A DNA stretch of 64,000 bases, from NCBI RefSeq assembly GCF_009914755.1, contig NC_060935.1, one strand, 5' to 3'. The notes under the pieces were generated by a model. That model ran no database searches, was not told the DNA's origin, and worked only from the letters and a program-made list of their open reading frames with translations. Positions within the stretch are counted from its first letter, which is position 1. Each line of letters begins with the position of its first letter. The position numbers were made by a program, and so were the translations under genes. Of the stretch, positions 1 to 64,000 are shown one piece after another. Source of the stretch: the human T2T-CHM13v2.0 reference genome, Homo sapiens.

Positions 1-5328
<5,328 letters not shown>

Positions 5329-6492
5329 AATTCTTTTTATATTATCTCCATATGTGGCCATCTAATTCCTGCCACAACACCTCCACTATTGGACAACTCA
5401 TTACTTTTTCAGACTGATCATTTTATTTTTAGAAGACTTGAAATTATTGCAACTATTTTTTCAACATGTTGAGTCAAAAATCTTCCTCCCTATAACTTTT
5501 ATCCATTGGTCTTAATTTTGCCCTCTCAGGTAATAAAAAATAAGATAGCATCTGAGAGCACTTCAAGTATTTGATTATAGTTATCATTTTTCTTTTTTGG
5601 GTTTCTATATTCCTAATGCCTTATTGATTTCTTCTGAATACTATTTTGTTTTTCAATATTCTTCTGAAATAGGACCTCAAAAACAACACAATACTGTATT
5701 TTAAATATGATTTGGCCACTAGTGCTCTTAATCCGCACCCCTTACCTCACCCTCTGCTTGATAATACTTGGTATTACCTACTTGTTCAAAGGTCAGTTAA
5801 GATTAGTTGCCTAAAGGTAGGAGCTAGAATTGTAGACTGGAAGAAATTTCAAGTGTCTTATAATATATAGAACCAGTATTTTGTTTTCATTAGGACTGAT
5901 ATTTATCTTTAGGGATTCAGTTTCTGTGATGTCCCTTGAAAGCAGCATTTTGGTGAGGAATTGAAGAACAACTGATCATTGTTTTAGTCTTACCATATAA
6001 TAACTTTTTATTGATCTGTCCCTATTCAGTTTGCTACTGTTTTCTAGCATGGTTTATTCCAGCTTTTTGTTTCTCACTGAATCTTTTACTATCTTATTTC
6101 TATTTTTATTCTCTCTTTACAGTGCTAGTTTTCCAGCTTTTTAAAACCATGGAAATAATTACTTTTTGTAGTAAAGCTTTAAGTAATGTGAAATAGCCTG
6201 CTAAATTCTTGTAATCTACCATTGAAAAAACTAGTATTTCAGTCAGACACTTTTGCCTGCAAGAACTCAGGCTAACCCAAACAAGGGGAAAGTTTATTTG
6301 AAGAATACACATGGGTTAATAAGGGAAGAATCAGAATCTCACACAAATCCAAACTCCTTTGAGGAATGCAACTGGAGAGTTTTTCTGGATGTGAGTTTTT
6401 CTGGATGTGAGCTCCAGTGACCCCAAGAGCATGAGATATTTGATCTTCACACTAATATTTAATCAGTAGCTTGATTGATTCAGTTCTTCTCA

Positions 6493-6603
6493 TAGGGTGA
6501 CCAACCTTCCCTATTGGTCTAAGATCGAGGGGTTTCCAGGACATGGGACTTTCAGTGCTAAAACTGAGACAGTTCTAGGTAAACTAGTATAGTTGGTCAC
6601 CTT
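6493..6603. mobile_element. MER81-like hAT-Blackjack MITE
   Basis: TAGGGTGACCAAC...GTTGGTCACCTT terminal inverted repeats, about 110 bp, internal GGGACTTTCAGTGCTAAAAC. Confidence 0.75.
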
Positions 6604-7722
6604 GTTTCTACATGTATGCTTCCCTCTTATTTTCTCATTTCTCTACCATTAACTGGTATTGTCATCTCCTCATCACAGCTTCATAACTTTGGTATACTTG
6701 AGGACCCGTTAGCCTCTTTTTTCCAGTTTAGGACCTTTTATGTTCAAGTCCTCTCTCTAACTTTTCTCTGGATATTTCCTAGTTTATTATCTGAGGTAAG
6801 GAATATTTATTGGCCCAGCTTGCCTTTTTGCATTAGGTCTACATTACTGGCCATCTTATAGATTGATAGCAATTGTGACAAAAGAAAGATAATGCAACTC
6901 GCTGCATTGCACTGGGATTCATGGGCTATAAAAAGTGGCTCATGTGAGTTCAACTTTTAATGTATGGTATTTTCTGGCCACTGAAAAGTCTAACACATTT
7001 AAAAATCAGTATGATATCATTTGCAAATAAACTACATTATACTTGAATAGAATTCAACTTTGATTAGATTTTTATGGCCTTAACAATACACTTTACATTG
7101 GTATTAGTCCTCCATGATAATAAAGTAGGTAAAATTCTATAAATATTAGATCTCATCTATACTCTTTTCCCATGACCTACATAGTATTACTAATTGTTTT
7201 GTTTATACAGTTACATGTAAATTCTATCTTATTCTTGATTGGCTAAAAAATTACACAAACAAGTTAAAAAGAACTGAAGAAAATATGAACAGTGTCCTAG
7301 TTAGATATCTATATTTCTCAAATTTTATCCTTCATATTTGCTTGATGCTTTAAATTTTACTATCTAATCATAGTTTGCTTTAGATTTTAAGATTTAAATC
7401 TCAAAATTTATATATTACAATTTTCGTTTTGTTACAAAGAAGTGCTTTTGCTAATTGTTAAAGTTATGTTTCTGTGTGCAAAATAGACATTTTTTTTGGT
7501 GTGCAGAAGACATTGCATCAAGGCCTATTTTTATTTGACATATTACTACACAACCCTTGCTCCAGTCAGCTAAGGCTAGGGAGGAAGTTGCCTAAGGCTG
7601 CCCCTTTAATAGGGCTTGTAGGCCTGGCAGTATTCCTTAGAAGGCACTGTGATTGGTTGTCTGGTATACCTGGGATATAGTCTCTAGGGGTCAGTGCAAG
7701 CAAAGTTTTGTTGGCAATGGTT

Positions 7723-8019
7723 TGTTAGTTAGGAAAACTAACAAACAGAAAGGAATAGCATCGACATCAACAAAAAGGACATCCACACCAAAACCCCATC
7801 TGTAGGTCACCATCATCAAAGACCAAAGGTAGATAAAACCACAAAGATGTGGAGAAACCAGAGCAGAAAAGCTGAAAATTCTAAAAACCAGGGCATCTCT
7901 TCTCCAAAGGGTCACAGCTCCTCGCCAGCAACAGAACAAAGCTGGATGGAGAATGACTTTGATGAGTTGACAGAAGTAGGCTTCAGAAGGTCGGTAATAA
8001 CAAACTGCTCCAAGCTAAA
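7723..8019 (+). mobile_element. Isolated internal L1PA fragment (end of 5' UTR plus start of ORF1)
   Basis: Inverted match to 4114..4412; no 3' end or poly(A). Confidence 0.9.
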
Positions 8020-9080
8020 ATTTAGGCCCATGTTCTGTAGGATATTCCTGAGGTCTGATATATGTACATATGTATTTATATATGCAATATGAGAACCAAA
8101 AATGCATTTATATGTTTATGTTGTTCATGAGAGGAAGCTTTTTGAGGGATATTGTCTGGGATTTTTTTTTCTCATTTTTTACACTGAGTTTTATTGAAAG
8201 TATATATGTACATAGTTCGAACAAGTAAAGTAAATAGTTGCATGCATTGTTATTAAAAAAGATAAGTACTTTGCACATTTCCTCATCTTCCTCAGAAGCA
8301 ACTATTTGCATTCTTTTAGTTTTGTCTTTTGGTGTTAATATTCATATTTCTGAGCAACATGCTAGTAATACTCCTTCTTAATTAAAAAAAATTTAGGCAT
8401 TTTTTATTGATTTACCACTAGGAAGGATGAGGATTTATTCCTCTTTCTCTCCCCTGCCACCACTACACGTGCACTCTTTCCACTCCCGTCCTCTCTTTAT
8501 AGTTATATTGTAATTTTGCTTAGATCTATATTAAACATTTATGTTGTTATGACTATATAAACATTAGTCACAGCTGATCTATGAGTAAACTATGATTATG
8601 TTTCCGTCTATGTATGGCTTTTTGTTTTATCTGGAGTTATATTGATTTTTCATTTGCTAGGTTTTCTATTTATCTAATTATTTATCTAATTATGAGTAAT
8701 TCATCTTCATCAGGGAATCTAAGCCTTAGAGATTTAATCGTAGTCTGTTAATAACAGTTAACTACAAAAGAATCAATAGTGTGCCTAAGGTTCTAGATAG
8801 AAAAGACTTTTGGTCAAATTTTATGTTTTGAGTATTTACACACATACAACACATGCACATATGCATATGTACATTTAAACATATATGTAAGTATACATAC
8901 AAATGTATATATATACCACAAACATTCACACAATTACATATATATGTAATGACCAACATCATCTTGCAGAGAAATGTGCTTATCTACTTGTTTATTTGAA
9001 TTATTGCATAATTTAATTTATAATATCCCCCTGGGTTCTATGTTTTTGTTAAATTGCTTGTTAACATTAACTTTAGTCTT

Positions 9081-9575
9081 TGTATTAGTTTCTGGTGGCT
9101 GCTGTAACACATTACCTCAAAGTTAATAACTTAAAAAATTACAGAAATTTATTATCTCTCAGTTCTGGAGGCCAGAAGTCCAGAATCCACTTCACTAAAC
9201 CAAAACGAAGGTGTCCTCAGGGCTGTGCTCCATCCTCAGGTTCTAGGGGAAAGTTTGTTTCTTGACATTTCCAGCTTTTGGTGTCTGCTGGCATTCCTTT
9301 TCTTGTGGCTGCATCACATCAATTTCTGCATGCCATTTTCACATCACCTCCTTTTCTGTATGTTGAATCTTCCTCTACCTCTCTCGTAAGGACACTTTTG
9401 ATGGCATTTAGGACCCATATGGATAATCCAGGATTATCTTCTCAATGTCCTTAAGATCTCAAGATCCTTAACTTAATCACATTTGCAAAGGCCCTTTTTT
9501 CTTATAAAGTAATATTTACAGGTTCTAGGGATTAACACCTGGTATCTTTGGGTGGCCATTATTCACCCAATGACA
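9081..9575 (-). mobile_element. MaLR solo LTR (MLT1C/D-like)
   Basis: TGTATTAGTT...GCTGCTGTAAC start, CAGTTCTGGAGGCCAGAAGTCC, CA end; 5-bp flanks gtctt/gtcct. Confidence 0.8.
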
Positions 9576-10154
9576 GTCCTCAAAGCATGTCATTGAAAAA
9601 GCCTTTCCAAGATTGAGGCTTGGTGAAGGGTTATGGTAACTACAGAGAAACAGAAGAAAAATAATGTATATTCTAGCTTTTGGAGCAGTTGAAATATCCT
9701 GCTTAAGGGCCTATAATCAATGTGACTCTAATAGAGGTTTGGACTTGATGGGAAATGAAAATTCTGAATCCCTATTTCAAATTTGTTACAATGGGGATTT
9801 TTGAATCCTTGGTCACATGGTGCAGGGTAATAACACCTACCTTAAGTGTCAATGAATAAAAGGAGGCATAGTCATGGGGCTATTTTTTTTTTTTTATAAT
9901 TTTAACTACACATATCTCTTTTTGCATTGTGAACAGCTCTATCTTGATTCCCTTTGGCCACTCCGCAGCTGACCAAATCTAGAAGTCTTCCGCTTGGCAA
10001 AACAAAGAGTAGTATGTTTCAATCTGATTTCTCTGGACAGAGTTATAGACCTCTGAAAACAAGCTTAAATAGAGGTGATGTGCTGTAAAAAAATCTGGGC
10101 TGGTAGAGTAGAGTGTTTTCATCCTTAGGTAATTATTAATAAAGCCATAAAGTT

Positions 10155-10345
10155 TATTTTATTTTTTTTTAAGACAGAGTCTTGCTCTGTCGTCCAGGTT
10201 AGGGTGCGGTGGCGCAATCTTGGCTCACTGCAGCCTTGAACTCCAGGCTCAAGCAATCCTTCCACCTCTCCTACCTCAGCCTCTTGAGTAACAGACTACA
10301 GGCGTGTGCCACTACGGCAAATTTTTTTTGTATTTTCTGTAGAGA
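10155..10345 (-). mobile_element. Partial AluJ-like element
   Basis: T-rich tail, agacagagtcttgctctgtc, ggctcaagcaatcct. Confidence 0.8.
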
Positions 10346-10488
10346 AGTCATAACCATCATTTCTCTTCAAGGGATAATTGATATTATTAAACTTCCAATG
10401 AGTGGATTAGTAGCGATCTTGGCTTTGCCATAATTTTACTGACTAGTACAGGATATACTTTTCCTCCACGTGATACACTGCTTATCTT

Positions 10489-10809
<321 letters not shown>

Positions 10810-11624
10810 TACAGTGCTTATCTTAAAAATGATATATGTTTTATTTGTTTCCCTAATGAGATATTCTTTGCAAATTTGTGAGATATAAAATAGGCTGTGC
10901 TTCTCTGAAAAAGAAATCAAAATAGCCGCATACTGAAATTTCTGGAGATAAGGAATGAACACGAAATCAACATTTAATATTAGTAGTCATTTATTAGGTG
11001 TTACTTAAAGTAGTTGAAACAAATTGGTTCTTTTGAAATGTTTGAATTTGTGTTCTAAGTTAATTTAGGAAGGCTTCTTGGAGGAAGAGGAAGGGAGATT
11101 CAAGAAAAGACTTTAAGTAGCTATGGTCTTCAAATGTTGAGGGTGGTGAAAGGAGTCATGTAAATTGGGGATAAAAGGGCTTTAAGGAAACTAGGAATAG
11201 AGTCCTAGCAAGCAGTGATGAAAGCAATTAAGCATATATGGAGCACTTGAAGAAATAACTCCTTATTGACAAAGGTGGATAGAAGGTAAGGAATGTGTCT
11301 GGTCAGTGATCTCCAAGTGTATTAATTCAGACTTTAGGTTTTCATATTTTTGTGTACATGCTTTATATAAAGTATACATTATTTCTTAAAAAACAGTTTG
11401 AGTAACCGCCCTTAAACCAAGTTACAAAGTACAATCTCTAGAATAATGACAATAATGTTGTACCACACTATCAGCACATCAAAGTCTCCTTTGCAAGTAA
11501 TCCTGTTGTCTTAGATCTGGCATTTTTTAATAATAGGGACCTGTTTTCCTGTTGGAACACTTAGTGCATTTGGAATTAAAACTTATCCTGCTTTTGTTTG
11601 CTTTCTTCCCCCTTTCCCTGGCAG

Positions 11625-11738
11625 CTTAGTGAAACTATGAAACAGGCACGTCACCGGCTAGCATCCTTTAAAACCGTGATTAAAAAAAAGGGATCAGTGT
11701 TTCCAGATGATGGAAGGAAAAGCTTTCTTACCAGAGAG
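11625..11738 (+). CDS. CCDC15: CCDC15 coding exon (probably exon 5), 114 nt, phase 0-0, LSETMKQARHRLASFKTVIKKKGSVFPDDGRKSFLTRE
   Basis: Pyrimidine tract and CAG acceptor ending 11624; GAG/GTAAAT donor at 11739; open frame; peptide recognised as human CCDC15. Confidence 0.93.
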
Positions 11739-14006
11739 GTAAATTAATTTCTAATACATGATTTAAAAAAATACAGGTAAAAAATACAGATAAAGATTTA
11801 CTTATATCTCAGCATAATTTAGAACTGTAAAATAATTGGAAATAGCCTTAAATACCCAATAGTAGGGGATGCTTGAGTAAATTGTGACATATCCATATGC
11901 AGCCATTCTAAAAAATATTTTCAAAGAATATCTGAAGATAAGGGAAAGTGTCTGTGATATAAAGTTAAGAAAAAAGTTGGATATGAAATTAAGTATGATA
12001 TGATCTTAATTAAAATATATGTATATGTATTCAACAAATACTTATGGAATGTCTGTGATTGCCAGCATTGTTCTAGAAACAGGACTTATAGTGGTGAAAA
12101 GACAGACAAAGATCCCTCAAGGAGCTTCTGTGCTAGTAGGGAAGCATATAATAAACAAGCAAATAAATATAGAATATAATTTCAAGTGATAAGTGCTATG
12201 AAGAGAAATACAGCAAAATAAAAAGATGGAAAGAGTTCCATGTGCATAGACAAAAGCCTAGGTACAAATGGCACAAGAGGCTAATACTGATTATTTCTGG
12301 GTAGTAGTATTACAGGTGATTTTCTTCTGTTTTTTATTTTTAAAAATTGTCATAAAGTATGTCACTTTCTAATCAGGAAAAAATTGAAACTTAATTTTTA
12401 AAAAGAAAAATTCTTTTGATTCAAAACTTAAGTGAGAGTGTGGAGCTAGGCTTAGGAGGATATGTAAGTCTATACTTATAAAATGACATTGTTTTGGTGC
12501 CTACCTCAGAATTCACAAATTTGGATCCTAAATTTATGTGTTTTCCTGTGTGTACTTAATTTTGGCATTAATGTTTTATAGGCAGCATCTAGTAAAATAG
12601 ACCATTAATTTATTTTTTAATAAATTATGTTTTTTTGCCAATAAATATGTTATTTTTTTGCCATCATCAACTGCCTCATTTAGTTCTTTCCCAGTTTTAC
12701 TTCCTAATTAGTATACTCTTATATTTTCCTGGAATATGCATATAATATATATAATATATAAATATATAGATATATAATTTTGTATTTTTTTCCATATCTT
12801 GACCCAACCATTAAAAATGTTTGTCTCATATATGTTGGCAATTGGTTGAATACTAAACTGTAATGTTTTTCTCTTTAATTACAACTAAGAAATTTATAGT
12901 TAAATTTAAAAAACAAGTGGGCGTGGATATGTGTCCATGTATGGCAACACATCCCACGTGCGTTTATATGGTTGTCTTTTTCTAGCATTGCCTTGTGGCT
13001 CCTCAGAGTTTCTTTTGTACCTAAATTATTTTCAGATGTTGGTTTCTTGACAGTTTTCATACCTATCGTGGTTTGGTAGTACTATAGTTTGGGCCATTAG
13101 ACTGACTCCAGGGTACTGTTAGATGAGGTGATTAGACACTTTCTACTAAATCAGAAAAAAAAACACAGTTATCAGATCTTAGAGATGGATATTTATATTG
13201 CTTGGAACATGCTCAGACCTTTCAACTGGTGTTTTTCCAGAAAGTGTACTATTCACAGTTCTGATTGAAATAATTATCCAATAGACGGGAGGATTAAGTC
13301 TGAGATAACATCTTTGTATAAACCAGTTTTTTACGTCAGAGGTGCCATTTAAGTGTAATTCATTATTGTTATGGTGATAATGATGAATTCAGGCTACCTA
13401 CTTGCTTCCAAAGAAAGCATATATGTTTTTCAGGTAAAAATATGAAAAACAAATCTACTCAATACAATTGGGAATGATCTAAGAAATTGGTGAAATTTTT
13501 CTTATTACTTGTATCAAGCTTTCCCTCAAATCTCAACAATTTTCTACCTTCTTAGTTGTGTGAAGTGGGAATTTGCAAATCAGAAAGAACAATCTATGAT
13601 TGAGTTGAACCCTGGTTTTATTTCATTATTAGTCTTTAGTGACATTAGAATCTGTCTGGTTGTTATTGATCCGGATTTGGAGATACAAGTGGAACACATA
13701 CTTGCTTGTACTCTGGCAGGTTGCCAAGACTAAAATCATGAGTCTTCTGAAATTGTTACTGGCTAGAATAGGTGCAAGTTGTCATTTATAAAGTTAATAT
13801 ATTCTCCTGTTTTATTCCATATGGTTTTATATGTGAGCGCTTTGTTTGTACATATGAAGTAGAACTCATGTTTTTTCCCTTTACTGTGTATTAGACTACC
13901 AAAACCTACTAAGATAATTTTAGATCTTTCACAGAAACTCAACTTAGTCTCATGAATATGTTGCTTCCTCTAGACCTATTTATATTTGTAGTAATTTTTT
14001 TTCCAG

Positions 14007-14129
14007 GAAGTGCTTTCCAGGAAACCAGCATCCACTGGGATAAATACAGGAATAAGAGGAGAGTTGCCCATTAAGGTCCATCAAGGTCTTTTAGCTGCTG
14101 TACCTTACCAGAATTATATGGAAAATCAG
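14007..14129 (+). CDS. CCDC15: CCDC15 coding exon (probably exon 6), 123 nt, EVLSRKPASTGINTGIRGELPIKVHQGLLAAVPYQNYMENQ
   Basis: tttttttccAG acceptor, CAG/GTAGGG donor, 41 open codons, matches recalled CCDC15 protein. Confidence 0.93.
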
Positions 14130-14221
14130 GTAGGGAAATATAAAAAGTAGAGGGGAAAGACATTGGCTTATTAGAAGTATCCACAGCTAACTAAGGATGG
14201 GATAAAGGGTTAAGATATCCA

Positions 14222-14365
14222 GTATTTTTTTTAACGGACTTTATTGAGATATAATTCATATACCATACAATTCACCCATTTAAAGTGTACAATTCATTGG
14301 TTTTTAGCACTCACAGTTTGCACAGGGTTGTGCAACTGTTACCACAATCTAATTTAGAGCATTTT
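14222..14365 (-). mobile_element. Old L1M (L1MB-like) 3' end, continues at 21500
   Basis: ctttattgagatataattcatataccatacaattcacccatttaaagtgtacaattca, a typical L1MB 3' terminus. Confidence 0.75.
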
Positions 14366-17300
14366 ATTTTTAATTTTTTAATTAATTTTTTAAAATAACT
14401 TTTATTTTAGGTTCAAGGATACATGTGTAGATTTGTCATATGGGTAAATTGCATGTTACAGGGGTTTGGTGTACAGATTACTTCGTCACGTGACTTTACC
14501 TAATAGGTAGTTTTCCCATCCTCACCCTCCTTTCACCCTCCACCCTCAAGTAGGCCCTGGTGTCTGTTGTTTCCTTCTTTGTGTTCATATGTACTGAATG
14601 TTTAGCTCCCGCTTGTAAGTTAGAACATGTGGTATTTGGTGTTCTGTTCATGAATTAGTTTGCAGTTTGCTTAGGATAATGGCCTCTAGTTTCATACATG
14701 TTGATGCAAAGGACATGATCTCATTCATTTTTATGGCTGCATAGTATTCCATGGTGTATGTGTACCACATTTTCTTTATCCAGTCTGCTGTTGATGGGCA
14801 TTTAGGTTGATTCTGTGTCTTTGCTATTGTTAATAGTGCTGTGATGAAAATATGTGTGCATGTATCTTTAAGGCAGAGCAATTTATATTCCTCTGGGTAT
14901 ATACCAGATAATGGGATTGCTGGGTTGAATGGTAATTCTGTTTTAAGTTCTTTGAAAAATCACCAAACTGCTTTCCACAATGGCCGAACTAATTTACATT
15001 CCCCTTAGTGGTGTATAAGCATTCCTTTTTGTCCACAGCCGTGTCAGCATCTGTAATCTTTTGGCTTTTTCTGACTGGTGTGAGATGGTATCTTGTGGTT
15101 TTGATTTGCATTTCTCTAATGAGTGGTCCTTGGCCATGTGTATGTCTTCTTTTGAAGTGTCTGTTAATATCCTTTGCCCTCTTTTATGGAGTTTTTTGCT
15201 TGTAAATTTGTTTAATTCCTTGTATTCTGGATATCAGACCTTTCTTTGATGCATATTTTTTCCCATTCTGTAGGTTGTGTGTTTACTCTGTTGATGGTTG
15301 CTTTTGCTGTGCAGAAGCTCTTCAGTTTGATTAGATCCCATTTGTCATTTTTTTTTTGTTGCAGTTGCTTTTGGCATCTTCATCATGAAATCTTTGCCTG
15401 TTTCTATGTCCAGATTGATATTTCCTATGTTATCTTCTAGTGTTTTTTATGCTTTTAGGTTTTACATTTAAGTCTTTAATTCATCTTGAGTTGATTTTTA
15501 TATATGGCATAAGGAATGAGTCCAGTTTCAATCTTCTGCATATAGCTAGCCAAATATATCCCAGTACCACTGAATTGGGATTCCTTTCCCCATTGCTTGT
15601 TTTTGTCAGTTTTGCTGATGATCAGATTGTTGTAGGTGTGCAGCATTATTTCTGGGCTCTCTATCTGTTCCATTGGTCCATGTATCTGTTTTTGTACTGA
15701 TACCATGTTTTGGTTACTGTAGCCTTGTAGTGTAGTTTGAAGTAGGGTAATGTGATTCCTCCAGCTTTGCTCTTTTTCTTAGAATTGCCTTGGCTATTCA
15801 GGCTCTTTTTTGTTTTCATATGAATTTTCAAATAGTTTCTATGAAGAATGTCATTGGTAGTTTGATAGGAATAGCATTGAATCTGTACACTGCCTTGGGC
15901 AGTATGGCCATTTTAACTATATTGATTCTTTTTATCCATGAGCATGAAATGTTTTTCCATTTGTTTGTGTCATCTCTGATTTCTTTGAGCATTGTTTTTT
16001 AATTCTTATTGTAGAGGCCTTTCACCTCCTTAGTTAGCTGTATTCCTAGGTATTTTATTCTTTTGTGGCTATTGTGAATAGGATTGCATACTTGATTTGG
16101 CTCTTAGCTTGGGTATTGTTGGTGTATAGGAATGCTACTGATTTTGTATCCTGAAACTTTGCTGAAGTTGTTTATCAGATCATGGAGCTTTGGGCAGAGA
16201 CTATGGGGATTTCTAGGTATAGAATCATATCTTCTGCAAATAGGGATAGTTTGACTTCCTCTCTTCCTACTTGGATGTCATTTTTTTTCTTTCTCTTGCC
16301 TGATTGCTCTGGCTAGCACTTCTAGTACCATGTTGAATAGGAATGATGAGAGAGGACATCTTTGTCTTGTTCTGGTTTTCAAGGGGAATGCTTCCAGTTT
16401 TGCCTATTCAGTATGATGTTGGCTCTGGGTTTTTTGTTATAGATGGCTATTTTTATTTTGAAGTATATTCCTTCAAACAAATGCCTCGTTTGTTGAGGGT
16501 TTTTAACATGAAAGGATGTTGAATTTTATTGAAAGCCTTTTCTGCATCTCTTGAGATCATCATGTGGTTTTTGTTTTTAGTTCTGTTTATGTGGTGAATC
16601 ACAATTAATGATTTGTGTATGTTGAACCAACCTTGCATCCCAGGGATAGCTTTATTATGGTGGATTAGCTTTTTGATGCACTGCTGGATTTGGTTTGCTA
16701 GTATTTTGTTGAGGATTTTTGCATCTATGTTTATCAAGAATATTAGCCTGAAGTTTTGTTTTTTTGTTGTGTCTCTGCCAGGTTTTGGTATCAGGATGAT
16801 GCTGGCCTTATAGAATAAGTTAGGGAGGACTTCCTCCTCCTCAATCTTTTGGAATAGTTTCAGTAGAAATGATACCAGTTCTTCTTTATAACATCTGGTA
16901 GAATTCAGCTATGAATTTGTCTGGTCCTAGGCTTTTTCTGGTTGATAGGCTTTTTATTACTAATTCATTTTAAGAACGTGTTATTGGTCTATTCAGGGAT
17001 TCAGTGTTTTCCTGGTTCAATCTTGGGAGGTTGTATGTTTCCAGATATTTATCCATTTCTTCCAGATTTTCTAGCTTGTGTGCATAGAGGTGTTCATCAT
17101 AGTCTCCAAGGGTTTTTTTGTGTTTCTGTGAGGCCAGTGGTAATGTCCCCTTTGTCATTTCTGATTGTGTTTATTTGGATATTCTCTCTTTTTAATTAAT
17201 CTAGCTAGTGCTCTATCTTATTAATTCTTTCAAAAGACCAGTTCCTGGATTAATTGATTTCTTGTGTGTTTTCTGTTTCTCAGTTTTTATCAGTTCAGCC

Positions 17301-17879
17301 CTGATTTTGGTTAGTTCATGTCTTCTGCTAGCTTTGGGGCTGGTTTGTTCTTGTTTCTCTAGTTCTTCTAGTTTGATGTTAGGTTGTTAATTTGAGACCT
17401 TTCTAACTTTTTGATGTGGGTGTTTAAAACTATAAACTTCCCTCTTAACACTGCTTTGGCTGTGTCCCACAGATTCTGGTATGTTGTATCTTTTTTCTCA
17501 TTAGTTTCAAATAATTTCTTGATTTCTGCCTTAATTTCATTATTTACCTGGAAGCCATTCAGGAGCAGGTTGTTTAATTTCCATGTAAATGTATGGTTTT
17601 GAGTGATTTTCTTAGCACTGATTTCTATTTTTATTGCATTGTGATCCGAAAGCATGGTTGGTTTGATTTTTGTTTTTTTGTGTTTTTTTGAATTTGCTGA
17701 GGATTGTTTTATGGCTGATTGTGTGGTTGATTTTAGAGTGTGTGCCATGTGCAGATGAGAAGAATGTATATTCTGTTAACTTTGGGGTGGAGAGTTTTGT
17801 AGATATCTATAAGGTCCATTTAGTCAAGTGTTGAGCTCAGATCCTGAATATCTTTGTCAGTTTTCTGCCTTATGATCTC

Positions 17880-18099
17880 TTTTTCTTTTGGAGATGGAGT
17901 CTTGCTTTGTCACCCAGGCTGGAGTGTAGTGGCATGATCTTGGCTCACTGAAACCTCTGCCTCCTGGGTTCAAGTGATTCTCCTGCCTCAGCCTCCTGAG
18001 TAGCTGGGACTGCAGGCACCCACTACCACACCTGGCTAATTTTTGTATTTTTAGCAGAGACAGGGTTTTACCATATTGGCCAGTCTGGCCTTCAACTCA
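17880..18099 (-). mobile_element. 5'-truncated Alu inside the L1
   Basis: Alu right arm plus part of the left arm; flanked by tgatctcttt. Confidence 0.85.
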
Positions 18100-18170
18100 G
18101 TGATCTCTTTAATATTGTCAGGGGGCCGTTGAAATCTCCCACTATTATTGTGTGGTTATCTCAGTCTTGT

Positions 18171-18448
18171 GGGGTCTCACTCTGTCGTCCAGGCAGGAGT
18201 GCAGTGGCATGATCTCAGCTCACTGCAGCCTCTGCCTCCTGGATTCAAGTGATGCTCCCAACTCAGCCACCTGAGTAGCTGGGACTACAGATGCACAACA
18301 TCATGTGTGGCTAATTTTTGTATTCTTTGGTAGAGATGGGGTTTCTTCATGTTGGCCAGGCTGGTTTTGAACTCCTGATCTCAAGTGATCCGCCCACCTC
18401 GGCTTCCCACGGTGCTGGGATTACAGGCATGAGCCATCGCAGCTGGCC
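18171..18448 (-). mobile_element. Alu inside the L1
   Basis: gtctcactctgtc...gctgggattacaggcatgagcc. Confidence 0.85.
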
Positions 18449-21400
18449 TGAGTCTCTTCATAGGTTTCTAAGAACTTGCTTTATGAATCTGGTTGCACTT
18501 GTATTGGGTGCATATATATCTAGGATAGTTAGGTCTTCTTGTTCAATTGAGCTTTTTACTATTATGTAATACCCTTCTTTGTCTTTTTTTAAATTGTTAT
18601 TTGTTCAGAGTCTGTTTTGTCTGAAACTAGAATAGCAACCCCTGCTTTTTTATGGTTTCCATTTGCTTGGTAGATTTTTCTCCATCCCTTTACTTTGAGC
18701 CTATTGGTGTCATTTCATATGAGATGAGTCTCTTGTAGACAGCATACCATTGGGTTTTGCTTCTTTACCCAACTTGCCACTCTGTGCCTTTTAATGGGGC
18801 ATTTAGTACATTTACATTCAAGGTTAGTATTTGGTGTGTGCAGATTTGATCCTGTCATCATGTTGTTAGCTGGTTATACAGACTTGTTTATGTGGTTGCT
18901 TTATAGTATCACTGGTCTATGTACTTAAGTGTGTTTTTGTAGTGGCCAGTAATAGTCTTTCCTTTCCATATTTAGCACTCTCTGCAGCACCTCTTGTAAG
19001 GCAGGTCTGATGGTAATGAATTCCCTTAGCATTTGCTTGTCTGAAAAATATCTTATTTCTTCTTCACTTATGAAGCTTAGTGTGGCTGGATGTGAAATTC
19101 TTGGTTGTAAATTCTCTTCTTTAAGAATGCTTAATATAGGCCCCCAATCTCTTCCAGCTTTTAGGGTTTCTGCCACCAGGTTTGCTGTTAACCTGATGGG
19201 ATTCCCTTTGTAGATGACCTATCTCTTCTCCCTGGCTGCCTTTAACATTTTTTCTTTTATTTTGACCTTGGAGAATCTAAGAACTGTGTGGTTGGGGGAT
19301 GGTCTTCTTCTTCTGTAGTATTTTGCAGGGGTTCTCTGCATTTCCTGAATTTGAATGTTGGCCTCTCTAGCCAGGTTGGACAAATTTTCATGGATGATAT
19401 GAAAATATGAAATACATTTTGCAAGTTGCTTGGTTTCTTTCCCTCTCAGGGATGCCAATGAGTCATAGATTTGGTCTTTTTATATACTTCCATATTTTTT
19501 GGAGGTTTTGTTTATTCTTCTTTATTCTTTTTTCTTTATTTTTGTCTGACTGAGTTATTTTGGAGAGCCAGTCTTTGAGCTCTGAGGTTCTTTCCTCAGC
19601 TTGGTTAATTCTGTTATTAATACTACTGCATTATGAAATTCTTGTAGTGTGTTTTTCAGCTCTATCAGATCAGTTTGCTTCTTATAATGGCCATTTTGTC
19701 TATCAGCTTCTGTATCGTTTTATTGTAATACTTAGATTCCTTGGACTGGGTTTTAACTTTCTCCTGAATGTCGATATTTTTGTTCCTATCCATGTTCTGA
19801 TTTCTATTCCTGTTATCTCAACCATTTCAGACTAGTTAAGAATTATTGTTGGGGAACTAGTGCAGTCATTTGAGGTAAGAAGACATTCTGGCTTTTTGAG
19901 TTGTCAGAGTTCTTGCACTGGTTCTTATGTTTGTGGGCTGTGTTGTTCCTTCAGTCTTTGAAGTTGCTATCCTTTGGATTTTTTTTTTTAATCCTCTTTG
20001 ATGTCCTTGGGGGTTTGATTCTGGTATAAGGGGGAGTCAGTTGACTGGCTTCATTTCTGGAAGATTTTAGGGGCCAGAACTCAGCTCATGACTCTTGGAC
20101 TATGTGCTCCAACTCTGGGGGGCTGGTATTGGCCCTGGCTTTGTTCTCTGGCCTCTTAAGGTTAGGAACCTGCCACACTGGAGGAGCTAAGGTGTTCCCA
20201 GGCTGCTGGTCACAACACACTGATGGATGGTGCCAGCCAAAACGCTTTTTTGGGTGGTGGCAATGGGATTCATGCTTGTTTTTATGTGCCAGCAGCAGTG
20301 GCAGCGTGGCAGGGTACACGCTGTGGTGGGGTGCCGGCAGGTGCAGGGGTGCTGGCCTCCTTGTGGGCATTTGCAGTGGTGGTGGTTGCAGTGCTGCACC
20401 AGAGGATGGAGCGGCGGGAGTGGGGCCTACTGGCATCAGTGTGCATGTTCACTCTGGTGGCAGTGTCAGCATGTCATGGGGCACTCACAGGCATGGGGCT
20501 GGTTCCCTCCAGGTAGGCGTTCATGTGCAGCAGTGGCCGTGCAGGGCAGGGGGTAGGGCTGCTCGTCTCCTTGAGTGCCTTTGCATTGGCAGTAGTGACA
20601 CACCATTGCAGGCAGGGTGCGCTCACATTGGCAGCAGTGGCATGGTGGGATGCATGCACACTGGTGGGGAAGCAGAGGTGAGGTCTGCCTGCACACACAC
20701 ATGTGAGTAAAATGATGTAGGTGTTGCTATGGATGAGTGCATGCTGGAAAAGTGGCATGAGGGAGGACGCAGTGGGGGAAGGGCACAGGCAGGCTCATGC
20801 TGGTTGGTGTGGTCTGCTGTGATGGTCAGGCATGGTCTGCCAGCACAGGAGCTATTATGTGGGCCTCTGGGAGGCACCCCGGTGGGCATCTGAGGTTACA
20901 CTGCAAGCAGGGCTGGGGCCCTGGGAGAGGCTGGTAGACAGGGGTGCACTCATGTAAAACTGGCCCTGTCTCACGGGCAAGATCGCCCTGCACTGTTCAC
21001 GTCCGACAGTTCCCCTGTGGCTAATGTCTCCTAGGGGAGCAAGGTGGGCCTTGGGGGATGGACAGCCTGACCATGCCCCACTACAGATACTCCTGTACCA
21101 AACCCTCTAGGCTTTGCACCGGCTGGAATTCTGCCCACCACCTCTCTAAGCAGCTCTCCCTGCCAGCGCAAGTGTCAGTGGGGTTATGGGGTCTCCTGCT
21201 GCCAGGATTCCAGAGGTCTGTGGAGTGAGCAGGTCTCTTCTCACTTGTTCAATTCATCCCTTCCCCAGGAGCCACTGGGGGCCAGGAACAAGTCCTGGTG
21301 CACGGTAGCCCTCTTCAAGGTTCCCACCTTCCTCCTCCTTTGGCCCAGCATCTGTGTCTTCCCTCTGTCCACTCTTAATGCCTTCCCTCCAAAGATCTGC

Positions 21401-21499
21401 TAAGAGTGTACCTAATGTTCCAGTCTCTCGGTAGTAGATGTTCCTCCTGGCTGCTTCTAGCCAGCTATCTTGTTTTTGGGATTTGCTCTAGAGCATTTT

Positions 21500-23080
21500 C
21501 TTCACTCCTAAGAGAAACCCTCTATCTCATTCTCTCCTTGCCCTTAACCTCAATCCTAGGCAGCTACTAATCTACCTTTTGTCTGTATAGGTTTACCTAT
21601 ACTGGACATTTCATATGAAAGGAATTATATGATATATCGTCTTTTGTGACTGTTTTTTCTCTTTGCATAATGTTTTAAAGTTCATCCACATTGTAGTGGA
21701 TGTATCAGTACTTCATTCTTTTTATTGCTGAATAATTTATTGTATAGATGTACCACATTTGGTTTATCCATTTATCAGTTAGTAGACTTTGGCATTCTTT
21801 TCACTTCTTGGTGTTTATGAATTATGAACGATTGTGTATGAGCAGTTGTGTACACATTTTTGTGTGGACATTCATTTCTTTTAGGACATTCATTTCTAGG
21901 AGTGAACCTGCTGGATCATATAGTAATTCTATGTTTAACATTTCAAAGAACTGCTAAACAGTTTTCCACCAGCAATATGTGAGGGTTCCAATTTCTCTGT
22001 ATCCTCCAACACTTATTATTGTCCTTCTCTTCTGTTATAGCTATCCTAGTAGATGTGAATTGGTATCTCACTGTCCTTTTGATTTGTAGTATATTTTCCT
22101 GATGACTAATGATCTTCAGTATCTTTTCATGTGCTTGTTGCCCAGTTGTGTAACTCTTGTGGATAAAATGTCTATGCATGTGCTTTACCCATTTTTTAAT
22201 TGGGTTGTCTTTTTATTATCAAATTGTTAAGTGTTTATATATATATAAATTTATACATAAAATGTATATATATAATATGTATATATTCTGGATACAAGTT
22301 CCTTATCAGATAGTTGATTTGCAAGTATTTTCTCCCATTCTGTAGACTGTTATCTTACTTGATTAATAGTATTGTTTATGGCATAAGATTTTTAAATTAG
22401 TCACTTCTTTTTTTCTTATGTTGCTTGTGCTTTTGATGAATTATCTAATAATAATTGTTTATCTTGAGATCATGAAGATTTATTCCTATGTGTTCTTTTA
22501 AGATTTTATAGTTTTTAGCTCTTAATTTTAGGTCTGTGATCCATTTCGAGTTAATTTTTATGTATGCTGTAAATAAGTGGTTCATCTTCATTCTTTTGAA
22601 TATAGGTGTCTAGTTGTCTCAGCATCACCTGTTGAAAACACTATTCTTTCCTCATTGAATTTTCTTGGTACTCTTGTCAAAAATCAATTGACTATAAATG
22701 TGAGGGTTTATTTCTGAACTTTGAGTTCTGTTCCATTGTTCTGTATGTGTCAGTATTACAATGTCTTGATTCCTATAACTTTGTGGTAACTTTTGAAATT
22801 GGGAGGAATGAGATCTTCATCTTTGTTCTTCTTTTTCAAGAAAGTGTTTTGCTACTATGGGTTCCTTGCATTTCCATCTGAATTTTATGATTAACTTGTT
22901 AATTTCTGCCAAAGAAAAGCCAAGTGGCATTTTGATAGGGAGTGTTGTAAATTTGAGAAATATTACCATCTTACCAATCTTTTCTCTTGATCCATGAACA
23001 TGTTATGTCTTTCCATTTATTTTGATCATCTGTCATTTCTTTCAATTATCTTTTTAGTTTTCATTATACAGTCCTGCACT
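21500..23080 (-). mobile_element. Old L1M (L1MB-like), remainder of the element split by the 7.1-kb L1
   Basis: L1 3' UTR and ORF2-end motifs; ORF 21943..22179 is ORF2-like. Confidence 0.75.
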
Positions 23081-23195
23081 GTAAACATTGTATAACATTT
23101 GACTATGCTGACCTACTAAAATTATAATAGCAGTGACCTGAAGCCTAGAATTTTATTGCAATCACATTGTTTCTTCCTATAATAGCTACATGGTG

Positions 23196-23196
<1 letters not shown>

Positions 23197-23250
<54 letters not shown>

Positions 23251-23262
23251 CGCGCGCGCGCG
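23197..23262. repeat. Compound microsatellite (TG)23(CG)10
   Basis: Read directly; ends 22 nt before exon 23285. Confidence 0.97.
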
Positions 23263-23284
23263 TTTTCATTGTTTTTTTCTTTAG

Positions 23285-23431
23285 GAACTTGACTATGAGG
23301 AACCTGACTATGAGGAATCTTCATCTCTTGTAACTGATGAGAAAGGGAAAGAAGATTTGTTTGGGAGAGGCCAGCAGGACCAGCAGGCTATCCATTCTGA
23401 AGATAAGAACAAACCTTTCAGCAGAGTTCAG
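23285..23431 (+). CDS. CCDC15: CCDC15 coding exon (probably exon 7), 147 nt, ELDYEEPDYEESSSLVTDEKGKEDLFGRGQQDQQAIHSEDKNKPFSRVQ
   Basis: ttttctttAG acceptor, CAG/GTAAAG donor, 49 open codons. Confidence 0.93.
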
Positions 23432-23669
23432 GTAAAGCAATAAGAGAAATTAAATTAATTGTGATTTGGACTAGGTATTGCCAGTAATGTTGTACTGATT
23501 TAGGATTGTAGATTTAGCTTTTGTTAAGTTGGACAAAGATTATAATTTCACATTTTGTTCTAGTAATTTGCTTCACTGCCATATCATTTTGATATTTTGA
23601 TTATTTTGGAAAATCTAGAGTATTGCTACTAACTCACATTCTGTATTTGGTGTTTATGTTCACTTTTAG

Positions 23670-24677
23670 AAAGTAAAATTCAAAAATCCATTATTTGTTC
23701 TGATGGAAGAGGAAGAACAAAAGCAGTTACATTTTGAGGGCCTTCAGGATATTCTGCCAGAAGCCCAGGATTATTTTCTAGAAGCCCAAGGTGATTTGCT
23801 GGAAACCCAGGGTGATTTGACAGGAATCCAGAGTGTTAAGCCAGATACCCAGGCTGTTGAAATGAAGGTTCAGGTTACTGAGCCAGAAGGCCAGGCCATT
23901 GAGCCAGAAGGCCAGCCTATTAAGACAGAAACTCAGGGTATTATGCTGAAAGCCCAGAGTATTGAGCTAGAAGAAGGGAGTATTGTGTTGAAAACCCAGG
24001 ATTTTCTACCCACAAATCAGGCTCTTCTAACGAAAAACCAGGATGTTTTACTCAAAGACCACTGTGTTCTCCCTAAAGACCAGAGTATTCTACTCAAATA
24101 TCAGGACCAGGACTTCCTACCCAGAGACCAGCATGTTCTCCACAAAGACCAAGATATTCTGCCAAAATATCAGGACCAGAATTTTCTACCTAAGGACCAG
24201 AATTTTTTATCTAGAGACCAGCATGTTCTCCCCAAAGACCAAGATATTCTGCCAAAATATCAGGACCAGAATTTTCTACCTAAGGACCAGAATTTTTTGT
24301 CTAGAGACCAGCATGTTCTCCCCAAAGACCAGAATATTCTACCTAAATATCAAGACCAGGATTTTCTACCTAAAGACCAGGACTTTTTATCTAGAGACCA
24401 GCATGTTCTCCCCAAAGACTGGAATATTCTACCCAAATGTCAGGACCAGGATTTTCTACCCAGAGACCAAGGTGTTCTTCCCAAAGACCAAAATATTCTA
24501 CCCATATGTCAGGACCAGGATTTTCTACCCAGAGACCAAGGTTATCTTCCTAAAGACCAAAATATTCTACCCATATGTCAGGACCGGGATTTTCTACCCA
24601 GAGACCTGCATGTTCTCTCCAACGACCAGAATATTCTACCCAAATGTCAGGACCAAGATTTTCTACCAAAATATCAG
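23670..24677 (+). CDS. CCDC15: CCDC15 large repeat exon (probably exon 8), 1008 nt / 336 aa, KVKFKNPLFVLMEEEEQ...QDQDFLPKYQ
   Basis: cactttTAG acceptor ending 23669, CAG/GTAAAA donor at 24678; contains the 327-aa ORF at 23703..24686; QDQDFLP repeats typical of CCDC15. Confidence 0.95.
23739..24677 (+). repeat. Coding tandem repeat: 21-nt (7-aa) monomers, with 69-nt and 90-nt higher-order units from 24054
   Basis: Heptads such as GLQDILP EAQDYFL EAQGDLL, then RDQHVLP/KDQNILP/KYQDQDFLP/KDQNFLS units; near-identical 90-nt copies at about 24123-24392. Confidence 0.92.
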
Positions 24678-24753
24678 GTAAAATAGAGCAGAAAGGAGAT
24701 ACAAAAAGAAGAAATAAGCTACTTAGGGTTTGAGGAGGGATTTGTAAGGACTG

Positions 24754-27081
24754 CAAGTATACCTTGGAGATACTGTGGGTTCAGTTCCAGGCCATTGCAA
24801 TAAAGCAAATATTGGAATAAAGTAAGTCACACAAATTTCTTGGCTTCCCAGTACATATAAAAGTTATGTTTATATTGTACTGTAGTTTATTAGTGTGCAA
24901 TAGCATAATGCCTAAAAAAAGTACATACCTTAATTTAAAAATACTTTGTTGCTAAAAAATGCTTACGATTATCTGAGTCTTCGGCAAGCCATAATCTTTT
25001 TGCTGGTGGAGGGTCTTGGCTCAATGTTGTTATCTGCTGACTAATCAGGGTGGTGATTACTGATGTTTGGGGTGGCTGTGGAAGTTACTTAAGATGATGA
25101 AGTTTGCCACATCATTTGACTCTTCCTTTCACGAAACATTTCTCTGTAGCATGTGATAATGTTTGATAGCATTTGATCTACAGTAGAACTTCTTTCAGAA
25201 TTGGAATCAATTCCCTCAAACCCTGCCACTGCTTTATCAGCTAAGTCCATGTAATATTCTAAACCCTTTGTTGTCATTTTAACAATGTTCACAGTAGATT
25301 CCATCTCAAGAAAACACTTTCTTTGCTCATCATAAGAAGTAACTCCTTATCCATTTAAGTTTGAACATGAGATTGCAGCAATTCACTCACATCTTCAGGC
25401 TCCACTTCTAATTCTAGTTCTCTTGCTGTTTCTACCACATTACAATTACTTCCTTCACTGAAGTCTTGAATGCCTCAAAGTCCATGAGGGTTCGAATCAA
25501 CTTCTTCCAAACTCCTGTTAAGGTTGATATTTTGACCTCCTCCCATGATTCATGAATGTTCTTAATGGCATCAAGATGGTGGACCCTTTCCAGAGGGTAT
25601 CAACTTACTTTGCCCATATCTATCAGAGGAATTGCTGTCCGTGACAGAAATGTATTTTATAAATAACAAGACTTGAAAGTCAAAATTATTTCTTGATCCA
25701 CAAACTACAGAATGGATGTTGTGTTAGCAGCCATGAAAAAACAACATTAATCTCCTTGTATATCTTCATCAGAGCTCTTGGGTGACTAGGTGCATTGTCA
25801 ATGAGCAGTTTAAAAGGCATCTTTATTTTTTTTGGAACAGTTGGTCTCAACAGTAAGTGTAAAATATTCTGTAAAACATGCTGTAAACAGATGTGCTGTC
25901 ATCTTGGCTTTGTTATTCCCTTCACAAAGCACAAGAAAAGTAGATTTAGTGCCATTCTTACGGGTCCTAGGACTTTTGGAATGGTAAATGTGCATTGGCT
26001 TCAACTTAAAGTCACCAGCTGCATTAGCCACTAACAAGAGAGTCAGCCTGTCCTTTGAAACTTTGAAGCCAGACATTGACTTTTTCTCTCTAGCTGTGAA
26101 ACTCCTAGTCATCTTCTTCCAATATAAGGCTGTTTTGTCCAAACTGAAAATCTGTTGTCCAGTGTAGCCACCTTCATCAGTGATCTTAGCTAGATCTTCT
26201 AGATAACTTGCTGTAGCCTCTCATCAGCACTTACCGCTTCACCTTGCCCTTTGATGTTATAGAGACACCTTATTTCCTTAAACCTCATGAACCAACCTCT
26301 GCTAACTTCCAACTTTTCTTCTGTAGTTTTTTCACTTCTCTCAGCCTTCATAATATTGAAGAGAGTTAGGGCCTTGCTCTGGATCAGGCTTTGGCTTAAG
26401 GAGCTGTTGTGGCTGGTTTGATCTGTCCATACTGCTAAAACATTTTGCATATCAGCAATAAGGCTATTTTGCTTTCTTATCATGTATTCACTGGAGTAGA
26501 TTTTAATTTCCTTCAAGAACTTTTCCTTTGCATTCACACAGGGCTGTTTGGTACAAGAGGCCTAGCCTTCGGACTGTCTTGGCTTTCAACAGGCCTGTTT
26601 CACTAAGCTTAATAATTTCTAGCTGTTGCTTTAAAGTGGGAGACATGTGGTTCTTTCTTTCACTTGAACACTTAGAGACCATTGTAGGGTTATTAATTGG
26701 CCTAATTTCAATATTGTTGTGTCTCAGTGAATAGGGAGGCCTAAGGAGAGGTAGGGGGGTGGCCAGGTGGTAGAACAGTGAGAACACACACAACATTTAT
26801 CAGTTAGGTTTGCTGTCTTAGATGAGCGTGGTTATGGTGCCCCAAAACAATTAGGATAGTAACATCAGAGATCACTGATCATAGATCACTATACCAGATA
26901 TAATAGTAATGGAAAAGTCTGAACTATTGTGAAAATTTCCAAAATGTGACACAGAGACATTACACGAGCACATGCTGTTGGAAAAGTGACACCAGTGTAT
27001 TGGCTTGACGTATGATTGCCACAAACCTTCAGTTTGTAAAAAACACAACATCTGCAAAGCATAATAAAAATAGGTATGCTG
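24754..27081 (-). mobile_element. Near-full-length Tigger1 (pogo-like DNA transposon), transposase broken
   Basis: TIR-like ends caagtatacctt and aggtatgctg followed by TA; transposase fragments 26199..26537, 25810..26142 ([20 protein letters not shown]) and 25089..25304. Confidence 0.92.
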
Positions 27082-27302
27082 TATATTGTACCTGATTTGG
27101 AGATCCATACTTGGAAAAAATAGTTTCTTGATTGATTTCTCAAAACTCCAGTGCTCTTACTAAATGTTAAAGTATTACCAGCAGCATATTACTCCAAATA
27201 AACAATTTGCTGTTTCTTTTCTTTTTATTCAATTTTTTAAATCAACACTCTACCCAGATTTTATGAACAATTTAATTTTTTATTTTTAATCTTCTTCATT
27301 GG

Positions 27303-27425
27303 GAGAAATATTTCTGGCAGCCATTATCTGCTTAGACAGCTGAAAGATGGAAAAAGGAGTGGTCCATAAGTACTCAGCAGTATCTTTCACACAGGTTCCA
27401 AGGCCATCCCTCCACCAGAGATGAG
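27303..27425 (+). other. Dead pseudo-exon copy of the 41-codon CCDC15 cassette
   Basis: Reads EKYFWQPLSA*TAERWKKEWSISTQQYLSHRFQGHPSTRDE (123 nt); acceptor reads TGG, donor reads TTAGAC; flanks resemble those of the real exons. Confidence 0.7.
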
Positions 27426-27637
27426 TTAGACTAAAAGGAAGAAGAAAGACCAACAGGAATTAGATTACTTAGGGTTGTGGTTGGACTTTTGTGGAATGGA
27501 GTGTAGTTTTTGGTTTTTCCATAAGGTGCTCAATTATATTCTGATCTTGGTTAACTCCAGAATTCTCACTAAAACCTAAAGTCTTAACCTGTCATTCTTA
27601 ACGGAGCAATTGATATGTTGTGTTTGTTCTTTCATAG

Positions 27638-27757
27638 AAAGCAAGTCTGAAGCAGCCAACATCCATTTTGATAGGTAGGAGAGGGAGAGAGGCACTTCCT
27701 CTGGATGTCCATCAGGATCTTCTATGCAGGCATCATCAGGCCTCCATCAGAGGCAAG
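27638..27757 (+). other. Intact cryptic exon copy (120 nt, stop-free, AG/GT)
   Basis: ttctttcaTAG, then KASLKQPTSILIGRRGREALPLDVHQDLLCRHHQASIRGK, then AAG/GTAGAA; homologous to exon 29123 (QP..R.RE.LPLD.HQ). Confidence 0.8.
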
Positions 27758-28003
27758 GTAGAAAAGAAAAATGACAGAGACCAACAGGAACTGAATTGTT
27801 TAGAGTGTAGTTTGAAGCTTTCAAAGGTTGTTCTCAGCTAAACTTCAGAACTGACAAAAAGTATGAGTGTCTCTTTTATTCCATAATGTTTTATATTATC
27901 CTGAAAAAAACTACCCTTTGGCCTTCAATGAAGCCTAGAATATTATTGCCATCATATTAGTCTTGCTAGACAATTTATAGTTTTTTATTATTTTATCTTT
28001 TAG

Positions 28004-28126
28004 AAAGTACACTTTAAGGAGCCATACTCTGATATGACAGATGAGAAAGGGAGAGAAGACTTTTCTCTGGCAGACTATCAGTGTTTGCCTCCCAAATCCC
28101 AGGACCAGGATGACATCAAAAATCAG
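28004..28126 (+). CDS. CCDC15: CCDC15 coding exon (probably exon 9), 123 nt, KVHFKEPYSDMTDEKGREDFSLADYQCLPPKSQDQDDIKNQ
   Basis: tatctttTAG acceptor, CAG/GTAGAG donor, 41 open codons. Confidence 0.92.
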
Positions 28127-28226
28127 GTAGAGTAGAAGAAAAAGATATAAACAGGAAGGAAGTACCCAGGTTTTATAAATCCCAACAACTGGTAATTTAG
28201 AATGAGGGATTTTGGAGCTAACCTAA

Positions 28227-28557
<331 letters not shown>

Positions 28558-29122
28558 TAGTGGGAAGATGATCCTAAGTCCTATTAGAACAGAGGAACTG
28601 CTTCAGGAGCATAGAGTGTTAAACACTAAACAATTCAGTTCCTCCTGGTCTCTCTCCTTTTTGTTTTTTTCTCTTCTACTTTGTACTTCAGTGGTACAAA
28701 AGACCCTGGTCTAGGGAACTATATGAGTCAAAATCAGTTCAGTGATTTCTGAGGCTGATGTATCACGTTCATATCTTATTCCAGAATCAGTTGACTATTT
28801 TAATTTAACAAGATTATTCTTCAACTCTTACCAAAGCCAACAGTATTGCTGCAAGCATAATGCCCCTACATGTACAATGTAGGAACTAGAAGATACTTAG
28901 GATTTGATGAGTTTGTCAGACTATTTTGTCAATGATGGGATTAAGAATTAAGGTCTACATAGTTGAGCTAAAAGTGTAACATCTCCCTCATATCAAAACG
29001 TATCAGAATATTTTTACCTGGTTTCATTTCTCTGGAGTTTTCACTGAAGCTTATGATATTATGATTAGCATTACACAATTTTTTTTCTGTTGTTGTTTTT
29101 CCTTTAAAATATGTTTCTCAAG

Positions 29123-29230
29123 CAACCTGCATCTTTTATGAGAGAAGAAAGAGTGAGAGAGGAATTGCCTCTGGACTATCATCAATATGTTGTACCTAAA
29201 ATCCAGGACCAAGACTCCCCTAGAGAACAG
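29123..29230 (+). CDS. CCDC15: CCDC15 coding exon (probably exon 10), 108 nt, QPASFMREERVREELPLDYHQYVVPKIQDQDSPREQ
   Basis: AAG acceptor ending 29122 (first AG after the T-rich tract), CAG/GTAGAA donor at 29231; the recalled protein reads ...KNQ-QPASF... across this junction. Confidence 0.88.
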
Positions 29231-29711
29231 GTAGAACCGAATACAGTAGGAGGACTGTATACCTTCTAAAAGGGGAACAAGCCTAAATCATATTAACATT
29301 GAGGCTGAAGCCTGTCAAGCTAGCTTGTTTGTGGAATACATAGAATTAAGGCCTCCAGAATTAAGCTAAGAGTATAATGTTTTTGGTTATTTCAAAATGT
29401 GCCAGAATAATCTGGAATTTGCTTTAAAATACTCCAGGAAAAACATTGGAGAAGAGATAGATAATAAAGCAAAATGTTGCTAATTGTTGAATCTGGGTAA
29501 TTGTTGAATCTTGAGATTCATTATACTTTTTTTTTTTCTACTTTGATGCAAGTTTGGAAATTTTTATGTTGAACACACACACAGCTTTAACTGTGTTCTA
29601 TTATCCTCACCTAGTGTCATTACTCTGGGATTGTCACTGAAGTCTATAATACTGTCACTAGCCCGTCATTTCTGCTTAGACAATCAGTTTTGTATTTTGT
29701 TGTTCCTTTAG

Positions 29712-29786
29712 AACAAGCATATCAAACTACCCTCATCTTTTGAGAAATGGGAGATTGCAAGAGGAAATACTCCTGGAGTGCCATTG
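29712..29786 (+). CDS. CCDC15: CCDC15 coding exon (probably exon 11), 75 nt, NKHIKLPSSFEKWEIARGNTPGVPL
   Basis: ttccttTAG acceptor, TTG/GTATGT donor at 29787; matches recalled protein. Confidence 0.88.
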
Positions 29787-30098
29787 GTATGTTTCACACA
29801 ATATTCAAGATCTAGTCTCTTCTAGAGAAGTAGAGCAGAATATAGTGAGTAAGTAACAGAGTGTAAATTGCTTTTTTTTTGGCTGAAGATTGACACGGCA
29901 ATGTAACTGCTTCAGGAATTTAGTGTTAAGGTTAGTAATAACGGGCAAAGAATATAACGTTCTTTTGTTCTGTGATGTATCACACCATTCTGACCTATTG
30001 AAACTACCTCAGTCTTCTTGACTGAAGCTTTTACCATTGCCACAGGAATGATGATCCCGCTTGGATAACTTATGTTCAGTGTTTATGTTGTCTTTTAG

Positions 30099-30221
30099 CA
30101 CAGGAACTATGAGTAGGCCTCACGTGATATGAGAGATGAGAGATGGAGGAAGGAGTTACTTCCATAGCGCCATGGATATATTTTACATGAAATCCAAGAT
30201 CCAGGCTCTGCCAGAGAGCAG
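30099..30221 (+). other. Pseudo-exon copy, splice sites intact, two in-frame TAG
   Basis: tctttTAG, then HRNYE*ASRDMRDERWRKELLP*RHGYILHEIQDPGSAREQ, then CAG/GTAGAG; 123 nt. Confidence 0.8.
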
Positions 30222-30693
30222 GTAGAGCAGGGTGTATTAAAGAGTAAGCAACAGAAAGCAAATTAGAGTTTGAGCTGGGCTTGTCATAGTTTCGTTACCA
30301 AAAAAGATCATGATGATCACGTTATCTGTTTTTAAGATTAGCAATAGTGTTATTAATATTATTATGAATAACAGCTTACATTCATTGAACACTTACCACA
30401 GCCAAAATGGTTTTAGAATTTTATATGAAGTATCTTATTTGATTTTCATAATAACCATAGAAGATAGATACTATTATTATCCTTGGATTATAGATGAAAT
30501 TGAAGATTGCTTCGCAGGTAGAGTTAAGATCCAGAATGGTGACAAGAAGTATAATGTCTGCTTTTATGCCATAATATATCAGACTATTCTGACTCATTTA
30601 GATTACTTCAGGGCTATCACTGAAGCTTACAGTATTATCACTACTGTGATACCCCTGCTCACACAATTTGGTAAGTGTTTTTGTATCTTTTAG

Positions 30694-30816
30694 AACTTAT
30701 ACATTAGGCAGCAGCTATCTGTGTGGTCAGCTGAAAGACGGCCACAGGATTTTCTTCTGGGTGGCCATTAGCACCTTTCACCCATGCACCAGAGAGATAC
30801 TTCCAGCAGACGACAG
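30694..30816 (+). other. Pseudo-exon copy, splice sites intact, one in-frame TAG
   Basis: tatctttTAG, then NLYIRQQLSVWSAERRPQDFLLGGH*HLSPMHQRDTSSRRQ, then CAG/GTAGAG; 123 nt. Confidence 0.8.
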
Positions 30817-31057
30817 GTAGAGCACATCACAGGGTATGAGCAGTGGAATTTGGACAAGATTATAGGTACCTACTAAACTGGGAGTGGTCAGGCTGATCAA
30901 GAAGCACATTCCTGTTTTATTTCATACAGCGCAAAATGTATCCTGATATTATTATCCTAATCCTAAGATTATTTTAGGTCTCCCATTGAAACCTAGGGTA
31001 TTTTGGGGAGCATTTATTGTCCATTTGAAAAACTATATTTTAGATGTATTTTTATAA

Positions 31058-31183
31058 AAGGTATATTTCTGATGGCCATTGTCTTTTACAGTGTGAGAGG
31101 GGAAGAAATGAGCAGTTTCTGAGGGCAGGGGTTATGAGGATCTTCCACCCCATGGCCAGTACTAGATCTCCATCAGTAAGCTG
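31058..31183 (+). other. Degenerate pseudo-exon copy (acceptor TAA, several stops)
   Basis: tttaTAA aag gta tat ttc tga tgg cca ... aag ctg/GTAGAGCA; same donor flank and upstream motif as the other units. Confidence 0.6.
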
Positions 31184-31421
31184 GTAGAGCATAAGGCAGG
31201 CTCACCAAGAAATAAACTAATCAGGTTTGGGCTGGAGCTTGTTAGGTTTCTGTTGCCTAAGGTTTGGGGGCATTGAGTTAAGATCTGTAGTTTTTCAAGA
31301 AAATGTTACAACATCCTGGCCTACTAAGATTTTTCCGTGGCTTAACTGAAGTTTAGTTTATTATCACTGGAATTTTACCCCTCTGTGCATAATTTTTATT
31401 TTCTGATTTTATGTTTTTAAA

Positions 31422-31490
31422 AATGAAGGCTTACGGCAACCAGCAGTGTTAGGCTGTGTGAGAGACTGAAGAGAAATTTTCTCTTGGCCT
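31422..31490 (+). other. Truncated pseudo-exon copy (last unit of the array)
   Basis: Reads NEGLRQPAVLGCVRD*REIFSW with QP at codons 6-7, as in other units; upstream motif cctactaagat...actgaag about 79 nt before it. Confidence 0.45.
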
Positions 31491-31639
31491 CTTTAAGAGG
31501 GCAAAATTCAAAGGAGGCAAAGAAGCAGAAAATAGAGTTTGGGCTGCGGTTTTCAGGACTGAACTGCAACTCTTGGTGATTTTTAGTTTGGGTCTGTAAG
31601 GTTGGCCTAAGGGTATGCTGCTGTGTTTTAGTCTACATT

Positions 31640-32280
31640 GTCATTTATACATCCTGAGCCCTGCCAGGCTCTTTCCTACCTCAGGTCTTTTGCATATGTT
31701 GTTTCCTCTTGTCTGGGTAGTCTTCCCTTTTTTCTTCATAAAGTCGGTCCCTTCTTATCCTTCGGGTTTCAGCTTAAATGTCACCTCCTTGGAAAAGGCT
31801 ATCCTTACCACCTTATCAAAAATAGATCTCCTTTTTTCTGTTTTTCTCTATCCTTGCATTCTGTTTGTTGCCTTTTCAGTACAAAACAATTTGTAGTTAA
31901 TTATTAATTTGCTTGTTTTCTTATTGTCTAGAGATTTCCCACTAGCCCATAAGCTTCTTGAGAGAGGTACCATACCTGTTTTGTTTACCATTGTATGAAC
32001 AGCACTTGGCACAGTGGCTAGTACCTAGTAGTCACTTGGTAGATAGGTTTTGAATGTGTTAGTTGATCAGTCAAACATCTATTGAGCACCTTTTAGGTGT
32101 TAGCCATTGTTTAAGTCCTAAATATCAAAGATACAGTTGTGAGCAAGACACGACACTCAAATTTCAGACAATCTAAAGAAGAGAGACTGATACATAAACA
32201 TAATTATGCAGCAGCATAATTAGTGATAGAGGACGCATGGGGCATTCACAAAGCACACAAGAGGGGTACTTACTCTGGAC
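31640..32280. mobile_element. L2 fragments
   Basis: cagcttaaatgtcacctcc, agcacttggcacagtggctagtacctagtag, tattgagcacc motifs. Confidence 0.55.
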
Positions 32281-32379
32281 TATTCAATTCAGGTTACAGC
32301 TTTGGTGATCTGAATCTCTTCTTGTCCTTCTGCTGTTACTATCCCTGGAAATTTTCAACCCTGGAATAGCCTTTTCTCC

Positions 32380-32673
32380 TTTTTTTTTTTTGAGACAGAG
32401 TCTTACTCTGTCACCTAGGCTGGAGTGCAGTTGCGCAATCTCAGCTCACTGCAACTCTGCCTCCCGGGTTCAAGTGATTCTTGTGCCTCAGCCTCCTGAG
32501 TAGCTGGGACTACAGGCATGTGCTACCAAGCCTGGCTAATTTTTGTATTTTTAGTAGAGATGGGGTTTCGTCATGTTTGCCATGCTGGTCTCAAACTCCT
32601 GACCTCAGGTGACCCTCCCACCTGAGCCTCCCAAAGGTGCTGGGATTACAGGTGTGAGCCACTGTACCTGGCC
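32380..32673 (-). mobile_element. AluS
   Basis: Dimeric Alu with poly-T. Confidence 0.9.
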
Positions 32674-33069
32674 ATCTTTTCACCTTTTACGCTGCCAAAT
32701 AATCCAGCCTTTTTGAACAAAACACTTTAATAGTATAGATTTATATCACATTCATACTTAGGGTTCCCAGGGCTGCCCAGTGCCCTACCCTGACTATTCT
32801 AAATCTTAAACTCTCCTTAAACTTCCTGCTGCACCCCCATATTCTCAACTTTCATACGGAAAATAAAAGCTATCACACAATAACTGCCTTAACCATTTAC
32901 TTTCTTTTTGTTGCTATTATTACTTATTCCTACTATCTCAGAGGAAAAGTTTTCTCTTCAAGCCCCACCAGCTAATTCTCTCCTCTTCAGAGTTAATCAC
33001 TGTCAAGAGTTGTATGCATCCTTTGAGTCCTCTTTGTAAGCATTTATACACATGTAAATATAGACACAT

Positions 33070-33700
33070 TAAAAATTGTGATAAAATATACATACCGTAA
33101 AATTTCCCATTTTAATCCTTTTTAGGTATACAGTTCAGTGGTGTTAAGTACACTCACATTGTTGTGCAACCATCACCACCATCCATCTCCAGAGTTTTTT
33201 CCATCTTGTAAAACTGAGACCATATACCCGTTAAACAGTAATTTCTCAGTCTCTTCTCCCCATGTCCCTGGCAACCACCATTCTACTTTCTGTATTCATG
33301 AATTTGATTACTCTCGGTACCTCATATGAGTGAAATCATACAGTATTTGCCCTTTTGTGCCTGCCTTATTTCACTTAGCATAATGCTATGGCATATTATA
33401 GGAGTTACTTCCTTTTTAAGGCTGAATAGCATTCCACTGAATGTATATACTACATTTTGATTACCCATTTATCCATTGACTGTTCCACAATCAGTTTTCT
33501 CTGTTGTAGACCTTCCTGTACAGTATGAATCCTGTTGTGTAAGGTTCCTTTTGCTCAGCATAATGTTTCTGAGATTCATTCATATTGCTGCATCAATAAT
33601 GTATTCTTTGCGTTGCTGTATAGCATTCCGTTATTTGAATATATCACAGTTTGTTTATTCAATCTCCTATTGATGGACATCTGGGTTGTTTCCTGTTTGT
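33070..33700 (-). mobile_element. L1M 3' fragments
   Basis: gttgtgcaaccatcaccacc...cctggcaaccaccattctactttctg motifs. Confidence 0.7.
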
Positions 33701-33831
33701 AGCTAGTTGATACTGGGAATGGGGTGCTGCTACAACAAATATCGAAAAAATGTGGAAATGGCTAAAAAAATGGGTAATGGATAGAGGTGAAGAATTTTGA
33801 GGCCCATGACAGAGAAAGCCTGTATCATTTT

Positions 33832-34131
33832 TTAAATTATTGTTATATTTTGAAACAGACTGTCACTCAGTTGCCCAGGCTGGATTGCAGTGGTACAATC
33901 ATAGCTCACTGAAGCCTCAAATGAGTGGCTCAAGTGATCCTCCTGCCTCAGCCTCCTAAGTAGCTAGGACTAGAGGTTGTGCTACCCATGCTTGGCTAAT
34001 GTTTATATTTTTGTAGAGACAGGGTCTTGCTGTGATGCCTACTCTGGTCTTGAGCTCCCGGCCTCAAGTGATCCTCCTGCCTCAGCCTCCCAAAGTGTTA
34101 GGATTGCAGGTGTGAGCCACTGCTCCTGGCC
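33832..34131 (-). mobile_element. AluJ-like
   Basis: Diverged dimeric Alu, TSD atcatttt. Confidence 0.85.
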
Positions 34132-34186
34132 ATCATTTTAGAGAATATCTTCGTTGTTATAAGCAAAATATTGGTGGAAATGTCTA

Positions 34187-34572
<386 letters not shown>

Positions 34573-35280
34573 TTAGTGGTAGGAAGCTTAGCCAAATTGT
34601 GTCCTACAGTTGTATGGAAGGCATAACTTCTAAGCAATGAACTTGGAAATTTAGCTGAGATTTGCAAGCAAAGTGCTAAAGGTGCAGTGTGGTTTCTTCT
34701 TGTTGCCCCCCAGAGAGGCTGCCAGGGTCTGTCTGGAATCCCTCTCTCCATGTTGTGGACTAGAAATTATTCAGGCAGTAAGCTGGGACAGTTGTAGTGC
34801 TGACCACATTTGTTTACTGTCTATGAGAAATAATTATCCTGTGCTTCCTTATAGTCAGTGTTTAAAAACCATTGTTGTATAGATTTTTGTTTGTTTTTTG
34901 TTTTCTCAGTCTTCAGGCAGGAAGGTAAATTCCGTTCTATTATTGCATTGTGGCTTCAAGCAGAAGTCTCTTTATTTAAATATTACTTAATTTCATTCTA
35001 ACTGACCTATTACCTTTTTGTCTCTATCTCTTCATATTATCTTATAATAGTTGCTGTGAGGATTACAATATACATACCAAACCTTTCACAGTCTACTTTG
35101 AGTTAATAGTTTACCACATTAAGTAAATGTAGAAGCTTTATAATCAGATAGGTCCTTTTCCCCTTTCTCCTTTATGTTATAATTGTCATAGGTGTTCCAT
35201 CTATCTACACTGAAAACTCCATTTTTTTTTGCCTCCAATAATCATACATGTTTTTATGAAAAACTTGAGAGAGTCTCTAC

Positions 35281-35578
35281 TTTTTTTTTTTTTTTTGGAG
35301 ACAGAGTCTCACTCTGTCGCCTAGGCAGGAGTGCAGTGGTGTGATCTCAGCTCACTGCAACCTCTGCTTCCCCAGGTTCAAGCGATTCTCCTGCCTCAGC
35401 CTCCTGAGTACCTGGGATTACAGGTGCATACCACTATGCCTGGATAATGTTTGTATTTTTAGTAGAGAAGGGGTTTCGCCATGTTAGTTAGGCTGGTCTC
35501 AAACTCCTGACCTCATGATCTGCCCGCCTCAGCCTCTCAAAGTGCTGGGATTACAGGCGTGAACCACTGCGCCCGGCC
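35281..35578 (-). mobile_element. AluS
   Basis: Dimeric Alu, TSD gagagtctctact. Confidence 0.92.
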
Positions 35579-36282
35579 GAGAGTCTCTACTTATTGACTC
35601 TTTTTGTTGCTTGCACATTAGAAACATTTTTCCACTGTCTTCTGGTTTCCAGTCTTCGATAGCAAATTTGTAATTATTTGAGTCATTGTTCTTCTATATG
35701 TAATGTGTCTATTTTTTCTGGCTACTTTCAAAACTCTTGTTATTTTTTGGTTTCCAGCAGTTTAATTATGATGTGTCTGGGCATAATGTTTTTTAGTTTA
35801 TCCCATCTCAGGTATGATGAACATTTTCAATCTGTAAATCTATATCTTTGACCAAATTTGGGAAGTTTTTTGCCATTATGTCTCCAAATTTTTTTATGTA
35901 CTAATTATTTTCTCCTTTCCTTCTGCAACTCCAGTTACACAAATTTTAGACCTTTTGATATTGTCCCACAGATGCATCATTTACATGCTGTTCATTTTTT
36001 TTTTCAGTCTTATTTTTTCTCTTTGTTCTTCACAGTGGATCATTTATATTGATCCAATAGATTCAAGTTCACTGACTTTTTTTTCATTCTTCTATTGAGT
36101 CTATCCAGTGAAATTTTGATTTCACATATTGTGTTTTTCTGTCTCTAAAATTTGGATCTGCATTTTTTTAATAGTTTTTATTTTTGTGGTGAGAACTTTT
36201 GTATTTTCATTCACTTCAATTGGGTTTGCCTTTACCTCATAGATAAAGTATTAATCACTGCTTTAAAAGTTTTGTCTGTTAA

Positions 36283-36754
<472 letters not shown>

Positions 36755-37305
36755 TAAAGAATATTGTATCTTTTATTTGTTTGTTTGTTGTAGCAGGCAG
36801 TCAGCCTGGTTAAATTCCAACTGTAAGTGATCTCTCCTATGCACCATGGCTTCAATGTTACTTTAGTTTTCAAAGCTTTCATTATACTCCTATAGGTCTG
36901 TCCCATACATGCACAATTCAAGGGGGATTCTGAGATATATGCCAGTTCACACACAGAATTAAGGGGTCCACTTTCTAGCTCACTTCTCTCTAGGTTACCC
37001 CCTATGCTCTCCATAGGGGGTAGATCCCAGGAGCTACATTTCTCAGAAGTCTTAGTTACAATCAATGAGAGCAAGAGAGAGAGCCCATAGTGTGCTTCGT
37101 CATTAGTACTGGGAGTCCAGTTTTCTTTATTGAAAACAGAAAGTAATTTCATTTTTATTGTAGAGAAGATAAACACAAATGAAAAAGATAACCACAAATT
37201 TTAGAGATATTTCACATTAACATTTTGCTGTATAGATTTTCAGACTTTTAGAGTCACAAAACAAATAAATAACTTCTAAAATAATAATAGCTTTATTGAT
37301 ATATA

Positions 37306-37945
37306 CAGTTTATTCTTGTCATTCATAGTGGTTGTGTTATATAAAGTTGTTACAAACACTGAATCAGGAAATACTGAATTTTTGCTCCTAGGGGAGATAC
37401 CAGGGGTAGATTCCTGCAAGCCTCTGGTCATACCATTTTTGTCAACTAATCAATACATAACCTTATTTTATATATATTTCTCTTTAAAACACCTTATTTA
37501 ATATATATGATTGATCCGTTAACATGAACTCACAGCCAACAGCACTGTAACTCATGCTGGAATGAAGCTTATCTAACATGCATATTTTTTCCATAAGGTA
37601 CACCACTGCCTTTTTGTGCTTAGTAATAATAGATAGTACTTCAGCTATGCATGGGGACCATTTTAACAGTGAAATCACCAACATAGAACACAAAAATGCA
37701 AAAACTTGGCACCAAATAGACTGCAAAAAGAACACTTGTTTACAGTATGAGAGCTGAAACAAAAAGGCAGAGTATCACCTTGGTCAGCCTCAGTTGGCAA
37801 CATGCATATTGGATGACTCAAATTTTTCACAGCTCTGTGCATGTCTGCAAAGGCCTGCAAAAGCACCATAAGTATTGGGATTACACATAAATTTTAGTGA
37901 ATAGGCAAATTTGCAAATGTGGAATATGCAAATAATGAATGACTA
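37306..37945. mobile_element. MER82-like TcMar-Tigger element inserted at a TA in an L1MB 3' end
   Basis: aacactgaatcagg...gctcctaggggagatacc...gcctctggtca; about 640 bp; L1M sequence resumes on both sides. Confidence 0.7.
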
Positions 37946-39800
37946 TAATTCACATATACAATTGACCTATTAAAGTATACAGTATTTTTAGTATTCACAG
38001 GGTTGTGCAAAAATCACAGGTTGTGTTTGTGGCATTAACCACAATCAATCTGAGAACATTTTCATCACCCCCCAAAAGTCCTGTACCACGCCACTTTTCC
38101 CTTTAGCCCCACCTCCAGTCCTATGCAACCACTAAGCTATTTTCTGTCTTTACAGATTTGCCTATTCTGGGTAGTCTATGTAAAGGAGACCATGAAAGAT
38201 GTGGCCTTTCGTGACTGGCTTCTTTCACTTAGCATGTGTTTTCAAAATCCATTGATGTAGCATATAGCAGTACTTTGTTCCTATTCATTGCTGAAAAATA
38301 TTCCATTTTGTGCATATAGCACATTTTATTTATCAATTCATCTATTGATGGAAGTTTGGCTTATTTCTTCTTGGCTGTTAAGAATAGTACTGCTGTGAAC
38401 ATTTGTGTACAAGTTTTTTTTTTGTGGGCATATTTTTCACTTCTCTTGGTCATATTATACCTCATAGTGGAATTGGTGGAACGTATGATAACTGTGCTTA
38501 ACCTTTTGAGGACCTGCCAAACTGATTTTTCCAAAGTAGCTGCACCATTTTTCATTCCCACCAGCGGTATATGAGCACTCAAATTTCTCCATATCCTCAC
38601 CAACACTTGTTATTATCTGTATTTTTAATTATTGCCATCCAAGTGGGTGTGAAGTAGCATCTCGCTGTACTTTTGATTTGTATTTTCCTGATAGCTAATG
38701 ATGTTGAACACCTTTTCATGTGCTTACTGACCATTTGTATATCTTGTTTGGAGAACTGTTAGATGCTTTGCCCATTTTGTAATTGGGTTATTTGCGTTAT
38801 GATTATTGAGTATGAGAATTCATAATATGTTCCACATACAAGTCCCTTATCAGATACATATGATTTGCAAATGTTTTTCTGTTCTGTGGGTTGCCTTTCA
38901 CTTTCTTGATGGTTTCCTCTGCAGCACAAAAGTTTTTAATTTTGATAAAATCCGATTTGTCTACTTCTTCTTTCATGGTTTGTGCTTTTATTGTCATATC
39001 TAAGAACCCATTACCTAAGCCAAAATCACAAAGATTGACTCCTATGCGTTCCTCTAAGTCTTATAGTATTAGCTCTTATATTTAGGCCTATGATGCATTT
39101 TGAGTAAATTTTTGTGTGTAGTGTTAGGGAGCGGTCCAACTTCATTCTTTTGCATGTGGATAACCTGTGTCCCAGAATCATTTGTTAAAAAGCCGTTTAT
39201 TTTTCAATTGAATTGTCTTGGCACTCTTATTGAAAATCAACTCATTATAAATGTAAGAGTTTATTTCTGAACTCTCACTTTTATTCCATTGATCTATAGC
39301 ATATCTATCCTTGTATTAGTACAATTTGTCTTGATTATTATATCTTTGTAGTAAGTTTTGATGTTAGGAAGAGTGAGTCCCCTAACTTTGTTCTTTTTCA
39401 AGACTGTCTTAGCTATTCTGGGTCCCTTGCATATTCACAAGAATTTTAGGATCATCTTATCAATTTCTGCCAAGAATCAACTGACATTTTGATGGAGGAT
39501 TATTAAATTTGTTGATCGATTTGGGGAATGCTGCCATCTTAACGATATTGGGTCTTCCAGTCCATAAACATGGGATGTCTTTCCATTATATATATCATCT
39601 TTCATTTTTTTAAAACAATGTTTTGTATGTTTCAGAGTATAAAATTCACACTTCCTCTGTTAAATTTCTAAGTGTTTTCTTCTTTTTGAAGATACTGTAA
39701 ATGTAAATTTTTTCTTAATTTACTTTCTAGATTGTTCTTTACAAATATAGAAATACAATTGATTTTTGTATATTGATCATGTATCCTGCAACCTTGTTGA
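37946..39800 (-). mobile_element. L1MB-like fragment
   Basis: L1 3' UTR/ORF2-end remnants (ORFs 38361..38606, 38803..38997). Confidence 0.75.
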
Positions 39801-40402
39801 AAGATAAATAACTCTTAAGAGATGAAATAATTTTAAACTTTTTATTTCTAAAAGTTGGAGATCATTATTTGACCCATGTAATGTCCAAGTAGATATACCA
39901 AGTTATGTTATAAGGCTTTCCCAGTAAACATGGGTGGAAATTAGCCTGTTTCTTCCATGCCATTCCAGTTGATTGATATAATATTTTCTCTGGACTCATG
40001 CCTACTAAGAGGGTTGTATAAATTCAAAGTGATCATATATAGAATTGAAATATTAAGGAATCTGGCTATTTATCCTAGATTCTATTCCAAGCGCACTCAT
40101 GACAGTGATTTCAAGTGACCACTTTAAAAGAATTTTCATTCTGAACATTTTAATTTTTTGTTTATTCATGTTTTTGACCTGAACCCTTTTCTTCGATTTA
40201 TTATTTTATGTTTGGTTACTTCCTTCTGAAACGGCTTCCTTTCATTCTTTCTTGATTTTATTCTTTATATTCATGTTTTTTCCCCTTCTTTATCCAATTG
40301 AGCCCAAGTTTGCAAAAGAAAAGAACAGATAAAAATATCAAAATTGTTCATGGGGTAGTTTTTGGTAATTTTGTCACTTTGTGTGACTGGACCTTCTAAC
40401 AG

Positions 40403-40495
40403 GCTTATGATAGGTATCAATCAGGATTGAGCACTGAATTCCAAGCTCCACTGGCATTTCAGTCTGACGTGGATAAAGAAGAAGATAAGAAAGAG
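40403..40495 (+). CDS. CCDC15: CCDC15 coding exon (probably exon 12), 93 nt, AYDRYQSGLSTEFQAPLAFQSDVDKEEDKKE
   Basis: ctaaCAG acceptor, GAG/GTATGT donor at 40496, 31 open codons. Confidence 0.92.
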
Positions 40496-40827
40496 GTATG
40501 TAATGATACTGCTTTTGGATCCCAATATTTCTACTATGATAGTATTAATATATGAGAAATTGGAAACAATTTGTTGTGTCCTAACACATAAAAGAGCTAA
40601 TACCACAAATTTCATAAATCAAATAAAAGTTGCTTGACTCATTATAATGTGTTGAATTTATTTTCCAAGCTCCTATGAGTTAGGGTACATTGATGTGAAA
40701 TCAATTATTTGATACTAATAAATTTCTCCAGCTAATGTATATTTGCCACTATAACTTATTTAAAGGAAGATAATTACTTTATGGCTTTCTTTTTTTTTTC
40801 TCTTTTCAATCTAAAGTTAGTTTAAAC

Positions 40828-41010
40828 CGATAGTTCTTAACCCTGGCCATGCACCAGAATCAGATGGGGAGCTTTTTTCAAAATACAAATATGCCTAGAT
40901 CTAAACCAGATATACCAAATCAGTATCTGAAAACGGAGGTTTAGGGCATTTTTGTTTTTTAAAAATACCACTGGTGATTCTGATGCATCCTCAGTATTAA
41001 GAGCTACTAT
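40828..41010. mobile_element. MER5-like hAT-Charlie MITE
   Basis: gttcttaaccctggc...agaatcagatggggagcttt...ggtgattctgatgca...agctact. Confidence 0.65.
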
Positions 41011-41644
41011 TTAGAACTTCAATAATTTTTACCAAAAAGCCCTGCACTACTTTGGTATATACATAGACATGCTTTTTGCTCATCGAATAGCTTGTGTATT
41101 TAAAAGAGTATATATAAATCCAGAGGAATGAACAGATCACACACAGTCTAGTAGCACTTGCTTTTATTCTACTTGTTTCATTTATGAGTCTGAGGCTTTA
41201 GTATACCTCAGCCCTTCTACCCTCCTCCGTGCCATGTTAGGCTAGGCTTAGAGTATGCTTTTGTGATACTGTTTTAATTTTGAAAAGTTAAAGTAACTAT
41301 TGGTTCTGTTATGAAATATCTTCTACATTCTTTCTGTGGCTCTGCTTTTATGGTACTTACTACTTGGGAACACAGAGTAAATATTTCAGAGTAACAGAGT
41401 AAATACTTTCTCTGGTTTGCCTATTAACATATAATAGCCATGTGCTTGAAAATATAAAATTCTTGTGTATGTGACATCCTGAGTGACCATAGACAGAAGG
41501 AAATTAAAGACTTAATCATGTAACTTCTATATCATCTGTTTCTGTTTGCTTGCGTTTGTTTTTGTCTATGGTATAAGAATATTTTTCTTCCTTGGAAATT
41601 CCTCTGAAAGCAGAATCTTAGTAATTTTAACTTCTTACCTTTAG

Positions 41645-41748
41645 CGTCAAAAGCAGTACCTGAGACATAGACGACTTTTCATGGATATTGAGAGAGAACA
41701 AGTTAAAGAACAACAAAGGCAAAAAGAACAAAAGAAGAAAATTGAAAA
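41645..41748 (+). CDS. CCDC15: CCDC15 coding exon (probably exon 13), 104 nt, phase 0-2, start of the C-terminal coiled coil, RQKQYLRHRRLFMDIEREQVKEQQRQKEQKKKIE(K)
   Basis: ttaccttTAG acceptor, AA/GTAAGT donor at 41749, charged helical peptide. Confidence 0.92.
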
Positions 41749-41929
41749 GTAAGTTATTCGATCCGCTCTGTGAGCCTTAAATTGCCAATTAAGATGTTTT
41801 TGGAAGATGAACTTTAGAAAAAGGTAATGGTTTTGCCCTCTGATCCATATTGAAAACAGCTATTTTTGATCTGGGTGAAGTATTGGAAGATGGTGAACAG
41901 CTATGGTTTGGTTTTTTGGTTCGATTTTC

Positions 41930-45372
<3,443 letters not shown>

Positions 45373-45471
45373 TATGGGTTTTTACTGTGCCCCTTAGAGC
45401 TCAACCCCAGTTGTCTTGACAAACTTCATTGTGCCTACTAACTTCTAAACAATGCATAAAAAGTTATAATG

Positions 45472-45777
<306 letters not shown>

Positions 45778-46019
45778 TTATAATGAAATCTAATATGAGG
45801 ATTTACTTCATCAGATGTTATTGACATACTATGCATAATGCACTAAACAAAGTGCTAATATGTGTAATAGTTTGAAATTTGTGAAGTGCTATAAAATATA
45901 AAGCAATAACACTTTTATTTTGAAACACTCTGTATAATACTATAACAAAATTGTTATAGGTTACTGTAAAGTGCTAGAAATGTGTTCAAATAGCATAATG
46001 AATAGTCTTTGGGGTCTTT

Positions 46020-47595
46020 TTGGTTTTGTTTTTTATAATTTCAACTTCTATTTTAGATTCAGGGGGTACAGGTGCAAGTTTGTTACAAGGGTATATTGCG
46101 TGATGCTGAAGGTTGTGGTATAAATGATCCTGTCACTCAGATAGTAAGTATAGTACCCAATAGGTAATTTTCAGCCTTTTCTCCTCCCCTATCCCTCCCT
46201 CTAGTAGTCTTCAGTGTTTATTGTTTTCATTTTTGTGTCTACGTGTACCTAAAGTTTAGCTCCCACTTATAAGTGAGAGCATGCAGTATTTGGTTTTCTG
46301 TTTCTGTGTTAATTCGCTTAGGATAATGGCTTCCAGCTACATCCATGTTGCTGTAAAGGACATGATTTCATTCTTTTATATGGTTGCATAGTCTTCTATG
46401 GTGTATACATACCACATTTTCTTTATCCAGTTCACCACTGATGGGCACCTAGGTTGATTCTGTGTCTTTCCTGTTTTGAATAGTGGTGCGATGAACATAT
46501 GAATGCGTGTGCCTTTTTGGTAGAAGGATTCGTTGTACCAAATTATGGGATTGCTAGGTCAAATGGTAGTTCTAAGTTCTTTGAAAAATCTCCAAACCGC
46601 TTTCCACAGTGGCTGAACTAACAAACCGCTTTCCACATTGGCTGAACTAATTTACATTTCCACCAACAATGAATAAGCATTCCCTTTTCTCTGCAGCCTT
46701 GCAATTATTTGTTATTTTTTGACTTTTTACTAATATCTGTTTTGACTCGTGTTAGATAGTATCTCATTGTGGTTTTGATTTGCATTTCTCTGATGATTAG
46801 TGATGTGGAACATATTTTCATGTTTATTGGCCACTTGTATGTCTTCTTTTGAGAAGTATTTATTCATGTCTTTTGCCCACTTTTTAATGGGGTTGTTTTT
46901 TGCTTTGCCTGGTGTTTTTTTTTTTTTTTAAGATGGAGTCTCACTCTGTCCAGTGGCACATTCTCAGCTCACTGCAATGTCTGCCTCCCAGATTCAAGTG
47001 ATTCTCGTGCCTATCTCCTGAGTAGCTGGGACTACAGGCATGTACCACCATGCCCAGCTAATTTTTGTATTTTTAGTAGAGACAGGGTTTCACCATGTGG
47101 GCCAGGCTGGTCTCGAACTCCTGACCTCAGGTGATCCACTTGCCTTGGCCTCCTAATTTGGGGGAATTACAGGAGTGAGCTACCACGCCTGGCCAAATTG
47201 TTTAAATTCCTTATAGATACTGGATATCAGACCTTTGTCAGGTGCATAGTTTGTAAATATCTTCTACCATTCTGTAGGTTGTCTGTTTATGCACTTGATA
47301 GTTTCTCTTGCTGTGAGGAAGCTCTTTAGTTTGAGTCCCATTTATCAATTTTTGCTTTTGTTGCAATTGCTTTTGAGGATTTAGTCATAAATTTTTTGCC
47401 AAAGCTGATGTCCAGAGTGGTACTTCCTGGGTTTTCTTCTAGGATTTTCATAGTTTGAGGTCTTACATTTAAATCTTTAATCCATCTTGAGTTAATGTTT
47501 GTGTATAGTAAAGGTAGGGGTCCAGTTTCATTCTTCTGCATTTGCCTAACCAGTTATCCCAGCACCATTTATTGAATAAGGAGTCCTTTCCCTAA
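46020..47595 (-). mobile_element. L1PA/PB 3' fragment containing an Alu (46916..47194, minus)
   Basis: L1 3' UTR (tcccacttataagtgagagcatgcagtatttgg) and ORF2 end (47326..47541). Confidence 0.8.
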
Positions 47596-47728
47596 TGGGT
47601 AGTCATTGGACCTAAAAGTTTCCTAGTTCCTTTTCAATGCTATTTCATCTTAATGAAAAAAAAATAAACCTTTTAATTAGTAATCCATTTCTTCTCTTGT
47701 ATTACTAACAAGTTTTCCTTCATCTTAA

Positions 47729-48072
<344 letters not shown>

Positions 48073-48889
48073 GAAGTATTCTTTATTTAGAAGAATTCAT
48101 TTAAAAAAACAATGACTGCTGGTGTAGTAGCCATGTCAAAGGCAATATTTATTGGATTATTTTAAGTGCTTTCACATGTATTTTCATTTATTTATAGTTT
48201 ATTCGTGGGATAACTGATTTAAGCCTGCCTCTAATATTTGCAGGATTGGGCTCACATACAAATACAAGTTTATGTACCTTACATCTAAGTATTTTAATGT
48301 CATAAGCTGAGCTAAAAAAACTGTAAAATGACATATATTCTATTGTCCTACCTTGACAAATATGATTTCATAGTGACTAGAAGGTCGGACTCAAATTTGC
48401 AATTCTTGAACTCCTCTGAGTTACATGCAGGAACATGAGTGGAGAGTCAGCCTCCAGTCCACCCCCTTTCTATTCTTATTCATACCTCTATTTTGTACTC
48501 GAAGAATTTCAGATACATGCTATGGTTCAACTCAGCCCAGATATCTAAGTTCTAGGTACATGCCCTGTAAGTGGTCACCCCTTAATGTTCCATTGAGCCT
48601 AGATGCGCATGAGAGGTGCAGCCTGCTCTGAGGAAGACAAAGGTGGGGAACAGAACTGTGTATACCCTAAAAACAGCCTTGGAAAGTTTGAGTAAAGAAT
48701 TCCAGGGGCCTGGGTACCTGGAGCAGAGTATAGATGGGCAGTCATAGGCTTCAGGTGCCTTCGCCTAGTTGCTTAGTCTCTGAGGACTATGGGAAGAGAT
48801 ATGGTCAGAGACAGGCCAAAGTGGGACTATTAAAAATGTGGGTCTCATGATAAGGGCTCCCCTCTTATCCAGGTCTAAGAGTGATTCTG

Positions 48890-50300
48890 CATTTATTCAG
48901 AAAACATTTATTTTTTATCTTCCATATCATAGGCACTGTCCTAGGCTCAGATGATACAAAGATAAATAAAATTCATTCCTTTTCTTGAAGAACTCATAAT
49001 CTAAGTTGGGGAGGGAGGATGAGAAACAAACATATTCAAATAAGTAATATAATTAGTGCAGTTGCCAAGATAGGTACAGAGTCCATGTGAGCACAGAAGA
49101 AGGGATTAACGATTTTATCTGGAGAGTTAGAGAAAATATTACACTTTAGTTGGGTTTGGGTGGATAAATATATGTTTTGCAGGGAAGGGGATAAGGATGG
49201 TGAGTTAGGAAAACATATATAAACAGAATCAAGGTGGGAGGAAATAATAGTAGTATTCATGCAGAATTTTTATAATTCACAAGGGCTTTCATATATTATC
49301 TAGTTTAGTACTTTTCAACAACAAAGCAAACATTTATTGAAAACTTACTACATGCCAGGGACTGTTCTATATGCTGAGAATATAAAACTAGAATATATGA
49401 CAGGATAGTACATATTTACAAATGGACTTAAGTGTGAATGTATCCCTTATGAACTTTGTAAACTTAAGCAAGTAACTTCACCTCTGAGCCTCAGTATCCT
49501 TAATTATATAATGGAGATTATAATATTGATCTTCTAGTTTGTTGATAGCATTAAGTGGAGAAATGTATGTAAAGTACTTAACATTGTATCTGACATTTAA
49601 TAAGATCTCAATAAAAAGTACCTGTTACTACCATGATAGGATGAGCACCAAGAGAGGACAGACAACAGGAGAAAAAGAGACAAAAAATAATTATAATGCT
49701 TAAAGTGAGGCAGGGATAGTCTAGGGAGGTCAAGAAATGCTTTATAGATGAGTTAATACTCAAGCTACATCTTAAAGGATGAATTGAAGTTTGCCAGATG
49801 GTCAAGGAGCTTAGTATGAAGCATAAGGTGTGTCTGAGAAATAAAATAAAAATTTGGGGTGGCTAAACCCCAAGTGAAGTGAAGTGGCAGAGAATCTATA
49901 ACGAAGTTGTTGAAAGATTTTAAGGCAAAAGTCCTATAATCTTACTATAATCTTATAAAGACCAGTCTGGCAGCTGCATATAGAATAATCTAAAAAAGAA
50001 AACTAAGGCAGAGTCCAGTTAAGAAGTTATTATAGTAGTTGTGGAGGACGATGAGGGCACTGGGAACAGAGAGTGACATATTTAATAATATTTAAGAAGT
50101 AGAATCCATAGATTTTGATGACCAAATTCTTAGTCTTGATGGGTTTGGTCAAGGGTATTTTCTAACTTTCTTCTTAGATAATTGAATGAATGGTTAGTAC
50201 CATTAACGTATATAGGGAATGTTCAAAGAACAGATTTTTCAGGAAGCTAGTGAGTTCAGTTTGTGACCATCAGCTTCAGGAGCATGTGAAATATTAAGGG
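48890..50300. mobile_element. Cluster of L2 and MIR fragments
   Basis: aggcactgtcctagg, aagtaacttcacctctgagcctcagt, ctagtgagttcagtttg motifs. Confidence 0.5.
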
Positions 50301-50899
50301 AGGTCTGATTTATATGCATGTGAAAATAACTAAAGTTCTGGGAACAATAGGAACTAAGTATTTCTTAAGGGGTTTTCAAAATATGTTTCAGCATGACATT
50401 GGATAAGGTACAGGGCTACTGCTGGGTGACAGAAACAAGCAGAGCTTTTGGTGGTCTGAAGGAGCTGCAGTAACAAAATTGGAGACTCAAGGGTCTCAAA
50501 CATTTGATCAGTGTTCTCCTCAAGACATTTGCCAAAGTCTAAGAAAACATGAAGGCTAAATGGAAAATGAGTGGAAAAGAGACTAAGAATCTATTAGTCT
50601 GTGATGATGAGGAGATGTAGAGTTCAGGACCCACTGGGTTGGGGGAGGGGAGAAAGGGCCCAATATACATATCAGGCTTTCAGTTGAGTTAGGGAGAGCA
50701 TACACTAAGAACATCGTCTAACTAGCAGTAGAATAAACCTTACCTAAATTACAAAGCAGCCTTGATTCTGCTGATGTCTGGACCAGATTAAGATGATGAA
50801 CTGTGTACTTTCTGCCTAGCTGAGAAAAGTGTGAACTTTCTCTGGTTATGGATAACATAATTTAGAGCCTCTAAAAAATTAAAACAATATTCAGTATTC

Positions 50900-52380
50900 A
50901 ATCAAAAGTTTCTAAGTACATACTTAGAAGTAGATGTCCAAAAGCCAAGAGAAAGAAAACACAACAGAAGCAGACTCAGATGACACAAGATACTAGTATT
51001 AGTAGACTTTAAAATAATTGATTAATGTGCTCAGGTAACTAGAGGAAGAGATGGAGAAAATGGATGAAAATATTGAGAATTTCACCAAAGAAATGGAATC
51101 TATAAAATAGAATCCAATAGAAAAATATAATCTTAAAATAAGAACTCACTCTATGCACAATGAGGTACCACTTCAGACTCACTAGAGTAGCTTAAGGAGG
51201 GAAAGACAACAAACTTAACAGTACCAGATAGTGGCAAGGATGTAGAACAGCTGTAACTCATGTATTAGTATCATATGTAGAAAACAGCACAACCACTTTG
51301 GAAAACTGTTTAATATCTTATACAGTTAAACATAGACCTACTATATGACCCAACCAATTTATGCCTAGAAATTTAAGAAAAGTGGAAACATTTATAAAAA
51401 CACTGAATCGTGACAGAATATATTCCTTTCAAGTGCCCATGGAACATTTTCCACAGTTCATCTTACTTTTGGTTATTTTTCAGAATATGTTCTGTAACTT
51501 TAGTGATATTACACTAGAAATCAATAAGCAGTATATTTCTAAAGGATCATGGATCAAAGAAAAAATTATAATGGCAATTAGGAAATACTTTTGAGAGAAT
51601 AATAATGAAGATAAATCATATTAAAACTTTTTAGGTGTCACTGAAGCAGTCCTTAAAGGGAATGTCAGAGCCTTGATTACAATTAATATAAAATTAAAAA
51701 GGCTACAAATCAATGTTTTAACCTTCCATCTTAAGCTTGGGAAAAACTACAAATTACATCAGAAAAAAAGCCATAGGAATAAGTGCAAAATCGGTGAAAT
51801 ATAAAACAAATGTATAACAGAGGAAATCAAAGACAAAAGTTGGTTCTTTTAAAAATTTTGTTTTGCCAAGGATATATCACTTTTACTAATCAGTAAAAAG
51901 AAAAAACACAATTCACCAATATTAGGAATGGAAAGGGAACCATTACTACAGAGCCTACAGACATTAAATCACAGTAAGAGAACATTATAAACAACTTTAC
52001 ATTTTAAAAATTTGACAATTTTAATAAAATAAACTCCTATGGGGATAAAACAACTAAAATGGACACAAGAAGAAATTGAATACTTGAGTAATCCCGTATC
52101 ACTGAAAGAAATAAAACCAGTTATTAAAAATCCTGAAAGAAAAATCCAGGTTCAGATTCCAGCTCATATATCTTCACTGGGGAATTCTTTTTAAATGTAT
52201 AAGGGAAAAAATAACATAAAGTTTTACATAAATTCTTCCAGAGAATGGAAAGTGGAATATTTCTCAAATAAAGCGTAACTTTAATACCAGCCTGATGGGG
52301 ACATTACAAGAAAGCAGCATTACAGACTAATTTTTCTTGTGAGCATAAATGAAAAAAGCCTCAAGTGAAATATTGGCACA
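50900..52380 (+). mobile_element. Old L1M ORF1/ORF2 remnants (sense)
   Basis: A-rich sequence with cattactacagagcctacagacattaaa and acacaagaagaaattgaa ORF2 motifs. Confidence 0.65.
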
Positions 52381-53886
52381 ATGATCTTTGAGGGGCACTG
52401 CTGCAGGCCCCTATACTTGCAGCTTCTGCTTAAGCCCCTGCCTCTAGCCCCCGGGCAGCTTCTTAACCACCCCTGAACTTCTCCCAAGCTATGGACCAAA
52501 TGGAAACAAAGCTTTTTGCAGCAACAGCAATCATACAATGAATAACATACTGAAATAAAATATTCCAAGATGTTAAAGAATTGTCTTTGGATGATAAATC
52601 ATTTTTTCCTATCTTTCCTGTATTTCTTAATTTCTCAAATATTTTATTACTAGTTTGTTTGACATTGTAAGACTAAGCAGTATCTGCATGGTTGAGGGCC
52701 CCTTGCTGCTGAATATCCTGTTTATTGTGCGTAAGAAGGTACAAGGACTCCTGAAATATTTATGTGGCATCCCACTAGTGAAAATAGATTTCCTGTGAGG
52801 TGTTTAATATTCCCTTTGTGTATGTTTTTTTCCTCACATGCTTTTTTCTCCCTTGAAATATAATACTGTTGTTCTAAAAGCAACCTGACAAAAACTGTTG
52901 CAATAAAAAAGTATGTGGACTGGGGTTGGGATGCTTGGAAAAAAAAAATCTTTATCAAGTTGTCTAGTGTGACTTTTAAGCAGAATTCTCTTTAAATATT
53001 TCAAAGACCTTTTCTGTTTTTAATGTTCTTTAGAGCTCTAGTATAACAATTTCAGCATCTAAGCATGTTGACACTCAGCTCAGGAAGTTCACTGTCTCAC
53101 CTAGGCCAGATTTGTCTTATGATAGCCTAATCTTTTAGCTGTAATTGTGATCTGATCTGCATCAAAAGGTCTTTTCAGTTCTGTATTGCTCATATGTAAG
53201 CATTTTACAGGCTAGCAGGTAAAAGTCAAAATGAGAATTTCATTCAGTTCATTTGACTGAAGGCAACATACCCCTGCTGTGGGTGTTTTATGTCTAACCT
53301 AAATCTTCTCATGACATGCCTACCACATGGCATAGTCAGTGGGAAACTTCTTTAGCAATACTACTGACCTTCTTTGAAAGCTTTTCTGCTAAAGGCTTTT
53401 TGTTTTATTGCCATTTCCTACTGGATAATCTTTTCCTTCTTGTGTTTATACTCTTGACCTCAGAAAAAATATGAAGGACTGATTGCTTTACAGATGGTAT
53501 CAGAAGACTTAATCTTGTATTGATAGTTGGCAAATAATTAAAAATTAATTTTGCCTTTTACTTACTGAAGAAACTAAATCATTTATGCCTTCTTTGCATG
53601 GAAGTCACATGATTTAACTTGAAGACAAAACCACCTTAGCAGCATTCTAAAATAATCATACATCTGTTTTATAAACAGTAATTGATAACTACTTTACCTC
53701 ACTCAGTTGTTATAAGAATAAAATGATATGGTTTCATTCATTGATTTAGCAGCTATTTATTGAGCATCTGTTAATTGGTAGAGATGATGCTAGACATAGG
53801 GTATGCAAGAAATGAAAAAACATGATCCCTGTCTTCAAGGATCTAGCTAGATAAGTTTGACTAACCAGTGGGGAAGCAGATAAATA

Positions 53887-55010
53887 CGGTCATGCACCAC
53901 ATAAAGATGTTTTGGTTAGTGATGGACAGCACATACACTGTTGGTCCCATAAGATTATAGTGGAGCTGAAAAATTCCTATCACCTAGTGATGTAGCATTG
54001 TAATGCATTCCTCATGTGTTTGTGGTGATGCTTGTGTAAACCTACTGTGCTTCCAGTTGTGTAAAAGTATAGCACATACAGTTATGTACAATGCATAATG
54101 GCTGATGACGATAATGAACACCTATGTTACTGGTTTATATATTTACTATACTATTCTAAAGGAAAAGTTAACTGTAAAACAGCCTCAGCCAGGTCCTTCA
54201 GGAGGTATTCCAGAAGAAGGCATTATCATAGGAGAATACAACTCCATGAGTGTTATTGCCTCTGAAAACTGTCCAGTGGGATAGGATGTGGTGGCAGAAG
54301 ACAATAATATTGATGATCCTGACCCTGTGTAGGCCTAGGCTAACATGTATTTATGTCTTAGTTTTTAACAAAATAGTTTAAAAAGTTTAAAAAAATTTAA
54401 TGGAAAAAGCATATAGGACAAGGATACAAAGAAAGAAAATATTTTTTTACAGCTGTACAACATGCTTGTGTTTTAAGCTAAGAGTTATTATAAAAGAGTC
54501 AAGTAAAAAAATTCAGTTTATAAAGTTAAAAAGTTACAGTAAGCTGAGGTTAATTTATTATTGAAGAAAGAAAATTAATTTTTGTAACTTTAATCTAAGT
54601 GTACAGTGTTTATAAAGTCTACAGTAGTATATCATAATGACCTAGACCTTCACATTTACTTACTACTCGCTCAGTGACTCACCCAAAGCATCTTCCAGTC
54701 CTGCATGCTCCATTCATGGTAAGTGCCTTATTTAAGTATAATGTTTTTATCTTTTATACTGTATTTTTGCTGTACTTTTTCTATGTTTAGATACACAAAC
54801 ACTTACCATTGTGTTACAGTTGCCTACAGGATCCAGTCCAGTAATGTACTGTACAGGCTTGTAGCCAAGGAACAATGAGGCTATACCATATAGCCTGGTT
54901 GTGTATAGGCTATACCATCTAGGTTTGTGGAAGGACACTCTATGATGTTTTCATGACAAAGATGAATTTTTTTAAAGAATATATCTCCATAATTGGGTAA
55001 AGCATGACTG
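53887..55010. mobile_element. Tigger3 (Golem/MER7) family element, about 1.1 kb
   Basis: TA-cggtcatgc...gcatgactg ends; ggtcccataagattatagtggagctgaaaaattcctatc motif. Confidence 0.8.
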
Positions 55011-55054
55011 GAAATAGATCATTATAATACCGTATATTTAGTATTACAAGATAA

Positions 55055-55270
55055 TACAGCACGTGGTTAAGAACATGGGGAGATATGTTTCCAAGTCCCA
55101 GCTCTGCTACCTACCGGCTGTGTGACTTTGAGAGTTACTTCTGTAATCCTCAGTTTCCTCTATATACAATAAGGATAATAATGATATATACCTCATAAAG
55201 TTCCTGCAAGGATTAAATGAGGTAACGTGTAAATGTGCTTAGTACAGAATCACAAATATAGTATGTACTC
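55055..55270 (+). mobile_element. MIR
   Basis: cccagctctgctacctacc...tgtgactttg...cctcagtttcctc core. Confidence 0.7.
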
Positions 55271-55849
55271 AGTAAAGATTAGCTGCTGCTTATCATGAGA
55301 AGGAAAAAAGTACAAGAATATGTGGTAGCACAGAGACTGTTTTAAAGCCAAAGTTGGGGATATGGGGTGGCAGAAGGAAAGGGAGAACTTCCTGAACTGA
55401 GTTTTGAAGGATTTGTGGGGATAGTATAAGACAAAGTGGGAATTGGAGAGGGGAAAGGCTGGACAGGAATTCCAGGCAAAAGGAATAGCACTGCAAAAGC
55501 AGTGCTTCATGAAAGAATGTGACACCTCTGAATTTGATGTGATTGGAGCTAAAGGAATAGCAATAGGTGAGCCTTAAGAAATAAGGAAAGACATGATTGT
55601 AAAGACCTTAGTATGTCATGAGAAAAAAATTTGACTTCATGTTGAAAACAGGGAGCTCAGTGGCATCATGGGGATAAGATGAAATGACTGTTAGGAGGTT
55701 GTTGAAATAATATATAGAGAGAAGAGAGGTGAAATTAATTTTTTAAAAGATCGTTATATATTAAGTCCTAACTGTGTGTCAAGCACTTCGCATAGATTAT
55801 CTCCTCTTAATGGATAAAGTAGTCCTGCAAGGTAGCAGTAGTTAGCATT

Positions 55850-56060
55850 CACTGAGTGCTTAGAATGTGCTAGGCGTAGTGTTGAGTGCTTTAGAGACAC
55901 TAAGTTATTTACTTGTTTCAATAACCTTTTAAGGTAGATTTGATTACTCATTTCATTTTACAGATGAGAAAATGAGCCCTAGAAAGGTTAGGTAATTTGC
56001 CTAGGATTAAGGGTACATTTAGCAAGTGGCAGAACTGGGATTCAACCCCAGATTTATTTG
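55850..56060 (-). mobile_element. MIR
   Basis: cattttacagatgagaaaatgag...aggttaggtaatttgcctagg...ggattcaaccccag. Confidence 0.7.
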
Positions 56061-57469
56061 TCTTTATCACCTAACGTCTTTGAAGTTTATAACATGGCCT
56101 GCCACATAAGACAAGGCCAGGGAGGCAAAGAGGAGGAGGTAGTTTTAAGAGTGGTTAAGAGACTTGATAGGATTTTGTTAGAGAAGAATTCAAGGATAAC
56201 TCCCAGATTTATGGCTTAGGTCACTGGGTACATGTTGTACTATAAAACAGATTTGCCAGGAAGGTGGTAGAGGTGACGAGAATAAGTTTAGTTTGGAGCA
56301 TACTGGGCTTGAAGTCTAAAAGGAAATCCAAGTAGAGAGTACCAGTAGGAAATGATAAGTTATTCTTATTAGTGATTGCTCTCTTTTTTGATACATTATA
56401 TTTGTACATATTAGTGGGGTACGTGTGAAATTTTGTTACATAGGATACGTAATCAAATCGGTATTTGTCATTTCTATGTGGGGGGGCACAGTTCAAGTCC
56501 TCTCTTCTAGCTATTTTGAAAGATACAATACATTGTTGCTAACTATAGTCACCCTACTCTGCTATGAAACATTAGAATTTATTCCATTTGAAGTCACAAG
56601 GAAGAATACTGGCAGAATCATGGAATTGGGAGACAAGAGAAAGGTTGAACAGAAAAAACAGGAACAGCAGGAAAAAAGTTAGACTTCTAAATTAGATCTT
56701 AATTCTGTTATATCAAAGAGGCAGATTTCTTCCACCTCCTTGAGAAGTTATTTTTCCAGCAGGGCACCTCTTTCACTCCTGAAGTAAATAAGCTTGTTTC
56801 TTAATCTTAGAAGCAGAAATCATTTTATCTGAAAGTCTTGGTGTTGGCAGATTTCTGTGATTGCTTTGGAAACAGTCCTTGCTTTTGGTTCTAGGTCTCT
56901 TAACTTTGTGAAGGATTAGTGCTTTGGCATTATATGAAAGATGACTAACAAGAGTTTTTAAGTTGTTGAAATTGTAAGAAAATATATTTTAAATCCAGTT
57001 TCCCTGTGATGTCACCTTATTTTCAGAATTCTCTTCGAAATGCAAATATTGACATTTTTTAGTTGTGCAAACACCCAATGCAGCACGTTTATAAACCTGT
57101 TTGCAGTCTTTTATATTCTTAACCTCTCTTTTACTGAAAGCCTGATGCTAGTTTCAGAATACCTTTTGGCATAGCCAGAGAATCACTGTAATTGTATTCA
57201 CACCATTGCTCTAGGAGAAACGGATAAACTGACATATTGATTTCTGACCTAGTCTAGTTTCTATTGTGTATCAACTAAAACATGTATTTACAATAGAGGC
57301 TTTGAAGACATTGGAGAAGAGCAGAAACTTGTTTATAGAATAATTGTTTTTTAATCAATTTTTAAATTTAGCACTATCATTTTTTATTTTATGATCCCTT
57401 CTTAAACTACTATATGGCAGCTGTTCTTAACCTGTGAATCTGACCAAAGCTGTGGATTTTTTTTTTCCT

Positions 57470-57872
57470 AGGAGAATACCTGTGAGACATCAAGTGGAGA
57501 TGTCAAATTGGCAGGTAGATAAATAGGCTCGAATATCAGGGATTGATCTATGTTGGTGCTATAGCTTTGTGAGTTATAGATGGTAGTGTATAGTAACTGA
57601 AGCAGAGGGCATACATAAAATCGCCTGGGGGGAAGGTATTGAGTAAGAAAAGGAGAAGGCCTAAAATGGAGCTTTGAGGAACACCTAGTGTAGAGCAGAT
57701 GGGCCTGCAAAGAAGACAGAGAAGGATGGTCTAAGGAAGTATACGAGGAAATTCAGGGAAAGTATTGTGTCACAGAAGCTGAGGAACAGAAAAGTTTCAG
57801 GAAGGAGGGAGTGGTTAGCAATATTAAATGTGTCTGAGAGGGCAAGTAAAATTAGGACTGAAAAATGTTCCA
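57470..57872. mobile_element. L2 fragment
   Basis: aagtggagatgtcaa...gtgtcacagaagctgagg...aagtttcaggaaggagggagtgg. Confidence 0.65.
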
Positions 57873-59494
57873 TCAGTGTTTCTCAACCTTTTCTTCATTA
57901 TTGTTCCCCTATTGAACCTATTTAGACATTTTTTCTAACTGCCCCCCAATATAATTTTAATACACAGATATAACCGTTTATGTACTGTGATTTTTCGGAG
58001 AGCCACAAATTACTATAATATCTAAGGGTTTTTTGCCTCCTTGGGGACAGTATTGCACCTAATAAAAAAGCATGTACTGGATGGATTAAATGACCTGTAG
58101 GTCACTAGTTGTTTTGGTGGAGTGATGGATCTTAAGGCCATATTGGAGCAGATGAAGAAGTGAGGAAATAGAGACAGAAAATTTACTCACTCTTGAGATG
58201 TTTGTGAAGAGAGGAGTATCTGTGAGGAGAGGAATAGCTACCAAAAGAGGGACGGGGCTGACTCAGTCTTTTCTAGTAACCATTCTGTTACCAAGACCTA
58301 TGACACTTGAAAAACAATGCTGACGTGTTCCCTTAGCCCTTAGCTGACTGGTCTAGAGAATAATTCGTATAGAGAATTACACCAGTAACTAAGCTTTTCT
58401 GTCATCATTGACTTCGCTCTGTTTAAATTCCATCATTGAAAACTTCAATTTGATTCATTATTCACAGGAAAATCTTTTATCATTTACTTTTTTTACAAGG
58501 TTGGGAGTTACCGAACTTAACAAATATGAATGTCTTCAAGACACTTACTTTACTGGCTCTCATTGGAATAAGATCTCAATATACGCAGATCCCTAGCCAA
58601 GAGCTCCTGTGATCTTAGGCTCGTCTTTTAACTTTTGTATTTTAATAGTTTTCTTTCATTCTCTAACTTATTTCACACATGATCTTTTAAGAGAGCCAGA
58701 TGACATATATTTTAAAGTCAAGTGTGATGTGTGTATATGCCTGTTTTGGCCTTTTTCTATATTACCTTCCTCACATTCCTAGTGTACTCCTTTATATGCC
58801 TTTAAATCTTTATCTTCACTAGTATAAAAGCATCTCCCTCTGCCCAAGCTGCAATAATATTTTTCACTTCTCCCCTATTACAACTTTATGTTGTTTTGAG
58901 TTTGAATCATACCATAAAAACGATGTTTATGTCCTGTACTCAATTTAGATTTACAGTTGTAGCTCAAGAAAGACTGGTAAATATGGGAGAATAGTTGTAA
59001 GAAAATCTTTGTTTAAAGTGGCTTTGTCACTTTGCTAGAGATGGCCAGTGAGTAGCTGTCAGAATCTGGACAGACTTGGTTTCACAAATACCATCTCTTG
59101 TGTGTTTTTCCAATGCCTGATCTTTCAGCCTTTGTAGGATGTCTTCCTGATTTTTAACTTATACCTGTGTTAATCTAACAAAATGGAAGGCTATAATTCC
59201 CCTGGAGTCAATAGCCTGCCACAAATGGATAGAAGCCCAGAATTTTCACCAGCACATGCTTTATTGAAGAAGTATGAGTATGAACTGGCCTCATACTACT
59301 GTTCAGAAAACAATAGCTCATTTGTTTCAAAGTAATTTTTAGCAATTGGCCTCATCAGGCCAATTCTATTCTAGAACTCAGTTATGAGTTCTAGTCTTGA
59401 GTCAGTCATATTTCTTAACAAAAGTTCTTTACATACTTTTTTGATGATTTTCTCACTGAACTGCTTCTTTCCTTTCTACATGTTAGTAGGGATT

Positions 59495-62400
59495 TTTAAA
59501 TAGGTATACTTGATATACAATAAACTGTACATATTTAAAGGATTTGATAAGTTTTGATGAATTTCTGCTTCTCAGTTTGTTCTTTTATGGAGTGTGCTTT
59601 TGATGACTTATTTAACAAGTCTTTGCCTAACCCAAGGTCACAAAGATTTTCTTCTAGAAAGATTATAATTTTAAGTTTTACATTTACTCTGTGATCCAGT
59701 TTGAGTTAATTGTCACGTATGGTGTGAGGCTTATTTTTTTGTACGAGGATACCCATTTGTTGAAGAGGCTATATTTTCTTCATTGCATTGCCTTTCTGTG
59801 TTTGTCACAAATCAGTTGTCCAACAAACAACGAAAGAGAAGATTGATAAGTTGGACTTCATCAAAATTAAAAACTATCAGGAAAGTGAAAAGACAGCTAC
59901 AGAATGGGAGAAAATATTTATAAATCATATATCTGATAAGGGACTTATGTCCAGAATATATAAATGACTCTTACAACTCAATAGTAAAAAGACACTTGAT
60001 CCAATTTAAAAGTGGACAAGGATTTAAATTAACATTTCTCTCAGGAAAATATACAAGTGGCTAATAAGCACATGAAAAGATGCTCAAATCATAGTTACTG
60101 GGAAATGCAAATCAAAACCATGAAATACCAGCTCATACTCACTAGATTGGCTATAATTTAAAAAACGACAGATAAAAGCAAGTTTTGGTGAGTATGTGGA
60201 GAAATTAGAATCCCCAAATGTTCCTGGTGAGGAATGTAAAATGGTACAGCCACTTTGGAAACTCGCACCCCAAATGTCCAATAGCTGATGAATGGAAACA
60301 TAACGTGTGGCATATCTGTACAAAGGAATGCGGGCAATAAAAATGAAAGAAGTATGGCTATAATGTGGATAGACTTTGAAACTCTTCTGCCAAATGAAAA
60401 GCCAATCCAAAAATACCACATATTGCATGATCTCATTTATATAAAATGTCTAAACTAGGATATAGAGATGGAAAAGTTAGTGGTTGCTAGGGCTAGAGGT
60501 GAGAGGGTGGGAGTGACTGCTAATAAGTATAAGGTTTCTTTATGGCATAATAAAAATGTTCTCAAATCACATTATGGTGGTGGGGAAATTTATGATATGA
60601 AAATTGTATCTCAACATTAAAAATGAGTCATTCATATATATGTGTGTTTATATATACATACGTACATTCATCTCTATATATGCATGTATTCCCAGCTTTC
60701 TCTTCTTCCGTGGATATATTTGTCTATCTTTATGTTAATACTATGAGGTTCTGATTAGTCCAGTTCTATAGTAAAGCTTGAAATCAGATAGTCTTAACCC
60801 TCCAATTTTTGTTTTCAGAGTTGTCTTGACTATTCTAGGCCCTTTGCATTTTTGTGTGAATTTAAAAATTAGTGTTTCAGTTTCTACAAATAGCATTTTT
60901 AGATTTTGATTGGGATTATGTTCAATCTAGAAATAATTTGGGAAAATTTAGAATTGAAATCTTAGCAATATTGAATCTGCTGACCCATTAACATTTATAT
61001 AGACCTTCTTTAATTTTTCTCAGCAGTATGTTATAGTTTTCAGTGCATGGGTCTCATGTCTTTTGTCAAATCTATCCCCAAGTATTTTATATTTTCAGTG
61101 CTATTATAAATGGTGCTGTTTTTTAAATTCCTGTTTCTGATTCTTGCTAATGTATGGAAATGCACAGTTGATTTTTGGATATGGATCCTGTTCCCTGCAA
61201 CCTTGCTACGGACTCACTGATTCCAATGGGTTTTTTACTTGGTGATCATGTTGTCTTCAAATAAACACAGTTGTACTTCTTTCTTTAAATCTGGATGTCT
61301 TTTGTTTCTTTTGCTTGCCAGCTTGCACTGGCTAAGAATCTCCAGTACAATGTTGAATAGAAGTGATGAGAATGGATAATTCCTGATCTTAGAAAGCATT
61401 TAGTTCTTTGCCATTAAGTATGATGTTAGCTTTAAGTTTTTCATACATGCCCTTTATCAGACTGAGAAAGTGTTCTCTTCCTAGTTTCTTGAGAATTTTT
61501 TTTTATCAAGAATGGATGGTGGATTCTGTCAAATTCATATATATGAATATATATATGAATATATATATGAATACATATGAATATATATGAATATATATAT
61601 GAATATATATATGAATATATATATGAATATATATATGAATATATATATGAATATATATATGAATATATATGAATATATATATGAATATATATGAATATAT
61701 ATATGAATATATATATGAATATATATGAATATATATATGAATATATATATGAATATATATATGAATATATATGAATATATGTGAGTATATATATGAATAT
61801 ATATATGAATATATGTGAGTATATATATGAGTATATATATGAATATATGTGAGTATATATATTCTTTCATATATATATATGAAAGAAATGAATGTTAAAC
61901 CAACTCTGGGTTCCTGGGTACACCCATTTGGTAATAATGTATTATCCTTTTAATACATTGTGTAATGAGATTTGCTAAACTTTTGTGTAGAATTTTTATG
62001 TCTATGTTCTGAGAGATACTGGCTAACAATTTTCTTTATCTAAAAAGATATTTGTCTAATATATTTGTTAAGTTTTCATTTAAGGGTAATGCTGGCCTTA
62101 TAGGATGAGTTGGGATGTGTTCTCTCCTCTTCAGTTTTATTGAATGAATTTATGTTAAATTGGCATTGTTTAGTGCTTAAATGTTTGGTAGAATTTGGCA
62201 GTGAATCCATCTGGTTCTAGATTTTCATTGTGGAAAGATTCTTAACTATATTTTCAGTGTCACTAATATAGGGCCATTTAGGTTATCAATTTTTTTCTTG
62301 AGTTACCTTTAATAATTTATGTCTTTCAAAGAATTTGTCATTTCATCTAAGTTGTCAAATTAATTGACATATTTATTAATGTCATATTTATTGATGTTAA

Positions 62401-62620
62401 GAACTTTATTAATGGCATAAAGTTCTTAATATTCTATTATATTTTTGATATATGTAGAGTCTCTGATGGTATCACCTCTTAATTTTGGTATTGATAATTT
62501 ATATCCTTTATTCATTATCAGCCTGACTTAAGATTAGTTAGTTTTATTCATCTCAAAGAACTAGCTTATAATTTCATTAATTTTTCTATTTTTGTGTTTC
62601 TTATTTTACTGATTTTTGTT
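59495..62620 (-). mobile_element. Old L1M (minus) interrupted by a sense L1MB-like fragment (about 59823..60625) and by the AT-rich VNTR
   Basis: T-rich ORF2 antisense motifs flank an A-rich segment with ataagttggacttcatcaaaattaaaaac...catgaaaagatgctca. Confidence 0.65.
61533..61887. repeat. AT-rich VNTR of (TA)nTGAA-type units
   Basis: Repeated atatatatgaat units with a few gtgagt variants; palindromic ends. Confidence 0.95.
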
Positions 62621-63399
62621 TTAATATTTGGTATAGTTTGAGTATTCCTTTTCTCTCCTCTCCTCAAGCAAAAGATAGGCTTCTCTTTTGGAGCTGTGAG
62701 CTATGCTCCCTGTGGTTGGGGGAGGGGTGGCACCTGCACTCCCTTAGCTGCCCCAGCTGGTATCTCACTAGCTGGCTTTGAGCTCTGAACAGCAATAGGA
62801 CTTGCCCAAGAATTATAGTTTTTGTGGCCTAGACAGCCTTTCAAGTTTATTTATGACCCCAGAGCACTTTCGCCTGTGGTGGTGAGGTTTGCTGAAACTG
62901 AAGTTCCAACCACCTGGATGGACGATTCCCCTCTGGCTAGGGCTGGTCTAAATGCACCTTCTTTGGCCACTGGCTGAGTTCTGCCTGGTGTTAGCAGCAC
63001 TGTGTTCCATTACAGAGTCCCACAAATGCTATACTACCCCTCCCCTAAGTGCCTTGATTCTCCCTCCATGCCATGTGGCTTCTGTTGGGGAATGAGAAAG
63101 GGGTAGTGTAGGCAATTCAAGACTGTCTTTCCTACCCTCTTCAGTGCCTCTTTTGGCAATATGAAGTTAAAACCAGGTTCTGTGATTGCTCACCTGATTT
63201 TTGGTCCTTTTGAAGGTGCTTTTTGTAGATAGTTTTAAAATTTGATGTTCCTTTGGGGAGGATGATTGGTGGAGGCTTCTATTTGGCTATCTTGCCCTGC
63301 TTCGTCCAAATCTGAAATTCTGTTAACTGTTAAGCAACTCTTCTCACCTCCAGCCCCTGGTACCATTTTATGTTGTTTGTTTGTATTTATTTATTTATT

Positions 63400-64000
63400 C
63401 TTTAAATTTTATTTTATTTCAATAGCTGTTGGGGAACAGATGGTTTTTGGTTACATGGATAAATTCTTTAGTGATGATTTCCGAGATTTTGGTGCACCCG
63501 TCACCCAAGCAGTGTACACTGTACCCAATAGGTAGTCTTTTATTTCTCACCCCTTCCCACTCTTCCCCCAAAGCCCCAGAAGTCCATTCTATTATTCTTA
63601 CACCTTTGCATCCTCATAGCTTAGCTCCCACTTATAAGTGAAAACATACAATATTTGGTTTTCCATTCCTGAGTTACTTCACTTAGAATAATAGCCTCCA
63701 ACTCCATCCAAGTTGCTGCAAAGGCCATTATTTTATTTCATTTTATGGCTGAGTAGTATTCCATGGTGTATATATACACCACGTTTTCTTTATCCACTCA
63801 TTGGTTGATGGACATTTATGTTGGTTCCATATTTTTGCAGTTGTGAATTGTGCTTCTGTAAATACGCATGTACCTGTGTCTTTTTCATATAATGACTTCT
63901 TTTCCTTTGAGTAGGTACCCAGTAGTGGGATTGCTGGATGGAATTGCATTTCTACTTTTAGTTCTTTAAGGAATCTTCATGCTGTTTTCCATAGTGGTTG
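63400..64000 (-). mobile_element. L1PB/L1MA-like 3' end, continues past the window
   Basis: ggttacatggataaattctttagtgatgatttccgagattttggtgcaccc 3' UTR; ORF 63743..63949 is ORF2 C-terminal-like. Confidence 0.8.

What the first reader, a model, noticed from the sequence alone, without database searches (positions are those of the whole stretch)
13900..31620. Hidden tandem array of 41-codon phase-0 exon cassettes builds the middle of CCDC15
Seen in sequence: twelve exon-like copies start at 14007, 23285, 23670, 27303, 27638, 28004, 29108/29123, 29712, 30099, 30694, 31058 and 31422. Most are, or reduce to, 123 nt. They share P at about codon 7, an R/K-G-R-E-(D/E)-L-x-L core and often a Q-D-Q/S-R-E-Q end. 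They also share a CAG/GTAGAG-like donor, a downstream TTAG(G/A)GTTTG block, and an upstream CCTACTAAGAT...TCACTGAAGC block. Uninterrupted units are 335-387 bp apart (385, 335, 366, 387, 364, 364); larger gaps contain L1, Tigger1, Alu or MIR-like insertions or the exon expansion. Only six copies are in the protein I recall. Inference: the region is an exon birth-and-death array whose symmetric cassettes can be gained or lost in frame. That would change the spacer length between the terminal coiled coils of a protein known to act in the centriole inner scaffold and in centriole length control. I do not recall this architecture being described, but I cannot search.
Basis: partly seen in the sequence, partly recalled or inferred. 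Interest (0 to 1): 0.85.

Follow-up and report, generated by a model that had tools for sequence, protein, structure and literature searches.

The report
Tandem exon-cassette array inside human CCDC15
The middle of the human centriole protein CCDC15 is built from twelve old tandem copies of one small exon and its flanking intron; this is an ordinary way for a gene to grow, but different mammals keep different copies, and one piece of the array forms the RNA hairpin already known to control skipping of one copy.

Summary
A profile built from 6 units recovers all 12 claimed copies on the + strand and in register. The 6 copies left out of the profile score E 8e-40 to 4e-9, and 20 shuffled windows give no hit. 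The repeat unit is about 365 bp: a 123-nt phase-0 exon plus intron flanks. Upstream-flank homology is robust; downstream-flank homology is weaker.

In human, six units are constitutive exons, one is an annotated alternative exon and five are dead.

Protein comparisons support birth and death. Birds, reptiles and a caecilian have one unit. Placental mammals have 3-7 per model. Opossums built a separate 36-residue array. Four of the five human dead units appear as coding exons in other species' gene models. Unit 30694 is coding in 18 of 22 named non-primate placentals.

AlphaFold2 predicts the encoded region (residues 188-797) to be unstructured.

New here: the published ADAR-regulated skipping of "exon 9" (Tang 2020) maps to unit exon 28004-28126. 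Its dsRNA arms, 27762-27809 and 28620-28667, are one unit's flank and an inverted copy of that flank.

Verdict: a real new member of a known kind (tandem exon duplication). An effect on centriole length is untested.

The parts
13870..14227 (+). Unit 1; coding exon 14007-14129 (123 nt, phase 0)
   Evidence: nhmmer E 4.3e-16 as a copy left out of the profile. Upstream flank 13877-13983 is found by the flank-only profile. Extent.
23100..23525 (+). Unit 2; coding exon 23285-23431 (147 nt). It carries a 15-nt internal duplication, and a (TG)23(GC)10 microsatellite is inserted in its upstream flank.
   Evidence: TRF rows 23283-23317, 23197-23242 and 23242-23262.
23578..24746 (+). Unit 3; coding exon 23670-24677 (1008 nt). 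It consists of the unit's 5' part, an internal repeat expansion, and the unit's 3' end and donor flank.
   Evidence: The profile matches 23579-23772 and 24625-24748 separately. The exon-only profile's positions 76-123 hit repeatedly inside 24082-24660.
24037..24667 (+). Intra-exon minisatellite with a 21-nt (7-residue) period and higher orders of 69 and 90 nt. The 90-nt order has 4.0 copies at 91% match (24103-24460).
   Evidence: TRF. Translation shows [KR]DQ[DN]xLP heptads.
27144..27491 (+). Unit 4; dead in human (27303-27425). The acceptor AG is lost (tgg) and there is 1 in-frame stop.
   Evidence: Coding in Microcebus, Nycticebus and Lemur catta models.
27510..27871 (+). Unit 5; annotated alternative exon 27638-27757 (120 nt). 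Its downstream flank, 27762-27809, is the left arm of the dsRNA.
   Evidence: Present in 26 of 120 primate and colugo proteins.
27871..28244 (+). Unit 6; coding exon 28004-28126. This is 'exon 9' of Tang et al. 2020, an ADAR-regulated cassette.
   Evidence: Mapping to the paper.
28620..28680 (-). Inverted copy of the unit-5 flank, and the right arm of the dsRNA. It is 48 nt and 85% complementary to 27762-27809, and also 81% complementary to 28131-28156.
   Evidence: the repeat finder, blastn of its reverse complement and the fold.
28793..28878 (+). Partial unit: upstream flank only, no exon.
   Evidence: nhmmer E 3e-6 to 1e-6.
28985..29330 (+). Unit 7. The ancestral acceptor at 29108 is lost (taa). 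The annotated exon 29123-29230 (108 nt) uses an AG 15 nt downstream.
29590..29933 (+). Unit 8; annotated exon 29712-29786 (75 nt) uses an internal donor. The ancestral frame then runs into a stop.
   Evidence: Left-out copy, E 8.3e-40..
29959..30333 (+). Unit 9; dead in human (30099-30221). It has 2 in-frame stops, but ttttag and CAG|gtagag are intact.
   Evidence: Coding in 10 of 120 primate and colugo proteins and in 4 of 22 named non-primate placentals.
30557..30922 (+). Unit 10; dead in human (30694-30816). It has 1 in-frame stop and intact splice sites. It is the orthologue of the last unit exon of most placentals.
30932..31295 (+). Unit 11; dead in human (31058-31180). The acceptor is lost and there are 4 stops. 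A different-frame 84-nt piece, 31092-31175, is an exon in one gorilla model.
31288..31565 (+). Unit 12; dead and truncated (31422-31544). The acceptor is lost and there are 3 stops.
   Evidence: It is a coding exon in 0 of the 120 primate and colugo proteins.

Best explanation
One ancestral 41-codon, phase-0 exon of CCDC15 was multiplied by tandem segmental duplication of a roughly 365-bp block, the exon plus intron on both sides. This happened in a short burst, after the split from the marsupial line and before the boreoeutherian radiation. It gave at least 12 units across 17.7 kb.

The copies then drifted apart independently and met different fates in human:
- Six are constitutive exons. One of these has a shifted acceptor, one has a shifted donor, and one was inflated to 1008 nt by an internal 21-nt minisatellite.
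- One is an alternative cassette.
- Five are dead.

Other lineages keep other subsets, and didelphid opossums expanded a unit separately. Because every unit is 0-0 symmetric, any subset splices in frame. The units encode a fast-evolving segment, predicted to be unstructured, between conserved helical ends.

The array also supplies its own splicing control. Unit 5's downstream flank pairs with an inverted copy of that flank in the next intron and loops out unit exon 28004-28126. This is the dsRNA that ADAR1/2 bind to repress that exon.

Shown here: the homology, the phase, the human fates, the differing subsets in protein models, the single unit in outgroup proteins, and the complementary arms.
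Inferred: the duplication mechanism, its timing, and the unit origin of the inverted arm.
For: - Array: the profile recovers 12 of 12 copies, and shuffled controls are empty.
- Divergence: mean pairwise identity is 56% for the upstream flank (55 pairs), 51% for the exon (66 pairs) and 50% for the downstream flank (45 pairs), against 28% for ungapped random pairing.
- Tree: the unit tree is star-like, with terminal branches of 0.26-0.56 and bootstraps of 24-69.
- Phase: phase 0 throughout.
- Outgroups: of 113 bird, reptile and related proteins, 98 (strict profile) or 105 (iterated profile) hold exactly one unit, and none holds two. A caecilian protein also has one.
- Placentals: 3-7 units per model.
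- Marsupials: Australidelphian proteins of 517-558 aa hold one diverged unit. Monodelphis and Gracilinanus show 8-10 anchor-defined copies at 36-residue spacing.
- Human dead units coding elsewhere: 30099 in 10, 30694 in 4, 27303 in 4 and 31058 in 1 of 120 primate and colugo proteins. 30694 is the best match in 18 of 22 named non-primate placentals, mostly 7-20 bits above the next paralogue.
- Isoforms: the 14 gorilla isoform lengths differ by cassette sizes of 28, 36, 40 and 41 residues.
- Structure: AlphaFold2 gives pLDDT below 50 and no secondary structure for residues 188-797, with helices on either side.
- dsRNA: there is one inverted repeat of 30 nt or more in 22900-31700, with arms 27762-27809 and 28620-28667. 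It forms the outermost helix in both the MFE and centroid folds of 27740-28700.
- Match to the literature: the arm positions fit Tang et al.'s description of a hotspot 240 nt upstream of exon 9 and a 46-nt complement at the 3' end of the second 300-nt third of intron 9.
Against: - No orthologous DNA was available, so exon structure in other species and the opossum array's exon basis are inferred from proteins.
- Most models are automatic predictions. Absence of a unit from a model is not loss.
- Downstream-flank homology outside the six core units is weak.
- No afrotherian, xenarthran or monotreme was identified among the named proteins, so 'placental stem' is really 'before the boreoeutherian ancestor'.
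- Units 27303, 27638, 31058 and 31422 had no best match in any of the 26 non-primate proteins.
- The link between the opossum repeat and the placental unit is weak by profile comparison (hhalign P 0.0049, probability 7%). It rests mainly on the intermediate Australidelphian unit.
- The unit profile itself does not score the inverted arm. Its unit origin rests on one 48-nt match and two weak matches.
- Low pLDDT is not proof of disorder.
Confidence: 0.85

Rival explanations
1. The array is neutral padding. Copy gain, loss and skipping are drift in a tolerant, disordered linker, and copy number has no effect on CCDC15 function.
For: - Exons are no better kept between paralogues than their intron flanks (51% against 56% and 50%).
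- Unit exons are only 43-68% identical between human and ruminants or colugos, against 94-100% for the C-terminal exon 41645.
- Models across species use very different subsets.
- The region is predicted to be unstructured.
Against: - An 18-residue core (E-E-L-x-L-x-x-H-x-x-L-P-x-x-L-Q-D-Q) is recognisable from caecilian and birds to human.
- Expansion happened independently in opossums and in placentals.
- Within apes, coding unit 28004 is 98-100% identical, while dead unit 30099 is 84-87%.
Confidence: 0.45
2. Human units 30099 and 30694 are not simply dead. They act as unannotated poison cassettes whose inclusion triggers nonsense-mediated decay.
For: Both keep a ttttag acceptor and a CAG|gtagag donor while carrying 2 and 1 in-frame stops respectively.
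Against: They are not in the RefSeq exon table given with the finding. No transcript evidence was examined here. Splice-like sites may simply not have decayed yet.
Confidence: 0.12
3. The copies are exonised members of a dispersed transposable-element family, not local duplicates.
For: None positive. The region does hold Alu-like inserts.
Against: - All copies lie in one 17.7-kb stretch, on one strand and in register. None lies elsewhere in the 64 kb.
- A whole-genome DNA search and a protein search with unit 28004 return only the unit itself, although these searches have low power.
- The unit is a coding exon in birds, reptiles and a caecilian.
Confidence: 0.02
4. The similarity among units is maintained by ongoing gene conversion (concerted evolution) and does not reflect one old burst of duplication.
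For: Units 29108 and 29712 are somewhat closer to each other (67-69%) than the mean.
Against: No pair exceeds 69% identity. All terminal branches are long and internal support is low. Human units match their orthologues in other orders better than they match their human paralogues.
Confidence: 0.03

Closest known systems
Tandem exon duplication in animal genes (Letunic, Copley and Bork 2002; Kondrashov and Koonin 2001; Ivanov and Pervouchine 2022, PMC9013439; Martinez-Gomez et al. 2021, PMC8373072)
   Same: Homologous neighbouring exons of equal length and phase, with unannotated decayed copies in the introns. [quoted passage not shown]
   Different: This case has twelve copies, most of them spliced together and not in a mutually exclusive way. 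Lineage-specific subsets are used, and there is an independent second expansion in opossums. CCDC15 does not occur in the main text of PMC9013439. It does not occur in the held supplements of PMC8373072 (1 file) or PMC5740500 (3 files).
ADAR-regulated skipping of CCDC15 exon 9 through an inter-intronic dsRNA (Tang et al. 2020, PMC7005744)
   Same: It is the same element. Exon 9 is unit exon 28004-28126. The edited GA-rich site and its complement are the arms 27762-27809 and 28620-28667.
   Different: In the passages I read, the paper treats the duplex as an isolated structure; 'inverted' occurs 0 times in its main text. Here the left arm is the downstream flank of the neighbouring unit, starting 4 nt after the donor of alternative exon 27638-27757. 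The right arm is an inverted copy of that flank.
RNA structures generated by tandem duplication that steer exon choice (Ivanov and Pervouchine 2018, PMC6071210; ATE1, PMC7797038; Dscam)
   Same: Duplication of an exon with its flanks creates repeated intronic sequence that can base-pair and control which exon is included.
   Different: Those cases use competing selector and docking pairs to enforce one-of-many choice. Here a single looping helix brackets one cassette and acts through ADAR binding. I saw only the search listing for PMC6071210 and PMC7797038.
Coding minisatellites such as mucin VNTRs
   Same: The 21/69/90-nt head-to-tail repeat inside exon 23670-24677, with recent 90-nt copies at 91% match. 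The length of the encoded segment differs among primates: 236 residues matched in Cebus against 336 in Pan.
   Different: It sits inside one member of an exon array and repeats the LP-x-x-QDQ part of the unit itself. Copy-number polymorphism in people was not tested.
One-repeat-per-exon proteins (nebulin, titin, collagens; recalled, not checked here)
   Same: Protein repeats grow by duplication of symmetric exons.
   Different: Those repeats fold into defined domains or helices. The CCDC15 units are predicted to be unstructured and are far more diverged.

Membership tests
Tandem exon duplication array | Homologous exons adjacent in one gene, on the same strand and in the same order | tested here: met
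   12 of 12 copies on the + strand and in register. Shuffled controls are empty.
Tandem exon duplication array | Flanking intron sequence duplicated together with the exon | tested here: met
   The upstream-only profile finds 5 of 6 left-out units. The downstream-only profile finds 2 of 6, weakly.
Tandem exon duplication array | Same length class and same intron phase (symmetric exons) | tested here: met
   All begin in phase 0. Lengths are 123, 147, 1008, 120, 123, 108 and 75 nt, all divisible by 3.
Tandem exon duplication array | Fewer copies in outgroups | tested here: met
   At protein level only: one unit in 98-105 of 113 sauropsid-list proteins and none with two.
Mutually exclusive exon cluster | Exactly one exon of the cluster is included in each transcript | tested here: not met
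   NM_025004.3 joins six units in one open frame. Ape models join up to eight.
Transposable-element-derived exons | Copies dispersed elsewhere in the genome or matching a repeat family | tested here: not met
   No copy elsewhere in the window. Whole-genome DNA and protein searches return only the query itself, at low power. No repeat library was available.
Coding minisatellite / VNTR (internal 21/90-nt repeat) | Head-to-tail copies within one exon | tested here: met
   TRF periods of 21, 69 and 90 nt; the 90-nt repeat has 4.0 copies at 91% match.
Coding minisatellite / VNTR (internal 21/90-nt repeat) | Copy number varies among individuals | not testable with these tools
   There is one hint. 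The annotated 90-nt gap 24154-24243 equals one period and has no GT..AG in any of its 67 equivalent placements.
Exon-looping inter-intronic dsRNA bound by ADAR | Complementary arms in the two introns flanking the cassette | tested here: met
   48 nt, 85% complementary, and the only inverted repeat of 30 nt or more in 22900-31700. It is the outermost helix in the MFE and centroid folds.
Exon-looping inter-intronic dsRNA bound by ADAR | ADAR binding or editing and an effect on inclusion | not testable with these tools
   Reported by Tang et al. 2020 (passages read). The mapping onto window coordinates is mine.
Pfam family covering the 41-residue unit | A curated profile matches the unit | tested here: not met
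   No Pfam hit for 7 unit or exon translations. The precomputed label PF28517 is absent from the local Pfam copy. It co-occurs with the C-terminal Cys motif in 298 of 298 labelled proteins and in 0 of 11 unlabelled ones.

The most novel reading that the evidence does not exclude
The unit is not passive spacer. It carries a short binding motif (core E-E-L-P-L-x-x-H-Q-x-L-L-P-K-x-Q-D-Q) that has been kept since early tetrapods. That motif has been amplified three separate times: by the placental exon array, by the opossum 36-residue array, and by the intra-exon heptad minisatellite, which repeats the LP-x-x-QDQ part. On this reading CCDC15 is a multivalent ruler whose motif number sets its avidity for, or reach along, the periodic centriole inner scaffold. 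The array's own inverted fragment would give cells an ADAR-controlled switch of valency.
Probability: 0.17. Interest if true: 0.7.

Novelty: new member of a known kind. Interest (0 to 1): 0.45.

Why it matters
CCDC15 is a recently described centriole inner-scaffold protein tied to centriole length and integrity (PMC10630097, abstract). In that paper's main text the words exon, isoform, coiled, truncation and residues each occur 0 times.

- The roughly 600 central residues turn out to be a modular, lineage-variable cassette array. This gives natural length variants and clean in-frame deletion designs for asking what the linker does.
- The result gives an evolutionary origin for a published ADAR-regulated splicing switch.
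- It flags two splice-competent, stop-bearing units (30099 and 30694) and a probable coding VNTR. Both matter for variant interpretation and isoform annotation.
- It is also a clear case of one exon being expanded independently in two mammalian lineages.

Tried and rejected
- Tandem Repeats Finder on 13000-33000 does not report the 365-bp period.
- Pfam gives no credible family for the units or for three full-length orthologues.
- hhalign of the opossum repeat against the placental unit is weak (P 0.0049, probability 7%). I therefore call that link probable, not shown.
- Whole-genome searches with one unit, as DNA and as protein, return only the query. They do not even find the neighbouring paralogues, so they say little.
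- An alignment query on the window's own genome is not accepted by the tool.
- The Rfam scan gives only sub-threshold SRP and miRNA-family matches inside repeats.
- The unit profile does not score the inverted arm meaningfully.
- The earlier-findings tool was not open.
- Paper reading closed, so the supplements of PMC9013439, a genome-wide screen that could list CCDC15, were not seen.
- Block-wise higher-order duplication was considered and not supported: the tree has no supported internal structure.
- Dating by a molecular clock was not attempted beyond noting the branch lengths, because alignment at about 50% identity is unreliable.
Full report
**1. Observation**

A BLAST of one unit (27850-28250) against the window finds the others only on the + strand, at 59-70% identity.

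An nhmmer profile built from six units (exon -150..+130) recovers the six units left out, at E 8.3e-40 to 3.9e-9. It also finds the 3' end of the big exon with its donor flank, and one flank-only fragment at 28775-28878.

Twenty block-wise dinucleotide shuffles of the window give no hit with the full profile. The split profiles give at most 7.1 bits.

The intron flanks are part of the repeat. An upstream-only profile finds 5 of the 6 left-out units. A downstream-only profile finds 2 of 6, and weakly. A profile of all twelve units finds nothing else in the 64 kb. Tandem Repeats Finder misses the 365-bp period.

All coding exons in the window start in phase 0, and all but the last are multiples of three.

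**2. Anatomy in human**

- Six units are in NM_025004.3.
- Unit 27638-27757 is an annotated alternative exon.
- Unit 29108 lost its acceptor (taa) and uses an AG 15 nt further on (29123).
- Unit 29712 uses an internal donor, giving a 75-nt exon.
- Unit 23285 carries a 15-nt internal duplication, and a TG/GC microsatellite sits in its upstream flank.
- Exon 23670-24677 is a unit whose two ends still match the profile. Its middle is a 21-nt (7-residue) minisatellite with 69- and 90-nt higher orders. That repeat matches positions 76-123 of the exon profile, which is the LP..QDQ part.
- Five units are dead. Units 27303, 31058 and 31422 lack an acceptor AG and carry stops. Units 30099 and 30694 keep ttttag and CAG|gtagag but carry 2 and 1 stops.

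**3. Age and mode**

Mean pairwise identity among units is 56% for the upstream flank, 51% for the exon and 50% for the downstream flank. Ungapped random pairing gives 28%; the aligned values are somewhat inflated by the alignment itself. Exons are no better kept than introns.

The unit tree is star-like, with terminal branches of 0.26-0.56 substitutions per site and bootstraps of 24-69. This fits one old burst of duplication followed by independent decay. It argues against ongoing gene conversion.

**4. Other species (proteins only)**

Primates and colugos. A search with the big exon returned 544 proteins, of which the best 120 were listed. All 120 are primate or colugo CCDC15, mostly automatic models. 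Mapping them onto the window by tblastn shows human dead units used as coding exons elsewhere:
- 30099 in 10 of 120: Hylobates, Pongo, Rhinopithecus, Macaca nemestrina, Galeopterus, Nycticebus and Saguinus.
- 30694 in 4: Galeopterus, Cynocephalus, Eulemur and Microcebus.
- 27303 in 4: Microcebus, Nycticebus and Lemur.
- A different-frame piece of 31058 in 1 gorilla model.
- 31422 in none.

Per-species chains show different subsets. Gorilla isoform lengths differ by cassette sizes.

Distant orthologues. A library-wide search with the chimpanzee protein shows that distant orthologues of 400-570 aa match only the N- and C-terminal parts.

Birds and reptiles. A named search places the short forms in birds, turtles, an alligator, squamates and a caecilian. 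Of the 113 newly returned proteins from that search (birds and reptiles plus two unnamed rows), 98-105 hold exactly one unit and none holds two; the caecilian protein, scanned separately, also holds one.

Marsupials. A second named search shows that Monodelphis and Gracilinanus proteins of 890-1012 aa carry one canonical unit plus 8-10 anchor-defined copies of a 36-residue repeat. Seven Australidelphian marsupials have proteins of 517-558 aa. Their single diverged unit, for example Dromiciops 271-300, bridges the opossum repeat and the placental consensus. Direct profile comparison of the opossum repeat with the placental unit is weak.

Non-primate placentals. These hold 3-7 units per model. 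In 18 of 22 named species, the last unit before the exon-40403 equivalent matches human dead unit 30694 best, mostly 7-20 bits above the next paralogue. That unit was therefore probably lost on the anthropoid line.

No afrotherian, xenarthran or monotreme was identified among the named proteins.

**5. What the array encodes**

A 60-sequence alignment shows near-invariant N- and C-terminal parts, including a Cys-rich C-terminal motif, and a poorly conserved middle.

AlphaFold2 on the 991-aa gorilla isoform gives pLDDT below 50 and no secondary structure for residues 188-797. Helices lie at 58-121, 161-185 and 799-990.

Unit exons are 43-68% identical between human and ruminants or colugos, against 94-100% for exon 41645. 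Even so, an 18-residue core is recognisable from caecilian to human.

No Pfam family covers the unit. The precomputed PF28517 label tracks the C-terminal Cys motif: 298 of 298 labelled proteins have the motif, against 0 of 11 unlabelled ones.

**6. A link to published work**

Full-text searches for CCDC15 with 'tandem repeats', 'exon duplication' or 'repeats' found no description of the array. They did lead to Tang et al. 2020 (PMC7005744).

The passages I read say the following:
- CCDC15 exon 9 is a cassette repressed by ADAR1 and ADAR2.
- The repression acts through a dsRNA between a GA-rich hotspot 240 nt upstream of exon 9 and a 46-nt sequence in intron 9.
- That 46-nt sequence lies at the 3' end of the second 300-nt third of the intron.

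In the window, the only inverted repeat of 30 nt or more within 22900-31700 has arms 27762-27809 and 28620-28667. It is 48 nt long and 85% complementary. The left arm lies 195-242 nt upstream of exon 28004-28126. The right arm lies 494-541 nt into the 996-nt intron that follows. This identifies 'exon 9' as unit exon 28004-28126.

The helix is the outermost pairing in both the MFE and centroid folds of 27740-28700. The fold as a whole has a z-score of -4.8 against shuffles.

The left arm is unit 5's downstream flank, starting 4 nt after the donor of alternative exon 27638-27757. The reverse complement of the right arm also resembles the donor flanks of unit 6 (81% over 26 nt) and of the big exon (65% over 65 nt, E 0.1). 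The right arm is therefore probably an inverted copy of a unit's flank. This origin is inferred, and it is not stated in the passages I read; 'inverted' occurs 0 times in that main text.

**7. Comparison with what is known**

Tandem exon duplication with unannotated decayed copies is well known (passages in PMC9013439, and PMC8373072). This locus is a new member of that kind, not a new kind.

CCDC15 is absent from the main text of PMC9013439. It is also absent from the held supplements of PMC8373072 and PMC5740500.

The JCB paper on CCDC15 does not mention exons, isoforms or domains in its main text.

**8. Verdict**

The birth-and-death reading is supported at the level of proteins and of human DNA. 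The functional claim about linker length and centriole size remains open.

Noticed in passing
window 24154-24243: The 'intron' implied by the other-transcript exons 23670-24153 and 24244-24677 is exactly 90 nt, one period of the 90-nt coding repeat. It can be placed at 67 equivalent positions, and none of them has GT..AG ends. It looks like a copy-number allele or a template-switch artefact, not splicing.
   Followed up: partly
window 23197-23262: A perfect (TG)23 run followed by (GC)10 sits about 20-90 nt upstream of the acceptor of coding exon 23285-23431, inside that unit's upstream flank. Such a tract could be length-polymorphic and could affect splicing.
   Followed up: no
proteins P0039-P0067 (17 Pongo isoforms), matching window 18174-18293, 28253-28384, 32456-32527: Seventeen orangutan CCDC15 models end in a roughly 40-residue segment that matches Alu-like repeats in the window at 50-64% identity. 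This suggests an Alu-derived terminal exon in those models.
   Followed up: partly
window 31092-31175: Human carries an open 84-nt piece with a ttttacag acceptor and a gtaagc donor, lying in a different frame of dead unit 11. It is 96% identical to an exon of gorilla isoform X1 and is not annotated in human.
   Followed up: partly
window 26375-26456: A sub-threshold match to the mir-1261 family (44 bits; gathering score 91) lies in the 2.4-kb gap after the big exon.
   Followed up: no
alignment A1, C-terminal part (gorilla residues ~920-960; encoded outside the window): A Cys-rich motif (L-P-P-L-C-x-C-G-x-x-F-W-x-x-H-P-x-T-C-A-N-x-C-x-F-Y-K-N) is nearly invariant from caecilian and birds to human, which suggests a metal-binding module. 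The model's pLDDT there is 62-85.
   Followed up: no
protein P0363 (a bird model, 847 aa): One bird gene model fuses CCDC15 (PF28517) with a sugar-phosphate exchanger (PF07690). SLC37A2 is the next gene after CCDC15 in human, so the neighbourhood appears conserved and the model is probably a read-through.
   Followed up: no
window 27758-27809: The ADAR-bound left arm begins 4 nt after the donor of alternative exon 27638-27757. The same duplex could therefore also mask that exon's 5' splice site, which the published minigene work, as far as I read it, did not examine.
   Followed up: no

What the first reader, a model, noticed from the sequence alone, without database searches (positions are those of the whole stretch)
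27638..27757. Intact, in-frame, apparently unused cassette exon
The segment is 120 nt and stop-free, with a pyrimidine tract plus TAG acceptor and an AAG/GTAGAA donor like those of the used neighbours. It encodes KASLKQPTSILIGRRGREALPLDVHQDLLCRHHQASIRGK, a clear paralog of the used cassettes, and is absent from the CCDC15 protein as I recall it. Inclusion would add 40 aa in frame. An internal ATAG/GTAGGA near 27675 could compete as a donor.
Basis: partly seen in the sequence, partly recalled or inferred. Interest (0 to 1): 0.72.

Follow-up and report, generated by a model that had tools for sequence, protein, structure and literature searches.

The report
Conserved, already annotated CCDC15 cassette exon
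This 120-base stretch is a real, in-frame alternative exon of the centriole gene CCDC15 that is already annotated and is kept intact across placental mammals, so it is not a new exon; what may be new is that its splice donor sits inside an RNA duplex that a published study treated as plain intron.

Summary
It is a paralog of exons 14007, 28004 and 29123 (0 of 2000 shuffles each).

It is not "unused". The hub's RefSeq table lists 27638-27757 as an exon of other CCDC15 transcripts.

The same segment lies directly before the exon-9 ortholog in 135 of 140 predicted CCDC15 proteins from 61 named mammals. Length changes are all in frame: 37, 39, 40 or 41 aa. Human identity to 24 non-primates is 72%, against 52-69% for five of the six neighbouring exons scored in most species.

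Added here: Tang et al. 2020 (PMC7005744) treated this region as "intron 8". Their SRSF7 probe is window 27745-27781. Their ADAR1 editing site 2 is 27764, which is +7 of the cassette donor. Their ADAR-bound intron 8/intron 9 duplex covers the donor.

That donor is the weakest of the 10 in the window (5 of 9 consensus matches).

Whether the duplex causes skipping in human cells is inferred, not shown. The exon is already known, so interest is modest.

The parts
27638..27757 (+). CCDC15 alternative cassette exon: 120 nt, 40 aa, phase 0-0
   Evidence: The hub RefSeq table lists it as an exon of other transcripts. Orthologs occur in 140 predicted proteins.
27617..27637 (+). Pyrimidine tract and AG acceptor of the cassette
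   Evidence: 13 of 16 pyrimidines at -20..-5, then cat-ag.
27755..27763 (+). 5' splice site AAG|GTAGAA
   Evidence: 5 of 9 matches to CAG|GTAAGT, the lowest of the 10 donors in the window. The others score 6 or 7.
27672..27680 (+). Internal candidate donor TAG|GTAGGA (G at 27675)
   Evidence: 6 of 9 matches; use would give a 37-nt exon, a frameshift and a stop in exon 9.
27750..27809 (+). 5' arm of the long-range RNA duplex; it covers the cassette donor
   Evidence: One search reports an inverted repeat 27762-27809 / 28620-28667 (48 nt, 85% complementary). The cofold pairs 27750-27806. The stem is present in the MFE and centroid structures. One search gives P(paired to 28620-28690) of 0.53-0.99 for the nine donor bases.
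27764..27764 (+). ADAR1 editing site 2 of Tang et al. 2020, at +7 of the cassette donor
   Evidence: Found by comparing the WT and mut2 probe sequences in Supplementary Table 2 of PMC7005744. The probe maps to 27745-27781. The text places the site 240 nt upstream of exon 9.
28620..28688 (+). 3' arm of the duplex: the editing-site complementary sequence in intron 9
   Evidence: Tang's primer In9.505F maps to 28631-28650. Their regions 4 and 5 form a 46-nt sequence in intron 9.
28004..28126 (+). Exon 9 of NM_025004.3: a paralogous 123-nt cassette that lies inside the loop closed by the duplex
   Evidence: Tang's Supp data 1 sequence starts at the last 4 nt of the cassette and runs through this exon.
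14007..14129 (+). Paralogous 41-aa exon
29123..29230 (+). Paralogous 36-aa exon (exon 10), the closest paralog of the cassette
   Evidence: (z = 11.1).

Best explanation
Window 27638-27757 is a genuine alternative coding exon of CCDC15 that is conserved and already annotated. It belongs to a family of duplicated phase 0-0 exons of 36-41 aa: 14007, 27638, 28004 and 29123. They share a ...(R/K)-x-E-x-(L/F)-P-L-D-x-H-Q... core.

The family arose before the placental radiation. Inclusion adds one more copy of this module (40 aa) between the repeat-rich exon 8 and exon 9, without changing the frame. The selected human mRNA skips it.

My proposed reason for skipping is inferred, at odds of about 0.4. 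The exon has the weakest donor in this part of the gene. Once about 930 nt of downstream RNA has been made, that donor is drawn into a duplex of about 52 bp with intron 9. Tang et al. showed that this same duplex binds ADAR1 and ADAR2, is edited in cells, and promotes skipping of exon 9.

What the extra module does in the protein is unknown. By inference only, it lengthens the central repeat region of this centriole inner-scaffold protein by one more copy of a short linear motif.
For: Anatomy and frame.

Annotation: the hub table lists 27638-27757 under exons of other transcripts.

Paralogy: one search gives 0 of 2000 shuffles for exons 14007, 28004 and 29123. One search shows the DNA alignment.

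Orthology and constraint:
- One search found 31 proteins.
- One search found 197 hits, of which the best 120 were listed.
- One search found 42 proteins.
- In the union of 140 proteins, 135 have the cassette immediately before the exon-9 ortholog.
- They come from 61 named species of primates, hystricomorph rodents, perissodactyls, carnivores, artiodactyls and cetaceans, xenarthrans and a manatee.
- Cassette lengths are 41, 40, 39 or 37 aa, so every indel is in frame.
- Human identity to 24 non-primates is 72% for the cassette. It is 67, 55, 52, 67 and 69% for exons 28004, 29123, 23285, 11625 and 40403.

Weak donor: (5 of 9 matches, against 6-7 for the others).

Duplex:
- One search reports 48 nt at 85% complementarity.
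- One search gives -61.3 kcal/mol, against -27.6 +/- 3.8 for 200 shuffles (best shuffle -37.7).
- One search shows the stem in both the MFE and the centroid structure.
- One search gives donor bases 0.53-0.99 paired to 28620-28690.

Experimental support for the duplex comes from PMC7005744. I read the passages and Supplementary Table 2 and Supp data 1. Editing occurs at 27764 in HEK293T cells. ADAR1 and ADAR2 bind a hairpin probe that begins GGUAGAAAAG, which is the cassette donor. Deleting the intron-9 partner abolishes the ADAR effect on exon 9.
Against: I could see no human junction reads, cDNA or peptide with these tools.

Tang et al. amplified from exon 8 to exon 10. In the text I searched they do not mention a product containing this exon. 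Figures are not held.

Every protein search found only models that contain the cassette, so the denominator is unknown. Most are automatic predictions.

Among the unnamed 50%-identity representatives, 2 with an exon-9 ortholog have the cassette (P0143, P0147) and 2 lack it (P0144, P0146). No mouse, rat, bat, ruminant, dog or New World monkey model appeared in the lists. One search was cut at 120 of 197.

Against the masking idea: in sliding-window folding, where most windows lack the distant partner, the cassette donor is more open than its neighbours. P(9-mer unpaired) is 0.12-0.19 for the cassette. It is 0.0002-0.002 for exons 9, 10 and 11. U1 could therefore bind before the partner is transcribed. 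Constitutive donors are also predicted to be paired.
Confidence: 0.85

Rival explanations
1. Ordinary tissue-restricted alternative exon. The cassette is included at useful levels in some human tissues, such as testis or multiciliated cells. Inclusion would be governed by the usual exon-definition signals. The nearby ADAR-bound duplex would have no bearing on it.
For: Conservation is as high as for the constitutive neighbouring exons. The exon is included in many predicted isoforms, among them the sole models of Lemur catta, Otolemur, Vicugna and Erethizon. The donor is locally open before the distant partner exists.
Against: The donor is 0.53-0.99 paired to the intron-9 arm once both arms are present. 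Editing at +7 shows that the duplex forms in cells (PMC7005744). No human expression data were available.
Confidence: 0.35
2. Relic exon in the human lineage. It was a normal exon in the placental ancestor and is still used in other mammals. In humans it is now effectively silenced and kept in annotation only through rare noise transcripts.
For: It is absent from the selected human transcript (hub table). It has the weakest donor in the window. Its donor is buried in a duplex. The passages searched in Tang et al. mention no such product.
Against: The human sequence shows no decay. It is 100% identical to chimpanzee and 95-97% to gorilla, orangutan and macaque. It is as close to non-primates as the used exons are. 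The ORF and both splice sites are intact.
Confidence: 0.15
3. Decoy or regulatory exon. Its main role in human cells is not coding. Its 5' splice site and GA-rich flank would recruit U1 and SR proteins and so tune the splicing of the neighbouring exon 9. The element that Tang et al. called an intronic splicing silencer (ISS) would in fact be this splice site.
For: The SRSF7-binding probe 27745-27781 contains the last 13 nt of the cassette and its donor. Edits lie at and around +7. Tang et al. report that deleting 13 bp there slightly raised exon 9 inclusion.
Against: A purely regulatory role does not explain conservation of the whole 40-aa reading frame with in-frame indels only. No experiment has separated donor function from silencer function.
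Confidence: 0.2

Closest known systems
Annotated alternative cassette exon of CCDC15 (RefSeq non-selected transcripts; predicted isoforms in other mammals)
   Same: The coordinates are identical (hub table). The peptide is the same as in chimpanzee 'CCDC15 isoform 5' and isoform X3, at 100% identity.
   Different: Nothing differs. This is the same object. Only its use in human tissue is unmeasured here.
CCDC15 exon 9 (28004-28126), the ADAR-regulated cassette of Tang et al. 2020, Nat Commun 11:799 (PMC7005744)
   Same: It is a paralogous exon of almost the same length (123 vs 120 nt). It has the same phase, a GTAGA donor and a GA-rich downstream flank. It is alternatively spliced. It is touched by the same intron 8/intron 9 duplex.
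   Different: Exon 9 lies inside the loop of the duplex. The cassette lies at the foot of the duplex, with its donor in the stem. Exon 9 is in the selected transcript and the cassette is not. The cassette is not mentioned in the passages and supplements I searched.
Exons controlled by long-range intronic RNA pairing that loops out an exon or masks a splice site
   Same: Complementary arms 810 nt apart flank an alternative exon and overlap a 5' splice site. Formation in cells is supported by A-to-I editing (PMC7005744).
   Different: An effect on this particular exon has not been tested. The arms are only 85% complementary over 48 nt by gap-free extension.
Tandem intragenic exon duplication giving symmetric phase 0-0 repeat modules
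   Same: Four exons of 36-41 aa share a motif, a phase and a donor type. Several of them are skipped in some predicted isoforms.
   Different: The copies are old and diverged. No local Pfam model matched them. The function of the motif is unknown.

Membership tests
Alternative cassette exon (annotated) | AG acceptor with a pyrimidine tract, and a GT donor | tested here: met
Alternative cassette exon (annotated) | Inclusion and skipping both keep the reading frame | tested here: met
   The exon is 120 nt and all flanking exons are phase 0.
Alternative cassette exon (annotated) | Present in at least one annotated transcript and absent from another | tested here: met
   The hub RefSeq table shows this; it is given text, not a tool call. 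add unnamed models without it.
Alternative cassette exon (annotated) | Human splice-junction or cDNA evidence | not testable with these tools
   No junction or EST resource is on hand. Paper searches found no report.
Exon under coding constraint | ORF and frame kept across distant species | tested here: met
   61 named species, with lengths of 37, 39, 40 or 41 aa only. Caveat: the search can only find models that include the exon.
Exon under coding constraint | Conservation at least equal to constitutive neighbours; dN/dS below 1 | tested here: inconclusive
   Protein identity is 72%, against 52-69% for five of the six neighbours scored in most species. dN/dS could not be computed because no orthologous DNA was available.
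Tandem exon-duplication family | Significant similarity to neighbouring exons in the same phase | tested here: met
   0 of 2000 shuffles for three exons. One search adds the DNA alignment.
Splice site masked by long-range RNA duplex | Stable complementary arms that include the splice site | tested here: met
Splice site masked by long-range RNA duplex | Duplex forms in cells | not testable with these tools
   The literature supports it. PMC7005744 reports ADAR editing at 27764, and RIP and REMSA with this duplex.
Splice site masked by long-range RNA duplex | Disrupting the duplex changes inclusion of this exon | not tested
   This needs a minigene or antisense experiment. The sliding-window folds show the donor is open before the partner is made.
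Decaying pseudoexon | Stops, frameshifts or lost splice sites in human or relatives | tested here: not met

The most novel reading that the evidence does not exclude
The GA-rich "intronic splicing silencer" of CCDC15 intron 8, published as an ADAR1-edited SRSF7 site, is in fact the 5' splice site region of a deeply conserved alternative exon.

The ADAR-bound intron 8/intron 9 duplex would then do two things. It would bury the cassette's donor, and it would loop out the paralogous exon 9. The two near-equal-length paralogous exons (120 and 123 nt) would form one structure-controlled switch.

With the published validation primers, cassette-only and exon-9-only products would be 301 and 304 bp. 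They would be hard to tell apart on a gel.
Probability: 0.3. Interest if true: 0.5.

Novelty: already known. Interest (0 to 1): 0.3.

Why it matters
As an exon it does not add anything, because it is already in RefSeq.

Two points may be useful.

First, the canonical 951-aa human CCDC15 used in centriole work lacks a module that many predicted mammalian models carry, some of them the only model for their species. Functional studies of this inner-scaffold protein may therefore be missing an isoform.

Second, a well-cited case of ADAR-regulated splicing was interpreted as if this region were plain intron. If the edited element is really a splice donor, the SRSF7 "silencer" mechanism for CCDC15 exon 9 needs another look. 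So does the exon-8-to-exon-10 RT-PCR readout (301 vs 304 bp).

Tried and rejected
- Pfam gave nothing for the cassette, its paralogs or exon 8. It gave only sub-threshold noise for the gorilla protein. The PF28517 family that the database attaches to these proteins is not in the local Pfam copy.
- I looked for rodent models with a porcupine query. The first try was too short. The corrected query found only Erethizon and Chinchilla among rodents, so mouse and rat stay unknown.
- The representative search with gorilla isoform X2 returned 150 unnamed proteins. Most match only the C-terminal part. Few carry the central cassettes, so it gave no useful denominator and no taxonomy.
- I tested whether the intron-9 arm is an inverted copy of a whole cassette unit. 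The similarity stops at about 48-65 nt next to the donor and does not extend into the exon. I rejected that idea.
- Sliding-window accessibility did not single out the cassette donor as buried. The first run also had a span limit of 900, shorter than the 905-938 nt pairing distance. The full partition function over both arms is the relevant test. It speaks only to the state after the partner is transcribed.
- A search for the peptide EALPLDVHQDLLCR in papers gave 0 hits. Supplements are not covered by that search.
- I did not run structure prediction, complex prediction or the ESM Atlas. A 40-aa module in a repeat-rich region would not have changed the verdict.

Full report
**Observation.**
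Window 27638-27757 is 120 nt and open in frame 0. It encodes KASLKQPTSILIGRRGREALPLDVHQDLLCRHHQASIRGK. It is preceded by ttgtgtttgttctttcatag and followed by gtagaa.

The nine other annotated CCDC15 exons in the window all read open in frame 0. Eight of them are multiples of three in length; 41645-41748 is 104 nt. Inclusion therefore inserts 40 aa without disturbing the frame, whether the cassette is joined to exon 9 or directly to exon 10.

Only 6.8% of random 120-nt windows of the same intron lack a stop in one frame.

Using it would give a 37-nt exon, a frameshift and a stop in exon 9.

**Paralogy.**
The peptide aligns with exons 14007-14129, 28004-28126 and 29123-29230. The scores were reached by 0 of 2000 shuffles each, with z = 7.4, 6.7 and 11.1. 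Exon 23285 is marginal (70 of 2000). Exons 11625, 29712 and 40403 show nothing.

The four related exons also align as DNA over their whole length. They share the AG, the GGTAG donor and a GA-rich downstream flank. The shared protein core is roughly (R/K)-x-E-x-(L/F)-P-L-D-x-H-Q.

Exon 8 (23670-24677) is itself built of 21-nt and 90-nt tandem repeats. These encode DQxxLPK-type heptads.

**Is it unused?**
No. The RefSeq table added by the hub lists 27638-27757 among the exons of other CCDC15 transcripts. The selected NM_025004.3 skips it.

A search with the 40 aa returned 31 proteins, all CCDC15 models or fragments. They come from chimpanzee (100% identity), gorilla, orangutans, macaques, baboon, colobines, rhinoceroses and lemurs.

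A profile of seven orthologs returned 197 hits, of which the best 120 were listed. A porcupine query added bears, panda, badger, sea lion and chinchilla.

In the union of 140 proteins, 135 have the cassette directly before the exon-9 ortholog. The five exceptions are:
- Two orangutan isoforms in which the cassette is joined to the exon-10 ortholog.
- One partial Pygathrix protein.
- Armadillo and sloth, whose exon-9 match fell under my 50% cut. The sloth was adjacent.

The 61 named species cover primates, hystricomorph rodents, perissodactyls, carnivores, artiodactyls with cetaceans, xenarthrans and a manatee. The grouping into orders rests on my own knowledge.

Cassette lengths across 64 species-sequence entries are all in frame:

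| Length | Entries |
|---|---|
| 41 aa | 42 |
| 40 aa | 15 |
| 39 aa | 2 |
| 37 aa | 5 |

Human identity to 24 non-primate species, by exon:

| Exon | Mean identity |
|---|---|
| cassette 27638 | 72% |
| 28004 | 67% |
| 29123 | 55% |
| 23285 | 52% |
| 11625 | 67% |
| 40403 | 69% |
| 41645 | 91% |

The human copy is thus as well kept as the used exons.

Caveats:
- These searches find only models that contain the exon.
- Most models are automatic predictions.
- The list was truncated.
- No mouse, rat, bat, ruminant, dog or New World monkey model was seen.
- Among unnamed 50%-identity representatives with an exon-9 ortholog, two have the cassette (P0143, P0147) and two lack it (P0144, P0146). P0142 has the cassette followed by an exon-10-like segment.

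**Link to published work.**
The JCB paper on CCDC15 (PMC10630097) has 0 occurrences of "isoform" in a term search. It cites Tang et al. 2020 for aberrant CCDC15 splicing.

I read passages of Tang et al. (PMC7005744) and searched its supplements. Their "exon 9" is 28004-28126:
- Their Supp data 1 sequence starts CAAG|GUAGAAAAG..., which is the last 4 nt of the cassette, and runs into exon 9.
- Primer In8.3045F maps to 27722-27741, inside the cassette and at intron-8 position 3045 counted from 24678.
- Primer In9.505F maps to 28631-28650.

Their SRSF7 pull-down probe "In8 WT" is window 27745-27781, which spans the last 13 nt of the cassette plus its donor. The mut2 probe differs at 27764. That is +7 of the cassette donor and 240 nt upstream of exon 9, as their text states.

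Their REMSA hairpin begins GGUAGAAAAG and ends CUCUUCUACUU. The stem they showed binding ADAR1 and ADAR2 therefore includes the cassette's GU.

The main text has 0 occurrences of "cryptic" and "pseudoexon". The reviewer file has 0 of "cryptic" and "annotated"; its one "alternative exon" is in an unrelated reference. None of the CCDC15 passages shown mentions an exon in intron 8. Figures are not held.

Three paper searches found only this paper and works citing it: CCDC15+ADAR1+exon 9 (7 papers), CCDC15+cassette exon (1 paper) and CCDC15+alternative splicing+isoform (11 papers, 10 listed). I opened one of them, PMC12710910, and it only restates Tang's result.

**The duplex.**
- The repeat finder reports arms 27762-27809 and 28620-28667, 48 nt long, 85% complementary and 810 nt apart.
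- Cofolding 27745-27815 with 28610-28690 gives 52 intermolecular pairs, from 27750:28688 to 27806:28623. The energy is -61.3 kcal/mol, against -27.6 +/- 3.8 for 200 shuffles (best shuffle -37.7).
- The stem appears in both the MFE and the centroid structure of 27620-28710.
- In a full partition function over 27560-28760, the nine donor bases are paired to 28620-28690 with probability 0.53-0.99. The exon 9 donor is not paired to it at all (0.00).
- A weaker alternative pairing joins the same intron-9 arm to the paralogous flank of exon 9, at -41.3 kcal/mol.
- The inverted similarity does not extend into the exon.

**Donor strength.**
The cassette donor matches the consensus CAG|GTAAGT at 5 of 9 positions. 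That is the lowest of the 10 donors in the window. Exons 28004, 29123 and 29712 have 6, and the rest have 7. The consensus motif is recalled, not taken from a tool.

**Results against the masking idea.**
In sliding-window folds most windows lack the distant partner. There the cassette donor is more open than those of exons 9, 10 and 11. P(9-mer unpaired) is 0.19 and 0.12 for the cassette, against 0.0002-0.002. U1 could therefore engage before the partner is transcribed, about 930 nt later. In-silico pairing of constitutive donors also shows that such numbers predict use poorly.

**Conclusion.**
The object is a real alternative coding exon that is conserved and already annotated. I have high confidence in that.

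My proposed reason for skipping is a weak donor captured by the ADAR-bound duplex. That is inferred, at odds of about 0.4.

A by-product concerns the published validation primers, Ex8.F at 24605-24624 and Ex10.R at 29209-29230. With them, cassette-only and exon-9-only products would be 301 and 304 bp. This is worth checking in that system.

Noticed in passing
window 24154-24243: The hub lists an alternative split of exon 8 (23670-24153, 24244-24677). The removed 90 nt equals exactly one unit of the 90-nt tandem repeat. The annotated borders read AT...AG, and the identical flanking repeat sequence holds no GT. It looks more like a repeat copy-number difference or a template-switch artefact than a spliced intron.
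   Followed up: partly
window 23670-24677: Exon 8 is a nested tandem array: 21-nt units within 69-nt and 90-nt units, with four 90-nt copies at 91% identity. It encodes DQxxLPK-type heptads. Macaque and orangutan models align to it with large gaps (66-76% over 343-349 columns), which suggests copy-number change among primates.
   Followed up: partly
window 14007-14129 and 29123-29230: The paralogous cassettes are themselves missing from many predicted isoforms of other species. The exon 14007 ortholog is absent in many models, and the exon 29123 ortholog is absent in chimpanzee X3 and gorilla X4 and X6. The whole module family seems to be used combinatorially.
   Followed up: no
window 28131-28156 with 28655-28680: The intron-9 arm can also pair with the GA-rich flank just after the exon 9 donor (26 nt, 81% complementary; cofold -41.3 kcal/mol). 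This follows from the flanks of the cassette and exon 9 being paralogous.
   Followed up: partly
window 28245-28520: A stretch masked as repeat in the hub list lies inside the loop between the two duplex arms. By eye it looks like an antisense Alu. Part of the present arm spacing would then be primate-specific.
   Followed up: no
P0010 residues 779-806 (gorilla isoform X1); window between 29787 and 40402: Gorilla isoform X1 has 28 extra residues between the orthologs of exons 29712 and 40403. Similar gaps appear in some orangutan, macaque and rhinoceros models. This hints at another alternative exon in that long intron.
   Followed up: no

What the first reader, a model, noticed from the sequence alone, without database searches (positions are those of the whole stretch)
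29712..29829. Exon rescued from a frameshift by a new donor: 15 residues come from an alternative reading frame
Aligned to the 29108-29230 unit, this copy lacks 2 nt after ...TCT TTT (ATG AGA became G AGA) and lacks the terminal CAG. The old donor GTAGAGCAG survives at 29830 but would give a 118-nt frameshifting exon. The ancestral frame is still stop-free: RNGRLQEEILLECHWYVSHNIQDLVSSRE aligns without gaps to REERVREELPLDYHQYVVPKIQDQDSPRE. The used donor TTG/GTATGT at 29787 lies where the paralog has CAT CAA TAT GTT, and it gives 75 nt in phase 0. So EKWEIARGNTPGVPL is frameshift-derived new peptide and the last 43 nt of the old exon became intron (inference from the alignment).
Basis: partly seen in the sequence, partly recalled or inferred. 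Interest (0 to 1): 0.8.

Follow-up and report, generated by a model that had tools for sequence, protein, structure and literature searches.

The report
Ancient frameshifted repeat exon in CCDC15
This 75-base exon of the human centriole gene CCDC15 is a shortened copy of a repeated 123-base exon whose last 15 amino acids are read in a shifted frame, and the change is shared across placental mammals, so it is ancient.

Summary
A profile built from seven sibling units, without this one, aligns 29671-29859 in one piece (E=1.2e-24). It has only two internal gaps: 2 nt at about 29741/29742 and 3 nt just before the old donor GTAGAGCAG at 29830. The shifted-frame match is significant: a D-type unit profile from other species hits the +1-frame ORF at 29737-29829 with E=1.4e-7 among 2829 window ORFs.

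The exon is unit E of a tandem array of at least eight 123-nt units at 27.3-31.2 kb. Three of them (A, F, G) are dead in human but coding in other mammals.

The same 25-residue exon, in the same shifted frame and with the same end, occurs in primates, rabbits, carnivores, pangolins, horses, rhinos, pigs, camels, whales and ruminants. It also occurs in an unnamed sequence that groups with elephants. No intact 123-nt form of E was found in 252 models. The second elephant unit is a D-type copy.

The event therefore predates the deepest placental split sampled. "Rescue" is one of several orders of events that cannot be told apart. This is a new example of a known kind and is of moderate interest.

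The parts
29698..29711 (+). Acceptor region of unit E (tgttgttcctttag|), at the ancestral position of the unit
   Evidence: It aligns to the acceptors of units B, C, F and G.
29712..29741 (+). Exon E head: 10 codons (NKHIKLPSSF) still read in the ancestral unit frame
   Evidence: It aligns to NMFLKQPASF of unit D.
29741..29742 (+). Site of the 2-nt deletion (AT of the unit's ATG codon). The exact placement within TCTTTT is ambiguous by a few bases.
   Evidence: The 2-nt gap appears in MAFFT, nhmmer, pairwise and nine-unit alignments. All eight other units carry the two bases.
29742..29786 (+). Exon E tail: 15 codons (EKWEIARGNTPGVPL) read in the frame shifted by the deletion. The same DNA in the +1 frame matches the unit.
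   Evidence: The tail is present in 215 of 252 mammalian CCDC15 models (213 by score, plus 2 Bos models by eye).
29787..29792 (+). Donor in use, TTG|GTATGT. It lies where unit D has CAA TAT GT. TATGT is shared with D; only the three bases TGG differ.
   Evidence: It matches the consensus at 6 of 9 positions. It is the only GT between 29720 and 29861 with at least 5 of 9 matches that gives an open, in-phase exon.
29787..29829 (+). Relic: the last 43 nt of the ancestral exon, now intron. It is 70% identical to unit D (30 of 43).
   Evidence: The +1 frame gives YVSHNIQDLVSSRE. Two whale and two camel models translate the equivalent stretch in frame 0.
29830..29838 (+). Ancestral donor GAA|GTAGAGCAG, now without the exonic CAG. 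G is absent at both -1 and +5, and 4 of 9 positions match the consensus.
   Evidence: Sibling donors are CAG|gtagag or CAG|gtagaa.
27303..27425 (+). Unit A: a pseudoexon in human (one stop, donor GT changed to TT). It is coding in lemur, loris, elephant and armadillo models.
27638..27757 (+). Unit B: a 120-nt alternative exon of other RefSeq transcripts
   Evidence: Hub annotation.
28004..28126 (+). Unit C: a 123-nt constitutive exon
29108..29230 (+). Unit D, the closest sibling of E. The human exon starts at 29123 because the ancestral acceptor AG reads AA.
30099..30221 (+). Unit F: a pseudoexon in human (two in-frame stops; AG and CAG|gtagag kept). It is coding in orangutan, gibbon, loris, seal, rhino, pig and elephant models.
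30694..30816 (+). Unit G: a pseudoexon in human (one stop; splice sites kept). It is coding in lemur, colugo, rabbit, carnivore, ungulate, bat, elephant and armadillo models.
31025..31201 (+). Unit H: a degenerate copy of the unit
   Evidence: nhmmer E=1.1e-11 and 1.9e-9. Gorilla isoform X1 uses 31092-31178.

Best explanation
Exon 29712-29786 is unit E of a tandem array of 123-nt, phase-0 exon units in CCDC15. The units encode a long stretch of the protein that AlphaFold2 models without confident structure.

Shown: E belongs to the D/F subfamily of the units. Relative to all siblings it has lost 2 nt after codon 10, which moves the downstream reading by one frame. Splicing now uses an internal donor, TTG|GTATGT, that lies 43 nt upstream of the ancestral donor. 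In ancestral coordinates 2 nt were deleted and 46 nt (the 43-nt relic plus the CAG) are no longer exon. That is 48 nt in all, so the exon is 75 nt and stays in phase 0-0. The result is 10 residues in the old frame plus 15 residues (EKWEIARGNTPGVPL) in a frame the unit never used. The old 3' end survives as intron, followed by a donor that has lost its exonic CAG.

Shown from protein models: the same 25-residue product is shared by primates, lagomorphs, carnivores, pangolins, perissodactyls and cetartiodactyls. It is also present in an unnamed sequence that groups with elephants.

Inferred: the change was fixed before these lineages split, roughly 90-100 million years ago on recalled divergence dates.

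Inferred: the intermediate was tolerable because every unit is a symmetric cassette in a repetitive, probably disordered region. A unit can be skipped or die without breaking the frame, as A, F and G did in human.
For: Derivation from the unit:
- The leave-one-out DNA profile hit spans intron, exon, relic and old donor with only the 2-nt and 3-nt gaps between the acceptor and the old donor, E=1.2e-24.
- Identity to D is uniform at 65-73% across upstream intron, exon head, shifted part, relic and downstream intron.
- E is nearest to D (63%) and F (62%) among nine units.
- The +1 frame hits the D-type protein profile at E=1.4e-7, second of 2829 ORFs, with 14 of 29 residues identical to D.

Splice logic:
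- Siblings use CAG|gtagag or CAG|gtagaa.
- The old site here is GAA|gtagag (4 of 9 consensus matches).
- The used site is TTG|gtatgt (6 of 9) and is the only GT with at least 5 of 9 matches that gives an open in-phase exon.

Age:
- E peptides with the shifted tail appear in 213 of 252 models by alignment score, plus 2 Bos models by eye.
- There are 45 distinct variants across the orders named above.
- P0393 carries NKFTNQPSSFEKWEVVRGVACGMPS and forms a four-row clade with Elephas, Loxodonta and P0125 at SH-aLRT 100.

Unit history:
- Types A, B, C, F, G and D each form cross-order clades, with support 94, 98, 99, 100, 98 and 91. The array therefore predates the placental radiation.

Tolerance:
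- In the AlphaFold2 model of the gorilla orthologue, residues 188-760 have pLDDT below 50 and almost no secondary structure. E encodes about residues 714-738.
Against: - No genomic DNA or RNA-seq from other mammals was available. The 2-nt deletion and the donor in other species are inferred from protein models, most of them automatic predictions that may copy one another's exon boundaries.
- No species shows an intact 123-nt E, so the ancestral state rests on paralogs only.
- Elephants (8 models), bats (11 models from 3 genera), armadillo, anteater and both colugos lack E in their models. If P0393 were misplaced, the event could be boreoeutherian rather than older.
- P0393 is unnamed, and its clade assignment rests on a quick gene tree and on unit clades with 80-91 support.
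- The alignment score cut-off of 30 used equals the best score among 60 shuffled proteins.
- Conservation of the shifted tail (mean identity to rhino 0.68) is no higher than that of the head (0.66) or of unit D (0.65). It is lower than B, C and G (0.80-0.83). Selection on the new peptide is therefore not demonstrated.
Confidence: 0.85

Rival explanations
1. Resurrection of a dead copy. Unit E never served as a 123-nt exon. It was a duplicate of a D/F-type unit that decayed as a pseudoexon (2-nt deletion, weakened donor). Its first 75 nt were recruited later, when an internal GT became usable. On this reading there was recruitment, not rescue.
For: - Three of the human units (A, F, G) are dead pseudoexons today, so death of units is common in this array.
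- Gorilla isoform X1 recruits part of the degenerate unit H.
- No intact E was seen in any of 252 models.
Against: - E's acceptor and polypyrimidine tract are intact and at the ancestral position.
- E is the unit present in the most models (215 of 252, against C in 185), which is unusual for a late recruit, although the sample is biased.
- This differs from the main reading only in the unobservable order of events.
Confidence: 0.35
2. Donor first. The internal site was already a cryptic or alternative donor in the 123-nt exon. Units A and C still carry GT there, within CAG TAT and CAG TGT. Its use gave a 77-nt, out-of-frame, NMD-targeted isoform. The 2-nt deletion then made that isoform productive, and the old donor decayed afterwards.
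For: - GT is present at the homologous position in units A and C, and TATGT is shared by D and E.
- The CAG gap seems absent in the two baleen-whale models that read through the relic, which suggests the old donor decayed later and separately in different lineages.
Against: - D and F, the nearest siblings, have A rather than G at the +1 position.
- No data on ancestral splicing exist.
Confidence: 0.2
3. Artefact. The similarity of the +1 frame and the relic to the unit is chance or an alignment artefact, or the annotated 75-nt exon boundary is wrong.
For: - The stop-free ancestral frame is not significant on its own (966 of 10000 shuffles are open).
- Stronger-looking GTs lie just downstream, at 29845 (7 of 9) and 29849 (6 of 9).
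Against: - E=1.2e-24 for the leave-one-out DNA profile and E=1.4e-7 for the protein profile in the +1 frame.
- The exon end ...GVP[S/L] followed by the next exon recurs in models of six named orders.
- The hub's RefSeq table lists 29712-29786 in the selected transcript NM_025004.3.
Confidence: 0.02

Closest known systems
Evolutionary splice-site shifts and compensating frameshifts, as handled by comparative annotation tools (CESAR, TOGA, TOGA2)
   Same: The frame effect of an indel is neutralised elsewhere in the same exon, here by moving the donor, so that the transcript stays in frame. Passages read: TOGA2 preprint 10.64898/2026.06.30.735536 and PMC7671337.
   Different: Those cases are defined between orthologues. 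This one is seen only between paralogous exon units, is fixed across placentals, and leaves 15 residues permanently in the alternative frame.
Frameshift translation as a source of new coding sequence in duplicated genes
   Same: A duplicate acquires an indel and the shifted reading is kept as protein. The concept is stated in the abstract of PMC5374649 (search listing only). The paper whose title supplied the search phrase, and earlier work on duplicated genes, are recalled and were not read.
   Different: Here the duplicate is a single 123-nt exon inside one gene. The shifted stretch is ended by a new splice donor, not by a second indel or a stop.
Tandem exon duplication
   Same: There are head-to-tail copies of exon plus flanking intron, with the same phase, within one gene. 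Seen in listing and abstract only: PMC8373072.
   Different: The classic cases are pairs of mutually exclusive, homologous exons. The CCDC15 units are additive cassettes in a low-confidence region, with lineage-specific death of units and sliding of splice sites.

Membership tests
CCDC15 123-nt tandem exon unit | Nucleotide homology to sibling units across the exon and both flanking introns | tested here: met
   The leave-one-out nhmmer hit covers 29671-29859 with E=1.2e-24. Identity to D is 65-73% in all five segments.
CCDC15 123-nt tandem exon unit | Same strand and tandem position within the array | tested here: met
   Units lie on the + strand at 27.26, 27.59, 27.95, 29.06, 29.66, 30.05, 30.66 and 31.03 kb.
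CCDC15 123-nt tandem exon unit | Symmetric phase 0-0 and a length that is a multiple of 3 | tested here: met
   The exon is 75 nt, mod 3 = 0.
CCDC15 123-nt tandem exon unit | The used reading frame encodes the unit's peptide over the whole exon | tested here: not met
   Only the first 10 residues are in the unit frame. The D-type profile matches the +1 frame at 29737-29829.
Frameshift compensated by a splice-site shift | A frameshifting indel relative to the ancestral exon | tested here: met
   A 2-nt gap against all eight other units. The ancestral state is inferred from paralogs only.
Frameshift compensated by a splice-site shift | The splice site moved by a distance that restores phase | tested here: met
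   The donor is 43 nt upstream of the old one, or 46 nt counting the lost CAG. With the 2-nt deletion, 48 nt are removed, taking 123 nt to 75 nt.
Frameshift compensated by a splice-site shift | An orthologue that keeps the uncompensated or ancestral form | tested here: not met
   No intact E was found in 252 models. The second D-like unit of elephants clusters with afrotherian D units at support 89.
Frameshift compensated by a splice-site shift | Transcript evidence that the new site is the one used | not testable with these tools
   Only the hub's RefSeq table and orthologous protein models are available. There are no RNA-seq data.

The most novel reading that the evidence does not exclude
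The out-of-frame peptide is more than tolerated filler. A frameshift in a redundant repeat unit created a new short motif, EKWEI-x-R...GVP, in the centriole inner-scaffold protein CCDC15. This motif has been kept for about 100 million years, and its exon became the most regularly included unit of the array: 215 of 252 models, and the only unit present in several New World monkey isoforms. It would then be a functional linear motif born by frameshift, for example a binding site for an inner-scaffold partner.
Probability: 0.2. Interest if true: 0.6.

Novelty: new member of a known kind. Interest (0 to 1): 0.35.

Why it matters
This is a clean, dated example of how a repeat-exon array evolves. 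A frameshifted copy was kept by a moved donor, and 15 residues of alternative-frame peptide have since been part of a conserved centriole protein in most placental orders.

It also shows that the CCDC15 linker is built from at least eight exon units that die, revive and slide their splice sites in a lineage-specific way. That matters in three practical ways:
- Interpreting human CCDC15 variants. The pseudoexons F and G keep intact splice sites and carry stop codons.
- Orthology-based annotation of this gene.
- Choosing constructs for functional work.

It does not change any general principle.

Tried and rejected
- A Pfam scan of the gorilla orthologue found 0 families. The precomputed label PF28517 is not in the local copy, so its extent is unknown.
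- The 2023 J Cell Biol paper on CCDC15 (PMC10630097) was searched by terms in two calls. The words exon, isoform, ortholog, truncation, deletion mutant and coiled-coil domain occur 0 times, so it gives no mapping of this region.
- A search for 'CCDC15' plus 'exon duplication' found 0 papers. Searches returned only general literature.
- Idea rejected: elephants keep an intact 123-nt E. They have a full-length unit between D and F. But it clusters with afrotherian D units (support 89), and its best match is the D unit of P0393 at 81%. P0393 itself carries the 25-residue E.
- Idea rejected as evidence: the open ancestral frame. It is not significant.
- A test for selection on the new frame was possible only as protein identity to rhino. 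The tail scores 0.68, the head 0.66 and unit D 0.65. This is inconclusive, and dN/dS would need DNA from other mammals.
- The AlphaFold2 model has mean pLDDT 40.6. It supports 'no confident fold here' and nothing more. No fold search was run.
- The representative search (150 of 398 listed) added only one E-bearing sequence, P0140. A second regex hit, P0211, is spurious.

Full report
**What is in the sequence**

Exon 29712-29786 is 75 nt, phase 0, and encodes NKHIKLPSSFEKWEIARGNTPGVPL. Its acceptor is ...tgttgttcctttag|AAC and its donor is TTG|gtatgt.

I aligned it with the other short CCDC15 exons of the window: 14007-14129, 27638-27757, 28004-28126 and 29108/29123-29230. Exon and flanking intron are clearly homologous.

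- Against unit D, TCT TTT ATG AGA has become TCT TTT G AGA.
- The terminal CAG is missing.
- GTAGAGCAG stands at 29830-29838.
- Use of that old donor would give 118 nt (mod 3 = 1) with an in-frame TAG.
- The ancestral frame from 29743 to 29829 reads RNGRLQEEILLECHWYVSHNIQDLVSSRE. It is identical to D at 14 of 29 positions, without gaps.

**Is it more than chance?**

I built an nhmmer profile from seven units with E left out: A, B, C, D, F, G and the 14007 exon. It hits 29671-29859 at E=1.2e-24 against the whole window. The hit is one alignment that starts in the upstream intron and crosses the acceptor, the exon, the donor in use, the 43-nt relic and the old donor. It ends 30 nt beyond the old donor. 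Between the acceptor and the old donor its only gaps are the 2-nt and the 3-nt gap; one further 2-nt gap lies in the upstream intron.

Identity to D is uniform:

| Segment | Identical / aligned | Identity |
|---|---|---|
| Upstream intron | 44 / 60 | 73% |
| Exon head | 20 / 29 | 69% |
| Shifted coding part | 30 / 46 | 65% |
| Relic | 30 / 43 | 70% |
| Old donor and downstream | 32 / 45 | 71% |

A protein profile of 15 D-type units from other species was searched against all 2829 stop-to-stop ORFs of at least 15 residues in six frames. It finds D first (E=2.3e-27). The +1-frame ORF covering 29737-29829 comes second (E=1.4e-7), ahead of unit C (2.6e-4). So the shifted-frame homology is significant.

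The stop-free state of that frame is not significant. 966 of 10000 shuffles of the 87 nt are open, and 3456 of 10000 for the relic alone.

**The surroundings: an array of units**

The profile also finds unannotated copies. tblastn with orthologue segments shows what they are, and one search gives their splice sites.

| Unit | Coordinates | State in human |
|---|---|---|
| A | 27303-27425 | One stop; donor GT changed to TT |
| B | 27638-27757 | Alternative exon |
| C | 28004-28126 | Constitutive exon |
| D | 29108-29230 | Used from 29123 |
| E | 29712-29786 | The finding |
| F | 30099-30221 | Two stops; splice sites kept |
| G | 30694-30816 | One stop; splice sites kept |
| H | about 31025-31201 | Degenerate copy |

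Weaker matches fall at 31377-31489, at exon 23285-23431 and at both ends of the large exon 23670-24677.

A, F and G are coding exons in models of other mammals. Among the human units, E is nearest to D (63%) and F (62%). Other pairs are 41-58% identical.

**Age**

The protein databases hold mammalian CCDC15. I used three homologue searches:
- 120 of 544 hits listed, primates and colugos;
- 41 hits;
- 120 of 194 hits listed.

I also ran one representative search (150 of 398 listed).

The 25-residue exon with the shifted tail is present in these groups (the last giving 45 distinct variants):
- apes, Old World monkeys and New World monkeys;
- lemurs and a loris;
- Oryctolagus and Lepus;
- many carnivores;
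- pangolins;
- Equus, Diceros and Ceratotherium;
- pigs, camels, whales, Bos and Muntiacus.

By local alignment of the 15 shifted residues, 213 of 252 models score at least 30. The best score among 60 shuffled proteins was 30, so the cut-off is tight. Two Bos models score 27 and carry the exon by eye.

The 37 models without it are:
- all 8 elephant models;
- 11 bat models (Pteropus, Rousettus, Molossus);
- Dasypus and Tamandua;
- both colugos;
- the unnamed P0313 and P0368;
- single isoforms of gorilla, orangutan, Saimiri, Microcebus, Meles and Lontra.

An unnamed protein, P0393, has NKFTNQPSSFEKWEVVRGVACGMPS. In a 30-row gene tree (733 columns, IQ-TREE quick, LG+G4) it forms a four-row clade with Elephas, Loxodonta and P0125 at SH-aLRT 100. 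It is 82% identical to Loxodonta. By plain BLAST it is only slightly closer to Elephas (64.9%) than to Diceros (64.2%).

If that placement is right, the shifted exon predates the split between Afrotheria and Boreoeutheria. If it is wrong, the exon is at least boreoeutherian. The figure of about 90-100 million years is recalled, not computed.

**Is there an intact E anywhere?**

Elephants have a full-length unit between D and F, which at first looked like an unbroken E. Armadillo has two D-like units and the anteater three.

I built a tree of 68 units (41 columns, so poorly resolved within types). Types A, B, C, G, F and D form cross-order clades, with support 94, 98, 99, 98, 100 and 91. Both elephant copies sit with the D units of P0393 and P0125 at support 89. 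The second elephant copy is closest to P0393's D (81%).

These are D duplicates, so no intact E was found. The derivation of E therefore rests on paralogs, and the order of events cannot be read from these data.

**How it works**

*Splicing.* The sibling donors are CAG|gtagag or CAG|gtagaa. They lack G at +5 and rely on the exonic CAG. This dependence follows from the recalled U1 consensus MAG|GTRAGT.

In E the old site reads GAA|gtagag. G is absent at both -1 and +5, and 4 of 9 positions match. The site in use, TTG|gtatgt, matches 6 of 9. It is the only GT between 29720 and 29861 with at least 5 matches that gives an open, in-phase exon. Its TATGT is shared with D; only TGG against CAA differs.

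Units A and C carry GT at the same position, while D and F do not. Whether the GT was gained or was already latent is therefore open.

*The CAG gap.* Two baleen-whale models translate past the donor in frame 0. Their sequence follows the human frame-0 translation of the relic and the old donor region at 16 of 21 aligned positions. They have one extra residue exactly at the CAG gap. This suggests the 3-nt loss is later than, and separate from, the founding event. It is an inference from predicted proteins.

*Arithmetic.* 2 nt were deleted and 46 ancestral nt were left to the intron. That is 48 nt, so phase is kept.

*Protein.* In an AlphaFold2 model of the gorilla orthologue (40-sequence alignment, mean pLDDT 40.6), residues 188-760 are below pLDDT 50 with almost no secondary structure. 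E encodes about residues 714-738. The flanking helices 58-188 and 763-877 are confident. A cassette in such a region can change frame, be skipped or die with little structural cost. This is inference.

**Is the new peptide selected?**

Mean identity to rhino:

| Part | Mean identity |
|---|---|
| Shifted tail of E | 0.68 |
| Head of E | 0.66 |
| Unit D | 0.65 |
| Unit B | 0.80 |
| Unit C | 0.83 |
| Unit G | 0.81 |
| Next exon | 0.84 |

The tail is thus as conserved as its nearest sibling, and no more.

E is the unit found in the most models: 215 of 252. The others are C 185, G 131, B 114, D 110, F 63 and A 10. The sample is biased by isoform multiplicity, by an excess of primates and by a query that itself contained E.

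**Comparison with what is known**

Splice-site shifts and compensating frameshifts are routine categories in comparative annotation (passages read in the TOGA2 preprint, and in PMC7671337). Frameshift translation in duplicates is an established idea (abstract of PMC5374649 in a listing). Tandem exon duplication is well described (abstract of PMC8373072 in a listing).

I found nothing in print on the CCDC15 exon array:
- 'CCDC15' plus 'exon duplication' gave 0 papers.
- The main CCDC15 paper never uses the words exon, isoform or ortholog.
- Supplementary tables of the exon-duplication surveys were not opened.

**Verdict**

The event is ancient and shared across placentals, so it is not a datable primate or mammalian novelty. 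"Rescue" is one of three orders of events that cannot be distinguished. This is a new member of a known kind, and its interest is moderate (0.35).

Noticed in passing
window 30099-30221 and 30694-30816: Units F and G keep a good acceptor and a CAG|gtagag donor in human but carry two and one in-frame stops. F is coding in orangutan and gibbon models but appears in no gorilla or chimpanzee model seen, so it may have died recently in the African-ape lineage. If included in human transcripts, these exons would make NMD targets.
   Followed up: partly
window 29106-29123: Unit D's ancestral acceptor AG reads AA in human (cctttaa|AAT). The exon starts 15 nt downstream, after ctcaag, which gives 36 instead of 41 residues. 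The 41-residue form is seen in rhino, horse, rabbit, badger, bat and elephant models. The 36-residue form is seen in primates and in the afrotherian-like P0393 and P0125.
   Followed up: partly
window 27423-27460: Unit A's donor GT is TT in human. Lemur, loris, elephant and armadillo models read through this point for about 10 more codons (LDQKEEERQE-like) before splicing, which is an in-frame downstream donor shift. Similar +15-nt read-throughs (VEQN-like residues) follow unit D in horse, rhino and ring-tailed lemur models and unit C in elephant models.
   Followed up: partly
window 31092-31178: Gorilla isoform X1 includes an 87-nt exon taken from the degenerate unit H. By eye it is read in a frame other than the unit's. 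The human sequence is open and 27 of 29 residues identical, but it is not among the RefSeq exons listed by the hub.
   Followed up: no
window 29845-29854: Two consensus-like donors, ATA|gtgagt (7 of 9) and TGA|gtaagt (6 of 9), lie 58 and 62 nt downstream of the donor in use. Both would give frameshifted exons that contain a stop. Baleen-whale models appear to use a site in this neighbourhood to make a longer in-frame exon.
   Followed up: partly
window 23670-24677: The 1008-nt exon consists largely of short QDQDFLP[KR]DQ-type repeats. These give weak matches to the 3' part of the 123-nt unit profile (E from 0.0017 to about 1). Their number differs between primates: coverage of the query is 75-100% and identity 57-99%. 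The large exon may be a fused, expanded part of the same repeat family.
   Followed up: no
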